A stretch of DNA of 50,058 nt from IMG/VR virus record IMGVR_UViG_3300006153_000006. One strand, 5' to 3'. How positions within the stretch are numbered: the stretch's first letter is position 1; every line of letters begins with the position of its first letter. A program made the translations under genes and the position numbers. This stretch comes from a virus (taxonomy: Duplodnaviria > Heunggongvirae > Uroviricota > Caudoviricetes). The notes below the pieces were generated by a model. That model ran no database searches and had not been told where the DNA came from. It saw only the letters and a list, made by a program, of their open reading frames with translations. Shown here piece after piece: positions 1-50,058 of this stretch.

Positions 1-33
1 AGGCGGGGCGGCTTGCCCTTGCCTTTCACCCTA

Positions 34-54
34 CACCGCAAAGGGGCAACCCCC
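34..54 (+). repeat. 21-bp hairpin-forming repeat, copy 1 (CACCGCAAAGGGGCAACCCCC)
   Basis: Identical to 1359-1379; 18 bp of it recurs inverted at 36630-36647. Confidence 0.85.
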
Positions 55-125
55 TTTTGCCCAAACGTGGGCGGCGGGGTGCCTTTGCGGGGCCGTGGTG
101 ACAGGGCAAGCCTTCCCAAAGAGGG

Positions 126-163
126 AAAAAAAGAAAAGGGCCGGGGCTTAATTGCCCCGGCCC
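126..163 (-). terminator. Rho-independent terminator for the minus-strand HTH gene
   Basis: Perfect 10-bp GC stem GGGCCGGGGC/GCCCCGGCCC (138-163) followed on the minus strand by TTTTCTTTTTTT; lies just past the stop at 181. Confidence 0.9.
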
Positions 164-180
164 GTGTTGGGTGGTGGTCT

Positions 181-1206
181 TTACTTTGCGGCGGGGACAA
201 GCCCCACGGCGGCGGCCTTTTTCTGTACCTTATGTAAGGCGTTTTGAACGGCCTGTTTTGTCACGCCTAAATATGTCGCAACCGCCTTTTCACCATATCC
301 ACGCAAACGCAATTCAACAATGCACCGTTGGTTGGTGGTCAATTCCAGACGGTCAAGAAGGGCTTGTAAGTCGTCCACCGTTTCCCGGTCAACGGTCACG
401 ACTTCGGCGGGCCGCTTTTCCGTGGGCTGTCCGGGAATGTAGTCACCGGGGCGGCGGGCGGCGGCTGTCTCTTGTCCGTCAATCCGGGCGGCCTTGCCCA
501 AACGGAAATAAACGGTATCGAGCGTTTCCGGGTCTTGTCCGTCAATGTAGATATGCCCATTTGCGGGGTCTGTTTTGACTGCTCTACTTTGCTCAATAGA
601 ACGGCGGACGGCTCTATAAACTTCCTGAATGGGGTTTGTTTCTTCTTCCCGATATGCGGCGCTGTCCGTGGTCTTGATATACACCTTACGAGCAAGGCGG
701 CGGACGGTGTATGGGCGTTCTGTCCACCCTTCCCCGGCGTTAGCGTGGGCGGCGGCCTGTTCCAGAAGAGCGGCGGCGCAATCATGGACAAGGTCTTGAC
801 CGTCGGAAATGGTATCTTCCAGAAGTTCATCAAGCCCCACGGCGGCGGCCTTGTCCACCTTTTCGGTATTGGCGTCCCCATTGGCGTTAAACTTCACCGC
901 ATAAGCGGCGGCGGCGGCGTTGGCGGTGTTGTCCAAAAGGGCCTTATCATGGGCAACCCCCCGCCGCAAAGATACAAGGGCCGGGGAAAGTCCGCTATTG
1001 CTCACGCTGTCCCGGCCTTGCGCCGCCTTGCGTTGGGGGTCAATAACTTTCCGCAAACAAGCGAACACAATAGAGCGGGAAAGGGCGTAAAGTTCGGCGG
1101 CGTAGTCCCCGGCGGCGTATGCCTTCTCAAAATCAGAGAGAAGGACGTGAAAAGTGGTTTTGCGGGTCTTTGCGTTGGGGGTCTTGTTGGTGGTCTGTTT
1201 TTTCAT
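181..1206 (-). CDS. Hypothetical protein with C-terminal sigma70-region-4/LuxR-like HTH
   Basis: 341-aa ORF with purine-rich RBS (GGAAAGGAAGG), its own promoter and terminator; C-terminus LTTNQRCIVELRLRGYGEKAVATYLGVTKQAVQNALHKVQKK is HTH-like. Confidence 0.75.
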   Translation of the reverse strand: MKKQTTNKTPNAKTRKTTFHVLLSDFEKAYAAGDYAAELYALSRSIVFACLRKVIDPQRKAAQGRDSVSNSGLSPALVSLRRGVAHDKALLDNTANAAAAAYAVKFNANGDANTEKVDKAAAVGLDELLEDTISDGQDLVHDCAAALLEQAAAHANAGEGWTERPYTVRRLARKVYIKTTDSAAYREEETNPIQEVYRAVRRSIEQSRAVKTDPANGHIYIDGQDPETLDTVYFRLGKAARIDGQETAAARRPGDYIPGQPTEKRPAEVVTVDRETVDDLQALLDRLELTTNQRCIVELRLRGYGEKAVATYLGVTKQAVQNALHKVQKKAAAVGLVPAAK

Positions 1207-1298
1207 GGTGTTTCCTTCCTTTCCGTTGGCGGCGTAGTGTTTTGTGGTTTGGGTTTGTGGTGGTGAAGGGGCGGCCGCCTTGCGCCCCCTTCACCGAT

Positions 1299-1327
1299 AG
1301 TATAAGCCCGGGGAAATACATTGTCAA
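1299..1327 (-). promoter_or_regulatory. sigmaA/sigma70 promoter (leftward)
   Basis: Minus strand reads TTGACA-17 bp-TATACT, about 90 bp upstream of the ATG at 1206. Confidence 0.85.
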
Positions 1328-1358
1328 GATAATTTTTCAATTTCTTCCCCATGTCCAT

Positions 1359-1379
1359 CACCGCAAAGGGGCAACCCCC
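1359..1379 (+). repeat. 21-bp hairpin-forming repeat, copy 2
   Basis: Identical to 34-54. Confidence 0.85.
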
Positions 1380-1598
1380 GCCGCCGTGGTGGTGTTGGGT
1401 GGTGGTGACGTTTGCCCAACGTTGCAATTTATCACTATGCCACATAGGGGGGGGTGGTTATGGTATTTTTGCGGCCCTGTTCACAGCAAACCAGATGTAG
1501 TCACTTTTTCTCCCACACACTCCCCAAAATTCCATCGTCTTTCTCCCGCTCGTCCGTTGGCGTGTAGGGGAAGCAAAGTCTCCAGAGGAGTATCGCAG

Positions 1599-1664
1599 GT
1601 TAAGCCATTTACGTGCTGCTGTTCTCACCAGAATGGAGGATCACAACAAAGGAAATGGCTTAAC
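1599..1664. repeat. 12-bp perfect inverted repeat with 42-bp interior
   Basis: GTTAAGCCATTT (1599-1610) / AAATGGCTTAAC (1653-1664). Confidence 0.8.
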
Positions 1665-1714
1665 AACGCAACATCAACTTTGACTGATTTTTCTTCTGAA
1701 AATGCTTGAAAATA

Positions 1715-1730
1715 TTATTTAATTATCTTG
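1715..1730 (-). promoter_or_regulatory. Recurrent 16-bp motif, copy overlapping the -35 box (CAAGATAATTAAATAA on minus strand)
   Basis: 15/16 identical to 42121-42136; related copies at 1768-1783 and 4551-4566; partial copy at 1323-1334. Confidence 0.7.
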
Positions 1731-1756
1731 ACTTTGTAAGCTTTCTATGATATAAT
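1728..1756 (+). promoter_or_regulatory. sigmaA/sigma70 promoter with extended -10 (rightward)
   Basis: TTGACT-17 bp-TATAAT with TG immediately upstream of the -10; RBS AAAAGGAG at 1821-1828 before ATG 1837. Confidence 0.9.
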
Positions 1757-1767
1757 ACAGCTATATC

Positions 1768-1783
1768 GAAGATAACTAAATAG
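1768..1783 (+). promoter_or_regulatory. Recurrent 16-bp motif copy (GAAGATAACTAAATAG) just downstream of the predicted +1
   Basis: 14/16 identical to 42121-42136. Confidence 0.6.
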
Positions 1784-1836
1784 TTCATATTGAGTGTCAC
1801 AGATACTCACCAGTTGAAGTAAAAGGAGTTAGAGCT

Positions 1837-2655
1837 ATGAGCAGCATCATTCAGTTTCCACTGCCACAAGAGAATACCATCGACCTACACGCCGTTCAGT
1901 CCAGCGCTCGAAAGCTGAAGGCTGGTCTCATCTCCCCAGCCATTGAAGATACCACCTGCGAGTTGGCCAGTGAACACACCTCTGAACCCATTAAGAGTAT
2001 GGACGATATCATCCGTGTGTCACAGTACCTCATCGAGAACAAAAGGTACAGGGACAACATGCTCTTCATCGTTGGTATCAACTTCGGTCTTCGCGTCAGC
2101 GATCTGCGTTTGCTCAGGTTCTCCCATATCATCAACGAACAGTTCGCCTTCAAAGACAGCTTTGCTATTCTGGAGAAGAAAACCAAGAACACCAGAAAGC
2201 ATAAGAAGAACCGGTATATCACCATCAATACCGCCGTTGTCGAAGCTGTCACCCTGTACCTTGAGAATACACCCAACGTGAGGTTGAGCGATTACATGTT
2301 CCGGTCTGAGAGCAACCACGGTTCTTCCTCGAACCAACCTCTCCACCGCAACACCATCGATAATATCATGAAGGGTATTGCCGACGACCTCGGCCTTGGC
2401 AATAAGATGTCCACTCACTCTTTGAGAAAAACATTTGCCTATCACCAGATGGTTATGTCTGGCAACGATCCGCGCAAACTGCTTCTTCTCCAAAAGATGT
2501 TTGGTCACTCCACCGCTGCTCAGACACTGGACTATATCGGTATCACCGGCGAGGAGATCGACGAAGCATACCGTAACCTCAACCTGGGAAGCACTACCTG
2601 CAACTACCTTGTGGATAGTTCTCTTCTGGAGAGTACGGAACAGTCTGCCGGTTAA
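1837..2655 (+). CDS. Tyrosine recombinase/integrase family protein (XerC-like catalytic domain)
   Basis: Catalytic motifs GINFGLRVSDL (R), HSLRKTF (H-x-x-R), MFGHS (H) and TLDYIG (Y); 272 aa. Confidence 0.93.
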   Translation: MSSIIQFPLPQENTIDLHAVQSSARKLKAGLISPAIEDTTCELASEHTSEPIKSMDDIIRVSQYLIENKRYRDNMLFIVGINFGLRVSDLRLLRFSHIINEQFAFKDSFAILEKKTKNTRKHKKNRYITINTAVVEAVTLYLENTPNVRLSDYMFRSESNHGSSSNQPLHRNTIDNIMKGIADDLGLGNKMSTHSLRKTFAYHQMVMSGNDPRKLLLLQKMFGHSTAAQTLDYIGITGEEIDEAYRNLNLGSTTCNYLVDSSLLESTEQSAG

Positions 2656-2858
2656 GCCAGACGGAGCGCACCTTGACAACTGAATATCATATATGAGCAT
2701 CTCAATTATGGTCGCTTTGTCTGTCCCCATCGTTTCACTGATGGCAGACAAGGTTGATTTTATCGCCGGCTTTTGCCGGCTGATTTATCCGATCCAAGAT
2801 CAGAATACGAAAGCGGGGGTAAAACAGGGCTCAAAATACGGGCAAAAAAAAGTGGCCT

Positions 2859-2879
2859 TGGTACACTCGGAGTGTACCA
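2859..2879. repeat. 21-bp palindrome TGGTACACTC-G-GAGTGTACCA, with an extra half-site at 3020-3028
   Basis: Perfect 10-bp arms around one base; AGTGTACCA recurs at 3020; AAAGTGCCA occurs at 3057 and 3076. Confidence 0.8.
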
Positions 2880-3141
2880 TTTCAAAAATTAGCCCTTCTG
2901 CCACAATGGTTTCAAGCCCTCGACTTATTAAATATAATAAGAAAAAACAAAGCAGACGATCATAACGTGAAAACCAAGCTATAAAGACCATGTATGGAAA
3001 CGCTGACGCGCGGAAAATTAGTGTACCAAAAAATCTCAGCGCTCTTCAAAAGAACAAAAGTGCCAAAAGACGCCCAAAGTGCCACCATTTACTGTTCTTA
3101 CTGGTGAGAATTGAAACAAGATCGGAGGTGATCCTCCCCAG

Positions 3142-4377
3142 ATGGAACAAAAAAGAAAGAAAATCATGATTGTGGACGCCCGGATGGGACGGGGAAAATC
3201 CTCTGCCGCCATCCAATATATGAACCGATATAAGGGAAGCAAGTGCTTTTTGTACATCACTCCATATCTGACGGAAGTTGATCGAGTGTGTGAGAAGTGT
3301 GACTTTGAGGAACCGGATTGTGATTACACAAGTAAATCCAATCGACTCAAGGCACTGATGAAGAAGCGGTGCAACATCGCCTCCACACATTCCCTCTTTT
3401 CCATTATGGATGAGGAAGCACTATCTCTGGCGAGAGAACAGGGATACAACCTTATTGTGGACGAAAGTCTCTCCGTGATACAGGGCGTCCCCGTATCGCC
3501 GAAGGACAAGCAAATCATAATGACCAACCTTGCCTCTGTTGACGATGCCGGAAGAGTCCATTGGAACGAGGCCGACTACGAAGGCAAGTTTGACGGATAT
3601 AAGGCTATGGCGGATGCGGGAACGCTGTACCACTGCGGTGAAACGATGTATGAGGTCATGAGCCCGGACAGGTTTGAGGTATTTGACGAGATCTATATCC
3701 TGACCTATCTGTTTGACGGGCAGCTCCAGAAAGCCTACTTTGACTTTTTCGGGTTTGAGTACGACATCATTGGCGTGGAGCAGAATGAAGCGGGGTATTT
3801 CTTCTCTGGCAAGCCGGACGCTCCTCCCAATGTAGACTACTCTGAGCTTATCCACATCGTTGGCATGGACGATGGAGCTGACGCCAGGATGAACGCCGTA
3901 GGCAATGGAAGAACGGCTCTGTCAGCTTCGTGGTTCAAGCAGAGAAGCCGCAACAGCGAAGACATAAAAAACCTGCGTGGACATATGAGAAATTTTTTTG
4001 AGCGAAAGGCCAAGAGCTCTGCGGCCCGACGGCTGTGGACAACGTTCAAGGATGCTCGGGAATGGATGTACGGCCCCAAGAACCGATACGCCTCCAGCTT
4101 CCTATCCCTGAATGCCAGGGCGACAAACGCATATAAGGACGCCGACTGCGTCGCCTATCTGGTCAACCGCTTTGTTGACCCGAACATCGCCAAGTTCTTC
4201 GCCGAGAAGGATATCGTGATCGACCCGGAGAAGTTCGCGCTTTCGGAAATGCTCCAGTTTATCTGGAGAAGCGCCATTCGTGAGAACAAGCCGATCAACC
4301 TATACATACCAAGCATGAGGATGCGCTCCCTCCTGTTGGAGTGGATCGAGCAAACAAGCAACGGAGGTAATACATAA
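3142..4377 (+). CDS. P-loop NTPase, SF2 helicase-like (positionally like SPbeta YonV)
   Basis: Walker A DARMGRGKS, motif Ia-like LYITPYLTEV, Walker B NLIVDES, motif VI-like QFIWRSAIR; RBS GGAGG. Confidence 0.8.
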   Translation: MEQKRKKIMIVDARMGRGKSSAAIQYMNRYKGSKCFLYITPYLTEVDRVCEKCDFEEPDCDYTSKSNRLKALMKKRCNIASTHSLFSIMDEEALSLAREQGYNLIVDESLSVIQGVPVSPKDKQIIMTNLASVDDAGRVHWNEADYEGKFDGYKAMADAGTLYHCGETMYEVMSPDRFEVFDEIYILTYLFDGQLQKAYFDFFGFEYDIIGVEQNEAGYFFSGKPDAPPNVDYSELIHIVGMDDGADARMNAVGNGRTALSASWFKQRSRNSEDIKNLRGHMRNFFERKAKSSAARRLWTTFKDAREWMYGPKNRYASSFLSLNARATNAYKDADCVAYLVNRFVDPNIAKFFAEKDIVIDPEKFALSEMLQFIWRSAIRENKPINLYIPSMRMRSLLLEWIEQTSNGGNT

Positions 4378-4542
4378 GTGAGAAAGAAACATGGCTACCC
4401 TGCTCCAGATGGCTTTGAGCAGGATAAGGAAATACTACTATCATACGATTCAAGTGAAGAGGAGACCGAGCGGTTTATCGAGGAGATGCGCTTTGCGTTC
4501 CGCAAAGCATGGTTTGAATACATAGAAGAGTTCGAGTCTTGA
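4378..4542 (+). CDS. Small acidic hypothetical protein (54 aa, GTG start; absent from the ORF track)
   Basis: GGAGGT at 4363-4368; GTG directly after the upstream TAA; reads MRKKHGYPAPDGFEQDKEILLSYDSSEEETERFIEEMRFAFRKAWFEYIEEFES-stop. Confidence 0.7.
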   Translation: MRKKHGYPAPDGFEQDKEILLSYDSSEEETERFIEEMRFAFRKAWFEYIEEFES

Positions 4543-4550
4543 CACACTAT

Positions 4551-4566
4551 CAAGTTAATTAAATAG
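4551..4566 (+). promoter_or_regulatory. Recurrent 16-bp motif copy (CAAGTTAATTAAATAG) immediately before the RNA polymerase RBS
   Basis: 4549-4569 matches 42119-42139 at 19 of 21 positions. Confidence 0.7.
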
Positions 4567-4578
4567 TGAGGTGAGCCA

Positions 4579-7323
4579 ATGGCAAAACAGTTAGCGTGTC
4601 AGAGGTATATCTACAAGATCCGCAGCAGCCGTTTGCGGAAGGCGAAATGGAATCTCACTCTCCCCCTCTCTGAGGCGCGAAGGAACGACGAGCTGATCTC
4701 CCTGGCCGATAGCCAGGTGCTTCGTTGGTTGGATGAACTGAACGGCATCAAAGATGCAGACAGTCAAGCAAGAGAGCTGAAGGCAGAGATCCGTCGTGTC
4801 CGCAAGGAAAGCAACAGTCTGCAAAACAGACGTAAGTTGCGTAAGCTCTACGAGCAGCTCGATGCCCTCCAGTTCAAGCCGGACTATTTGTGCGTCATCA
4901 TGGACAAAGAGAAGGATTATATCCGGGCCTGCCGTGGGTTCAAGATCAACGGCGTCAAGTATCATCGGCTTCTGGGAACGAACGGCGGCGTAAAGAACTC
5001 CACCATCGTCTTTGTCAGTGACCGGCATTCTGCGGAGCTTCGCCGCCGCATCGATAACGGGCGGAACCCGGAGATGGAGCTGGTGGCTGCAAAGTTGGAG
5101 GCATACAAGGCGCTCACTTGCAGCGCATCGAACCCCGTCTCCATGCCACACGGTATTCTGGTCGTGCCGGATTGCGAGACTGAGTTTATCTCAGATATCG
5201 TCTATTTGAATGACGAGGGCGATGGCGAGCCGGTCATGGAGGAGCGGAAGGGCGTGCCTGTCCAGCTTGATGAGTCGGATGGGTACGGCATCATGCTCCC
5301 CTCTCTGGCGGACAGGTGGGCGAAGGAGCTTGGGCTCGACTACCGGCCCAGCGGCGTGAACACCCGGTTTGCCTGGGAGAAGGGTATGGTCTTCTGCTTC
5401 GACTTTCTGGAGTTCGCCGAACAAGTGGCCAAGAGCTACATCGTCAAGGACGCTTGGGGAAATGAAAAAGATATCCGGGATGTGGAGTTGATCCTCACCA
5501 CATCCATGGTCAAGCTGTGGGACAGTTATCCGAGTTGCGAGGAGTATGTCCGGAATTGCATGGAGAACAAATATTCCTTCGGTGTTGCCAAGGTCTGCCC
5601 CAAGGCTTTGGAGTCCGAGCGCAATCTCAATTACCAGTTCATCCAGAGCTATGACTTGAGCGACGAGGATATCGACAGGTTGATTGCCCCGACGATGAAC
5701 GAGATCCGAGATGTGCTTAGCGACGACTGGCGAAAGACCATACTGTTTCTGAAGGGCGCAGGGCTGAATGAAAACAATGTGTGCCGCATCGACAACGATT
5801 ACGCCAAAGCCATCATGATAGACCAGCGTATGATAGACGACCCGTTTGTGCAGAGCGAGCTGTTCTCTCTTATCAAGACGCGGATCAACGAGGCGAAGGT
5901 TGGGGTGGTTAAAGTACACGGAAACTACTCCATCGTATCCGGCGACCCTTATTCCCTATGCCAAAGCATTTTTGGCATGGAGGTTACGGGCATCCTCAAG
6001 GCCGGTGAGATCTATAACGGCTACTGGGTCGATACGGCCTCCCGGCGTCTCGCCTGCTTCCGGGCTCCCATGACCTGTCACAACAACGTGCGTGCGGTCA
6101 TGGTGAACGACAGCGATGAGGCCAGACACTGGTACCGGAACATGGTGGCCTGCACCGTCTTCAACTCTTGGGATACGGCGGCTCACGCCCTGAATGGCAT
6201 GGACAAGGACGGAGACCTGGTTCTGCTCACAGACAACCAAGTGTTGGTAAACAAGCTCCGCCCCCTTCCCGCTTTGATGTGTGTTCAGAGGAAGGCCAAG
6301 AAGCGGATCGTTACAGAGGAGGACGCTATCCGGGCGAATATCAACAGCTTCGGAGATGATATTGGGAAGATCACCAACCGAATCACGGCGATGTTTGAGG
6401 TGCAGTCAAAGTTCAAGCCCGGGAGCCCAGAGTATGAGGAGCTTGACTACCGCATCAAATGCGGTCAACTTTTTCAGCAGAACGCCATCGATAAGGCCAA
6501 GGGTATTATTGCCAAGCCGATGCCACGTTCTTGGCACGACAGGCATTACGCACTTGCCATTGAGGACGTGGAGAAGCGAAAGCTGTACCTTTCCATTTTG
6601 GCCGATAAGAAGCCGTACTTTATGCGGTATATCTACCCAGACCTTGCGAAGCAGTATAACACATACATAAAGAACACCAACAAGAAGGCCAAGCGGCAGT
6701 TCCAGATGACCATCGACGAGCTGCTTGAGCTTGACCACATGAAGTTGGACGACGAGCAGGCGGAGTTCATCCACTATTACACCAAGTGTATGCCTGTGGG
6801 CGTGGGCGACTGTGTGACCAACCGCATCTGCAAACGGTTCGAGGCCGCGTTTGACGGCTATGTGGGTAAGCACAACTCCACGACGGGGTTTGACTACACC
6901 ATCATGAAAAGCGGTGCAGAGTATACCCAAACCCAGTACAGCACCATCCTGCGGCTCTATGAGGATTACACGAAGCGGCTTCACAGTTACGCCGTGTACG
7001 CCGCCAGAGAGCGTGTGGACGCCGATGAGGTCTTGTCCCATATCAGTATGATGAAGCATGAGTTTTCGGAGTCGTGTGGACAGGTATGCTCCAACTCCAC
7101 CACGCTGTGCGACATCATGCTCGATATATGCTACAAGAGGAGCTCCAGCAAACGCTTTGTGTGGAGTATATGCCACAACGAGATCATAGACAATCTGCTC
7201 CGAAACACGGGCGGGGTGATCCACTTCCCTGTTCTGGCGCAGGACGGGGACATCGAGTTCTGCGGAAACCGTTTCGTGCTTTGTGAGAAAGAGATCGGAG
7301 GAAACGAATGGGCATCGTCTTAA
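4579..7323 (+). CDS. yonO: YonO-like single-subunit RNA polymerase (cellular RdRP/double-psi beta-barrel family)
   Basis: 914 aa; catalytic GMDKDGD (DxDGD), SDGYG, FRAP (RxP) and GDPYS motifs recognised from the QDE-1/YonO family; SPbeta-like context. Confidence 0.88.
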   Translation: MAKQLACQRYIYKIRSSRLRKAKWNLTLPLSEARRNDELISLADSQVLRWLDELNGIKDADSQARELKAEIRRVRKESNSLQNRRKLRKLYEQLDALQFKPDYLCVIMDKEKDYIRACRGFKINGVKYHRLLGTNGGVKNSTIVFVSDRHSAELRRRIDNGRNPEMELVAAKLEAYKALTCSASNPVSMPHGILVVPDCETEFISDIVYLNDEGDGEPVMEERKGVPVQLDESDGYGIMLPSLADRWAKELGLDYRPSGVNTRFAWEKGMVFCFDFLEFAEQVAKSYIVKDAWGNEKDIRDVELILTTSMVKLWDSYPSCEEYVRNCMENKYSFGVAKVCPKALESERNLNYQFIQSYDLSDEDIDRLIAPTMNEIRDVLSDDWRKTILFLKGAGLNENNVCRIDNDYAKAIMIDQRMIDDPFVQSELFSLIKTRINEAKVGVVKVHGNYSIVSGDPYSLCQSIFGMEVTGILKAGEIYNGYWVDTASRRLACFRAPMTCHNNVRAVMVNDSDEARHWYRNMVACTVFNSWDTAAHALNGMDKDGDLVLLTDNQVLVNKLRPLPALMCVQRKAKKRIVTEEDAIRANINSFGDDIGKITNRITAMFEVQSKFKPGSPEYEELDYRIKCGQLFQQNAIDKAKGIIAKPMPRSWHDRHYALAIEDVEKRKLYLSILADKKPYFMRYIYPDLAKQYNTYIKNTNKKAKRQFQMTIDELLELDHMKLDDEQAEFIHYYTKCMPVGVGDCVTNRICKRFEAAFDGYVGKHNSTTGFDYTIMKSGAEYTQTQYSTILRLYEDYTKRLHSYAVYAARERVDADEVLSHISMMKHEFSESCGQVCSNSTTLCDIMLDICYKRSSSKRFVWSICHNEIIDNLLRNTGGVIHFPVLAQDGDIEFCGNRFVLCEKEIGGNEWASS

Positions 7324-8090
7324 ATGAACGTGAGTGGGTAGAGGCTGCCATCGCATCCAGGCAGCTTGGTAAGACACCGGCGGAAACGCTCTCCAAGCTG
7401 GCGAGGTATTACTACCATGCGGAAGGGTATAAAAAATCGGATGTGCGAAAGAAGCTGGAGGAGTTCATGCTCCAGTGCGACCCCCACATCGTTCTGGTCA
7501 AGTGGTCGGATCTGCTGGACAGTATCGTGCGGAACGTGAACAAGTATCCACTGATCGAGATAGACGGTATTGATATCACGGAGGCGGAGCTGGAGGTCAT
7601 CGCCTCGCTGAGTGGGGCACTTACCCAGCGCCTGGCTTTTACGCTTTTGTGCATTGCAAAGTATTGGAACACCGCCAACCCCGGAAACCGAAGCTGGGTC
7701 AATACGCCGGACAAGGATATCATGCGTATGGCCAACATCGGAACCTCTATCAAACGGCAGAGCGATATGTTCCACACCCTGAGACAGGCTGGGCTGCTGC
7801 GCTTCAGTAAGAAAGTTGATAGCCTGAACACACAGGTGCGGTTTATCAAGCCGAATAGCCCGGTGAAACTCCACATCAGCGACTTCCGCAATCTGGGCAA
7901 CCAGTACATGATGTATTGCGGCGGGGCATATATGCAGTGCGTCCAGTGCGGGTTGACGGTCAAGAGGCGTGGAAACGCGCAGAAATATTGCCCGGACTGC
8001 GCTGCTGAAATATATCTGAAACAGACGGTGGAATCAACCATGCGGCATAGGGCAGCCAAAGCAAATAACCTCAAAACTGAAAGTGATTGA
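7308..8090 (+). CDS. Hypothetical protein with possible winged HTH and C-terminal zinc ribbon
   Basis: 260 aa; overlaps the RNAP stop by 16 nt; CVQC...YCPDC cysteine pairs. Confidence 0.75.
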   Translation: MGIVLNEREWVEAAIASRQLGKTPAETLSKLARYYYHAEGYKKSDVRKKLEEFMLQCDPHIVLVKWSDLLDSIVRNVNKYPLIEIDGIDITEAELEVIASLSGALTQRLAFTLLCIAKYWNTANPGNRSWVNTPDKDIMRMANIGTSIKRQSDMFHTLRQAGLLRFSKKVDSLNTQVRFIKPNSPVKLHISDFRNLGNQYMMYCGGAYMQCVQCGLTVKRRGNAQKYCPDCAAEIYLKQTVESTMRHRAAKANNLKTESD

Positions 8091-8102
8091 AAACTGAAAT
8101 CA

Positions 8103-8196
8103 CCGCTATCCATTGGCACACAATGGATAGCGGGGAGCGTTATGCAGTCTCTTACTTGAATACAATTATACGTTTTTCTTTTTTTATTGTATTCAA
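8103..8196. promoter_or_regulatory. Two perfect inverted repeats in the AT-rich gap between the RNAP operon and downstream genes
   Basis: 13-bp arms at 8103-8115/8121-8133; 11-bp arms TTGAATACAAT/ATTGTATTCAA at 8156-8166/8186-8196. Confidence 0.6.
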
Positions 8197-8235
8197 AAAA
8201 AATCAAAAAATTTTTGTAGAAAAGGATGATAAAAC

Positions 8236-8421
8236 TTGATTTCCATTTCAAAGGAAGAGAAAAAGGCGGTTCGGGAGAAGTTCCCAAGGGTTCACATCGT
8301 GCGGACGATGAAGCAGTGCTCAAAGCGGCATAGGTACTACATGGAGGAAGCTCCGGGTGCAATGAAGCTGATTCGTCAGATGCGTGGGATCGAGGAGCCG
8401 TCACGAAAAAGGGGGGCGTGA
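8236..8421 (+). CDS. Small basic hypothetical protein
   Basis: 61 aa; TTG start after AAAGGATG; abuts the next gene. Confidence 0.65.
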   Translation: MISISKEEKKAVREKFPRVHIVRTMKQCSKRHRYYMEEAPGAMKLIRQMRGIEEPSRKRGA

Positions 8422-8425
8422 TCGA

Positions 8426-9643
8426 GTGGATCTTTCGCAAAAACCAGGAGAGAGCAATGTTGACTTTCACCGGCGGCTTGTCTACGGCAAGCTGGTAGAC
8501 AAAACTCTTTCGGACGTTGACTATTCCGAACTTGCCAACGCACTGTACGGGAAGGAATATGCGTCTGACGTTGCGAGGCGGATGGTATACGGCAGCAGAT
8601 ATACGCTGGACGCGCTTACATCCGATATTGAGAGCGGTATACAGGATAAGGATATTCTGGCAACTCTTGAAGAGAAACGACTCGACCTGCAAAAAGAGCG
8701 GCAGAGGTTTTACGATCAGCGCCGTGAGTACAGCAAGCTGGTGACAAACACGGGTCGGGTAGAGCACCTGGAAGACCGGCTGGTCAAGGCGGCGGAGGAA
8801 CTGAAGAATACCATTGGTACAGTTGAGTTTGAGAACTATGTTCCCTTCCCTACCGTTCATGGGAACGAGGCGATCCTCGTCTTGTGCGATTGGCATTACG
8901 GTATGACCGCCGACAATGCCTTCAATACATATAATACAGCTGTTTGCAGAGAGCGGGTACAGAAGGTGGTCAATAGTACCATCGAGCGTATCCGGCTCCA
9001 CCAGTGCGACACGCTGCACATCGTTGTTCTGGGCGACCTGGTGCATGGCGCGATCCACACAAGCGCGAGGGTCGCTGCTGAAGAGCTGGTCTGTGAACAG
9101 CTGATGAACGTGTCAGAGATCCTTGCACAGGCAATCGAGCACATGAGCGGGTATGTCAGCGAGACAAAGGTGTATATGACATACGGCAACCATGGGAGGA
9201 CAGTCCAGAAGAAGGACGACAACATCCATCGGGATAACATGGAGCGTATTATTCCGTGGTGGCTGCGCCAGAGGCTGAGCGACACCGAGAACGTTGAAGT
9301 TGTGACTGAGTTTGAAAACGAGTTCATGGTGTTTAACGTGTGCGGGTGTGGGTTCTGCGCCAGCCATGGAGACCTTGACTCGGTCAAGTCCTCTCCCCGT
9401 CTGCTGACCGTTTTGTTCCAGAAGAAGTACGGCGTGAACATCGACTACATTCTTTTGGCGGACAAGCACCACAGAGAGAGTTTTGAGGAGCTCGGCGTAA
9501 GCGCCGTGATCTGCGGCGCACTATGCGGCTCGGACGAGTACGCAAACAACAAGCGGCTTTATTCAACGCCGGAGCAGCTTCTTTTGATTGCAAAGGATGG
9601 CGTCGGTGTGGACGCTGAGTATCATATCCGGTGCGACAAATAA
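8426..9643 (+). CDS. Calcineurin-like metallophosphoesterase with N-terminal coiled coil (YonJ-like)
   Basis: Motifs LCDWHYG, LGDLVHG, YGNHGR, SHGD, ADKHH; GTG at 8426 after a G-rich RBS is preferred over 8384. Confidence 0.88.
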   Translation: MDLSQKPGESNVDFHRRLVYGKLVDKTLSDVDYSELANALYGKEYASDVARRMVYGSRYTLDALTSDIESGIQDKDILATLEEKRLDLQKERQRFYDQRREYSKLVTNTGRVEHLEDRLVKAAEELKNTIGTVEFENYVPFPTVHGNEAILVLCDWHYGMTADNAFNTYNTAVCRERVQKVVNSTIERIRLHQCDTLHIVVLGDLVHGAIHTSARVAAEELVCEQLMNVSEILAQAIEHMSGYVSETKVYMTYGNHGRTVQKKDDNIHRDNMERIIPWWLRQRLSDTENVEVVTEFENEFMVFNVCGCGFCASHGDLDSVKSSPRLLTVLFQKKYGVNIDYILLADKHHRESFEELGVSAVICGALCGSDEYANNKRLYSTPEQLLLIAKDGVGVDAEYHIRCDK

Positions 9644-9654
9644 GCCAAACGCAC

Positions 9655-9680
9655 GCCGCCCTGTGAAATACCGGGGCGGC
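9655..9680 (+). terminator. GC-rich hairpin between the phosphoesterase gene and the tRNA (terminator or processing site)
   Basis: GCCGCCCTG/CGGGGCGGC 9-bp stem; no U tract. Confidence 0.45.
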
Positions 9681-9687
9681 TCAACAT

Positions 9688-9763
9688 TCCTATTTAGCTT
9701 AATTGGCAGAGCGCGCGACTGTTAATCGCGAAGGTGTAAGTTCAACTCTTACAGTAGGAGCCA
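9688..9763 (+). tRNA. tRNA-Asn (anticodon GTT), 76 nt with encoded CCA
   Basis: Acceptor TCCTATT/AGTAGGA, D arm GCTT/GAGC, anticodon arm CGCGA-CTGTTAA-TCGCG, T arm GTAAG-TTCAACT-CTTAC, discriminator G plus CCA. Confidence 0.95.
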
Positions 9764-9795
9764 AAAAAATAAAAGAAGAAAGCGAGGTGGCAGTC

Positions 9796-10830
9796 ATGCC
9801 AAGAAAAACGAGACAGAATGACATCACGAGCCACGAGCTTTTGAGTCAAATCAACAAGGGAAATATGAGGCTGAAGCAGGATTTCCTCGACTATCTGAGG
9901 TCTGTTCAACGGAGCCCAAAAACGATAGATGGGTACGACAATGACCTTGACATCATGCTGACATGGAACCATCAGTTCAACGGTGACAAGGATTTTATCA
10001 AAATCAGCAAGCGTGACTGGGCTTCGTTCCAAAACTGGCTTATCAATACGAACGGCAACTCTCCAGCTCGTGTGCGGAGGATTAAGTCCGCCGTATCTTC
10101 CATGAGCAACTATATTGCCAATATTCTTGACGACGAAGAGGAGTTTAAGGATTTCAGGCCATCTATCCGAAAGATCGAGAACCCGGCCATGCAGGAGGTC
10201 AGAAAGAAGACTGTGTGGGAGGACGACGACCTGGACAAGCTGCTTACCGCTCTGACAGAGCAGGGACAGTACAAGAAGGCATGTATGCTTGCACTTGCCA
10301 TGTGCAGTGGGCGAAGGAAGTCGGAGTTGTGCCGGTTCCGTGTGGACGACTTCAAGGATGAGAACCTTGTGTGTGGGGGTGCTCTCTACAAGACAACTGA
10401 AAAGATGAAAACAAAGGGCTTTGGCCTTGGCAAGTATATTTATTGTTTTACGCTTGCCAAGCAGTTCAAGCCATATTTTGATGCCTGGATGAAGGAACGT
10501 GGGGACAAGGGTATTGAAAGCGAATGGCTCTTCCCTTCTGAGTTGGATCCTGGAGAGCAGATGAGCGAGACGACACTGAACAGCTGGGCGGTCACATTCA
10601 GCCGTATGACCGGCGAGGATTTCTATTGGCACAGTCTTCGGCATTATTTTACGACACACCTTGCAAAGGCGGGATTGCCGGACGGCGTGATACAGGAGAT
10701 CGTCGGATGGGAGTCTGCCGACATGGTGAACGTTTACAAGGACATAAGTGCAGAGGAACAGATCGCTCAGTTCTTTGATGAGAACGGAGAGATACGCAGA
10801 GATGCGCAGAAGTCTATCGCGGATATTTGA
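9796..10830 (+). CDS. Tyrosine recombinase with N-terminal SAM-like domain
   Basis: SGRRKSEL (R), HSLRHYF (H-x-x-R), IVGWES (W), MVNVY (Y); ATG 9796 follows RBS GAGGTGG. The track start at 9703 lies inside the tRNA. Confidence 0.92.
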   Translation: MPRKTRQNDITSHELLSQINKGNMRLKQDFLDYLRSVQRSPKTIDGYDNDLDIMLTWNHQFNGDKDFIKISKRDWASFQNWLINTNGNSPARVRRIKSAVSSMSNYIANILDDEEEFKDFRPSIRKIENPAMQEVRKKTVWEDDDLDKLLTALTEQGQYKKACMLALAMCSGRRKSELCRFRVDDFKDENLVCGGALYKTTEKMKTKGFGLGKYIYCFTLAKQFKPYFDAWMKERGDKGIESEWLFPSELDPGEQMSETTLNSWAVTFSRMTGEDFYWHSLRHYFTTHLAKAGLPDGVIQEIVGWESADMVNVYKDISAEEQIAQFFDENGEIRRDAQKSIADI

Positions 10831-10849
10831 CAAAAGGACGGTGTAAAGG

Positions 10850-11158
10850 ATGGAAGTCACCAAGAATGATTTGATCCGTCAGCTCACACAGAGGGGTTTT
10901 ACCAAGGGTGCGGCTGCGGACATTATAGAGGAATTTACCTCTCTTATCTTAGAAAATCTCAGGAATGGCAATGCGGTATCTATCAGGAACTTCGGATGCT
11001 TTGATATTCAGGAGCGCAAGGCAAGAGCTTGCCCAAACCCAATCACGGGAGAGCGTATCAGCATTCCGGCACACTGGGTTCCCCGGTTTTACCCCGGTAA
11101 CGGTATGCGGCGTGCCGTGAAGATATGGGAGGATAACGAGAAGAGGGGGCTTGCGTAA
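10850..11158 (+). CDS. hup: HU/IHF-family DNA-binding protein
   Basis: TKNDLI, VSIRNFGCF, RKARACPNPITGERISIPA, PRFYPG motifs; 102 aa. Confidence 0.92.
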   Translation: MEVTKNDLIRQLTQRGFTKGAAADIIEEFTSLILENLRNGNAVSIRNFGCFDIQERKARACPNPITGERISIPAHWVPRFYPGNGMRRAVKIWEDNEKRGLA

Positions 11159-12201
11159 TGGCAAACACCCCGAAGCGGCGCAAGCTGGAGCGGAAGCCGA
11201 ACGACCCTGTGCAGTTTACAGGGACGCAGAAGTTTTACTGCGTCAGGTGCGGCACCGCTTACAGCAGGCAAAAGGGATATTTTCCTGTCAGTCACAGCCC
11301 GATGTACAGAGGCACCGGTTACCTGCCCATCTGCAACGAATGTGTGGAGGATATGTATGACCGCTACAAGGCACAGCTTGGCGGAGACAGGGAAGCCATG
11401 CGGAGAATGTGCATGAAGCTTGACCTATACTGGAATGACAGCATTTTCGATATGACGGAGCGCACCGCCGGGATCAACTCCAAGGTACGCAACTATATCG
11501 GGAAGACAAATATTGCGCGTTTTATCAACAAAAATTTTGACGACACCATTGATGAGAGCGGAGCAATCGTGTCTGTTCGCACACAGGACACCTTGCCGGA
11601 GTCTCCCGTGGAGGACACAGTCGAGCAGGAAGAGGAAGAGCCGGTGTCGGAGGAGATCGTCGCCCGTTGGGGCAGCGGTTATACAGCGAAAATGTATGCG
11701 GATCTTGAACAGCGTAGGCAATTTTGGCTGTCACAGTATCCGGAAGACCACGTCCTTGATGTCGCTGAGGAGGCGCTTATCCAGCAGATATGCGGCCTTG
11801 AGATCGATATCAAGAGAGACCGTGTGGCAGGCAAGCCTACAGATAAGAGCGTGAATACCCTGAACACACTGCTGGGGAGTGCCGGATTGAAGCCAAGCCA
11901 AAAGACGGACGAGGGCGACAGTGAGCTGGACAATATGCCATTTGGCGTAGGCGTGCGGCGCTATGAAAACACACGCCCGATCCCAGAGCCAGACCCGGAG
12001 CTTCGGGATGTGGATGGGATCGTACGATACATCTCCGTCTGGTTTCTCGGTCATCTCTGTAAGATGCTTGGCATCAAGAACACTTACTGCAAGCTGTATG
12101 AGGACGAGATGGAAAAGCTGCGGGTAAAGCTGCCGGAGTTCGAGGATGAGGAGGAGGACGATGAGTCCTTGTTCAATACTATATTCGGAGACCAGGCATG
12201 A
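11158..12201 (+). CDS. Zinc-binding protein upstream of terminase (possible small terminase/packaging factor)
   Basis: CVRC...CNEC cysteine pairs; TAATG coupling to HU; ATGA overlap with terminase. Confidence 0.6.
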   Translation: MANTPKRRKLERKPNDPVQFTGTQKFYCVRCGTAYSRQKGYFPVSHSPMYRGTGYLPICNECVEDMYDRYKAQLGGDREAMRRMCMKLDLYWNDSIFDMTERTAGINSKVRNYIGKTNIARFINKNFDDTIDESGAIVSVRTQDTLPESPVEDTVEQEEEEPVSEEIVARWGSGYTAKMYADLEQRRQFWLSQYPEDHVLDVAEEALIQQICGLEIDIKRDRVAGKPTDKSVNTLNTLLGSAGLKPSQKTDEGDSELDNMPFGVGVRRYENTRPIPEPDPELRDVDGIVRYISVWFLGHLCKMLGIKNTYCKLYEDEMEKLRVKLPEFEDEEEDDESLFNTIFGDQA

Positions 12202-13940
12202 CGACCACAAGAATGGAGCGTGTACTGGAAAGCGTTGCGGTATGGTGCGGATATTACAGGTGTAATCCCCATCGCTTTGCCAAGGATTATCTGCATCTGG
12301 ATCTGCATCTGTTTCAAAAGATCCTGCTTGTCATGATGAACACATGTACATCGTTTGTATTTGTGGCAAGCCGTGGTCTTGGCAAAACGTTTTTGAGCGC
12401 CATCTTCTGCTGCATTCGATGTATCCTCTACCCGGGAACGAAGATCTGCATCGCCTCTGGCACCAGAGGCCAGGGCATCAACGTCCTGGAAAAGATCATG
12501 ACGGAGCTGAAGCCGAACTCTCCCGAGCTTTGCAATGAGATAGACGAAAAACAGAGCAAGATCAATGGAACAAACGCGCAAATCGTATTTAAGAATGGCT
12601 CTTTTATCAAGGTCGTTACCGCAAGTGATACCGCGAGAGGCAACCGCGCGAACATTTTGCTTATCGACGAGTACCGCATGGTTCCCAAGGATATCATCGA
12701 TACGATTCTGAGAAAGTTCCTGACAAACCCGAGACAGCCGAAGTATCTGAATAAGCCTGAATATAAGCATTTGAAGGAACGGAATAAAACTCTCTACCTC
12801 TCCTCTGCTTATTTCAAGGATCACTGGTCATATACCAAGGCGCTCGACAACTGCAAGTTTATGCTGGACGAGAAACGCAAGGATTTCGTGTGCGGCTTCC
12901 CGTATCAGCTGGCAATCAAAGAAGGCCTCTTGCTGGAGGAGGACGTTGCGGATCAGATGTCCGAGTCTGATTTCAGTGAAGTCAAGTGGTCAATGGAAAT
13001 GGACGCTATGTTCTTCGGGGACTCCGAAGGGTCATTCTTTGACTTTGACTCCATCTCCAAGAACAGGCGCATCAAATTCCCGATGCTGCCGGATAGGCTG
13101 GCCGAGAAGCTGGGAAACACACCAAAGGTGCGTATCCCGCCAAAGCAAAACGGTGAGGTGCGGATCCTATCTGCCGATATCGCTTTGATGTCGAGCAAGA
13201 AGAACAACAATGACGCATCCGCTCTATTCATCAATCAGCTCCTTCCGAACAGGGTGGGCCGGTTTTCCAGCAATATCGTCTATTGCGATGTGGCGGAAGG
13301 GCTGCACACGGAAGACCAGGCGCTTATGATACGCAGGCTCTATGAGGAGTTCAAGTGCGACTATATCGTGCTTGACTGTGCAGGCATTGGTTTGGGCGTC
13401 TACGATGCTCTTGTCCGCGACATCACAGACCCGGATACCGGGGAGATCTACCCGGCCATCTCCTGCTGTAACAACCAAGAGATGGCCGACAGGTGTACAA
13501 CGCAAAACGCGGACAGGGTGATATGGGCAATCAAGGCGAACCCAAATCTGAACTCCGAATGCGCCGTGCTGCTGCGGGAAGGATTCCGAAGCGGTAAAGT
13601 GCGGCTGCTGACCAACGAGTATGACGGCGAGACGCTGCTGGGCGAGATCAAGGGGTATGCCTCTCTCTCGCCGCAGGAACGGCTCGACCTGCGTATGCCT
13701 TACATCAATACAACGCTGCTCATCAACGAGCTTGTGAAGCTGCAACACGAAGAGTCGAATGGCAAAGTGAAGATCCACGAAAAAAGCGGTATGAGAAAAG
13801 ACCGATATTCCAGCCTGAGCTACAACTATTATGTGGCCACACAGTTGGAGAGCAAAATCAGCAGACGCAGCAACAGCGACATCGACACGAGTGAGATTTT
13901 TGTGTTTAAGCCGCCGAAGGTAGCGTCACTATTTCGATAA
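12198..13940 (+). CDS. terL: Terminase large subunit
   Basis: Walker A ASRGLGKT, Walker B ILLIDE, RNase H-like SADIA and KDRYSS motifs; 580 aa. Confidence 0.93.
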   Translation: MTTTRMERVLESVAVWCGYYRCNPHRFAKDYLHLDLHLFQKILLVMMNTCTSFVFVASRGLGKTFLSAIFCCIRCILYPGTKICIASGTRGQGINVLEKIMTELKPNSPELCNEIDEKQSKINGTNAQIVFKNGSFIKVVTASDTARGNRANILLIDEYRMVPKDIIDTILRKFLTNPRQPKYLNKPEYKHLKERNKTLYLSSAYFKDHWSYTKALDNCKFMLDEKRKDFVCGFPYQLAIKEGLLLEEDVADQMSESDFSEVKWSMEMDAMFFGDSEGSFFDFDSISKNRRIKFPMLPDRLAEKLGNTPKVRIPPKQNGEVRILSADIALMSSKKNNNDASALFINQLLPNRVGRFSSNIVYCDVAEGLHTEDQALMIRRLYEEFKCDYIVLDCAGIGLGVYDALVRDITDPDTGEIYPAISCCNNQEMADRCTTQNADRVIWAIKANPNLNSECAVLLREGFRSGKVRLLTNEYDGETLLGEIKGYASLSPQERLDLRMPYINTTLLINELVKLQHEESNGKVKIHEKSGMRKDRYSSLSYNYYVATQLESKISRRSNSDIDTSEIFVFKPPKVASLFR

Positions 13941-13958
13941 GAAGGAGGTGGATACAGA

Positions 13959-15482
13959 TTGCCGAATGAAAAAAAGAAGATCCCCAGTAAGTCTGTAGGA
14001 ACGCGATACGGTGAGCAGAGCGATACGTTCAGCAAGGTGGACACTGCTTCCATGATGAATATCCCACAAAACTTCGCAACCCTTAACAAGCTGAGGACGA
14101 GGAACCTGAACGGGACATATTCCACCCCCACCTTTACACGGTACACGAAGGACAACATCAACACATACCTTCAGAATCCGTACAGATATGAGAAGCAACT
14201 CCGGGCTGCGGTAACTTACATCTACGGTTCCAGTTCGCATTTTCGCAGGCTAATCCAATATTTCGTAGGGCTTTCTGACCTTGCATATGTGGTGTCTCCC
14301 ATGCGGATCGATCCCGTCAGTGCGAACGTAAAGTCTGTGCGGCGGAACTACCGCAAGGTGTTGAACTCTCTTTCCGCCATGCAGATCAGGACGCAGTTCC
14401 CTAAAATTTTGACAGTCTGTCTGCGGGAGGACGTATTCTTCGGTACGATGTGGGTCACGCCGGACAACATCACTATTCAACAGCTGCCGTCGGACTATTG
14501 CGCGATCTCTTCGATTGAGGGCAATGTGCTCAACGTCACGTTTGACTTCTCCTACTTTAACAGTAGGCAGGCGTATCTTGAGCTATACCCGGACGAGTTC
14601 AGACGGAAGTATCAGATCTACCAGAAGGACAGAGTGGGTGCAAGGTATCAGGAGTTGGATGCTCCGACATCGTTTGCTATTAAGTGCAACAATGATATCC
14701 TCGACTATGCCATCCCACCGTTTGCCGGTGTTCTGCGGGATATATACGACCTTGAGGATTACCGTCAGTTGAAGCTGACCAAGACGACACTGGAGAATTA
14801 TGCCATGCTCGTCATGACGCTTGGCATCAACGCCAACGGCGAATGGCAGATGGATTTGAACAAGGCAAAGGAGTTTTGGCACAACCTGGACGCCGTCTTG
14901 CCGGAAGAAGTGGGCTCCGTTCTGTCCCCCATGCCGATCAACAAGATCAGCTTTGAGAAGTCCAATACGGGCGATACCGACGCTATCGGCGAGGCAGAGC
15001 AAAATCTGTTTACGGCGGCTGGCGTTTCCAGTCTGCTATTCAACAACGACAAGGCGTCCGCAAACGCGCTGCTGCTGTCTGTGAAGGCAGACCAAGCGAT
15101 CACGTTTGGTATTGTGAAGAGCATCGAGGATATGGTGAACCGGTATATCCAAAGCCAGCCATACGGGAAAAACTTTAAGGTCACGTTCTTGGATTGCAGC
15201 CCGTACAACCGAAAGGAAGTCGGGGATCAGTACATCAAGGCGTGCCAGTACAGTATGCCGATGGTGTCCTATTACTGCGCCTCGCAGGGCCTTGGGCAGG
15301 AGGAACTTGACAGCATGACGTTCCTTGAGAACGACGTTCTCGGCCTGAAGGAAAAGTTTGTTCCGCTGGAGAGTTCTTCGACCCAGAGCAGCGACGGCGG
15401 AGCGACCGATGAGGGCGGAGCGCCGGAAAAGGATATCGGCGAGCTGTCGGACAGTGGAGAACAGAATCGAGAGGATGCGTGA
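13959..15482 (+). CDS. Portal protein
   Basis: 507 aa directly after terminase; strong RBS AAGGAGGTGG; acidic C-terminal tail; call rests mainly on position. Confidence 0.8.
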   Translation: MPNEKKKIPSKSVGTRYGEQSDTFSKVDTASMMNIPQNFATLNKLRTRNLNGTYSTPTFTRYTKDNINTYLQNPYRYEKQLRAAVTYIYGSSSHFRRLIQYFVGLSDLAYVVSPMRIDPVSANVKSVRRNYRKVLNSLSAMQIRTQFPKILTVCLREDVFFGTMWVTPDNITIQQLPSDYCAISSIEGNVLNVTFDFSYFNSRQAYLELYPDEFRRKYQIYQKDRVGARYQELDAPTSFAIKCNNDILDYAIPPFAGVLRDIYDLEDYRQLKLTKTTLENYAMLVMTLGINANGEWQMDLNKAKEFWHNLDAVLPEEVGSVLSPMPINKISFEKSNTGDTDAIGEAEQNLFTAAGVSSLLFNNDKASANALLLSVKADQAITFGIVKSIEDMVNRYIQSQPYGKNFKVTFLDCSPYNRKEVGDQYIKACQYSMPMVSYYCASQGLGQEELDSMTFLENDVLGLKEKFVPLESSSTQSSDGGATDEGGAPEKDIGELSDSGEQNREDA

Positions 15483-15661
15483 CGATGAACGGACGTTTCA
15501 TTTATGTATTCAGTGAAGAATCGAGAGACAGGCTCATCAAACTCGGATTCCAGCAGATAAAGAGTGACAGTGCGCATGGAACTTTTATTTTCGCAAACGA
15601 CCAGGCAAAGTTTGCGGAGCTGCCGGAAGAGTATGTCCTGTCTGATACGCTGACTTTCTGA
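15479..15661 (+). CDS. Small hypothetical protein
   Basis: 60 aa; overlaps the portal stop codon. Confidence 0.65.
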   Translation: MTMNGRFIYVFSEESRDRLIKLGFQQIKSDSAHGTFIFANDQAKFAELPEEYVLSDTLTF

Positions 15662-15705
15662 CCCGCTGAAAGGCGGGATTTATTATGCCAAAAAGGTGGT
15701 GAGAT

Positions 15706-17298
15706 TTGTTGAGCGAAAAAAATATGAGCATCGTATTTTCTGCCTCGATAGACAGACTGACGGAGTACAATTCGTCTTTCGACAAGGGCATACTTCGTGT
15801 CTGTTATGTTGGAGCAAACCGCAACAACAGTTTCATCAGCGAAGAGACCTTTGAGTTGTGTATGCCAAGCATATACAACTGTCCAATCGTGTGCAACTAC
15901 GACAGAGAGACCGGTGAGATCGGCTCACATGATATGGAGATCGTCAAGGGCGAGGATGGGAGACTGTCCCTTGTCAACATCACAGACCCGGTAGGCGTCG
16001 TGCCGGAGAGCGCCAAGTATTGGTTTGAAGACTTTGAAGAGGAGGATGGAACAGTCCATAAGTACCTCTATGTAGAAGTTTTGCTCTGGAAGCGCCAGGA
16101 GGCGTACCAGAAAATCAAGGAAGACGGCATCACCGACGAGTCGATGGAGATCTCCATCAAGGAAGGACACATGGAAAACGGTATCTATGTGATAGAGCGC
16201 TTTGAGTTTACGGCGTTCTGTCTGCTGGGAACCGCAAAGCCATGCTATGAGTCGGCATCCCTTATGGTATTTTCGCAGGAAGACTTCAAGATGAAGCTTG
16301 GTGAGATGATGCGGGAATTTAAGGAGAATGTCCAAACGGCACAATCCCCTGACGGGGTTGGCATATACCCACAATTCTATTCGGAAGGAGGAAAGAAAGC
16401 ATTGGATAAGAAGAAAGAACTTATGAGCAAGTATGGTCTGACGGAAGAAATGCTTGGCTTTAGCCTGGAAGAGTTCACCATCGACGAGCTTGAGGCAAAG
16501 TTTGAAGAGATAAAAGCCAAATCCGAGGTTGACGACGATGACGACGAGCAGGACAACGGCGACGCAGCCGATAAGGATAATGAAGGAGACGAGACCCCCG
16601 ATGAAGGCGGCGACGCCGGAGAAGGTCAGTCTGAAAACTTCGCCCTTGCACAGCAGTTCCTGAGCGAGCTCACTGATGCGCTGTATGCCGTGACCTATGA
16701 AGACCCGTACTGGGGGGAGACCTCGCGGTATTGGTATCATGACCACGACACAGAGCTCAGCGAAGTCTATGCTTACGATTGTATGGACTGGAAGCTGTAT
16801 GGTTTCAGCTATTCCATGAATGGCGATAAGGTGATTATCGACTTTGAAAGTAAGAAGCGTATGAAGATCGCCATCGTCCCCTTTGACGAGGGTGAGCAGA
16901 CAGCAGCTTTCGCCGCTGTTTATGAAGCTATGTCCAAGAAGTTCGAGCAGAGCAACAAGGAGTGGGATGAGAAACTTCAGGGTGCTATGAGCGAGCTTAA
17001 GGAGCTGCGCCAGTTTAAGGCTGACGCAGACAAGGCCGCCCGGGACGCCAAGCGGAATGAGCTGCTGGGGCAGTTCGCAGACCTCAATGGCGTTGAAGCC
17101 TTTGAGAAGCTGTGCGGTGAGGCGGAGAAGTATTCCATGGATGTACTGGAGGAGAAGTGTTATGCCATCCGTGGCCGTATGCAGAGCGTCGGCAAGTTTG
17201 CTTTGCATGAGCAGAAGGCGCCCAAGCTTCCCATTGAGCGCAATGAACCCGAGTCTGAGCCGTATGGCGGCGTATTTGCCGAATACGGCATCGGCTGA
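15706..17298 (+). CDS. Prohead protease/scaffold fusion
   Basis: N-terminal domain with SHD and ESMEI motifs, acidic linker and coiled-coil C-terminus; lies between portal and capsid genes. Confidence 0.75.
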   Translation: MLSEKNMSIVFSASIDRLTEYNSSFDKGILRVCYVGANRNNSFISEETFELCMPSIYNCPIVCNYDRETGEIGSHDMEIVKGEDGRLSLVNITDPVGVVPESAKYWFEDFEEEDGTVHKYLYVEVLLWKRQEAYQKIKEDGITDESMEISIKEGHMENGIYVIERFEFTAFCLLGTAKPCYESASLMVFSQEDFKMKLGEMMREFKENVQTAQSPDGVGIYPQFYSEGGKKALDKKKELMSKYGLTEEMLGFSLEEFTIDELEAKFEEIKAKSEVDDDDDEQDNGDAADKDNEGDETPDEGGDAGEGQSENFALAQQFLSELTDALYAVTYEDPYWGETSRYWYHDHDTELSEVYAYDCMDWKLYGFSYSMNGDKVIIDFESKKRMKIAIVPFDEGEQTAAFAAVYEAMSKKFEQSNKEWDEKLQGAMSELKELRQFKADADKAARDAKRNELLGQFADLNGVEAFEKLCGEAEKYSMDVLEEKCYAIRGRMQSVGKFALHEQKAPKLPIERNEPESEPYGGVFAEYGIG

Positions 17299-17330
17299 TA
17301 TTTCAATAAAACTATAAGGAGGAATTAGCT

Positions 17331-17852
17331 ATGGCTGAGAAAAAGTATTGTGTCATTCGCACCGACCTGATGAGCGGTACGAAGCAGCCTGCCGATCTGG
17401 TTTCCCTCCGCTTCTATGATGACGCCGGCAAGCCCGCCGAGGTGGAGAACGGCGTTATCGTGAAGCTGACCGGGTATGAGGACGGCGAGCGTGAAGTGAT
17501 GAAGGCTGTCGCGGCAAAGGCGAGCGACGACCTGAATGAGTGCGCCATTGTCGCAGGCGTTGAGGTTATGTATGACGAGCGCAAGAAGAACCTGGACGAG
17601 TATGTCAACGAGGCAAACAAGATCGTCCGTGGTTACATTCCCCGCAGCCGCAACCTGTTTGCGGTGACCGCAGAAGGCTTTGTCAACGGGACTGTCCCCG
17701 CAAAGGGCGACAAGGTGAGCATCGGCACAGGCGGCAAGCTCCTGGCCAAGACTGCTGGGTTCGGTGAGTGTGTTCACGTGGAGACCGCTGGCCGCTACAC
17801 CTATTACACCATCCGCATCGGCAAGACCGAAGCTGCGGCGGCAAAGGCTTAA
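17331..17852 (+). CDS. Putative head decoration/capsid accessory protein
   Basis: 173 aa; highly biased codon usage; directly upstream of the capsid gene. Confidence 0.6.
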   Translation: MAEKKYCVIRTDLMSGTKQPADLVSLRFYDDAGKPAEVENGVIVKLTGYEDGEREVMKAVAAKASDDLNECAIVAGVEVMYDERKKNLDEYVNEANKIVRGYIPRSRNLFAVTAEGFVNGTVPAKGDKVSIGTGGKLLAKTAGFGECVHVETAGRYTYYTIRIGKTEAAAAKA

Positions 17853-17870
17853 GGAAGGAGGCATCCAATA

Positions 17871-18887
17871 ATGGGCAATATGAATGACATTGTGAAGGTT
17901 GCTGTTGATGCTTATCGCGGCAACGTTGAGAAGTATTCCGTGGGTCAGTCCATGGAGCTGCTTCAGAAGGCACTCGTTGAGGCCAACAACGGCAGCACTA
18001 CGCTGAACTACAAGGACATCCGCGACGGCAAGTGCGGCGCCCTGTTCAGCCTGGTGGAAGAGATCTTGAGCCGCACCGTGGTGGAAGGTCTCCAGGGCGA
18101 CGAGTATTTCAACGCTCTGGTCGATTTCCGCAATGTGGCCGAGGGCGACAAAAACCTGTTCCTGGTGGAGGACAGCAACCTGTTCGTGGTGGCAGACGCA
18201 GCTGACGGTACTCAGGGCATCCGGCGTCAGCGGCTGGGCGGCGTGACCGAGACCAGCATTCCCACCAGCATGAAGTTCGTGAAGATCTACGAGGAGCTGA
18301 ACCGTGTCCTCTCCGGCCGCGTTGACTTCAACTACCTCATCAGCAAGGTGTCTGAGTCCTTCCGTCAGAAGCTGCTCAACGACATCTATACCCTGTGGGG
18401 CAACGCTACTGCTACCGACTTCGGCGGCGTGACCTACTTCCCCACCGCTGGTACTTACGACGAGGATCAGCTGCTTGACCTGATCGCTCACGTTGAGGCC
18501 GCTGCCGGTGGCAAGACCGCCACTATCATCGGCACCAAGAAGGCCGTGCGGAACCTGGCTCCCTCTATCCAGGGCACCGATTCCAAGAGCGACCTGTACA
18601 ACATGGGCTACTACGGCAAGTTCTACGGAACTCCCGTTGTGACCACTCCTCAGCGCCACAAGATCGGCTCCACCGACTTCGTGATGGACGACGATGTTCT
18701 GACCATCATCGCCGGTGACGACAAGCCCATCAAGTGCGTCTATGAGGGCAACCCCATCGTTATCATGGGCAACCCCCTGGATAACGGCGACCTGACCCAG
18801 GAGTACCTGTATGGCGAGAAGTACGGTATGGGCATCGTGCTTGCCGGTGGCAACGCAGGTGTTGGTCGGTACGAGATCAGCGCATAA
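17871..18887 (+). CDS. Major capsid protein
   Basis: 338 aa; strongest codon bias in the region; typical position and size. Confidence 0.82.
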   Translation: MGNMNDIVKVAVDAYRGNVEKYSVGQSMELLQKALVEANNGSTTLNYKDIRDGKCGALFSLVEEILSRTVVEGLQGDEYFNALVDFRNVAEGDKNLFLVEDSNLFVVADAADGTQGIRRQRLGGVTETSIPTSMKFVKIYEELNRVLSGRVDFNYLISKVSESFRQKLLNDIYTLWGNATATDFGGVTYFPTAGTYDEDQLLDLIAHVEAAAGGKTATIIGTKKAVRNLAPSIQGTDSKSDLYNMGYYGKFYGTPVVTTPQRHKIGSTDFVMDDDVLTIIAGDDKPIKCVYEGNPIVIMGNPLDNGDLTQEYLYGEKYGMGIVLAGGNAGVGRYEISA

Positions 18888-18901
18888 CGAAACCAAAGAG
18901 C

Positions 18902-18930
18902 GGGAGGGGTCTTGCGATAAGGCCCCTCCC
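18902..18930 (+). terminator. Hairpin after the capsid gene (attenuator/stabiliser)
   Basis: GGGAGGGG/CCCCTCCC stem with inner TCTT/AAGG pairs. Confidence 0.55.
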
Positions 18931-18958
18931 AATATGTATGAAAGGAAGATAACCTGAT

Positions 18959-19498
18959 ATGGCAAACAAGAATGCAAGTTCGCAGAAGCGTCAGTCCACT
19001 GCGGTTCCAGCCGCTGCTCAGAACGACGCAGAAAAGAGCGTCGTGTTTACGCCGAAGGCGTTTGACCCCAACCAGATCGTGACCGTGCGTAACGGGTTCC
19101 AGGGCAGGCTTGTATATAAGAGCAAGAAGACCGGCGAGTCGTTCATCTGGGAAGAATTTGGGGCCGAGCAGGACATGGAGCTTTCCGAGCTGAAAAGCGC
19201 ACGGAGCTCGTCCAAGAAGTTCTTTATCAACAACTGGTTTATGATCGACGATCCGGAAGTGATCGAGTATCTTGGTATGACCCAGTATTACAAGTTCGCT
19301 CTCAGCATCGATGACTTCGACAGCCTGTTCACCAAGAGCGCCGCCGAGGTCGAGGAGATCGTGTCCAAGCTGTCCGCTGGGCAGAAAAAGTCCGTTGCAT
19401 ACAGGGCTCGCCAGCTGATCGGAAGCGGAGAGATCGACTCGAACCGTGTGATCGGGACTTTGGAAAAGTGTCTTGGCGTTGAACTGATCGAGCGATAA
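18959..19498 (+). CDS. Hypothetical head-region protein
   Basis: 179-aa ORF with RBS, in the operon. Confidence 0.75.
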   Translation: MANKNASSQKRQSTAVPAAAQNDAEKSVVFTPKAFDPNQIVTVRNGFQGRLVYKSKKTGESFIWEEFGAEQDMELSELKSARSSSKKFFINNWFMIDDPEVIEYLGMTQYYKFALSIDDFDSLFTKSAAEVEEIVSKLSAGQKKSVAYRARQLIGSGEIDSNRVIGTLEKCLGVELIER

Positions 19499-19510
19499 GG
19501 AGCGTGAATT

Positions 19511-19957
19511 ATGGGCGTTCCATATGACGTTTTTTCCATGGCGTTTCTCGACAAGGTGCGGGAATACAATTTCCCCATGGTTGACTATGAGCGCAATGGA
19601 ATGGTCGATGGTTTTATGAAAAAGGCCATCGCACAATTCAAACCGGTGTGTCTGTATGACTTTTCGACTACGGCAGACGACGTTGTGCGTGCGTTTGATG
19701 TTGAGGTCGAGCCAGAGGATCTGGACGAGCTTGCAGACATCGTTTCCGAGGGGATGCTGGTACAGTGGATGAAGCCATATGTATACTCCGGCGAGAACCT
19801 TGAGAACGTGTTAAACACAAAGGATTTTACCGAGTATTCGCCTGCCAACCTGCTTTACCGGATCAAGGAGGCATATAACCAGGCGAAGAGAGATTATACG
19901 AACATGATTAGGGAGTATTCGTATAATCATGGTGATCTGACGGATCTTCATATATGA
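19511..19957 (+). CDS. Putative head-tail adaptor
   Basis: 148 aa; helical; position after capsid. Confidence 0.55.
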   Translation: MGVPYDVFSMAFLDKVREYNFPMVDYERNGMVDGFMKKAIAQFKPVCLYDFSTTADDVVRAFDVEVEPEDLDELADIVSEGMLVQWMKPYVYSGENLENVLNTKDFTEYSPANLLYRIKEAYNQAKRDYTNMIREYSYNHGDLTDLHI

Positions 19958-20301
19958 GCATTCAGACATCATGCGGCGTTCCGATGAACGCCGAGGCGCT
20001 GGATAAGTATCTTCACAATCTCGTCAATCTGTTCTTTAAGATACTCCCTATCCGGGAAAGTGGAGAGGTTAGCCTGCGTTCCTATATGGAAAGTCTCCAG
20101 CGGGAACTGCTTGGCTGCCAGGAGCTTATTCTGGCGATACACAATGACGCACTTTTTACATCGCTTGTGGCTATCCTGCAATATCTCATTGACCATAGCG
20201 AAAGCTCTGTCGCGGTCTATCGGCAGGAGGTGTTCAAAGCGATCTCTATATGCAACAAGCTGAAGGCGAGGTACACGGAGCCAACCACAAAGGAGGGGTA
20301 A
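19954..20301 (+). CDS. Hypothetical protein
   Basis: 115 aa; ATGA overlap with the previous gene. Confidence 0.7.
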   Translation: MSIQTSCGVPMNAEALDKYLHNLVNLFFKILPIRESGEVSLRSYMESLQRELLGCQELILAIHNDALFTSLVAILQYLIDHSESSVAVYRQEVFKAISICNKLKARYTEPTTKEG

Positions 20302-20302
20302 G

Positions 20303-21064
20303 ATGGGAATTTGGGATTCTTATCAGTCCAGGTTGGACGTTCGTGGCGCAAACGTCAGAGAGGTGAAAGCAAACCGAAAGCGGCAGCATCTCAGCCAGCG
20401 GATAGCAAAGAGTTTATCTTACCACCCGGCTATTGTAGACGGCGCCCAACAGGAGCTTGCTATCATCAACAGCGATGCATTGAATCAGAAAACGGTATGC
20501 ACTATGCCGGGAGACAGTATCCTGTGCGGCGCCATGGTCGAGTGGCAGGGCAATCATTGGCTTGTCACTGCGGTGGACGCGAACAATGAGCTTTATACCA
20601 AGGGAACTATGTTGCAGTGCAACTATCTCCTGAAGTGGATCACTGAGGACGGAGAGATCGTCGAACGGTGGTGCATTGTAAGCGATAGCACAAAATATCT
20701 GACCGGTGAGACCGTCAGCCGTTATAACGAAAATGGCCTTGTCTTGGGCGACACCCGTATCTCCGTCACCATCGCAAGGGACGAATATACCGCGAAGCTT
20801 GGCCGCAGAAATCGGTTTCTGATCGATGACCCGGGTTCCGATATGGTGCTGGCCTATCAGCTGAGTAAGCCATTCAAGGTCGGCAGCGTATATAACGGGC
20901 ACGGTGTGCTCGACTTCATCCTGACGGAGGTGAACTCCGAAGATACCGATAACACAGAGCTGCTGATCGCGGACTACTATAAGTATTTCCCGCGCATGGG
21001 AGAGCCGGAGGAAGTCAAGCCCGGTACGCAGGAGACTGTAGACGGAAAGAGGGTGTGGCTATGA
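20303..21064 (+). CDS. Putative head closure/connector protein
   Basis: 253 aa; beta-rich motif spacing (WLVT, CNYLLKW); position in the neck region. Confidence 0.55.
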   Translation: MGIWDSYQSRLDVRGANVREVKANRKRQHLSQRIAKSLSYHPAIVDGAQQELAIINSDALNQKTVCTMPGDSILCGAMVEWQGNHWLVTAVDANNELYTKGTMLQCNYLLKWITEDGEIVERWCIVSDSTKYLTGETVSRYNENGLVLGDTRISVTIARDEYTAKLGRRNRFLIDDPGSDMVLAYQLSKPFKVGSVYNGHGVLDFILTEVNSEDTDNTELLIADYYKYFPRMGEPEEVKPGTQETVDGKRVWL

Positions 21065-21594
21065 AGGGTGAAGTGAAGTTCGAGGGTCTGGACGAGTTGT
21101 TCGATTACAAGAACCAACTGCTCGACGACCTGCTGACCAGCAAGACGGTGCTTCGTCTGTTGTCTGACGAATGCGACCCGAACGTGCACCCTGAAGACCT
21201 TATGTACAAACAGGTATACCCGTATGAGTTCGTGCCGGAGACAGTGGAGCATGGACAGACCTTTATCTGCTGTGAGGTAGATATACGGGATATCCGCAAC
21301 AAGACGTTCCTGAACCCACAAATCTATATTTGGGTTTTTACACACAAGAGTAAAGTCAGATTGCCAGAGGGCGGCATCAGGATAGACAAGCTCTCATCTC
21401 AAATCGTTAAGCTAATTAACGGAAGCCGGATGTATGGCCTCGGAGAATTAGACCTGAGTTCCATCAAGCGCTTCTCCCCTGTCACGGATTATCAGGGCCG
21501 TGTACTCACTTTTGCAGCGACAGATTACAACAGGCTCCACCCGACCGGAAAGAGGATCCCTGCGAACAGGAAGACAGAATATGCCATCCATTAA
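21061..21594 (+). CDS. Putative tail terminator/neck protein
   Basis: ATGA overlap at 21061; 177 aa; position. Confidence 0.5.
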   Translation: MKGEVKFEGLDELFDYKNQLLDDLLTSKTVLRLLSDECDPNVHPEDLMYKQVYPYEFVPETVEHGQTFICCEVDIRDIRNKTFLNPQIYIWVFTHKSKVRLPEGGIRIDKLSSQIVKLINGSRMYGLGELDLSSIKRFSPVTDYQGRVLTFAATDYNRLHPTGKRIPANRKTEYAIH

Positions 21595-22297
21595 CCTGTT
21601 ATACAAAAACGAGTACGCGATCAACGACCATATCAAGGTCATGATCCCGACTGTGGAGAAAGTGCTGGATAACGAGGACGCCTACTATTCCATGGTGTCC
21701 ATGATAACCGCAACGCCATACGACATGATGGTTCAGCTGGATGATATTGGGATCGACTTTACGACTCTGAACGACTATCAGCTATTCCTGTTGGTATTCA
21801 ACAGTTTGAAGGGGCAGGACACAAGCCTGCTCTTTGGAGAGCTTGACTTATCCGCTTTCACAATGGTGGTCAATCCGAAAAACAACGCGTTTGTTTTACG
21901 TGACCCGGTCACTGGGGCGGTGATAGACATGGCGATCCACGCCAAAATCTGTGCGACATTGAGAACGATACACAACCTCAAGCGCAACCATCGTAAGCCC
22001 GCAAATGAGGAAGCCAGGAAGTTCCTACTTCAGAGGGCCCGCGAAAAAATGAAGCGCCACCGGAGTTTGTCTGAGGAGTCTCAACTTGAGGGGCTCATCA
22101 CCGCAATGGTGAACACCGAGCAGTTCCCCTACAACTACGAGGAGGTTGGCGGGCTCACGATCTATCAGTTCAACGAGAGTCTGCGGCAGGTCATCAAGAA
22201 GATAGATTTTGACAACAAAATGCACGGCATATATGCCGGCACACTAAGCGCAAAGGATCTAAGCCAGGACGAACTGAACTGGCTTACTCATAAATAA
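21581..22297 (+). CDS. Hypothetical tail-region protein
   Basis: ATG 21581 is in frame with the track ORF and preceded by AGGAAG; 238 aa. Confidence 0.65.
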   Translation: MPSINLLYKNEYAINDHIKVMIPTVEKVLDNEDAYYSMVSMITATPYDMMVQLDDIGIDFTTLNDYQLFLLVFNSLKGQDTSLLFGELDLSAFTMVVNPKNNAFVLRDPVTGAVIDMAIHAKICATLRTIHNLKRNHRKPANEEARKFLLQRAREKMKRHRSLSEESQLEGLITAMVNTEQFPYNYEEVGGLTIYQFNESLRQVIKKIDFDNKMHGIYAGTLSAKDLSQDELNWLTHK

Positions 22298-22314
22298 GTA
22301 AGGAGGAAGGTTTT

Positions 22315-23145
22315 ATGAACATCAACGTGAATGATCTTACCATTACCAGCATTGAGACCATCACCGCGTTCGACATTGTGACCGGCGACTTCCGCTTCAC
22401 CCTGGACGAGCTTCAGAATGCGACCATCGCACAGAGCCAGGAGAAGAGCGATATCACCGGTAAGCAGGGGCGCAAACTGAACTCCCTGAAGCGGAACAAG
22501 GCAGTGACCATCAGCGGCACCAACGGTCTGGTCTCTGCCGGGCTGCTGGAGCTCCAGACCGGCGGCAACTTCGAGGAGAAGCTCACCACCGTGAAGTGGA
22601 CTGACTATCTGACTGTCGCCAGCAACAAGGCTAAGACAGGCTTTACCGCCGTTGGCACCACCGGCAACGAGATCGAGACCGTCTATGTGAAGAACAACGA
22701 CGGCACTCTCGGCAAGTCCTTCACCCAGGCGGCAGCCGCAGGCGAGGGCGTGTTTGCCTATGATCCCGCCACCAAGGAGATCACCTTCAAGGAGGGTGAG
22801 GTCACAGACGGCACCGAGCTGGTTGCTTTCTATGACCGTAAGATCACCGCTAACGTGCTGGAGAACATCAGCGACAACTACTCTGAGAAATGCACGCTCT
22901 ATGTTGACGCCATTGGTGAAGACACCTGCGGCAACGTGTATCGGGTGCAGTTCTATATCCCCAAGGCCGACTTCGATGGCAACTTCGAGCTGGCTATGGG
23001 CGATAACCAGACTGTCCACGCCTTTGAAGCCGAGTCTCTGGCTGGTGCGTGCGGCGCTTCCGGGCTGTACTTCACTTACACCGTGTTCGGCGCTGAAGAG
23101 GCCGACTACGTCGCTCCTACTGAAGATACTGAACAGGGCGCATAA
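22315..23145 (+). CDS. Major tail tube protein
   Basis: 276 aa; strong codon bias; RBS AAGGAGG; Thr/Gly-rich beta protein upstream of the tape measure. Confidence 0.75.
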   Translation: MNINVNDLTITSIETITAFDIVTGDFRFTLDELQNATIAQSQEKSDITGKQGRKLNSLKRNKAVTISGTNGLVSAGLLELQTGGNFEEKLTTVKWTDYLTVASNKAKTGFTAVGTTGNEIETVYVKNNDGTLGKSFTQAAAAGEGVFAYDPATKEITFKEGEVTDGTELVAFYDRKITANVLENISDNYSEKCTLYVDAIGEDTCGNVYRVQFYIPKADFDGNFELAMGDNQTVHAFEAESLAGACGASGLYFTYTVFGAEEADYVAPTEDTEQGA

Positions 23146-23159
23146 GGGAGGTAACTGCT

Positions 23160-23453
23160 ATGCCTATCACCAAGCGTAAGTGTCGGGTGTGCGGCAAGGA
23201 GTACGAAGCCTGCCGTACCAACAAGAAAGACGTGGGCGGCTTCAACTGGAAGGAGGTCGCGTGTTCTCCAGAATGCGGTGCGGAGTATCTGCGCCTTGTG
23301 CAGGAGGCACGCAACCCTGCTCCAAAAATGAAACAGCGGCGCACGCCGAAGGTCAAAGAGATCCGTCATGAGGAACCGGTCGGCATTCCTGTTTTAGCAA
23401 AGGCTGAAGCTGTTACGGATGAGGAACCGGCGACGGAGACGATCGAAGAATAA
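23160..23453 (+). CDS. Small zinc-finger protein
   Basis: CRVC...CSPEC; RBS GGGAGGT. Confidence 0.7.
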   Translation: MPITKRKCRVCGKEYEACRTNKKDVGGFNWKEVACSPECGAEYLRLVQEARNPAPKMKQRRTPKVKEIRHEEPVGIPVLAKAEAVTDEEPATETIEE

Positions 23454-23463
23454 CGGAGGACGA

Positions 23464-23490
23464 GGAGGGTAGACATGGGCTCTACCCTCC
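23464..23490 (+). terminator. Hairpin, possible terminator
   Basis: Perfect 10-bp stem GGAGGGTAGA/TCTACCCTCC followed by a pyrimidine tract. Confidence 0.55.
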
Positions 23491-23513
23491 CCTTCTCTTA
23501 TAAGGAGGTCGTT

Positions 23514-23963
23514 GTGGAAAACAGAACAAAGTACAATGTCGATAAACAAACGGCAAGGCGGACGTACAACGGCATCGTATTTGACAGCGAGCTTGAAATG
23601 AAATATTACCGGGATGTGATTTTGCCCCAAGTGGGAAGCGGCTCCATCGTAGATTATGAGCTTCAGAAGAGCTATGAGCTGCAATCGAAATTCATCCACG
23701 GAGAAGAGACAGTGCGCCCCATCGTCTATGTGGCGGACTTTTGGATCAAGTTTGCCGACGGGCATGAGGAAGTGATCGATATCAAGGGTATGCCGGACGC
23801 TACCGCAAAATTAAAGCGCAAGCTATTCTGGTACAAGTACCCGGATATCGACTATCACTGGGTGTGCTATTCCCGGATAGACGGCGGATGGTGTCGGTAT
23901 GAGGATGTACAGAGGGCGCGGGCTGAACGCCGCAAACAACGAAAAGGAAAAAAGGAGAAATGA
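23514..23963 (+). CDS. DUF1064-like PD-(D/E)xK nuclease
   Basis: YNGIVFDSELE, YVADF, VIDIKG motifs; GTG at 23514 after TAAGGAGG. Confidence 0.8.
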   Translation: MENRTKYNVDKQTARRTYNGIVFDSELEMKYYRDVILPQVGSGSIVDYELQKSYELQSKFIHGEETVRPIVYVADFWIKFADGHEEVIDIKGMPDATAKLKRKLFWYKYPDIDYHWVCYSRIDGGWCRYEDVQRARAERRKQRKGKKEK

Positions 23964-23966
23964 ATT

Positions 23967-24602
23967 ATGGCTAAGAAAGAAAACAGGATCTCGGTCAACG
24001 CTTTTGAAAAGGTCGCCAACGAAAACTTTTCCAACACTGTGACGAAAGAGTGGTTTGGTGTCGAGGTGTCTATCCGGCGCACGCTGCCATTGCGAGAAGC
24101 GTTGATGTTCACTGAGGATATTGTGAACGCCTGCTTTGCGGCTGACGGTGCGTTTATCCCCCAGGTGATGGACTTTGCCATTAAGGATGGTATCCTTACC
24201 AGATACGCCAATTTCACCATGCCGAGCAATACGGAAAAGCAGTATGAGCTTATCTACACAACCGGCGCTGCGGATATGGTGTTGGAGGAGATCGACAGAG
24301 AACAGCTTGACAGTATTATCGACGCCGCTGACCGCAAGATCGATTATCTGTGCGACGCAAATATCAAAGAGGTTCGCACAAAGCTGGAGGATGTACTCAT
24401 GGCGTTTGAAGAAATGGGCAATTCCTTTGAAAAGATGTTCGACGGTGTAACGTCGGAGGACATCAAGAATATGGTATCGGCCATCGGAGACACAGGAAAT
24501 CTTGATGAAAGTAAGATCGTGGAAGCCTATATGAAACAGCGTGACGCCGAGAGCCACGGAGAGGATGCCGCTCCAACCGGAGCGGAGAGCGGTGAAGAAT
24601 GA
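23967..24602 (+). CDS. Hypothetical protein (possible tail assembly chaperone)
   Basis: 211 aa; acidic and helical; between tail tube and tape measure. Confidence 0.55.
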   Translation: MAKKENRISVNAFEKVANENFSNTVTKEWFGVEVSIRRTLPLREALMFTEDIVNACFAADGAFIPQVMDFAIKDGILTRYANFTMPSNTEKQYELIYTTGAADMVLEEIDREQLDSIIDAADRKIDYLCDANIKEVRTKLEDVLMAFEEMGNSFEKMFDGVTSEDIKNMVSAIGDTGNLDESKIVEAYMKQRDAESHGEDAAPTGAESGEE

Positions 24603-25192
24603 TAACCGAGTCAGAGCTCTCCCGCAGGATCGCAGCATGGCAGAAATCTCCGGAGGGCAAGCGAAGAACGAAGCAGTATATCGACGGCCTTGCTGAAACC
24701 GGCGGCAAGACCGCAAGCGGTCAGGCGGTCATCGGGCCACGGCAGATGGAGGAGGCGGCACAGCTTTTCATTCGAATCCTGCAAAGTAAAATTCCGGAGT
24801 CCATCGAAGATGTGGGGAAAACACTGCACAGCACACCGGCAAAGAAGCTGTCAAAGACTGCTTATGAGGTGACTGTGCGGTTTGACACCAGGTTATTACA
24901 CAGGGACTCGTTGGAAAACGATTTGGGCTATGACGGCATCGACAACATTGTCGCTCTTTTTAATAACGGCTATCACGCAAGGAACTATGTGTACGGCTGG
25001 TGGAACAACCACAAGGCCACCGGTGCCGCCGTGGCTCGCACGAACTACATGGATAACTTCGCGTGGGTGCGGAGCAAGAAAGAGCGGGAGGCCTTGCAGT
25101 TTATGCAGGAGGCAGCAAAAGAATTTAACGAGTTATACGGAGAACAGTACGGCGTAACCGTCGAGCTTGGATCCGATTACACAGACGGTTGA
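24599..25192 (+). CDS. Hypothetical protein
   Basis: 197 aa; ATGA overlap. Confidence 0.7.
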   Translation: MITESELSRRIAAWQKSPEGKRRTKQYIDGLAETGGKTASGQAVIGPRQMEEAAQLFIRILQSKIPESIEDVGKTLHSTPAKKLSKTAYEVTVRFDTRLLHRDSLENDLGYDGIDNIVALFNNGYHARNYVYGWWNNHKATGAAVARTNYMDNFAWVRSKKEREALQFMQEAAKEFNELYGEQYGVTVELGSDYTDG

Positions 25193-25199
25193 CCCGTCC

Positions 25200-25230
25200 G
25201 GGCATGGCAAGTGAGCCATGCCCTTTTCTT
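25200..25230 (+). terminator. Rho-independent terminator upstream of the tape measure gene
   Basis: GGGCATGGC/GCCATGCCC 9-bp stem followed by TTTTCTT. Confidence 0.8.
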
Positions 25231-25248
25231 ATAAGGTGGTGAGAAAGA

Positions 25249-28200
25249 ATGGCTGTGAACGGTCAGGACATTGGTCTTATTTTTGGCATGGCGGGCGGCG
25301 GTTCCATCAGTGGAACGACCGGCAAACATATCAGAGATCAGCTGGCAGAGTTGGTGAACGGCTTAAACAGCGACGCACAGGTCAAGCAGCGCAAAATCAA
25401 GCTCAGCCTTGATATTGCCGGAACGAAGAAAAATTTTACAGATGGCATCAAGCAGATCACTGATGGGCTGAGCGGGCAAAAGCAGTTCAAGATCACCATC
25501 AAGAATATTGACGCTTCTTCCGCCATCAAAAAACTGCAAAACGATATTCAGGGTATTCTTGATACGCTGAGCATCAAGAATGGTATGACCATATCTATCC
25601 CGGGCATGAACGGCTCTATCGTTGGTGACGCCGGTTCCGCTGTTCTGGATGAAGCAAAAGAGAAGGCAGCACAGTATGCGGCACAGCTAAAGGTGCTGAC
25701 TGACGTATCGTCAACTTTGTCAAGGTCTGTAAAAACAGCGAACACAAAAGTTGTTGATGATGCTTCTGCCAAACAGGTGCGTGAGTTTTCCAATGAATTT
25801 ATAAGGCTTCGGACAGAGATAGAAAAAATCAGGGCAAATAAGAACCAACCGGTTGACCAAGCATATCTCAATTCCTTGCAAGCGGAGAGCGTTGAGCTGC
25901 AAAGGAATATTAACCTGTTTATTGAAAAAGACAGAGTGCAAACAGGCGGTATCGAAACAGAGGCCATGTTGGCCCATGGCACGCAGGAATATAACGCCGC
26001 TTTGGACAAGCTTGGCAAAATGCTATTACAGGCGAAAGAAAATTATAACAAATGGACGGCTGCTCAGACCGGGAAATCATCCGAAGCATATCAAAATATT
26101 GCCAGTCAAATTGAAGCGCTGGAAGCGCTTAAATCAAACCTGAATGACGGCAAAATTTCGCAAAAAGAATTTAATGATGAGATAGGTAAAGCGGGCGTCT
26201 CTTTGCGGCAAAGCTATGAGGCTATTAAAGCAAACGGTGACGCAACCAAATCATTCAGTGATAGGCTTGGCGGGCTTGCCGCAAAGTTCAGCACATGGTT
26301 CAGTCTGACAAGGGTAATCATGGCAGCGTTCCGGGCGGTCAAGCAGATGGTCACAAACGTAATCGAGCTGGATTCTGCCATGACCCAGCTCCAAATCGTT
26401 ACGGGCGCAACAGATGCCAAGATGACTGTCTTCCTGAAGAACGCAATCGGGCTTGCCAAGGAACTGGGACAGAGCATCAGTGATGTTATGAAGTCCATCG
26501 AGACGTTCAGCCGACTGGGCTACAATCTGGACGACTCCTCTACTCTGGCAAAATACACAGCGATCCTCGCCAATGTGGCTGCCGTGGATACCCAGGAGGC
26601 AACCACCGGTGTGACCTCTATCATCAAGGGTTTCAACATGGATGTGTCCAACTCTGAGCACGTTGCTGATGTGCTCATCGAGGTTGGTCAGAAATATGCC
26701 GTGTCTGCTGCTGAACTGATGGAGGCATTTGAGAAATCCGGCGCTGCATTGAACGCAACCAATACCAGCTTTGAAAAGTCTGTTGGTTTGATTGCTGCGG
26801 CAAACGCCTCGGTACAGAACGCATCCACCGTTGGCACCGCTCTGAAAACGATCTCTGCCCGTATTCGTGGATCCAAGTCTGATCTTGAAGAGCTTGGAGA
26901 AGACACGTCCGATCTGGCTGATGGCTTTTCAAAATATGCCAAAGAGCTGAAGGCACTGACTGGCTTTGATATTATGGTGGACGGCACCACCAATCAGTTC
27001 AAGGACATCTATGACATTCTGCAAGGGATCGCCAGTGTGTGGGATAAGCTGAGCGATACTCAGCAGGCTCGTGTTTCCGAGATCCTTGGCGGCACCCGGC
27101 AGCTTCAGGTCATCTCCTCCATCCTCGGTAACTGGACAGATGCTGCCGGCGCATACCAGAGTGCTATGGAATCCGCTGGCACAGCGACTGAGGCAAACGC
27201 CATCTATATGGACTCTATCGAGGGTAAGATTGGCGTGTTCAAGGCTACATTCCAGGAGTTTTCTGAGACGCTTATCAATTCTGAATTTGTTAAGCAGTTT
27301 GTGGATCTTGGGACGGGGATCTTGAATGTGCTCAATGGCGTGGCGAAACTGGTTGATGCTATTGGCGGACTAAACACAGTTCTTGCAATAACTGTTGGTA
27401 CAGTCCTCACCATCAAGATAGATAGTATTATTGGGTTGCTTGCAAAAATTCCGGCGTTTATATCAACAAAAATGATACCATCAATCATTGAGTTTGTAGA
27501 GAAGCTTAAGCTACTTCCTTTAGCTATGAAAATTGCCAAATCGCAAGGCAAAGGCCTTGGTGATGCGATAAAAGCGGTTGGGTTTTCAGCTTCTGCTGCA
27601 CAAGTGGCTATCGTTGCTCTTACCGCTGCTATCACCATAGGAATGTTTGCTTATAGATCCTATAAACAAGCACAGCAAAAAGCGCACGAGGAAATGAACA
27701 ACGCTGCGGAAGCAGCAAATGAAGAACGCAAATCACTTTCCAACTTAATTGACGAATATAAACGGCTTGCATCTCTTGACGGTTTGGATGAACAATCGAG
27801 AGAAACTGTAAAAAATTTGCAACAGCAAATCACAGACCTTGTCGGCGATCAAGCTGGTAATCTCGATTTAGTCAATGGGAAGCTCGATGATGAAATCAAG
27901 AAACTGGATGAGATTGCCTATAAGAATGCCGTCGAAAATCGAAATGCGCTTGAGACAAAATATATAAACGCACAGGAAGACGCTGATGAAACTTATAATA
28001 TGTGGGGATGGGATGTCAATCCCGTTTCACAAGATCCATTGCAACCAATATCACGTTCTGTTGATATATGGGATTATTTTGGTGTCCCTAAAAATGGTGG
28101 CGGCGCATTTATTCTCGACAGTGTATTGGACGGGAAGGATGTTGAAGAACGACTTGATGTTCTCAAGCGGTATCAAGATCTTCTGTTGGACAACAAAGAC

Positions 28201-31200
28201 CTGTGGTATGCTGGTGGAACTGGTAATGTAAATGGGTCTGGTGTGCTTAATGGACTTGCAGCAGAGATTGAACGGCTGCAAAAGCTTGTTGATGAACGTA
28301 ACATAGCTGAAAGAAATTTCTATGAGAACGAGGCTATCATCGACCAGTATGAGTACACAAAAGAGCATACCATTGATACACAGAACGCTTTCGATGGCTA
28401 CATTCAAAGCATACAGGATAGCACAGAGTATTCAAAAGAGTATAAAGATATTTTGATTGGCCTTGCTGTTAATACATTCCCAGAGTTTGCACGGGCAGCA
28501 GGGCTTGTTGAAGATGCGATGTCCGGTAAAAACGGAGATGGCTTGTTCCAGGTTGACACAAGCGACATCGATGAGAAATTGAGCAAGCTGAAGTCAGAAT
28601 TTTCGCTGCTCCAAAGTGCAATGGAAGACATGGCATCCGGGCATGGGTTATCTGCTGAGACTATTGCGAGTCTTGCCGATGCGGATACCAACTATCTCGA
28701 TTACCTCTATGAGGAAAACGGCGCTCTCAAGTTGAATATCGCCGCATGGGAAGACCGTGCACGAGTCGCAACGGAGGGTGATGTTAGTGCAATCAATGGT
28801 GAAATTCGTGCACTTGAAAAGCGAAACCAAGTTCTAAACGAAACACTACAGGACATCAACGATCGCATTTACAAAAGCGGGAGCACCGGTGTTAGTGCGA
28901 TCCCGCAGATAACTGCGATCCAAAACGAACTTGAAGACAACGCAAAGGCAATCGAAAAGAATATCCTGCTTCTGGAAAAATACAACGCTATGCTGGCCGG
29001 GATGAATTGGACAGAAACATTCGCCCGTTTTGACCCATATATCACTGGCATGGAGGACATTGCAAAGATCCAGAATACCCTTGCGGACGGATTTACTATC
29101 TCCGCAAAGGAGGCTCGTGCGTTTGCCGATGTTTATCCACAGCTTCTTGACCAGGCCGTTGTGTCTGCTAATGGGCAGGTGCAACTCAATGAGGACGTAG
29201 TAAACTCGTTCCTTAAGGGCAAAGAGGCAGAGATGCGGGCTGCATTGCAGGCTGAGATCGACATGCTTGAGGCAAAGCGTTCTGTTGTTGCAAAACAGAT
29301 CGAGTGCATTGAAGACCAACTTGCCGCTGTGCAGACCGGAGATCAGGAAGAGGTAAAATCTGCAAACGAAGCTGCCGCCGCAAAGATGTCCGTACAGCAA
29401 GCTGTACTGACCGCTTGCGAGCAGGCAGGCATTGATGAAGAGACGGCAAACCAACTTGCTCTTGCGGCTATGACCGGTGACTGGGATACATTCAGTACCC
29501 TTGCAGAAAATGCAATCAATGGGCTGGACGATGAGAGCGCAAAATCGTTCAATAGCGTCATGAGCAACTATGCTATTATGGCGCAGAACATGGTTGATAA
29601 CACAAACCAGACCATCGGCGCCTTTAACCAAATGGGTACAGCTCTTGAGAATGCTTTGAACGGTGTTACAACGAAAACGTACACCGCTCATATCAAGGCC
29701 GGCTTCGTCAAGGGCGAGGGCAAGCGTGCTGTTGAGGGTGTGCTTGCCGAAATGTTTGAGGCTGCAAAAAGCGATTATGGCACAGGTGGTACGACTTTTG
29801 ATGATCGCATTACCGAGTGGCAGATGGAGCTGCAAAACGCAACCTCTAATTATTTGGAGCACGGCGTTGACACATCCGCTCTTGATGAACAGTTAAAACT
29901 CCTTCGTGCGCAAGACGACTCATACAAACAGCAAATTACTTTGTTGAAGTCGGCCATGAATACCAAGATGAAGGAGTTTAGAGCCGGTGTCGGCGATGTG
30001 TTTGGAAATAAGAGTTCAAAGAGCGAAAAAGAGGTTGAAGCTTATATTGCCGACATCGACAGGCTGTATAAGAAGCGGGAGGCGCTTGCTCGGCAAGAGC
30101 TGAGCAACAGCAAGCTGAGCGATAAGATTTCCAACACGGATGACCTGCGGGAACGTATCAAGCTTCAGAGCCAGTATGTGCAGGGGCTGAAGAACGAGCA
30201 GGCCAGGCTTCATGACATCGCCGGTACGATGAATGAGAACGGCACATTCGATTATGCCACGGCCAGGGCGGAGATCCAGGAAAACCTGGAGACGCTGAAG
30301 AATGTCTACGGCATCACGGCCACCTATAACCCGGAAACCAACGAGCTTCTCTTTGACGATCTGACCCAGATCAACCGGCAGATCGTCGATATGAAGGACG
30401 GCATGACGGCAAATGATTTCCAGGAGGCCATCAACGAGAAGACCAAAGCCGCAGAGTCGCTTGTGGAAACCGTTATGGAGCAGGTTGATGAGACTGAGAA
30501 GTGGTCGCAGGCGTGGTGGGATGCGCAATATGCCATCCGGGAGACCAACCTTGGCATTATCGAAGACCTGAAGGCTATCGTGGAGGAGACGTCTGCTGCG
30601 GTGGATGAAATCCAGGGCGTGTTTGACACCCTTCAGAAGGCCGCCGACGAGTATGACAGCAGCTTTGACGGGCAAAACGGGTTTATCTCTGTGGATACAT
30701 TCCAGGAAATCATGGCGCTTGGGCCACAGTACCTCAAGTATCTGACGGATGAAAATGGTATGTTAGTCATCAATAAGCAGGCCATCAACGATGTGACCAA
30801 GGCTCGTACGGAGCAGTTGGCCGTTGAGACCGCCATAAGTTATCTGCAACGCATTCGTATGGCTTTGCAGGACGGAGCTGTGGAAAGTCTTGACCAACTG
30901 ATTGATGCACAGAGCCAGTACAGTGGTACGTTGTGGGATACGGTATATGCAACACTGGAGCTTGCGAAAGCGGAAGGGTTGAATGACCAGCAGTATGCCG
31001 CAGCTAAACATAACATCGACGGCATCCGTTCGCTGTTCACCGGCATCAACTATCAGTTTGACGAGTATGCCGACGGGCTGAACGAGGCAAAGACACTGAC
31101 CGACAAGATCCTTCAGTGGACGATGGATATGCTCAAAAAGCGAGTCCAGGATGAGATCGATGACCTGGAGGAGCTGAAGACCAAGTACGGCGAGTTGATC

Positions 31201-32436
31201 CAAGCCCGCAAGGACGCCCTGGATATGGCCAAAGACGAGGATGATTACCAGGATACGGTGCTGGAAAAGACTAAGCGTTTGGCTGAGCTGCAAGGGCAAA
31301 TCGATTTACTGGCTCTGGATGACAGCCGCAGCGCCCAGGCCAAGCGGCAGGCGCTGATGGAGGAGATGGCGGAAGTTCAGAAGGAGCTGGACGAGACGCA
31401 GCGTGACCACTCCATTGAGCAGCAGAAGGCCTCCCTTGACCAGATGCAGAAGGACTATGAGAACGAGAAGGACAGCGAGATCAAAGTTCTCCAGGACTCT
31501 ATCAGCAGCTACCAGAAGATCTATGACAAGGCCATCGACTACATCAATCAGCATTGGGATACCCTGAAGGACGAGCTGATCGAATGGAACTACGAGGTGG
31601 GCAACACCATCGAGGACGAGATCACCGGCAACTGGGAGAAAGCCATCGCCCTGCTGGACAAGTACAAGCTGTCCTACGCCGAGCTGGTGGCCATGCGCAA
31701 CGATGAGGAGTATGGGTTCCATGGCCTTGACGGCGGTTCCAGTGGCGGAAGTCCGGGCGGTTCAGGCTCCGGCAGCGGCGTGACCGTTTCCAACTCTGGA
31801 AGTTGGCAGGCATCTGATGCAGAAGTGAAACGTGTGAAAGCACAAGCGGTAACAAGCGTCGTTAATGAGATGAGAAAGCTTGGTAAACAGTGGAGTGCAG
31901 TATCAGACTCAGACACCAGGGCATCTTTACACCGGCAAGCGGTTGAAAAGACCGACTATATCCGGGATAAATACGGTGTTGATACATGGTTTGACGGCTC
32001 TTCTGGAAAGTGGTTTATCAAGCATGACGACATTTTCCCGGAGAATGACGGAAAGTGGCTGTACGAGGTTTACCATACCGGCGGTATCGTGGGCGGTGGC
32101 TCGATCCGTGAGAACGAACAACTTGCCCTGCTCCAGAAGGGCGAGCCGGTCATCTCCAACGGTCAGAAGCAGACCCTGTTTGACCTCATCGACTTCATGG
32201 GGATGATGCGTGATAAGCTGGCCAAGGCGGATTTCACTGGCGTCGATCTGGTCTCCGCCTCCAGAAGCAGGCAGATGGCTGAGCTGATGACCCATGCGCC
32301 GACAGGTGGCGGGGTCAATATCCACTTTGGCGACGTGACCATCTACGGCGGCAACGACGAGACGGTGCGCAAGCACCAGGAGATCAGCCGGGCGCAGGCC
32401 AATGAGGTGCTGAAGTACCTGAAAGTCAAACTATAA
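25249..32436 (+). CDS. Tail tape measure protein (TP901-type core)
   Basis: 2395 aa; Ala/Glu/Lys-rich coiled coil; core ELDSAMTQLQIVTG...GTALKTISAR; C-terminal YHTGGIVGG...LLQKGE motif. Confidence 0.93.
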   Translation: MAVNGQDIGLIFGMAGGGSISGTTGKHIRDQLAELVNGLNSDAQVKQRKIKLSLDIAGTKKNFTDGIKQITDGLSGQKQFKITIKNIDASSAIKKLQNDIQGILDTLSIKNGMTISIPGMNGSIVGDAGSAVLDEAKEKAAQYAAQLKVLTDVSSTLSRSVKTANTKVVDDASAKQVREFSNEFIRLRTEIEKIRANKNQPVDQAYLNSLQAESVELQRNINLFIEKDRVQTGGIETEAMLAHGTQEYNAALDKLGKMLLQAKENYNKWTAAQTGKSSEAYQNIASQIEALEALKSNLNDGKISQKEFNDEIGKAGVSLRQSYEAIKANGDATKSFSDRLGGLAAKFSTWFSLTRVIMAAFRAVKQMVTNVIELDSAMTQLQIVTGATDAKMTVFLKNAIGLAKELGQSISDVMKSIETFSRLGYNLDDSSTLAKYTAILANVAAVDTQEATTGVTSIIKGFNMDVSNSEHVADVLIEVGQKYAVSAAELMEAFEKSGAALNATNTSFEKSVGLIAAANASVQNASTVGTALKTISARIRGSKSDLEELGEDTSDLADGFSKYAKELKALTGFDIMVDGTTNQFKDIYDILQGIASVWDKLSDTQQARVSEILGGTRQLQVISSILGNWTDAAGAYQSAMESAGTATEANAIYMDSIEGKIGVFKATFQEFSETLINSEFVKQFVDLGTGILNVLNGVAKLVDAIGGLNTVLAITVGTVLTIKIDSIIGLLAKIPAFISTKMIPSIIEFVEKLKLLPLAMKIAKSQGKGLGDAIKAVGFSASAAQVAIVALTAAITIGMFAYRSYKQAQQKAHEEMNNAAEAANEERKSLSNLIDEYKRLASLDGLDEQSRETVKNLQQQITDLVGDQAGNLDLVNGKLDDEIKKLDEIAYKNAVENRNALETKYINAQEDADETYNMWGWDVNPVSQDPLQPISRSVDIWDYFGVPKNGGGAFILDSVLDGKDVEERLDVLKRYQDLLLDNKDLWYAGGTGNVNGSGVLNGLAAEIERLQKLVDERNIAERNFYENEAIIDQYEYTKEHTIDTQNAFDGYIQSIQDSTEYSKEYKDILIGLAVNTFPEFARAAGLVEDAMSGKNGDGLFQVDTSDIDEKLSKLKSEFSLLQSAMEDMASGHGLSAETIASLADADTNYLDYLYEENGALKLNIAAWEDRARVATEGDVSAINGEIRALEKRNQVLNETLQDINDRIYKSGSTGVSAIPQITAIQNELEDNAKAIEKNILLLEKYNAMLAGMNWTETFARFDPYITGMEDIAKIQNTLADGFTISAKEARAFADVYPQLLDQAVVSANGQVQLNEDVVNSFLKGKEAEMRAALQAEIDMLEAKRSVVAKQIECIEDQLAAVQTGDQEEVKSANEAAAAKMSVQQAVLTACEQAGIDEETANQLALAAMTGDWDTFSTLAENAINGLDDESAKSFNSVMSNYAIMAQNMVDNTNQTIGAFNQMGTALENALNGVTTKTYTAHIKAGFVKGEGKRAVEGVLAEMFEAAKSDYGTGGTTFDDRITEWQMELQNATSNYLEHGVDTSALDEQLKLLRAQDDSYKQQITLLKSAMNTKMKEFRAGVGDVFGNKSSKSEKEVEAYIADIDRLYKKREALARQELSNSKLSDKISNTDDLRERIKLQSQYVQGLKNEQARLHDIAGTMNENGTFDYATARAEIQENLETLKNVYGITATYNPETNELLFDDLTQINRQIVDMKDGMTANDFQEAINEKTKAAESLVETVMEQVDETEKWSQAWWDAQYAIRETNLGIIEDLKAIVEETSAAVDEIQGVFDTLQKAADEYDSSFDGQNGFISVDTFQEIMALGPQYLKYLTDENGMLVINKQAINDVTKARTEQLAVETAISYLQRIRMALQDGAVESLDQLIDAQSQYSGTLWDTVYATLELAKAEGLNDQQYAAAKHNIDGIRSLFTGINYQFDEYADGLNEAKTLTDKILQWTMDMLKKRVQDEIDDLEELKTKYGELIQARKDALDMAKDEDDYQDTVLEKTKRLAELQGQIDLLALDDSRSAQAKRQALMEEMAEVQKELDETQRDHSIEQQKASLDQMQKDYENEKDSEIKVLQDSISSYQKIYDKAIDYINQHWDTLKDELIEWNYEVGNTIEDEITGNWEKAIALLDKYKLSYAELVAMRNDEEYGFHGLDGGSSGGSPGGSGSGSGVTVSNSGSWQASDAEVKRVKAQAVTSVVNEMRKLGKQWSAVSDSDTRASLHRQAVEKTDYIRDKYGVDTWFDGSSGKWFIKHDDIFPENDGKWLYEVYHTGGIVGGGSIRENEQLALLQKGEPVISNGQKQTLFDLIDFMGMMRDKLAKADFTGVDLVSASRSRQMAELMTHAPTGGGVNIHFGDVTIYGGNDETVRKHQEISRAQANEVLKYLKVKL

Positions 32437-32445
32437 CCACATACC

Positions 32446-32473
32446 GGGAGGGGTGGCAGGGGCTGCCCCTCCC
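32446..32473 (+). terminator. GC-rich hairpin after the tape measure gene
   Basis: GGGAGG/CCTCCC plus GGCAG/CTGCC stems. Confidence 0.5.
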
Positions 32474-32517
32474 CTACTATATTCAAATCTACAAAGAAAC
32501 GGAGGTGCGGAAAAGCA

Positions 32518-33306
32518 ATGCTGAATACATACGAATTTACGTTTGCCGGCGAGTCCAGCGTGATGTATGGGATGTTCGTTGCGGACTTCGGCAATCAGAC
32601 GCAGGACGTGGTCAGTTTCGGCAATGTGGCAAATATCGTTGAAACCCGCACCAGCACAAGGGTGCGGCCTATCCACTACGGGGTGAAATATCACGATAAG
32701 CCGCTGCAATTCAAATTGGTGTTTGGTAGCGACAGGCCGCTTGACCGATATGAGATGGAAAACGTGGCCATGTGGCTGACCGGACACCAGACCTACCAGT
32801 GGCTAACCATCGGGCAGGAAGACTTGGAACATGTAGCTTTCCGGTGTATCGTCAGTGAGCTGACTCCCATTATGAACGGGTGGCTCCCGGTCGCGTTTGA
32901 GGCCAACATCGTATGCGACTGTCCGTACGCCTATGGGAATCCCTTTGAAGAGACATATACGATCAGCGGGGAGACAACCGTTCTATTCCGAAACAACAGC
33001 TCGGTCAGAGAGTATGTAAAGCCCACGCTGAATATCCACCTGAAGGGTGGGGAGAGCGAGTTCTCCATCTGCAACAAGAGCGACAACGGACGGACATTCA
33101 AGCTCAGCGGCCTCCCCCCTGCCGGTATGGACATCACAGTGGATACAGATACCTGCGTGATGAGTGAGGCTACAGGAGAGTACAACCCGTACGACTACTG
33201 CAACATGGACTTCTTCCGATTGGTGCCGGGAGACAACGAGCTTACCATCAAGGGCAACGGCACGCTGAGCATCAGCGGGCGGCTGTTCCATAATGTAAGC
33301 GCATAA
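32518..33306 (+). CDS. Distal tail protein (Dit-like)
   Basis: 262 aa directly after the tape measure; ends with the typical FFRLVPGDNELTIKG motif. Confidence 0.78.
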   Translation: MLNTYEFTFAGESSVMYGMFVADFGNQTQDVVSFGNVANIVETRTSTRVRPIHYGVKYHDKPLQFKLVFGSDRPLDRYEMENVAMWLTGHQTYQWLTIGQEDLEHVAFRCIVSELTPIMNGWLPVAFEANIVCDCPYAYGNPFEETYTISGETTVLFRNNSSVREYVKPTLNIHLKGGESEFSICNKSDNGRTFKLSGLPPAGMDITVDTDTCVMSEATGEYNPYDYCNMDFFRLVPGDNELTIKGNGTLSISGRLFHNVSA

Positions 33307-33319
33307 GGGGGCGAGTGGC

Positions 33320-36300
33320 GTGTATCTGAATTATTCCAAAATCAAAAACGACGGGTTCGGAAAACCGGAAGCTCCCCTTCTCCGATTGCAGACAAAGTAT
33401 GGAAGAAACATCGGGATCCTGAGCAATACATCCAACCTGAAAATCACGGTGAAATACTCTGAGCCCAGCGAGATCTCCTTTGACGTGGCAGCCTATCATG
33501 ACGGAACGCCGACGCCCTTTTACAACGGCATCGTCGGGTATAAGCGCGTGTACACGGAGAACTACGGCGTCTATCTTCTGATGAACCCGGAGACAGAGGG
33601 TGACGGGGTCGAGGAGGTCAAACACGTCAAGGGCTACTCCATTGAAAAGGAGCTGGAAAGTAAGTCGTTCTTCCTTGAGGAGGGGACATTCAACTTCTGG
33701 AACCCGGCCTCCCCCACCAGCACCATCGTGGGACGCATCCTTGAGATCGCAACAGGGTGGAGCGTTGGGTATGTCTCCCCCGCTCTGATTGGGCGGTATC
33801 GGACATTTGACCAGTATGACGAGAATCTGATGAGCTTTGTGTACAATACGGCCCCGGAGAAGTATCGGTGCGTCTTCGTGTTCGACCCATACGAGAAGAC
33901 CATCAGTGCCTATGATGCGGACGAGGCGAAGGACACGCTTGGTATCTATCTCGATTACGACAATCTGGTGACGAGCCTTTCGATCTCAGAGCGAAGCGAC
34001 GAGTTGGTTACCGCACTGCGGGCGTACGGCGCGGACGAGCTCAGCGTCCGGGAGGTCAACCCTATCGGCACGGAGTGGCAGTATGACCTGACATACTTCA
34101 TTGAGAACGGAGATATCCCGGATGACCTTGCAAAGAAATGGATCTCCTGGCAGGCCGCTATCACGGCAAACCGGGAGCGGTATCGTGGCCTTGTGGCATT
34201 GAAGTCCTCCGCACTCGCGCAGATGATGGCGCAGAACGCCGCGTTGACAGACCTACAGGCAGACCTGGACGACCTGACCGGACAGCAGAGCCAGACGATT
34301 CAGGGGCTTGCCCTTGAAATCACAGACGCAGGCAGAGAGTATCAGCAGGGTTTGCTGGACGACATCAACCAAAAAATCAAGGCAAAGAAGCAGGAGATCT
34401 CCACAAAGAAGGCTGAGATCGCAGAGATCGAGGAACGGATGGGTACGGGAAGCCCAAACTCCTATCAGACGAAAATCAACGAGATCAACGCGGCGCTGGC
34501 TATCGACAAGTATTTTTCGGCAAGCGAGCTGGAAACGCTACGGCACTTCTTCATTGAGGACGACATCACAGAAGACAGCTTCGTGGCCACAGACGTGAAT
34601 GTCAACATATCCGGCAAAAGCTATTCTTTCCCGAGTCGTGAGGTCAGCGTCAGCGGAAGCGAAATCTCCGCCATCGACATGACGGACGGCTACCGCACGC
34701 AGATGTACACTCTGGCCGGAGGCGGGCTGAACATCAAGGGTACACTGACCTGCGACATTATCCGAGGCACGCTGGAAGTATCCAAGGACAATTCCTTTGT
34801 GTTGAGCGTCTACGGCGGCGATATCTCTACGGGTGGCGAGGGGTCGTCAAGCGGTTCGCTGACGCTGACGGGAACCATGTCCGGCTTTACGAGCGATATC
34901 AGGGCTGTGGACGAGGGAGAGAAAGACTTGCACATTATTGTTCACAAGGGTACGAAGCTGTCCTTTGTTACCGGCGATATCTCCATGTACCTAACGGCTG
35001 ACATCAGCGACTATCAGGCGCTTAATGTGGAGATGGAGCTCTTTGACTATGCGAAGAATGTTCTCTGCGACCTGGCGACGCCAACCTATGAGTTCTCCGT
35101 CGATACGGGCAATTTTATCTTTGCCAAAGAGTTTGAGCGCTTCAAGAACGAGCTGGAGCTGGGAAGCGGTATTCATCTGCGCATCTCAAAAAGTAGAGTT
35201 ATCACCCCCATTCTCATTGAGATCGGGCTTGACTTTGAAAATTGGAGCAACCTGTCTCTTACATTTTCCAACCGGTTCAAACTGCACGACAGCGTAAACA
35301 CGCTCAAGGATATTCTGGAAACATCCTACTCCGCCGGGAGAAACCTGGATGCCTCGAAATACATTTACGGGAAGACAGTGGAACAGGCTACGGCGGCAAG
35401 CAGGTTTATGAGCTCCTCTCTGGACGCCGCCGTAAACTCCATTGTTGGGGCAAAGGACGAGACCGTCCGCATTGACGGCGGCGGTATCCATGTGGGCGGC
35501 GAGGACGGCAAGTATCAGCTGCGCGTGATCGGTAGCATGATCGCCATGACGGACGATGGCTGGGAGCACGCCAAGCTCGCCATCGGGCGTTTCGCCTCGA
35601 AGGAGACGGGCGAATACTGGGGCGTCAACGCCGAGGTCATCGGCGGCAAGCTGATCGTAGGCAACAATCTGATAATCGAAAACGTGAACGATATGGGGGT
35701 CATGCAGTTCAAGGTGGATGCCGGGGGCGCATGGCTCAATAACGCAACGATGTGCGTGCAGTGCGACGACGGAGGCAAGATCCTGATCGACCCACGGTAC
35801 GGCATCATGGCGGGCACAGGAGATCTCTACACCGTTGATGGGACTACCGTAAAGCCAAACTTTATAGGAGCTGGCGGGAAGATCATCACGGACAGCTACG
35901 GCATCCCGCAGAATGCGAACTTCTATCTGGACGCAAGAACTGGCAAGGCGTACTTCCGTGGCGACGGCGTATTCAACGGAACGATCCACGCAAGAGACGG
36001 TGACTTCAGCGGAACCATCAAAGCATCTATCCTGGAGGGAACGCTTACTGGCAGTCCAACGGGCGGCGGCGCGATCAAAGGCGTGTCGTTGGATATTGGC
36101 GACGGCGCTTTTGTCGTTAATCAGAACGGCGACGTCCACATTGAACGCGGCACCATCAGCTGGGGCGCCGTGACAGGCACAGACGAGATAGACGATAGGA
36201 TCTCTTCCGCGCAGAGCAGGGCGGATAGCGCATACTCCTATGCGAGTAGAGCGTCCTCTTCCGCAGCCGATGCCAAGGATCTGGCAAGGAAAATTGCAAA

Positions 36301-36619
36301 CGGTGAGTACAGTAACGGAACTTTTATCAACGGCAGAGAGATATACAGCCCGACAATCTTTGCGAATACGTTTAAGGTCATTCCGGAAACAGAAGCATCA
36401 GCCGATTCGTGGACTGGTGGATACGAGCTGTGGGGATATTACGGAAACACACTGTACGATATGTTAAAGATCAGTTACTTTCAAGGCGATGCACCGTTCG
36501 TTGTTTTTTCAAGTCCATGCGGCGCATACGCAAGTTGGGATTTCCGCGTATCAAGGTTTTATGGAAGAATTGATTTCTCAGGCGCAAATGTAAGCGGGAT
36601 CTATGCGAAGTTCAAATAA
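33320..36619 (+). CDS. Tail-associated (Tal/spike-like) protein
   Basis: 1099 aa after Dit; coiled-coil middle region; Gly-rich beta-helix-like C-terminal part (GDFSGTIKAS). Confidence 0.75.
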   Translation: MYLNYSKIKNDGFGKPEAPLLRLQTKYGRNIGILSNTSNLKITVKYSEPSEISFDVAAYHDGTPTPFYNGIVGYKRVYTENYGVYLLMNPETEGDGVEEVKHVKGYSIEKELESKSFFLEEGTFNFWNPASPTSTIVGRILEIATGWSVGYVSPALIGRYRTFDQYDENLMSFVYNTAPEKYRCVFVFDPYEKTISAYDADEAKDTLGIYLDYDNLVTSLSISERSDELVTALRAYGADELSVREVNPIGTEWQYDLTYFIENGDIPDDLAKKWISWQAAITANRERYRGLVALKSSALAQMMAQNAALTDLQADLDDLTGQQSQTIQGLALEITDAGREYQQGLLDDINQKIKAKKQEISTKKAEIAEIEERMGTGSPNSYQTKINEINAALAIDKYFSASELETLRHFFIEDDITEDSFVATDVNVNISGKSYSFPSREVSVSGSEISAIDMTDGYRTQMYTLAGGGLNIKGTLTCDIIRGTLEVSKDNSFVLSVYGGDISTGGEGSSSGSLTLTGTMSGFTSDIRAVDEGEKDLHIIVHKGTKLSFVTGDISMYLTADISDYQALNVEMELFDYAKNVLCDLATPTYEFSVDTGNFIFAKEFERFKNELELGSGIHLRISKSRVITPILIEIGLDFENWSNLSLTFSNRFKLHDSVNTLKDILETSYSAGRNLDASKYIYGKTVEQATAASRFMSSSLDAAVNSIVGAKDETVRIDGGGIHVGGEDGKYQLRVIGSMIAMTDDGWEHAKLAIGRFASKETGEYWGVNAEVIGGKLIVGNNLIIENVNDMGVMQFKVDAGGAWLNNATMCVQCDDGGKILIDPRYGIMAGTGDLYTVDGTTVKPNFIGAGGKIITDSYGIPQNANFYLDARTGKAYFRGDGVFNGTIHARDGDFSGTIKASILEGTLTGSPTGGGAIKGVSLDIGDGAFVVNQNGDVHIERGTISWGAVTGTDEIDDRISSAQSRADSAYSYASRASSSAADAKDLARKIANGEYSNGTFINGREIYSPTIFANTFKVIPETEASADSWTGGYELWGYYGNTLYDMLKISYFQGDAPFVVFSSPCGAYASWDFRVSRFYGRIDFSGANVSGIYAKFK

Positions 36620-36629
36620 CAATTTGCAA

Positions 36630-36647
36630 GGGGTTGCCCCTTTGCGG
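36630..36647 (-). repeat. Inverted 18-bp copy of the left-end hairpin repeat (CCGCAAAGGGGCAACCCC)
   Basis: Reverse complement is identical to the core of 34-54 and 1359-1379; intergenic. Confidence 0.75.
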
Positions 36648-36663
36648 AGAAAGGAGAGGAAAT

Positions 36664-37317
36664 ATGCCAGACGATAAAACAAAAGCTTCCGGCGCTTCTG
36701 CCGGAACCGCAGAAGAAAAACCGTTAGACCCACCTACAAGGACGGGCTCCATGTCGATCGTCAAGGCCGGGTCGGACTATGTCACCGTCCGTATCTCCTC
36801 CATCTCCAAGGCAACGGGCTATGAGATCGTGTGGCGGGAAGCGTCCGTCACAGATATCGAGGGAACACTGGATGTGGGTTCCTCCGGGAGATACACCATC
36901 GATGGACTTACCCCGGAGACAGACTATGTGTTCAACTACCGAGGTTACAATGACGACGGCATCGGGCCGTTCATGTCCACGGGCAGAACAGCGACGACGC
37001 TTCCGAACAGGCCGGACGATTGGGAGTGGTGGACGAGAATAGAAAGCGGAGGTGACATCGATCTGTCCGCAGACGAATGGAATACGTTTTGCGAGAGGAT
37101 CAATGAGTTCAGAGCCTATAGCGGTTTCAGCAAATACGCCTTTACAACTGTTGAGACGGGTGATTATATCTACGCCTCCACAGTCAACCGGGCCGTGTCG
37201 GCAATACGGGCTATGAACCCGCCGGTGACACCGCCCAGACAGGTATCTTCCGGTTCGAGCGATATAACGGCTGCGTTTTTCTATGGCCTCAGTAACGCTT
37301 TGAACAGCATCGAGTGA
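36664..37317 (+). CDS. Fibronectin type III domain-containing tail protein
   Basis: GYEIVWRE...YTIDGLTPETDYVFNYRGYN is FN3-like; ATG 36664 follows GGAGAGG. Confidence 0.78.
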   Translation: MPDDKTKASGASAGTAEEKPLDPPTRTGSMSIVKAGSDYVTVRISSISKATGYEIVWREASVTDIEGTLDVGSSGRYTIDGLTPETDYVFNYRGYNDDGIGPFMSTGRTATTLPNRPDDWEWWTRIESGGDIDLSADEWNTFCERINEFRAYSGFSKYAFTTVETGDYIYASTVNRAVSAIRAMNPPVTPPRQVSSGSSDITAAFFYGLSNALNSIE

Positions 37318-37331
37318 AAGGATGGTCAATC

Positions 37332-37511
37332 ATGAATCATATTGAAATCGCCCAGGCGATTGCCGGGTATCACAATCTTCTGTCCGAAATTTCCGTGCGC
37401 GGCGAGGACGTTCTGCGGATGCGGGACGCACTTGTCGGCATGAGAAACCTGGCTGCACAGCTTGTTCAGGAGACCAACGAACAGCAGACAGCCGAGGCAG
37501 AGGAGAAATAA
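37332..37511 (+). CDS. Small helical hypothetical protein
   Basis: 59 aa from ATG 37332 after AAAGGATGG. Confidence 0.6.
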   Translation: MNHIEIAQAIAGYHNLLSEISVRGEDVLRMRDALVGMRNLAAQLVQETNEQQTAEAEEK

Positions 37512-37527
37512 ACAGGGGGTGTGCGTT

Positions 37528-37902
37528 ATGGGTAGTTGCCCCTTTGATTACTACACCCTCCCTACCGTTGAATTTGTTGGCGGAGAAACACAGGAGCTTT
37601 TGTTCCATGTGTACTCCAATATTGGGAAAAGGCCGTTCAGTCTTGTAAGCTGTACCGCGAACTTTTCTGTTGTGAGCTATCTCAACAAGACGGGCAAGCC
37701 TATCATCTCAAAGCAGATGGAGATCAAAACTGCGGGCGAGGTGGACAATATTCTGGCCGTTACCATAGACCCGAAGGAGACGGTGGGGATGAACGGGAAG
37801 TACATCTATCAGATCATTATCAAGGATATTTCCGGGGACGTGGAAGTTCCGAAGCAGGGAATATTCCTTGTAGTGAATAACATCAACAAGAGCTTCATTT
37901 AA
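37528..37902 (+). CDS. BppU-N-like baseplate/fibre accessory protein
   Basis: 124 aa beta-sandwich pattern (DPKETVGMNGKYIYQIII); ATG 37528 after AGGGGG. Confidence 0.55.
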   Translation: MGSCPFDYYTLPTVEFVGGETQELLFHVYSNIGKRPFSLVSCTANFSVVSYLNKTGKPIISKQMEIKTAGEVDNILAVTIDPKETVGMNGKYIYQIIIKDISGDVEVPKQGIFLVVNNINKSFI

Positions 37903-37922
37903 CCAGTAAGGAGGAACGAACT

Positions 37923-38330
37923 ATGAACACGACATATTTTCTGAACTGTGTCAGCGGTAATGTCTTTGGTTCCAAGAAGACCCCTGCCCTCCCGGAGCAG
38001 TATTACATCGGGCTCAGCACAAGTGCACCAGCTATGGACGGCACCGGCGTAACCGAGCCGAGCGCTTCCGCAGGGTACAAGCGTGTGCTGCTTGACAGTC
38101 TCAGCGAGCCTGCCAGTGGCGTTGTCTCAAACGAGAACGACGTCAACTTTGAGGAAAGCACCGCAAACTGGGGCACTGTCACCCACTTTGTCATTTATGA
38201 CGCAGAGGCCGTGGGAGGCGGGAACCTGCTGATGTACGGCACGCTGTCCACCCCACGTTCTGTGGAGACCGCCACTGTGATGACCATCAAGGCAGGCTAC
38301 CTGAAGCTGTCTGCTCAGAACCCATCCTGA
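37923..38330 (+). CDS. Phage tail fibre-associated protein
   Basis: YIGLSTSAP...GYKRV...WGTVTHFVIYDA...GGNLLMYG, a pattern common in phage tail genes. Confidence 0.7.
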   Translation: MNTTYFLNCVSGNVFGSKKTPALPEQYYIGLSTSAPAMDGTGVTEPSASAGYKRVLLDSLSEPASGVVSNENDVNFEESTANWGTVTHFVIYDAEAVGGGNLLMYGTLSTPRSVETATVMTIKAGYLKLSAQNPS

Positions 38331-38350
38331 CATTTTGGAGGTAGTCGCAG

Positions 38351-39283
38351 ATGAAAGAGTTTGATATCTTTCTCAACAAACGTCTGACAGAATGCGACAT
38401 CATTGTTTCGGCTATCCCATACCGTGATGGGCTTACTATCGTCAACCGCATGATCCTGGAGTGCTGCCTGGAAGCCTACCTGCTTCACAAGTTTGTTGCG
38501 GTGCAGGCTGGGTCTGAATTGACAAGTCATATTGACCGGATGATAAAGACCTGCCATGAGAAGCTGAACTTTGGGCAGGAGCTGCGGGCAGAAGCAGAAT
38601 TTTCCTCCGCGTCCAAGATCGCGCCGATCAGCGCTGAAATCGAGCTTGGAGCAGGCCAAGTCTCGCTGTTCGCAAACACCTATGAGCAGGCAGTCTCTAA
38701 CATTCTGCTGGCGATAGACCCGTTTAAGCTGACGCTGAAAAAGTATCTGGGCGGAAGCTCCTCCGGTATCGCCGTGAACACAGAGCTTCGTAATGTGCTG
38801 AAGCGCAGTATTGAGCGGTTTGAGCGCGGCGTGACATTTGGGGCTGCCGTGGACGGTTTGGCCGAACAGAATTTTGAACGGGCCACGGCAGATATCGAGG
38901 TGGACGCAGAACTGAAGAATCTGCTTTACAGGGTATACCACTCCGGCGAAGCCATGATGGACATTGCCGCCGTTGTGGAAAGCATACAGCTGCACCGGAT
39001 TCTCGGCATTGCGGAGGCCGGGATAGAGCTCGACGCCGACATTGGCGGTGGAGCTGTCACCAAGAAATTTCTTACAGCCGAACATGGTATCGATCTGCTG
39101 ACAGAGGTGACCGAAACCTTTACACAATATATGAAGCCGGAGATGGTCACCGTCGCGCTCGACACGAGCGCAAGTGCGATCCTCCGCAGGTTTCGCAAGG
39201 TATCTGAGGTAGACCCGCTCAGTCTTGCGAGCATTGATACTATGACACTCGACGAGCTTGACTATGTTGTTTTGTCAGGATGA
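38351..39283 (+). CDS. Hypothetical tail-region protein
   Basis: 310-aa ORF with RBS GGAGGT. Confidence 0.7.
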   Translation: MKEFDIFLNKRLTECDIIVSAIPYRDGLTIVNRMILECCLEAYLLHKFVAVQAGSELTSHIDRMIKTCHEKLNFGQELRAEAEFSSASKIAPISAEIELGAGQVSLFANTYEQAVSNILLAIDPFKLTLKKYLGGSSSGIAVNTELRNVLKRSIERFERGVTFGAAVDGLAEQNFERATADIEVDAELKNLLYRVYHSGEAMMDIAAVVESIQLHRILGIAEAGIELDADIGGGAVTKKFLTAEHGIDLLTEVTETFTQYMKPEMVTVALDTSASAILRRFRKVSEVDPLSLASIDTMTLDELDYVVLSG

Positions 39284-39299
39284 GAAGGGGGTAATGTAA

Positions 39300-39521
39300 A
39301 TGGGTAAATCTCCAAAGTTGGGGTTGCATCTCATTCCTGAGACAACAACCGAAAACTTTTTGGATTGGCGGCTGAAGGAAAATGGGGAAACCGATGATTC
39401 CAACATGATGATCCTGGACGCCGCTGTTGGAGCCGTCAAGGATTGGAAGGACGGTATCGACAGCACCCCCATCACATGGGGGATGTTGAAAAACGGTCTC
39501 ACAAGACCACCGAGTGCGTAA
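39300..39521 (+). CDS. Small tail-fibre-like protein
   Basis: 73 aa; resembles fibre N-terminal anchor segments (SNMMILDAAVG). Confidence 0.55.
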   Translation: MGKSPKLGLHLIPETTTENFLDWRLKENGETDDSNMMILDAAVGAVKDWKDGIDSTPITWGMLKNGLTRPPSA

Positions 39522-39536
39522 GGAGGTGAAAGAAGA

Positions 39537-40151
39537 ATGTACGCAATCAAAATGGAGGACGATAAAAGTCTGACCACGACGATCCACTCTACGATCTACC
39601 AGGGGGAAAAGAATGCAGATACGCTGGTGTTTGTTGTTCCTGTAATGTATGAGGACACGAACCTGGCCGACTGTACGCTCCTGCTGCGGTATGTACTGCC
39701 GAACGGTAAGGGTTACTCTGAGGAGCTGGCTATGTATCCTATCCCACGCAACAAGGACTATTATCAATTCCGCCTGAACGCCACTTCTCATTTTACGGAG
39801 AACGTAGGCGATATCGACCTGTGGCTGACGGCGATCAATTTTGAAGACGATGTTGTTCTTCACACCGATACAACAACAGTGACGATCACGCAGCATGTCA
39901 AAATTGAAAACCATCTGCCGCCTGAGCGAGTGGATCAGCTGGATAAACTGGCAGCAAAGGTGGAAGGTATGGAGGGCGGTTTTGTCAACAACCTGAAGTA
40001 CGACAAGGATCAGGAAACACTCCAGCTGACGCACAATGGCGCACCCGTTGGAGACGTGATCGACGTCACGACCATGGTGAACCATGACGACGTGATCTAT
40101 TTCCCGGATGGCGAACCGGAGAGCGACCCCGACGCCGTTATCTATTTCTGA
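39537..40151 (+). CDS. BppU-N-like protein
   Basis: IYQGEKNADTLVFVVP motif; RBS AAGGAGGTG. Confidence 0.55.
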   Translation: MYAIKMEDDKSLTTTIHSTIYQGEKNADTLVFVVPVMYEDTNLADCTLLLRYVLPNGKGYSEELAMYPIPRNKDYYQFRLNATSHFTENVGDIDLWLTAINFEDDVVLHTDTTTVTITQHVKIENHLPPERVDQLDKLAAKVEGMEGGFVNNLKYDKDQETLQLTHNGAPVGDVIDVTTMVNHDDVIYFPDGEPESDPDAVIYF

Positions 40152-40168
40152 GGAAGGAGGGGTTCAAG

Positions 40169-40900
40169 ATGGGTATCAGAGTTTCCTATGGCGACAGGAG
40201 CGGTATCAACGCAGCCATCGAGAGCGGTGTCATCCCCGAGGACAGCTTTATCATCGGCACATACGGTGACGATGAAGCAGAGCTGATGTTCTACGATAAG
40301 CATACCAACATTCGCCATATCGTAGCGCAGACCCGGTTTGACAGCAAGGATGAGGCCATCGCGTACGCAATCTCCCACAGCGAAGTCGGGAACACCGTCA
40401 CGGTTCTGGAGGACAGCGTTTATACGGCCTATGTAGTGCAGCCGGACTTCTCCCTGAGAGAACTTGGCATGGGCAAGTTCCGCCCGGAGACTATCGAGGA
40501 GCTCGTGAGTGGCGTTGCCAAGCTGAACGAAGATGTGACGGAAATCAAGGGCAATATCGACGGCTTGAAAACGGAGACGGATGCACTCGCTGACGAAGTG
40601 ACAGCCGTGGAGAGTGCCGTTAAAAGCCTTGAAGCAAGCTCGCATATGCACGAAAACAAGGCGCTTCTTGACTCCATCACTGAGGAGCGCATGATTAAAT
40701 GGGATACCGGTATCGCAGACACCGAGCGTCTCCCGGTTGCCACAGACGAGGATAAAGGCGCCGTACGCAGTACAACGAAGGAAAACGGCGTGTCTGTGGC
40801 AGAAGATGGGACAATGGAGGTAAACTCCATGTCCGTTGATAAACTCATGCAGGAAGTCGGCAGCACCATTATCATGCGCTGCGGCTCTGCCACCGAGTGA
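40169..40900 (+). CDS. Hypothetical tail fibre-related protein
   Basis: 243 aa; central coiled coil, LPVATDEDKGAV repeat-like motif, C-terminal CGSAT. Confidence 0.6.
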   Translation: MGIRVSYGDRSGINAAIESGVIPEDSFIIGTYGDDEAELMFYDKHTNIRHIVAQTRFDSKDEAIAYAISHSEVGNTVTVLEDSVYTAYVVQPDFSLRELGMGKFRPETIEELVSGVAKLNEDVTEIKGNIDGLKTETDALADEVTAVESAVKSLEASSHMHENKALLDSITEERMIKWDTGIADTERLPVATDEDKGAVRSTTKENGVSVAEDGTMEVNSMSVDKLMQEVGSTIIMRCGSATE

Positions 40901-40931
40901 TCGGTGAATAAAAACACAGGAGGAATGTACT

Positions 40932-42119
40932 ATGAGCGAGAAAATTTTTGACATTAGGGCGCAGCTGAAGGGCGATACCCTTGAAAACTGGAATGCGGCG
41001 AACCCCGTTCTGTTGGCGAACGAACTCGCCATCGTGACAGTCCCGGCAGAAAGCGGCGCAGTCGCCCAGGAGCCCGCCATTCTTTTCAAGGTAGGCAACG
41101 GTACTGACGCATTCAAGGCGCTGCCCTACGTCTCCGCCAAGGCCGCCGATGTGTACGACTGGGCAAAGGCGGCTGCCAAGCCAACCTACAGTGCGAGCGA
41201 GATCTCCGGCCTTGCTGATTATATCTCCGGCGAGATCCAGGATACCAACACCCAGTATAAGCTGGAGCAGGACGCCACTGACGGCCACATCCTGAAGCTG
41301 TACAGCAAGGCCGTGGGCGCCACTGACTGGACTGTGGAGGCTACCATCACCACTGTGGACACTGAGTACGACGATACCGCTCTGGCCGGTCGTGTGACCG
41401 CTCTGGAGACCCTTGTTGGTTCTACCGCAGTAGCTACCCAGATCGCCAACGCCATTGCCGCTCTGAACCTGGCTGAAACCTATGCCACAAAGAACGAGCT
41501 TAAGGCTGTGTCTGATCTGGTTGGCGCATTGCCCGAGGGCGCAACAGCCACCACCGTGGTGGGCTATGTGGATGAGAAGGCCGCTGCCGCTGAGTACGAC
41601 GATACCGAAGTGAAGGCCAGCATCCAGGCCAACACCACCGCCATTGCCACCCTGAACGGCACCGGCGAGGGCAGCGTGGACAAGAAGGTGGCCGACGCCG
41701 TGGCCGCTATCGTGGCCGATGCTCCTGAGGCCTACGACACCCTGAAGGAGATCTCCGACTGGATCAGCAGCCACGCAGAGGACGCCTCCGCCATGAACTC
41801 CCAGATCAACACCAACAAGACCGACATCGCTGCCCTGAAGGCACTGGTGGGCACTCTGCCCGAAACCGCCGAGGCACAGACCGTTGTAGACTATATCTCC
41901 GAGGTTGTGGGCGTGGAGCTGGGTAAGCTGGGCGATCTGGCCTCCAAGGATAAGGTGGCCAAGACTGACCTTGAAGACGCTCTGAAAACCGAGATCGATG
42001 GCAAGGCAAACGATGCCGACCTGGCGGCTGTCGCCAAGAGCGGCAAAATTGCCGACCTGGTTCAGGACGCAGGCAGCTATATCGTCCTGAACTGCGGCAG
42101 CGCAACTACCGTTATTTAA
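40932..42119 (+). CDS. Fibre protein with hyaluronidase/Mtd N-terminal-like domain and long coiled coil
   Basis: DTLENWNAANPVLLANEL...FKVGNG...FKALPY; Ala/Thr-rich heptads; strong codon bias. Confidence 0.75.
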   Translation: MSEKIFDIRAQLKGDTLENWNAANPVLLANELAIVTVPAESGAVAQEPAILFKVGNGTDAFKALPYVSAKAADVYDWAKAAAKPTYSASEISGLADYISGEIQDTNTQYKLEQDATDGHILKLYSKAVGATDWTVEATITTVDTEYDDTALAGRVTALETLVGSTAVATQIANAIAALNLAETYATKNELKAVSDLVGALPEGATATTVVGYVDEKAAAAEYDDTEVKASIQANTTAIATLNGTGEGSVDKKVADAVAAIVADAPEAYDTLKEISDWISSHAEDASAMNSQINTNKTDIAALKALVGTLPETAEAQTVVDYISEVVGVELGKLGDLASKDKVAKTDLEDALKTEIDGKANDADLAAVAKSGKIADLVQDAGSYIVLNCGSATTVI

Positions 42120-42138
42120 TCAAGATAATTAAATAGCG
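42110..42138. promoter_or_regulatory. 11-7-11 inverted-repeat site containing the recurrent motif
   Basis: CGTTATTTAAT-CAAGATA-ATTAAATAGCG; arms are 10/11 complementary. Confidence 0.6.
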
Positions 42139-42153
42139 AACAGCGAAAACAAG

Positions 42154-42181
42154 CCCGCCTCGTCTTGGTTGACGGGGCGGG
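42154..42181 (+). terminator. Hairpin, possible terminator
   Basis: CCCGCCTCGTC/GACGGGGCGGG 11-bp stem followed by TCTTG. Confidence 0.55.
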
Positions 42182-42202
42182 TCTTGTGATAAAGGAGGGC
42201 TT

Positions 42203-42547
42203 ATGAGCGCAATGGAATTTATGGGCCGTGTGCAGACCAAGCGCGACACAAGCGCAAACTGGACGGCGGCCAACCCTGTCCTACTGGACGGGGAAGAGAT
42301 CCTTGTTGACACTGCCAGCGGTGAGGTACGCAAGAAGATCGGCGACGGTGTGAACCCCTACATCAAATTGCCATTTGCAGACGAGGCGATCCGCAATCTG
42401 ATCGGCGAAAGGGTCGCCACGAACCAAGGTGTGGAGCACGCCGGAAAATTTCTCGGGATCGGCGCAGACGGTTTGGTAAAGCCGATCACACAGCCCACCG
42501 GCGGAGGCGCGAAAACATGGGGCGACCTGGCCGGTATTACAAGCTGA
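42203..42547 (+). CDS. Short protein with hyaluronidase/Mtd N-terminal-like domain
   Basis: RDTSANWTAANPVLLDGE...KIGDGVNPYIKLPF; paralogous to the N-terminus of 40932..42119. Confidence 0.75.
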   Translation: MSAMEFMGRVQTKRDTSANWTAANPVLLDGEEILVDTASGEVRKKIGDGVNPYIKLPFADEAIRNLIGERVATNQGVEHAGKFLGIGADGLVKPITQPTGGGAKTWGDLAGITS

Positions 42548-42566
42548 GCGAAAGGAGTGAACAACA

Positions 42567-44708
42567 ATGGAATATACGACAAAAGCAAACATGAAAAAGC
42601 CCGGATATAACGATACAGTCGATATCCAGGATATCAACGATAATTTTGATACCGTAGACGAACACATCGGTGCTTCCATCGTATCCACCGAGGGGGTACA
42701 CGGTCTGCGGTTCAACACGCAGGACGAGGTGCTGGAGGTCTACAACGAGGCCACGGGTGCCTGGGAAGAGGTGGCAGGCGGCGCAGGGGGCATCGCTCCG
42801 CTGGACGTGAGCGGCATCTCCGTGGATGTTGGCAACGGGCGTGTCTACCTGAAGTGGAGCGACCCGGAGGACACCGAGATCCAGGGTACCGTGGTGTGTG
42901 AATGGGGCGGCACAAAGGTGGTGCGGAAGGCCGGGAGCTATCCTACCGGTGTAAAGGACGGCGTGCTTGTAGTGGACAACACTACCCGTGACGCATACAA
43001 GGATACGGCATTCACCGACTCCGGCCTTACAAACGGGACTACCTACTACTACCAGTTCTTCCCCTATTCCACCGGGAGGACTGTAAACGTGAACGAGGTC
43101 AACCGCATTTCGGCCACCCCGAACCGGAAGCCCATCGACACCGTGCCCACTCAGAACGGTACGCTCACCTACAACGGCTCTTCTCAGTCCCCTACTTGGA
43201 CTGGGTATGACAGCAACAAAATGACGATGGACGGCGTGACAAGCGGCATCAACGCAGGTGATTACACAGCGACCTTCACTCCGCTGGACGACTACTGCTG
43301 GAACGATGGCACCACAGCAGCGAAAAGTGTTCAGTGGACGATCAATCGACAGAGTACCGCTATACCCGTTCAGAGCGGCACGCTTACCTACAACGGAAGC
43401 GCACAGTCCCCTACTTGGACTGGGTATGACAGCAACAAAATGACGATGGGCGGTACCACTTCCGGGACTAATGCAGGAAGCTACAATGCCACCTTTACCA
43501 TTGAGTCAAACTACATCTGGGCAGATGGAACAATTACTGCAAAAACGGTAGCGTGGAATATCAACAAGAAGGCCGGTTCGCTGGGCATCAATCCAACCTC
43601 TATCACGCTTAACCTTGACAAGAAAACAGCAACGATCGCTGTAACTCGTGAAGGCGATGGGACAATCAGCGCTACATCCAGCAATACCAGTGTAGCCACG
43701 GTGAGTGTGAACGGAAATACCATTACGGTAAGTCATGTAAATCAAACTAATGGTACTGCCACCATCACAGTGAAGGTAGCCGAGGGTACAAATCACCTTG
43801 CTCCAGCCAACAAGACCTGCGCCGTTACGGCAACATTTATTGTGGCAACGTTGAACGACAACTCTTGGGCGGCCATCAGCTCCGTTTCCGCAACGGGCGC
43901 CAACTATTGGAGCGTGGGCGACCGTAAGAGTGTCCACATCAACGGCACGGTTGGCACTCTGGCCGTCAACGCAACGTACTGGGTGTACATTTTGGGCTTC
44001 AACCACAACGAGTCGAAGGAGGGTAAGGGCATCCACTTCGGTGGGTTCAAGACCGCTCAGACAGGCGGTACCGATATCTGTCTGGTAGACAGCTACTACA
44101 ACAGTTATCAGAGCTACAACGGCACCAAGTATTTCCAGATGAACCACAGAAACTCCAGCCAATACGGTTCCAACTACGGCGGTTGGGCGGCCTGCGATAT
44201 GCGGTACGACATTCTCGGTTCTACCGACAAAGCCCCATCTGGATATGGTTCTGATAAGTCCACCTCTGCCACCGGGCAGGATCCCTCAACGACTTGCGCA
44301 ACAAAGCCCGTGGCCAACACGTTGATGGCGGCGCTTCCAGCAGACCTTCGTGCGGTGATGAAGCCCATGACAAAGTTCACGGACAACAAGGGTAACAGCT
44401 CCAACGTAGCAGGCAACGTGACGCAGACCATCGACTACCTTCCCCTTCTGGCCGAGTTCGAGATCTTCGGAGCGAGAAGTTACGCCAATCAGTATGAGCA
44501 GAATTATCAGGCGCAGTACGCCTATTATTCTGCTGGTAACTCGAAGGTGAAGTACCGCCATAGTTCCACGGGCTCCACTGCTTTTTGGTGGGAGCGTTCC
44601 CCTTATTACAACAACAGCTACTACTTCTGCTTTGTGTACACCAACGGCATCGCCGACTACAACACTGCGAGTAATTCCTTTGGGCTGGCCCCCGCTTTCA
44701 AAATCTAA
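42567..44708 (+). CDS. DGR target protein: putative tail fibre/adhesin with FN3-like, repeated Ig-like and C-terminal variable (DUF6273/C-type-lectin-like) domains
   Basis: 713 aa; fibre-type N-terminus; 73-aa tandem repeat; C-terminus WWERSP...FGLAPAFKI encoded by the VR. Confidence 0.88.
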   Translation: MEYTTKANMKKPGYNDTVDIQDINDNFDTVDEHIGASIVSTEGVHGLRFNTQDEVLEVYNEATGAWEEVAGGAGGIAPLDVSGISVDVGNGRVYLKWSDPEDTEIQGTVVCEWGGTKVVRKAGSYPTGVKDGVLVVDNTTRDAYKDTAFTDSGLTNGTTYYYQFFPYSTGRTVNVNEVNRISATPNRKPIDTVPTQNGTLTYNGSSQSPTWTGYDSNKMTMDGVTSGINAGDYTATFTPLDDYCWNDGTTAAKSVQWTINRQSTAIPVQSGTLTYNGSAQSPTWTGYDSNKMTMGGTTSGTNAGSYNATFTIESNYIWADGTITAKTVAWNINKKAGSLGINPTSITLNLDKKTATIAVTREGDGTISATSSNTSVATVSVNGNTITVSHVNQTNGTATITVKVAEGTNHLAPANKTCAVTATFIVATLNDNSWAAISSVSATGANYWSVGDRKSVHINGTVGTLAVNATYWVYILGFNHNESKEGKGIHFGGFKTAQTGGTDICLVDSYYNSYQSYNGTKYFQMNHRNSSQYGSNYGGWAACDMRYDILGSTDKAPSGYGSDKSTSATGQDPSTTCATKPVANTLMAALPADLRAVMKPMTKFTDNKGNSSNVAGNVTQTIDYLPLLAEFEIFGARSYANQYEQNYQAQYAYYSAGNSKVKYRHSSTGSTAFWWERSPYYNNSYYFCFVYTNGIADYNTASNSFGLAPAFKI
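43185..43449 (+). repeat. Internal tandem domain duplication (period 219 bp = 73 aa)
   Basis: 46 bp identical at 43185-43230 and 43404-43449; protein repeat GTLTYNG.QSPTWTGYDSNKMTM. Confidence 0.9.
44574..44699 (+). repeat. DGR variable repeat (VR)
   Basis: 126 bp, colinear with the TR; 15 mismatches, all at TR adenines. Confidence 0.97.
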
Positions 44709-44724
44709 TCCAAAATCGAATAAA

Positions 44725-44746
44725 TCCGCCAGCGAAAGCTGGCGGA
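44725..44746 (+). promoter_or_regulatory. DGR target-recognition hairpin/cruciform
   Basis: TCCGCCAGC-GAAA-GCTGGCGGA: perfect 9-bp stem with 4-nt loop, 25 bp after the VR. Confidence 0.85.
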
Positions 44747-44859
44747 GAGACCAGCCATGGAAACAAAAAAAAGCAATCACCCCGACCTGCTGTGGGCCTT
44801 GCAGCCTGCGGCAGGAGCGGGGCGTTTGAATATTCCGGGAACAAAAGGAGTGAAAAAAT

Positions 44860-45420
44860 ATGTCAGTTCTAAAGTCCCACCGTTCGGAGAGCAAGGCGGA
44901 ATATGTGAGTATCGCAAATCAGATATGCAATGACACCATCGAGTTCTTGTCACGGCTTTCCGCACGCTATTCCAGGCTGTTAGCGCCAAAGACCGCAGGG
45001 CTTGCGGCGGACGTACTCATCTACGCCGAGTCCGCTAACAACACCTACCCGTCAGACAAGGTAAAGGCCGAGAAGCGGGAGGAGTACCTTGTCAGCGCAG
45101 CGGCCTCTCTGCACTCACTCGACGATATGCTCGCGCATTGCTACGAAATCATGATGAAGAACCCGGAGGGGTGTTTTGTCGGGAGCGACGGCAAGCGCAC
45201 GGTCAGCTCCTCAGAGGCGACACGCAAGTTAGAAAATATGTCGCAGGAGTTAGGTGAGCTCATCGACAAGGAGGGTAACAAGCTTGCAGGCGTAATGAAG
45301 TCAGACAAGGAACGCGCCAAAGCCGCCAGGCAATCCGCCAGGAAGAAGGAGGTGGAGCAGGAACAGGAGGAAACGGCGCAAGAAGAGCCAACGCAAGAAA
45401 ATTCTGTAGAAAGGACATAA
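44860..45420 (+). CDS. avd: DGR accessory protein (Avd-like four-helix bundle)
   Basis: MSVLKSHRSES N-terminus; helical; RBS AAAAGGAG; located between VR and TR. Confidence 0.82.
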   Translation: MSVLKSHRSESKAEYVSIANQICNDTIEFLSRLSARYSRLLAPKTAGLAADVLIYAESANNTYPSDKVKAEKREEYLVSAAASLHSLDDMLAHCYEIMMKNPEGCFVGSDGKRTVSSSEATRKLENMSQELGELIDKEGNKLAGVMKSDKERAKAARQSARKKEVEQEQEETAQEEPTQENSVERT

Positions 45421-45480
45421 AAGTTTTGCTATATGGGTGTGTTTCTGTAAAACGTGTCGATTGTCTCAGTGCAGTCGCTG

Positions 45481-45606
45481 TCCACTGCTAATTGGTGGGA
45501 GCGTTCCCCTAATTACAACAACAGCAACAACTTCTGCAATGTGAACACCAACGGCAACGCCAACAACAACAATGCGAGTAATTCCAATGGGCTGGCCCCC
45601 GATTTC
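45481..45606 (+). repeat. DGR template repeat (TR)
   Basis: 42 codons in the VR frame, 16 of them AAY; 39 adenines, none at codon position 3. Confidence 0.97.
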
Positions 45607-45863
45607 GTATGCCAGAAATGGCTGGGTTGAACACAGTAACTCCGAAGGCGAGTGAACTATAACCCATACGAAAGGAGAAGCACTTCCCGTCTGGTGCGTG
45701 AACACCAGCAAAACTGCCACTTGATACTGCTGCACGAACGCCGCCGGGAAACCGAGCGTGCATGGCGAAGGACGCACCTTACTTCGTTTCATGTGTAGGA
45801 GTAAAGCCGGTTATACGGTGTCCTACAAGACACCGGTACAAGTGGCGAATAAAAATTATTATT
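45607..45863 (+). ncRNA. Structured 3' spacer of the DGR template RNA
   Basis: Long-range helix GCCACTTG (45716-45723)/CAAGTGGC (45839-45846) enclosing hairpins; additional hairpin CTGGTG/CACCAG at 45691-45708. Confidence 0.6.
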
Positions 45864-47042
45864 ATGAGCCGTAGAAAAGGCAGATATGAAAGACGCCAGG
45901 AAAGGCGTGAAGAAAACCGCATCAAGAGATGCAAGGAAGTTGGAGGCCTCAAGGAAGTCTTTAGCTTCAAGGATATGTATATGGCAGGCAAGAAATGCTG
46001 CAACGGAGTGCGATGGAAGAACAGCGTACAGAGGTTCGAGCAGCATCTGTTCTCAGGCACGGCCAAACGGCGGCGTGAGCTGCTCGACGGGACATGGAAG
46101 CCGGGTCACTATGTACACTTTACGCTGTGCGAGCGTGGAAAAGTGCGTCCAATCGACGCCCCGCGCATTCAGGACAGGCAAGTCCACAAGGTGTACACGA
46201 AAAAGGTTTTGCTTCCGCTCTATATGCCGCACATGATATACAACAATGGCGCCAGTTTGCCCGGAAAAGGCTTTGAATTTTCCAAGCGGCAGCTGAGAGA
46301 GGAGCTTCGGTGGCATTTCAGGCGGTATGGCCGCGAGGGGCAAATCATTCTCATCGACTTCAAGCAGTTCTTCCCTTCCGTATCTCATGAGGAGCTGTTC
46401 AAGCGGCACGACAAGTATATTCTTAACCCGGAAATCAGGAAAGTGGGCGACGATGTTATCAACACTGTGCCCGGTGGGAAGGGTATGCCGCTGGGCGTGG
46501 AGCCGAGCCAGGCTGAAATGATCGCTTTCCCGTCCGAACTCGACAACTACGTCAAGTGCCAGCTTCAGATGGACTGCGCCGGGCACTATATGGACGACTA
46601 CTACATCATCGTCCCGCCGGGTAAAGACCCGAAGGAAATCATGCGGCTTGTTACGGACAAGGCGGAGAGCCTGAAGCTGACTGTCAGCCGCACAAAATCC
46701 AAAATCATCCCGCTGACCAAGCCGTTCCGATACTGTAAAGCAAAATACACACTGACGGAAACAGGCAGAGTCGTTGTAAACGGCAACAGGGACAGCGTGA
46801 AGCGGGCGAGGAGAAAGATAAAAGCGTTCTATCAGAAGATACAAAACGGTGAGATGGACTATGAAGACCTGTGGACTTCAGTGAACGGTATGCTGGCCTA
46901 CTTTGAGTCCTATGACGACCACACACGGGTGCTGAAGCTGCGCAGGCTCTTTTACGCTATCTTCGGGTTCTCCTGCGAACGCATCGAAAACTTCAGAATG
47001 AGAGGAGCAGAACATGAAATACATTGCACACAGACGCTTTAA
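45864..47042 (+). CDS. brt: DGR reverse transcriptase
   Basis: QDRQVH, LPGKG, DFKQFF, MPLGVEPSQ (LGxxxSQ) and YMDD motifs; no maturase/endonuclease domain. The alternative in-frame start at 45762 lies inside the structured spacer. Confidence 0.95.
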   Translation: MSRRKGRYERRQERREENRIKRCKEVGGLKEVFSFKDMYMAGKKCCNGVRWKNSVQRFEQHLFSGTAKRRRELLDGTWKPGHYVHFTLCERGKVRPIDAPRIQDRQVHKVYTKKVLLPLYMPHMIYNNGASLPGKGFEFSKRQLREELRWHFRRYGREGQIILIDFKQFFPSVSHEELFKRHDKYILNPEIRKVGDDVINTVPGGKGMPLGVEPSQAEMIAFPSELDNYVKCQLQMDCAGHYMDDYYIIVPPGKDPKEIMRLVTDKAESLKLTVSRTKSKIIPLTKPFRYCKAKYTLTETGRVVVNGNRDSVKRARRKIKAFYQKIQNGEMDYEDLWTSVNGMLAYFESYDDHTRVLKLRRLFYAIFGFSCERIENFRMRGAEHEIHCTQTL

Positions 47043-47412
47043 GAGCAACGCCATCTGTGGCCACGTTAATATCCCAGCGCTCACAGAGCTTGAGAGCAGA
47101 GATGGGGTCATTATGCTTGGCGAGAAGCCAATTTGCTACGAAAAGAGCGAAAACGCCCACCAATTCTTTGCGCAGAATGAGGACGGCAACGGTCTGAAGC
47201 GTGGGCAGCTTACACAGGCGATCCAGAAAACGCTTGGGAAGCGGGACGAACGCCATCAGGAGCGGTGGGACAAGGTGTGGGATGACCCGGATTGTCAGAA
47301 GTATAAGCGAGCTGACCACGAAGACTACTGGCTTTGGAACCACGAATGGTTCCTCGCAGACATTGATACGCTGCGTCACATTGCCGCACTTGTCGGCTCA
47401 AAGGAGGTTTGA
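47014..47412 (+). CDS. Hypothetical protein overlapping the RT 3' end
   Basis: 132 aa; RBS GAGGAG inside the RT gene; 29-nt overlap; Trp/His-rich C-terminus. Confidence 0.75.
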   Translation: MKYIAHRRFKSNAICGHVNIPALTELESRDGVIMLGEKPICYEKSENAHQFFAQNEDGNGLKRGQLTQAIQKTLGKRDERHQERWDKVWDDPDCQKYKRADHEDYWLWNHEWFLADIDTLRHIAALVGSKEV

Positions 47413-47416
47413 AATC

Positions 47417-47686
47417 ATGTATCGGATTATCAATATGCAGGGCGACGAGCTTGGCATGGTGGATCAAGTGCTTTACATCAAGGTCACCGAAAGCGGCAGC
47501 TTCGCTCCGTGCGCACAGGAAGAGGCTGTCGGCGTGGCTTTGAACAGCGAGGCATATAATTTGCTGGGGCACGACGACATTGAGGGTGCGGACACCGTTA
47601 TCGTTTCCAAATGCGATGGCGGGGCGATCATGGCGAGCCAACAGAACGCTCTGGACAATATGCTTATCACGATGTTGGAGGGCTGA
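47417..47686 (+). CDS. Hypothetical protein (possible fibre chaperone)
   Basis: 89 aa from ATG 47417 after AAGGAGG. Confidence 0.7.
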   Translation: MYRIINMQGDELGMVDQVLYIKVTESGSFAPCAQEEAVGVALNSEAYNLLGHDDIEGADTVIVSKCDGGAIMASQQNALDNMLITMLEG

Positions 47687-47689
47687 GAA

Positions 47690-48283
47690 ATGAAAGAAAG
47701 AATTAAAAATCTCTATCGGGGCAGCTCTGTTGACGCAAACGGGCTGCTGAAAGCGGTACAGCGTGGGTGGCTAACCCTTGAGGACGTTGTGGAGATCGTC
47801 GGCGAGGAAAACGCTGGCGAGGTCATCAAGAATGCAAAGCTTCAGGAGATCTCCAAAGCCTGTAACACGGTCATCGTGTCCGGAGTAGACGTCACCCTTG
47901 GTGAGGAGACCGTCCATTTCAATCTGAGCATTGAAGACCAGACGAACATCGCTAACCTGTTCCGCGTGGTGGAGCTGGGCGGTACAGAGTTCCCATATCA
48001 GTCTGACGGCGGCGTGTGCCGCATTTACACCGCACAGGAGATTGCTACGATCTATATCGCCGCACAGACCCTTATCACCACGCAGACCACATATCACAAC
48101 GAGCTGAAGTCGTATGTCCTGTCCCTGAAGGACACGGATAAGATCACGGCTGTCACTTACGGTATGACGCTTCCGAAAAAGTATCAGACCGAAATGCAGT
48201 CCAAACTCGCCGTGGCACAGGCGCAAATGGAAGCTATCGTTGCCCGTATGAACGAGGTGGTGAGCAGTAATGCCGAGGCGTAA
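47690..48283 (+). CDS. XkdX-like N-terminus fused to DUF4376-like domain (possible fibre assembly protein)
   Basis: IKNLY...AVQRGWLTLEDVVEIVG resembles XkdX; VHFNLSIEDQTNI resembles DUF4376. Confidence 0.6.
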   Translation: MKERIKNLYRGSSVDANGLLKAVQRGWLTLEDVVEIVGEENAGEVIKNAKLQEISKACNTVIVSGVDVTLGEETVHFNLSIEDQTNIANLFRVVELGGTEFPYQSDGGVCRIYTAQEIATIYIAAQTLITTQTTYHNELKSYVLSLKDTDKITAVTYGMTLPKKYQTEMQSKLAVAQAQMEAIVARMNEVVSSNAEA

Positions 48284-48719
48284 AGCAAGCGAGTGGCTTC
48301 TGAGCGTTCTGCTGTGGGTGTGGGTCGGAACCTTCTACTTCTTCATTGAAGTCGCGTGGAAAACCGCACATGGCAGGCCGGAGGCCATAAGCTGGACAAT
48401 GCTGGCGCTTGCGATCCTCCTTGCCGTTCCCATGGAGCGGTTCGGAGCGGAGCTGCCATGGAAAATGTCGCTGCTGTTACAGGCTGTAATCTGCGCCTGC
48501 GGTATCGCCGTCGTGGAACTCGCCGCCGGGGTCGTCCTGAATATCTGGCTGGGGCTTGGTATCTGGGATTACTCCGCCATGCCGTGGAATTTGCTGGGGC
48601 AGATATGTCCGCAGTTCTTCCTGGTGTGGATCGCCCTTTCCATGTTCGGCATCGTGATGCTGGACTGGATGCGATATACCATCGAGGGCGGCGAGAGACC
48701 ACATTACAAACTGGTATAA
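48270..48719 (+). CDS. Membrane protein, DUF1113/ABC_trans_CmpB-like
   Basis: About four hydrophobic helices; ELAAGVVLN...IWDYSAMPWNLLGQIC motif. Confidence 0.72.
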   Translation: MPRRKASEWLLSVLLWVWVGTFYFFIEVAWKTAHGRPEAISWTMLALAILLAVPMERFGAELPWKMSLLLQAVICACGIAVVELAAGVVLNIWLGLGIWDYSAMPWNLLGQICPQFFLVWIALSMFGIVMLDWMRYTIEGGERPHYKLV

Positions 48720-48742
48720 ATACCAAATACGAATTTGAAAAT

Positions 48743-48769
48743 AGGGTCGTGCCTTGACGGTGCGACCCT
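48743..48769 (+). terminator. Hairpin upstream of the endolysin gene
   Basis: AGGGTCGTGCC/GGTGCGACCCT 11-bp stem with two G-U pairs. Confidence 0.45.
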
Positions 48770-48791
48770 CTATACATAGGAGGTGATTCCA

Positions 48792-50058
48792 TTGAACGAG
48801 AAAACCATTTGGAATTTCCTGAAGTCAAACGGTCTGAACGACTATGGGGCCGCTGGACTGATGGGAAACCTCTTTGCGGAGTCCGGGCTGAAGCCGAACA
48901 ATCTCCAAAACAGCTATGAGGAGCCGCTGGGCATGAATGACAATGCCTATGTTGCCGCCGTTGACAGCGGAAGCTACACCCGGTTTGCGGATGACCGGGC
49001 CGGGTTCGGTCTGGCACAGTGGACATATCCATCCCGCAAGAAGGCTCTTCTTGCCTTCTGCAAGGCTCAGGGAGCTTCGATAGGAAACCTTGACGCCCAG
49101 CTCAAGTTCCTCATGAAAGAGCTGTCAGAGAGCTACCCTGACGTCCTGCGGGCACTTCAGAGCGCCACGTCTGTTTTGGAGGCGTCGAACGCAGTCCTGT
49201 TCAATTTTGAACGACCCGCCAATCAGAGCAAGGGCGTGCAGGATAAGCGCTGCTCCTACGGCATGAGCTATTACAATAAATATGCTGGGAAAGGAGAAAC
49301 AGAAATCCATATGAGCAATAGTCCGTTGGTTACATATACAGGGCTTACCTTTAACTGTAACTCCCCACGAAATCACGTTATTGACAGACTGACCATTCAT
49401 TGCTTTGTTGGTCAGGTGAATGCAAAGCGTGGCTGTCAGGTGTTCCAGAACAGCACTGCATCATCCTGCAATTATGTGGTCGGATGTGACGGAAGTATCG
49501 GGCTTTCTGTGGAGGAGAAGAACCGTAGCTGGTGTACTTCAAGCCGAGAGAATGACCATCGTGCCATCACCATTGAATGTGCAAGCGATAATTTCCATCC
49601 ATATGCTGTAACCGATAAGGCATACGCCGCCTTGCTCGACCTTGTGACAGATATCTGCCGTCGCAACGGAAAGGCGAAGCTGCTTTGGTTTGAGAGCAAG
49701 GAGAAGTCTCTTGCCTATACGCCAAATGAGGGTGAGATGCTGATGACCGTCCATCGGTGGTACGCAAACAAAGCGTGTCCTGGCGACTGGCTCTATCAGC
49801 GTCACAACAAAATCATGGACGAGGTAAACGCTCGTTTGGCGAAGGATGAGGAATGCGCAAAGAATGATGAAAGCGAGGCATTGGAAATGAACATTACGAA
49901 GGAAGATCTGAAGGCCATGATCCGGGAAACCGTTGTTGAGGTATACAACGAGATGAATCCGCTCTATGAGGACATCAAGGATGTCCCAGATTATTGGAAG
50001 GCCACAGCTCAGAAGCTGCTTGACGCTGAAGCTGTCAATGGTGGCACCAGCAAAGAGG
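48792..50058 (+). CDS. Endolysin, partial (runs off the window): phage lysozyme2-like domain plus amidase_2 domain; absent from the ORF track
   Basis: TTG after AGGAGGTGA; frame open to the window end; MGNLFAESG and GFGLAQWT (lysozyme2), then TIHC...NYVVG...ITIECA...HRWYANKACPG (Zn amidase). Confidence 0.9.
   Translation, partial: MNEKTIWNFLKSNGLNDYGAAGLMGNLFAESGLKPNNLQNSYEEPLGMNDNAYVAAVDSGSYTRFADDRAGFGLAQWTYPSRKKALLAFCKAQGASIGNLDAQLKFLMKELSESYPDVLRALQSATSVLEASNAVLFNFERPANQSKGVQDKRCSYGMSYYNKYAGKGETEIHMSNSPLVTYTGLTFNCNSPRNHVIDRLTIHCFVGQVNAKRGCQVFQNSTASSCNYVVGCDGSIGLSVEEKNRSWCTSSRENDHRAITIECASDNFHPYAVTDKAYAALLDLVTDICRRNGKAKLLWFESKEKSLAYTPNEGEMLMTVHRWYANKACPGDWLYQRHNKIMDEVNARLAKDEECAKNDESEALEMNITKEDLKAMIRETVVEVYNEMNPLYEDIKDVPDYWKATAQKLLDAEAVNGGTSKE

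Follow-up and report, generated by a model that had tools for sequence, protein, structure and literature searches.

Genes and motif copies at the locus

The DNA analysed here, a stretch of 50,058 nt referred to below as the window, belongs to the 114-kb genome of a gut-Clostridia phage. Two divergent host-type promoters lie near its left end (Table 1). The leftward one belongs to the gene for a 341-aa protein, which ends at a terminator (163-138); the rightward, early one is followed by genes for a 272-aa tyrosine recombinase, a single-chain RNA polymerase of the YonO type and a 260-aa Cys-rich protein. The recombinase is highly conserved (60-79% identity), and its Arg, Lys, His-x-x-Arg, His and Tyr positions are all occupied when it is aligned to XerC-like and integrase chains. 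The polymerase gene has CTG, ATA or ATT start codons, and the gene for the 260-aa protein, possibly a specificity factor, is kept beside it in all relatives. The phage is temperate: it encodes a cI/LexA-type repressor as well as integrases, and among its relatives one has been classed as a provirus. To our knowledge, no relatives of cellular RNA polymerases are smaller than the YonO-type enzymes, and we know of nobody who has defined the DNA that they recognise.

A preliminary description of this DNA had drawn attention to a recurrent 16-bp motif, with four full copies and a partial one in non-coding gaps or at a stop-codon junction, and all five were found where it placed them. The pattern SAAGWTAAYTAAATAR matches exactly four times in the window, at the four full copies, and not once in 100 dinucleotide-preserving shuffles of the window; tolerating two mismatches added no window matches, against 0.15 expected. 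A weight matrix trained on relatives alone, with this phage's own genome excluded, was scanned over the 114-kb genome and gave five matches at ≥10 bits (0.23 in shuffles) and three at ≥15 bits (0.03 in shuffles). The motif is non-random in this genome, as had been supposed, and every copy is intergenic. Re-reading of the sequence also bore out that 4549-4569 and 42119-42139 are identical at 19 of 21 positions and that 1716-1731 is the exact reverse complement of 42120-42135.

The copy before the polymerase gene ends 1 nt from the ribosome site, and a syntenic copy is present in nearly all relatives whose polymerase identity is about 62% or more. The 42121 copy has AC at +19/+20 and an Mtd_N-domain gene 67 nt downstream; two relatives (G017 and G018) have tail-fibre-region copies at comparable distances, and that of G017 directly abuts a hairpin of -23.9 kcal. 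The reversed arrangement of the 1715 copy is also present in the nearest relatives (L083, L007, L009). In relatives, the capsid-module position is occupied by a full copy some 20 nt upstream of the start codon; this copy is decayed in the present genome and in G006, a point against a promoter role. The half copy at the leftward promoter belongs to an inverted repeat, I1.

Table 1. Promoters, genes, hairpin and motif copies, in window coordinates
Feature	Position	Strand	Remarks
Protein of 341 aa, sigma region-4-type C-terminal domain	181..1206	-	Alternative motif reader
Host-type promoter TTGACA-17-TATACT of the 341-aa sigma-like gene	1299..1327	-	
Half copy GTCAAGATAATT, reverse complement of AATTATCTTGAC	1323..1334	+	At -35 of the sigma-like gene's leftward promoter
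Full motif copy CAAGATAATTAAATAA	1715..1730	-	Leftward-pointing; overlaps -35 of the rightward sigma70 early promoter
Host-type early promoter TTGACT-17-TATAAT, extended TG	1728..1756	+	
Variant motif copy GAAGATAACTAAATAG	1768..1783	+	Starts 11 nt past early promoter -10; family-wide 'early' position
Tyrosine recombinase of 272 aa, complete catalytic set	1837..2655	+	First gene after early promoter
Motif copy	4551..4566	+	Directly 5' of ribosome site of the polymerase gene
YonO-type single-chain RNA polymerase, 914 aa (Pfam RdRP PF05183)	4579..7323	+	Favoured motif reader
Cys-rich protein of 260 aa	7308..8090	+	Gene overlaps polymerase stop codon
Decayed copy CAATAAAACTATAAGG	17304..17319	+	Capsid-module position, in front of capsid-module gene
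Motif copy	42121..42136	+	Adjoins stop codon of 395-aa tail-fibre-region gene
Hairpin, -30.5 kcal	42149..42187	+	Between 42121 copy and next gene; no U-run on + strand
Fifth full copy	66776-66791 (G000:C1:47268-47283)	-	Outside window; before DnaG-like primase gene
Degenerate sixth copy	71659		Outside window; relatives-only matrix

Conservation and clade variants

We compared about 60 related phages, all of which were found through the polymerase gene, so that co-occurrence of motif and polymerase among them is by construction. Within this set the motif is family-wide and syntenic. It recurs after the early promoter, before the polymerase, capsid-module and primase genes, in the tail-fibre region and, as a further position, before an HD-domain or 91-aa gene, with three to seven copies per genome of 110-130 kb. 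The extended consensus is tATCAAsAtAATTAAATAr-nnt-AC. Its core is invariant across the roughly 60 relatives, and conservation reaches beyond the 16-mer to A/G at +19 (A in 23/29 unique sites) and C at +20 (22/29). In distant clades the motif is altered in concert at the same positions, to CAAnACAAyTATAAAG, CAATCAATnnATAAGAGCA or AAACCAnCnGTTTTyC-n-GATTG; it changes clade by clade as the polymerase diverges, in relatives selected, again, by way of that gene. In clade C the variant has a partly palindromic sequence, which speaks against a promoter. Beyond the family, the most frequent 16-mer variant is matched exactly in contigs of 22-35% G+C, where the motif flanks are lacking.

Three records lacking the polymerase retain two copies. 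These are recombinants or chimeras, with arm DNA 97.8% identical to that of a polymerase-bearing genome, and they are therefore uninformative either way on the link between motif and polymerase.

Several other phage proteins were considered as readers of the motif. The recombinase gene is absent from its usual locus in three relatives that retain the motif (L019, L030, L052), and neither it nor the 341-aa gene was seen in the 66-kb record G009, which keeps four syntenic copies. The recognition helix of the 341-aa HTH protein varies. An operator of the cI/LexA-type repressor is disfavoured, the motif being asymmetric and invariant and the repressor about 52% identical between motif-sharing genomes, with a different recognition helix (helix 3). 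On these comparisons, candidates other than the polymerase and its 260-aa neighbour fit poorly.

Orientation and terminator context

In four complete genomes all 19 intergenic copies point in the same direction as the downstream gene. Five more genomes, searched with a looser pattern, gave 15 further matches, 11 of which lie 19-53 nt before a co-oriented ORF; the exceptions are reversed copies over sigma70 -35 boxes, one probable chance match and one match with no nearby ORF. At least four distinct sites (nine copies, counting orthologues in several genomes) lie within about 10 nt past a hairpin of -15 to -24.5 kcal. A T-run accompanies most of the hairpins, so that a terminator is followed by the motif, then by the ribosome site and the gene.

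A Shine-Dalgarno sequence begins 1-14 nt past the end of most copies, and the early copy would occupy +3 to +20 of the sigma70 transcript. Both observations would suit an element that acts in the RNA leader, 5' of ribosome sites, as a translational enhancer or operator, a processing site or a 5' stabiliser. In several lineages, moreover, the AT-rich core is enclosed by a possible CAAG(n)...(n)CTTG stem, whose sequence differs by lineage (CAAGAT/ATCTTG, CAAGG/CCTTG, CAAGT/ACTTG). However, no such stem can form at the polymerase, capsid and primase copies or at the early copy of the present genome, after-terminator copies would be poorly transcribed, reversed copies upstream of sigma70 starts would not be transcribed in the right sense, and the 1715 copy lies 509 nt from the next gene. 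We consider an RNA element very unlikely.

Host-type promoters and the case for a regulator's binding site

The preliminary description had noted a shared sequence running into the -35 boxes of both divergent promoters, and this was confirmed: the 1715 copy extends into the -35 box of the rightward promoter (TTGACT-17-TGATATAAT), and the half copy into that of the leftward one (1327..1299). Three sigma70 promoters, the third of them outside the window, have AATTATCTTGACA in common. In the present sub-clade two sigma70 promoters, those of the early region and of the MazF gene, have a reversed full copy over their -35. At the early position the motif begins 8-12 nt past TGnTATAAT in every relative that has the region, and the early promoter of the present genome lies between two copies whose centres are 53 bp apart. 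These two had been described as facing each other; read 5' to 3', they stand back to back and point away from one another. Clade B also has a second copy, upstream of the early promoter -35, there as a direct and not an inverted repeat, and in clade C a copy lies 9 nt past the sigma70 promoter of a MazF-like gene.

Such placement is confined to the early and reversed copies. Upstream of the early copies sigma70 promoters score 10.5-13, and upstream of the others the scores are 3-8.5, where random background has its 95th percentile at 7.5 and its 99th at 9.0. A sigma70 promoter scan found none upstream of the polymerase, capsid, primase and tail-fibre copies, and there is consequently no host promoter at these internal copies to regulate.

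The main rival to a promoter, an operator in the preliminary description, is a binding site for a phage regulator, which would act as an operator at sigma70 promoters (over the -35 or at +3 to +20) and as an orientation-dependent roadblock inside operons. By analogy, it could resemble the stoperators of mycobacteriophage L5 or the SPBRE sites that MrpR binds in SPbeta. The constant distance from the -10, seen in all clades, together with the copies at -35 boxes, is an operator-like geometry and speaks against a promoter. The paired copies around the early promoter, the clade C copy, the reversed copies and AATTATCTTGACA likewise favour a regulator, as do the temperate lifestyle and the conserved recombinase, whose gene is the first past the regulated promoter. 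A repressor of tyrosine-recombinase fold in SPbeta binds a repeated 15-bp element that lies before yonP, the gene preceding yonO (PMC10516654). The present motif is likewise an asymmetric intergenic repeat of 15-16 bp in a large temperate phage with a YonO-type polymerase, with one copy ahead of the polymerase operon and a tyrosine-recombinase-fold protein encoded nearby (PMC10516654). However, MrpR has lost most catalytic residues and the 272-aa protein retains all of them; SPBRE sites lie in sigmaA promoter regions, here occupied by early and reversed copies only; and the present phage, unlike the SPbeta MrpR system, also has an ordinary cI/LexA-type repressor.

The comparison with the gp71 stoperators of L5 (cluster A) is similarly divided. 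Both sets of sites are asymmetric, oriented with transcription and located in short intergenic gaps of both arms, with one site overlapping the early promoter. However, L5 stoperators number 20-30 per 50 kb, against the few sites per genome here, several of the present sites lie just after terminators, where a roadblock would be redundant, and no matching conserved repressor was found. A regulator would further have to be reconciled with internal copies that have no sigma70 promoter to control, with a core that stays invariant despite variation in both the cI-type repressor and the 341-aa HTH protein, and with the recombinase's absence from the locus in motif-keeping relatives. We regard a regulator's site as unlikely, yet it is the alternative to be taken most seriously.

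Tyrosine-recombinase sites were a third role proposed in the preliminary description; in particular, the back-to-back pair 1715 and 1768 could bound a fimS-type invertible early promoter. Inverted copies do flank this promoter beside a small, catalytically complete recombinase of FimB/FimE-like size. However, the 37 bp between their arms is a very short distance for synapsis, the early promoter has just one copy beside it in most relatives and direct repeats around it in clade B, and it stands in one orientation only in the roughly 25 relatives inspected. The motif does not consist of inverted half-sites around a 6-8 bp spacer, the 272-aa gene can be missing where the motif is kept, and co-oriented copies dispersed over 114 kb would invite deletions. 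Recombination sites are the least probable of the explanations considered.

A probable phage-specific promoter

We favour the reading that the motif is a compact, orientation-dependent, phage-specific promoter at which RNA starts, and put its probability at roughly 55%. It is favoured because of co-orientation with genes, the position 19-53 nt before their starts, the copies after terminators, the lack of internal sigma70 promoters and the concerted change between clades. The motif's existence and conservation, its synteny, its orientation and its context are all observed, and from them we infer both an RNA start and a YonO-type reader. That the polymerase is the reader is a tentative proposal, at somewhat less than even odds overall, and we are slightly more tentative still in proposing that the motif is the cognate promoter of this two-barrel enzyme working with the conserved 260-aa Zn partner. 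Of the roles proposed in the preliminary description, the promoter element is the favoured one. The rest of the probability for a promoter is assigned to host core enzyme carrying the sigma-like 341-aa protein or to some other factor.

The putative promoter would span about -22 to +1, with tATCAA as a duplex recognition element, the invariant AT-rich block AATTAAATA after it as the melted region, and a conserved A (or G) 4-5 nt past that block as the start site. The A/G at +19 is at best suggestive as a start base. A start at +19 of the 4551 copy would truncate the ribosome site of the polymerase gene, which speaks against a promoter. In the scheme proposed, host RNA polymerase would fire the sigma70-type early promoter, and the YonO-type polymerase would be made, probably together with its 260-aa Zn partner. 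The polymerase machinery would then initiate at the copy just past the early promoter, at the one before its own gene (a positive feedback) and at those that precede the primase, capsid-module and tail-fibre genes. Where the motif overlaps or abuts a sigma70 promoter, its occupation may shut off that host-type promoter.

The same promoter could be read by host core RNA polymerase carrying the 341-aa protein, in a cascade from host sigma to phage sigma to the polymerase gene and late genes. The C-terminal domain of this protein has a sigma region-4 fold (Z 8-9.4, rmsd 1.2-3 A), and nearly all top Foldseek rows are full-length sigma factors, though weak ones (E ≥0.01). By eye, stretches of it resemble sigma regions 2.1-2.4 and are nearly invariant in the family. 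Its gene is a self-contained unit with its own host promoter and terminator, and in clades B and C, which have different motifs, analogous fast-diverging genes occupy the corresponding place. However, Pfam and PDB searches matched no part of the sequence to sigma region 2, the fold assignment of the N-terminal part is, for a helical protein, weak, and a conserved -35-like element 17 bp upstream is absent. In addition, G009 keeps its copies with no such gene in 66 kb, and no homologue was found in cultured polymerase-carrying phages. A sigma-type reader seems improbable.

The AT-rich core is reminiscent of -10-only late promoters. The T4 late promoter, TATAAATA, which gp55/gp33 recognise with host core enzyme, is an AT-rich, -10-only element; the resemblance, which is at the level of sequence only, includes TTAAATA in the present motif, the lack of a -35 and proximity to ribosome sites. 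Unlike the T4 element, the present motif also needs the upstream tATCAA block. The class II-III promoters of T7, T3 and SP6 likewise consist of one conserved block of some 20 bp in strict co-orientation with genes, and phage-polymerase promoters share with the motif a location, frequently after terminators, in the short gaps that precede replication and structural genes, and a specificity for phage groups, with which they change together. Unlike the T7 case, the enzyme here is a two-barrel chain of the YonO/RdRP type, copies also precede the early operon and the polymerase gene itself, and the promoter role is deduced from sequence. The YonO promoter is undefined in print: the SPbeta study left it open and placed the single YonO-dependent start upstream of yonK (PMC5467207). 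We found no motif match with two or fewer mismatches in that start region, a difference that speaks against a promoter.

If the YonO-type polymerase reads the motif, this would be the first promoter consensus (about -22 to +1, starting at the conserved A) for enzymes of its type. A copy acting in positive feedback would then stand before a polymerase gene whose translation is kept deliberately poor, and hand-over copies would silence host-type early promoters. If a regulator binds the motif instead, it would represent a stoperator-like silencing system outside the mycobacteriophages. A short, clade-varying consensus at fixed positions before identifiable genes makes promoter recognition by YonO-type enzymes testable, and the natural variants (clades A-E), decayed copies and partner protein provide material for in vitro and reporter tests. 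The motif also serves as an annotation marker for transcription units in the widespread 100-130-kb temperate phages of gut Clostridia.

Genome context

The window forms the final 50 kb, read on the reverse strand, of a viral record of 114,030 bp whose two ends close through a 49-bp overlap. By a simple codon-usage gene call, two divergent arms leave one control region at approximately 1.3-1.8 kb, and the two promoters there outrank every other sigma70-type candidate of the first 8 kb. The phage is temperate: a Tn916-type integrase and a cI/LexA-type repressor (HTH_3 + Peptidase_S24) are encoded on its left arm, and one of its relatives has been classified as a provirus. The repressor gene adjoins a MazF/PemK-like gene with a promoter of its own (TTGACA-17-TATAAT).

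The cassette of the 341-aa gene, including promoter and terminator, is flanked as a whole by two identical 21-bp direct repeats, CACCGCAAAGGGGCAACCCCC, the first of which falls within the 49-bp overlap. All clade A relatives share, ahead of the early promoter, a conserved element (GTTAAGCCnTTT ... AAAnGGCTTAAC) whose 12-bp stem includes three covarying pairs and whose loop, of ~42 nt, is variable; it had no Rfam match, nor did Rfam yield a credible hit in 1-5000 or near the degenerate sixth motif copy. Lastly, a very stable hairpin separates the 42121 copy of the motif from the Mtd_N gene; its T-run is on the opposite strand, so that termination would affect antisense, not sense, transcription.

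Features of the phage genome, in window positions (w.o., window-oriented position beyond the window)
Feature	Position	Strand	Remarks
Motif copy	1715-1730	-	
Motif copy	1768-1783	+	
Motif copy	4551-4566	+	
Motif copy	42121-42136	+	
Fifth full motif copy	66776 (w.o.)	-	in the 114,030-bp record
Rightward sigma70-type (early) promoter	1728-1756	+	TTGACT-17-TGATATAAT
Leftward sigma70-type promoter	1327-1299	-	TTGACA-17-TATACT; drives self-contained 341-aa gene with terminator at its end
341-aa gene	181-1206	-	sigma-like protein
Rightward arm	1.8-51 kb	+	272-aa tyrosine recombinase, ATPase, 914-aa YonO-type polymerase (Pfam RdRP), 260-aa partner, second recombinase, terminase, capsid and tail genes
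Leftward arm		-	replication and nucleotide-metabolism genes
21-bp direct repeat	34-54; 1359-1379		
Stem element	1599-1664		
Polymerase start codon	4579		ATG
Hairpin	42149-42187		-30.5 kcal
cI/LexA-type repressor	72304-73101 (w.o.)		L131:2959-3756(-)
MazF/PemK-like gene	71154-71588 (w.o.)		L131:4472-4906(+)

Copies of the motif

In the window the degenerate 16-mer matches exactly four times, at the places named in the preliminary description; 100 dinucleotide-preserving shuffles gave no match, in agreement with its view that chance was unlikely. Tolerating two mismatches added no further match in the window. Its other sequence comparisons were also confirmed: the blocks at 4549 and 42119 are identical at 19/21 positions, 1716-1731 is the exact reverse complement of 42120-42135, and AATTATCTTGAC extends into the -35 boxes of both divergent promoters. 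The sole correction is that the copies at 1715 and 1768 stand back to back, rather than facing each other. The motif includes a tATCAA block and AATTAAATA. A weight matrix trained on relatives alone found five sites in this genome vs. 0.23 expected. Iterative widening of the matrix drifted to generic UP-element/-35 sequences and was dropped.

Conservation among related phages

A search with the polymerase yielded 79 loci with 46-76% identity. Conservation in related phages, whose absence the preliminary description would have counted against its reading, was found in clade A (~66-76% polymerase identity). There the motif occupies a fixed set of sites: it starts 8-12 nt beyond the -10 of the canonical early promoter, directly precedes the ribosome site of the polymerase gene, stands about 20 nt ahead of both the first capsid-module gene and, on the other arm, a DnaG-like primase gene, and also occurs in the tail-fibre region and before an HD-domain gene or a 91-aa gene. 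The conserved span exceeds 16 nt and reads tATCAAsAtAATTAAATAr, three variable bases, then A/G-C.

In more distant clades the early -10 is followed, and the polymerase gene preceded, by other sequences: CAAnACAAyTATAAAG in clade B, AAACCAnCnGTTTTyC-n-GATTG in clade C, and elsewhere CAATCAATnnATAAGAGCA or a form containing ATAGCATA. Since a different sequence occupies the same two positions, a trans-acting reader would appear to co-evolve with the motif.

Promoter or operator

The siting of the copies argues for a phage-specific promoter, to which we assign a probability of roughly 0.55. All 19 intergenic copies in four complete genomes aim at the next gene, and of 15 additional matches, drawn from five other genomes, 11 sit 19-53 nt before a co-oriented ORF. 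At four or more distinct sites the motif follows, within about 10 nt, a hairpin of -15 to -24.5 kcal, mostly with T-runs, giving the order terminator, motif, ribosome site, gene. A sigma70 promoter lies upstream of the early copies only. Such co-orientation, siting after terminators and restriction of sigma70 promoters to the early copies are features of a self-sufficient promoter, and the same features of direction and context are awkward for an operator of host-type promoters, a roadblock or an RNA element.

However, the copies near host-type promoters would also suit the operator or stoperator site of a regulator, a reading that we consider less likely. In all clades the motif keeps a constant distance from the sigma70 -10; in clade B an additional copy, in direct orientation, stands immediately upstream of the -35; and in clade C a copy lies 9 nt after the sigma70 promoter of the MazF-like gene. 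Here and in the nearest relatives, the -35 of the early promoter and that of the MazF-gene promoter are each overlapped by a reversed full copy, and three sigma70 promoters of this genome have AATTATCTTGACA in common. This variable geometry around host promoters suggests occlusion, which could come from a polymerase on its own promoter, but also from a repressor, and the operator reading is therefore kept. A sigmaA -10 within the motif was rejected because GATAAT/CATAAT is not conserved; sigmaE/sigmaK-type promoters, a lambda Q-type pause site, parS or arm-type sites, and an invertible promoter were also rejected.

Candidate readers of the motif

The YonO-type enzyme may read the motif as its promoter, an assignment that we hold tentatively, at somewhat less than even odds overall. 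No nearby protein except the polymerase and its 260-aa partner is both universal and steadily conserved, which makes the case for the pair an argument by elimination, not a demonstration; a PDB sequence search with the partner gave no informative match. The other candidates are poor fits. Between genomes that share the motif, the cI-type repressor shows just ~52% identity and differs in its recognition helix. The 272-aa recombinase shows strong conservation (60-79%) and a complete catalytic set; its gene is missing from the usual place in three relatives (L019, L030 and L052), all of which keep the early copy, and L019 also retains the polymerase copy. In a 66-kb record, G009, neither the recombinase nor the 341-aa gene was found, and four syntenic copies are kept. 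At its locus L032 (8300-8600) the ATPase-polymerase operon directly abuts leftward small genes, and the usual control region (341-aa gene, stem element, early promoter and recombinase) is absent.

The 341-aa protein could be a very diverged phage sigma factor, judging from its predicted structure. Modelling from 14 sequences gave a pLDDT too low for use (50.6); a second model, from 53 sequences (pLDDT 75.6), has a clear, genuine sigma region-4 domain at the C-terminus, and its whole-length Foldseek matches, though weak, are almost only sigma factors. Neither Pfam nor a PDB profile search found sigma region 2, and the HTH helix varies among relatives.

Two observations concern the polymerase gene itself. 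In the aligned starts of most relatives (L006-L083) a good GAGGTGA ribosome site precedes a CTG, ATA or ATT start codon, so that translation of the polymerase may be deliberately weak. The polymerase match spans ~3.8 kb rather than 2.7 kb, or falls in two to three pieces, in L068-L071, L076 and L079 and in Enterocloster phage records H3-H6 and H8, suggesting a putative intron or intein.

Motif copies without the polymerase

An exact 16-mer scan of viral contigs returned at least 117 stretches. Of the new loci, 78 were examined: 22 were family members and 56 had no family gene; the 15 of these 56 that were inspected lie on contigs of 22-35% G+C and lack the flanks of the motif. Three family records (G021, G022 and G023; loci L248-L265) wholly lack the polymerase arm and keep the two left-arm copies, and the right-arm proteins of family genome G001, including polymerase, capsid and tail proteins, have almost no match in them. 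These copies decide nothing, since the replication arm is 97.8% identical in DNA over 31.7 kb to that of G005, a polymerase-bearing genome from the same sample; the three records are either recent modular recombinants or assembly chimeras.

Comparison with known systems

The SPbeta literature leaves the YonO promoter undefined; primer-extension primers bracket the YonO start in the yonK-yonN gap (PMC5467207). This gap has no match to the motif with up to two mismatches, a result of little weight at a polymerase identity of 26%. In Enterocloster phage PMBT24 (38% polymerase identity) a sigma70 promoter and the motif-like CATCACAAGAAATATT precede the polymerase gene, in a genome too AT-rich (33% G+C) to judge recurrence. 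The nearest regulatory parallel is SPBRE/MrpR of SPbeta; however, MrpR is a dead-recombinase repressor, whereas the 272-aa enzyme retains its catalytic residues. The motif resembles T4 late promoters in sequence only, and would work like the promoters of phage-encoded polymerases. We file it, with slightly better than even confidence, as a phage-specific promoter, a known kind of element.

What the first reader, a model, noticed from the sequence alone, without database searches (positions are those of the whole stretch)
44574..47042. Complete, apparently functional diversity-generating retroelement
VR (44574-44699) and TR (45481-45606) align without gaps over 126 bp with 15 mismatches, every one at a TR adenine. 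The TR has 39 adenines, all at codon positions 1-2 (16 AAY codons), so mutagenesis cannot create a stop. A GC-rich element (GGGCTGGCCCCC) ends the repeat, after which VR and TR diverge (IMH/IMH*). A 9-bp GAAA hairpin follows, and avd and the RT (YMDD, LGxxxSQ) are intact. The family is established (Bordetella BPP-1 paradigm); its presence in a YonO-encoding SPbeta-like phage is the notable part.
Basis: partly seen in the sequence, partly recalled or inferred. Interest (0 to 1): 0.8.

Follow-up and report, generated by a model that had tools for sequence, protein, structure and literature searches.

The report
Active three-target DGR in gut phage
A 114-kb phage of rodent-gut clostridia carries a complete diversity-generating retroelement that is demonstrably rewriting the binding tips of three lectin-like proteins in nature; it is a very clean example of a known system, not a new kind.

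Summary
VR (44574-44699) and TR (45481-45606) align ungapped over 126 nt with 15 mismatches, all at TR adenines (Fisher p 2e-9). The TR has 39 adenines, all at codon positions 1-2, and 16 AAY codons; no stop codon is reachable.

The interpretation, a complete and functional DGR, is supported and extended:
- The RT falls inside the DGR clade (99/98 support).
- A full-length Rfam RT-2 RNA (129 bits) fills the TR-to-RT gap.
- The same TR serves two further VRs outside the window (genome 4260-4364 and 10077-10182, opposite strand), in small DUF6273 proteins.
- In near-identical phage contigs from other samples the TR is invariant, while all three VRs differ almost only at TR-adenine sites (VR1: 36 of 37 polymorphic sites).

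One of the 15 mismatches (A45602>C) is fixed in every allele of every VR, so it is an IMH/IMH* marker and not mutagenesis.

The YonO-like polymerase is real. DGR-type RTs occur in 15 of 16 related large phage records. The host is a gut clostridial anaerobe, so "SPbeta-like" holds only loosely.

The cassette type is already published (Faecalibacterium phage Taranis). This scan has met DUF6273 DGR targets in at least 35 other genomes, and it found these two remote VRs before.

The parts
42203..42547 (+). 114-aa protein with an Mtd N-terminal domain, directly upstream of target 1; probable fibre-attachment partner
   Evidence: Pfam PF18454 Mtd_N, E 5.6e-8, 33 bits against a cut-off of 26.3
42567..44708 (+). 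Target gene 1 (713 aa): Ig-like repeats followed by a C-terminal DUF6273 (C-type-lectin-like) domain that carries VR1
   Evidence: Pfam DUF6273 E 2e-9 at residues 586-713, weak Big_2 hit; phrog_37900; lies between tail genes and the lysis genes
44574..44699 (+). VR1, variable repeat (last 42 codons of target 1)
   Evidence: 126-nt ungapped match to the TR with 15/15 mismatches at TR-A; 6 distinct alleles in 7 contigs, with 36 of 37 polymorphic sites at TR-A
44682..44693 (+). GC-rich block GGGCTGGCCCCC at the 3' end of VR1, shared with the TR, VR2 and VR3; inferred 3' boundary of information transfer
   Evidence: Only four copies in the genome, one in each of the three VRs and one in the TR; the last variable A lies just before it and the fixed marker just after it
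44694..44727 (+). IMH-equivalent: VR-specific 34-nt segment (GCTTT...CTAATCC.AAATCGAATAAATCC) that crosses the stop codon
   Evidence: 22-29 of 34 identical among VR1, VR2 and VR3, but only 9-16 of 34 against the TR
44725..44746 (+). Target-site hairpin/cruciform: 9-bp GC-rich stem with a GAAA loop, 25 nt after VR1
   Evidence: DNA fold dG -13.9, z -4.5; VR2 and VR3 have different 8-bp stems at the same offset; fits the 7-10 bp stem, GRNA loop and 4-34 bp distance of PMC3240598
44860..45420 (+). Accessory protein (186 aa): Avd by fold, not by sequence
45481..45606 (+). TR, template repeat (intergenic, invariant)
   Evidence: 126/126 identical in every contig from other samples; template of VR1 (whole length) and of VR2 and VR3 (positions 21-126)
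45602..45602 (+). IMH* marker: A in the TR, C in every VR allele
   Evidence: Fixed in all alleles of VR1, VR2 and VR3
45622..45866 (+). [quoted passage not shown]
   Evidence: 129 bits against a gathering score of 40, E 2e-31, model positions 1-222. Found in the same slot in 6 of 6 related DGRs, while BPP-1 has RF03022 Phage_DGR there
45867..47042 (+). DGR reverse transcriptase (391 aa)
   Evidence: RVT_1; best solved match is bRT 8ub7_A, E 9e-13; LGVEPSQ at 209 and YMDD at 241; inside the DGR clade at 99/98; start set
4579..7323 (+). Context only, not part of the DGR: YonO-like single-subunit RNA polymerase (914 aa)
   Evidence: tblastn against SPbeta yonO 26% over residues 119-606, against Clostridium phage c-st 41%; Pfam PF05183 RdRP E 1.6e-15

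Best explanation
This is a complete diversity-generating retroelement of the BPP-1 type, in a 114-kb temperate siphovirus of rodent-gut Clostridia that has terminal repeats.

Inferred mechanism, by homology with the Bordetella element. A transcript containing the TR (45481-45606) and the downstream structured RT-2 RNA (45622-45866) is bound by the RT (45867-47042) together with the Avd-fold accessory protein (44860-45420). The RT copies the TR into cDNA and misincorporates opposite template adenines. The cDNA then replaces the homologous VR.

Recipients are marked by three features that the TR lacks or differs in: the GC-rich block, a conserved 34-nt VR-specific segment (the IMH equivalent, including a fixed C where the TR has A) and a downstream hairpin.

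Three genes are recipients: the tail-region protein at 42567-44708 (VR1), and two small DUF6273-only proteins encoded on the other strand outside the window (VR2 at genome 4260-4364, VR3 at genome 10077-10182). In each, the VR encodes the C-terminal surface of a C-type-lectin-like domain. Because all TR adenines sit at codon positions 1-2 (16 AAY codons), about 1e20 to 3e22 peptide variants are reachable without stops.

Shown here: the anatomy, RT clade membership, the Avd fold, the RNA family, and adenine-restricted natural variation at all three VRs under an invariant TR. Inferred: cDNA priming from the RT-2 RNA, a physical RT-Avd complex, and receptor binding by the targets.
For: - TR/VR statistics: 15/15, 15/15 and 21/21 mismatches at TR adenines for VR1, VR2 and VR3.
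- Natural activity: the TR is 126/126 identical in contigs from independent samples. VR1 has 6 alleles with 36 of 37 polymorphic sites at TR-A (Fisher p 8e-27). VR2 has 3 alleles with 28 of 28. VR3 has 8 alleles, all at TR-A apart from one site and one indel-shifted row.
- Flanks are 99.4-100% identical, and 62 of 70 substitutions in three ~5-kb loci lie inside the 126-nt VR.
- In run X4 the assembly breaks at 44576/44681, and two 164-nt contigs at depths 37.6 and 35.2 bridge a flank of depth 66-71.
- RT: best solved match is bRT; nearest plasmid matches sit next to annotated avd genes; in the tree it lies inside the DGR clade at 99/98, with group II intron RTs and the phage's own second, retron-like RT outside.
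- bRT catalytic D138, D215 and D216 and contact residues R74 and Q187 align to identical residues; I181 aligns to L (with residue roles).
- RT-2 RNA in the TR-RT slot here and in 6 of 6 related DGRs.
- Hairpins with three different stems at one offset, as required for BPP-1 homing (PMC3240598).
- Targets carry DUF6273, which has been described as a C-lec-like DGR target domain (PMC10743442, PMC11792537).
Against: - No direct molecular evidence: no cDNA, no raw-read variant spectrum (only contigs were available) and no RNA run.
- The accessory protein has no detectable sequence similarity to Avd (hhalign probability 0.65%). Helical bundles give high Z by arrangement alone. This copy is acidic (pI 5.4), whereas Avd and most family members are basic.
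- The loops of the VR2 hairpin (AAAC) and the VR3 hairpin (GAAAA, 5 nt) depart from the GRNA 4-nt consensus.
- Two non-adenine differences occur among the alleles: T>G in L073 and C>T in L081.
- Differences between samples prove activity in the lineage's recent past, not in this particular genome copy.
Confidence: 0.95

Rival explanations
1. The cassette is structurally intact but silent in this genome. The VR differences between samples would then be relics of earlier bursts, now only inherited and sorted by selection.
For: Only contigs were available, not reads. One other sample (L013) carries exactly the same VR1 allele as the window, and L080 and L086 carry the same VR3 allele as the genome. 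Run X4 shows two discrete alleles and not a cloud. One relative (G010) has a disrupted RT, so decay does happen in the clade.
Against: All parts are intact. Loci that differ at 3 or fewer flank sites in 5 kb differ at 16-26 VR sites, so the VR turnover is very recent relative to background divergence. Contigs break at VR1 and VR3 in several assemblies, which suggests heterogeneity within samples.
Confidence: 0.1
2. The 186-aa ORF is not the functional Avd equivalent. It would be an unrelated helical protein that happens to sit between the target and the TR, and the RT would work alone or with another factor.
For: No sequence similarity to Avd. Foldseek gave no significant E-value. This copy is acidic. 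Four-helix bundles are a common arrangement.
Against: The top four of 48,161 chains are all Avd/S23-family members. The gene holds the canonical position and is conserved there in Taranis (gp70) and in 893 homologues, most of them basic. The complex model scores 0.81 against 0.01, with the interface on the RT N-terminal extension.
Confidence: 0.08
3. The TR/VR similarity comes from ordinary gene conversion or recombination among paralogous DUF6273 gene ends, with no reverse transcription involved.
For: Three paralogous gene ends and one non-coding copy share the repeat.
Against: Recombination cannot confine about 100 differences to the adenines of one invariant copy, nor explain the adjacent DGR-clade RT, Avd-fold protein and RT-2 RNA.
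Confidence: 0.01

Closest known systems
Faecalibacterium phage FP_Taranis DGR (NC_047914; also phages Roos and Pioen)
   Same: Same cassette type. The DUF6273 target is annotated as a DGR target, the 152-aa hypothetical protein gp70 is homologous to the accessory protein here, an RT-2 RNA lies directly upstream of the RT, and the RT is 54% identical.
   Different: Taranis is a 54-kb phage with no YonO-like polymerase, and one target is annotated in its cassette. Here the genome is 114 kb and one TR serves three VRs, two of them tens of kb away on the other strand. The accessory protein here has an extra 35-residue charged tail and is acidic.
Bordetella phage BPP-1 DGR (mtd-avd-TR-brt)
   Same: The gene order target(VR)-accessory-TR-structured RNA-RT is the same. 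So are adenine-specific TR-to-VR transfer, the GC-rich 3' block with IMH/IMH* differences, the GAAA hairpin downstream of the VR, and an Mtd_N domain in the fibre module. The RT is in the same clade.
   Different: The RT is only 24% identical. Avd similarity is at fold level only. The spacer RNA belongs to a different Rfam family (RT-2, not Phage_DGR). The target domain is DUF6273 rather than the Mtd C-lec. The Mtd_N domain sits on a separate 114-aa protein. There are three targets instead of one.
Two-target gut-phage DGRs (phages nd4 and nd12 with 'tentaclins'; Toutatisvirus with a remote VR)
   Same: One TR diversifies a large and a small DUF6273 protein, and a VR can lie far from the cassette (17.5 kb in Toutatisvirus) (PMC10743442; bioRxiv 10.1101/2024.10.15.618418; PMC11792537).
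   Different: Here there are three targets. The two remote ones lie about 59 and 65 kb away along the record (about 49-55 kb across the terminal repeat), in inverted orientation, and use only TR positions 21-126.
Bacillus phage SPbeta (YonO RNA polymerase)
   Same: A large temperate siphovirus of Firmicutes that encodes a YonO-family single-subunit polymerase and a tape measure protein of about 2400 aa.
   Different: Polymerase identity is 26%. The host is a gut clostridial anaerobe. The integrase is of the tyrosine type. The portal is nearest to other phage groups. No YonO phage named (SPbeta group, c-st, Enterocloster phages) is among the 40 RT matches listed (24 further matching records were not listed).

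Membership tests
Diversity-generating retroelement (DGR) | Reverse transcriptase of the monophyletic DGR clade with [I/L/V]GxxxSQ and YxDD motifs | tested here: met
   Tree: inside the DGR clade at 99/98, with group II intron RTs and the phage's second, retron-like RT outside. Best PDB match is bRT, E 9e-13. LGVEPSQ and YMDD present. Far below the curated cut-offs for group II, retron and Drt models.
Diversity-generating retroelement (DGR) | TR/VR pair whose differences fall at TR adenines | tested here: met
   15/15 (VR1), 15/15 (VR2) and 21/21 (VR3).
Diversity-generating retroelement (DGR) | VR at the 3' end of a protein-coding target, with TR adenines placed so that no stop can arise | tested here: met
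   The VRs are the last ~35-42 codons of three ORFs. All A are at codon positions 1-2 and 0 codons can reach a stop.
Diversity-generating retroelement (DGR) | GC-rich 3' element with VR-specific IMH against TR-specific IMH* | tested here: met
   GGGCTGGCCCCC is shared. The 34 nt after it are conserved among the VRs (22-29/34) but not with the TR (9-16/34). The A45602/C difference is fixed.
Diversity-generating retroelement (DGR) | Hairpin/cruciform downstream of the VR (7-10 bp GC-rich stem, 4-nt GRNA loop, 4-34 bp away; PMC3240598) | tested here: met
   VR1 meets it fully (9 bp, GAAA, 25 nt away). VR2 and VR3 have 8-bp stems at the same offset, but their loops are AAAC and GAAAA.
Diversity-generating retroelement (DGR) | Accessory variability determinant (Avd) next to the TR | tested here: met
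Diversity-generating retroelement (DGR) | Structured spacer RNA between TR and RT that primes cDNA synthesis | tested here: inconclusive
   A conserved structured RNA (RT-2) is in the right place here and in 6 of 6 relatives. Its priming function and priming nucleotide could not be tested.
Diversity-generating retroelement (DGR) | Adenine-restricted VR diversity in populations under an invariant TR | tested here: met
   VR1: 36 of 37 polymorphic sites at TR-A. VR2: 28 of 28. VR3: all but one. The TR is identical in all contigs.
Diversity-generating retroelement (DGR) | RT-dependent cDNA and homing | not testable with these tools
   Needs experiments; no raw reads or RNA runs were available.
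Avd / S23 ribosomal IVS protein family (Pfam PF05635) | Sequence match to the family profile | tested here: not met
   No Pfam hit at E 0.01 or below. hhalign against BPP-1 Avd gives probability 0.65%. No PDB sequence match.
Avd / S23 ribosomal IVS protein family (Pfam PF05635) | Four-helix-bundle protomer | tested here: met
   AF2 pLDDT 82.7 with helices 14-30, 35-61, 67-100 and 117-174. The top four structural matches are family members.
Avd / S23 ribosomal IVS protein family (Pfam PF05635) | Positively charged pentameric barrel | tested here: inconclusive
   The pentamer was not tested. This copy has pI 5.4, whereas homologues have pI 8.4-9.4 and bAvd 9.55.
DGR variable proteins with a C-type-lectin fold | Target domain adopts the C-lec fold with the VR on its surface | tested here: inconclusive
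Rfam RF03077 (RT-2 RNA) | Covariance-model score above the gathering threshold | tested here: met
   129 bits against 40, full length.
SPbeta-like phages | YonO-family RNA polymerase | tested here: met
   26% identity to yonO, E about 1e-24; Pfam RdRP.
SPbeta-like phages | Close relationship of the virion module and host to the Bacillus SPbeta group | tested here: not met
   The best portal matches are Brevibacillus, Alicyclobacillus and large Bacillus siphoviruses at 31-37%. Relatives lie in Oscillospiraceae and Lachnospiraceae genomes.

The most novel reading that the evidence does not exclude
In this clade of YonO-type gut phages the DGR may do more than switch tail-fibre tropism. Two of its three targets are small, leaderless, single-domain lectin-like proteins encoded far from the virion module. 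They could be exchangeable adaptor tips or soluble binders, not fibre proteins. The cassette's target operon also shares a 21-nt motif with the yonO-like gene (42119-42139 and 4549-4569), so the phage's own polymerase might time TR and target transcription, and hence diversification, to late lytic growth. In addition, RT-2 would be a second, structurally distinct class of DGR priming RNA.
Probability: 0.15. Interest if true: 0.55.

Novelty: new member of a known kind. Interest (0 to 1): 0.4.

Why it matters
This is a textbook-quality natural DGR. One invariant template serves three recipients, with allele series from independent gut samples that map the transfer boundaries: the 3' limit lies inside the GC block, and the remote VRs need only about 10 nt of 5' homology.

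It adds three useful annotations:
- A large family (893 hits, typically 151 aa) of unannotated phage proteins are Avd by fold.
- The orphan Rfam motif RT-2 is placed in the TR-RT slot, where the DGR spacer RNA of BPP-1 lies.
- DGR-type RTs recur across a clade of 90-140-kb YonO-type phages of gut Clostridia.

None of this changes how DGRs are understood. It gives a good system for asking what small stand-alone DUF6273 targets do.

Tried and rejected
- Foldseek against the PDB gave no match at E 0.001 or below, for either the accessory protein or target 3. The VIA-align searches were needed.
- Sequence routes to Avd all failed: Pfam, PDB phmmer and hhalign.
- NCBIfam and PADLOC hold no DGR-specific RT model. 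They gave only sub-threshold generic RT hits and nothing for the accessory protein.
- The sigma-70 promoter and terminator scan of 42000-47500 was not above the shuffles. No promoter for the TR RNA could be named.
- No RNA holder was listed among the sequencing runs, so expression is untested.
- All runs were Logan contigs, and at 80% likeness contigs of related phages also mapped. The per-site 'other letters' table therefore could not be used for an adenine/non-adenine count within a sample. Only the assembly break and the two bridging contigs in X4 were used.
- Contigs that carry the gene upstream of target 3 end at or inside VR3. That suggests heterogeneity but is not counted as proof.
- My first co-occurrence test (5 of 5) was biased, because the relatives had been found through a DGR-target homologue. 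I repeated it on records chosen through the polymerase.
- I considered and dropped a search for the TR:RT-2 priming duplex, because it cannot be validated computationally.

Full report
**1. Observation**

The window holds a 126-nt direct repeat, 44574-44699 and 45481-45606, ungapped and 88% identical. All 15 mismatches have A in the downstream copy (12 A>T, 2 A>C, 1 A>G). That copy has 39 adenines, 20 at codon position 1 and 19 at position 2 of the frame of the ORF that holds the upstream copy, and 16 AAY codons. Enumeration shows that no codon can mutate to a stop. About 3e22 peptides are reachable. A is 31% of the repeat, and Fisher's test for 15/39 against 0/87 gives p = 2.4e-9.

**2. The parts**

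*Target 1.* This is the 713-aa ORF 42567-44708. It has a C-terminal DUF6273 domain (E 2e-9) and lies downstream of the tape measure, Dit and tail genes and upstream of the lysis genes. The 114-aa ORF directly upstream carries the Mtd N-terminal domain above Pfam's threshold.

*RT.* The best solved match is chain A of 8ub7, the Bordetella DGR ribonucleoprotein (E 9e-13, against 3.6e-4 for a group II intron RT). The catalytic aspartates and the contact residues R74 and Q187 of bRT align to identical residues, and I181 aligns to L (residue roles). Among phages the RT matches DGR phages, from Faecalibacterium phage Taranis (54%) to BPP-1 Brt (24% over 88% of its length). Among plasmids its best matches sit beside annotated avd genes, and group II LtrA proteins score 8-12 orders of magnitude weaker. 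In a 12-sequence maximum-likelihood tree it lies inside the DGR clade (99/98). Group II intron RTs (99/99) and the phage's own second, retron-like RT fall outside. It is far below the curated cut-offs of the group II, retron and Drt models. A relative has a stop just upstream of the conserved MSRRKG start, so the RT begins at 45867.

*RT-2 RNA.* A full-length Rfam RT-2 RNA (RF03077, 129 bits against a gathering score of 40) occupies 45622-45866. The same family lies directly upstream of the RT in Taranis and in five related large phages. BPP-1 has RF03022 (Phage_DGR) in that slot. The paper that described these motifs linked only RT-10 to a DGR and speculated that other RT motifs serve other DGRs (PMC5737381). 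By position, RT-2 corresponds to the DGR spacer RNA in this lineage. Its priming role is inferred, not shown.

**3. Beyond the window**

The window is the minus strand of positions 64001-114030 of a complete 114,030-bp virus record with direct terminal repeats. The TR has two more matches in that genome, at 4260-4364 and 10077-10182 on the other strand. These cover TR positions 21-126, with 15/15 and 21/21 mismatches at TR adenines. They end two small ORFs of 258 aa and 219 aa, each with a single DUF6273 domain.

All three VRs share the GC block and then a 34-nt segment that is conserved among them (22-29 of 34) but not with the TR (9-16 of 34). They also share a C where the TR has A at 45602, and a hairpin with a different stem at the same offset. 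These features correspond to the IMH, IMH* and cruciform of BPP-1 (PMC3240598). The VR2 and VR3 loops (AAAC and GAAAA) depart from the GRNA consensus.

An earlier agent of this scan reported the two remote VRs from the other window (e1-1854514). I found them independently.

**4. Activity**

The exact accessory protein occurs on 65 contigs. In contigs from independent samples the TR is 126/126 identical, while VR1 differs from the window at 16-27 sites. Across alleles:

| VR | Distinct alleles / contigs | Polymorphic sites at TR adenines |
|---|---|---|
| VR1 | 6 of 7 | 36 of 37 (p 8e-27) |
| VR2 | 3 of 4 | 28 of 28 |
| VR3 | 8 of 11 | all, apart from one site and one row shifted by an indel |

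The flanks are 99.4-100% identical, and 62 of 70 substitutions in three ~5-kb loci lie inside the VR.

In run X4 the assembly stops at 44576 and resumes at 44681. Two 164-nt contigs (depths 37.6 and 35.2) bridge a flank of depth 66-71, which is what two VR1 alleles in one sample would give. Contigs also end at VR3. Only contigs were available, with no raw reads and no RNA runs. The phage is found in mouse and rat gut metagenomes from about six studies.

**5. Context**

The 914-aa protein at 4579-7323 belongs to the YonO family: 26% identity to SPbeta yonO, 41% to Clostridium phage c-st, and a Pfam RdRP hit. I chose 16 IMG/VR records of about 90 kb or more through this polymerase alone. Fifteen have an RT match, including 8 of the 8 that are at least 90% complete. 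In one the RT is broken. None of the YonO phages named is among the 40 RT matches listed; 24 further matching records were not listed. Relatives of the polymerase lie mainly in Oscillospiraceae and Clostridia MAGs and in a Frisingicoccus prophage. The portal is nearest to Brevibacillus, Alicyclobacillus and large Bacillus siphoviruses, and the integrase is of the tyrosine type. 'SPbeta-like' therefore holds only in a loose sense. No paper in the library links DGRs with YonO phages.

**6. Comparison and verdict**

The cassette type is published: Taranis gp68 is annotated as a DGR target. DUF6273 targets, paired large and small targets, and a VR 17.5 kb from its TR are all described. This scan holds 36 related findings in at least 35 genomes.

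What is added here:
- a third target, and much greater distances to the remote targets;
- allele series that bound the transferred segment;
- the fold-level Avd assignment for a large unannotated family;
- the RT-2 link;
- clade-wide co-occurrence with a YonO-type polymerase.

This is a new member of a known kind. It is well documented and of moderate interest.

Noticed in passing
window 42119-42139, 4549-4569; genome 47266-47286: The 21-nt motif ATCAAGATAATTAAATAGCGA lies upstream of the Mtd_N/target-1 operon. It recurs with 2 mismatches upstream of the yonO-like gene, and with 3 mismatches once more in the genome. It could be a phage-polymerase promoter. A GC-rich hairpin sits between the motif and the ORF at 42203.
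   Followed up: partly
genome 16055-16948 (outside the window; L097): The phage has a second RT. Its best NCBIfam match is retron St85 (153 bits, below the cut-off of 235), and it falls outside the DGR clade in the tree. An earlier agent called it a retron array (e1-1854513).
   Followed up: partly
L012 / L072 (JGI 3300006204 contig), junction at window ~44803: A 55-kb contig joins unrelated DNA, including a sulfatase-family gene, to the cassette just downstream of the VR1 hairpin and lacks target 1 altogether. This is either a chimeric assembly at the variable region or a real rearrangement.
   Followed up: no
window 43146-43279 and 43365-43498: A 134-nt direct repeat (77% identical, 219 nt apart) inside target 1, consistent with tandem Ig-like modules (weak Big_2 hit).
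   Followed up: no
window 47014-47412: A 132-aa ORF overlaps the RT stop by 29 nt, belongs to phrog_29409 (unknown function) and follows the RT in every near-identical contig. A link to the DGR was not tested.
   Followed up: no
IMG/VR relative G010 (108 kb): In this related YonO-type phage the RT match is split and contains TGA and TAA stops, an apparently decaying DGR.
   Followed up: no
genome 2136-2636 and 6459-7100 (L006): Near the remote targets lie a gene for an ECF-type riboflavin transporter S component (Pfam E 1e-13) and a phrog_1491 'tail fiber protein' gene (E 5e-55). The second hints that the remote region may also encode virion-associated proteins.
   Followed up: no
window 44860-45420: This phage's Avd-like protein has a 35-residue charged C-terminal tail and an acidic pI (5.4), an outlier in an otherwise basic family. 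The RT has a very basic N-terminus (SRRKGRYERRQERREENRIKR).
   Followed up: partly
PDB 9qa6 residues 32-282: [quoted passage not shown] Its paper calls this a domain of unknown function.
   Followed up: partly
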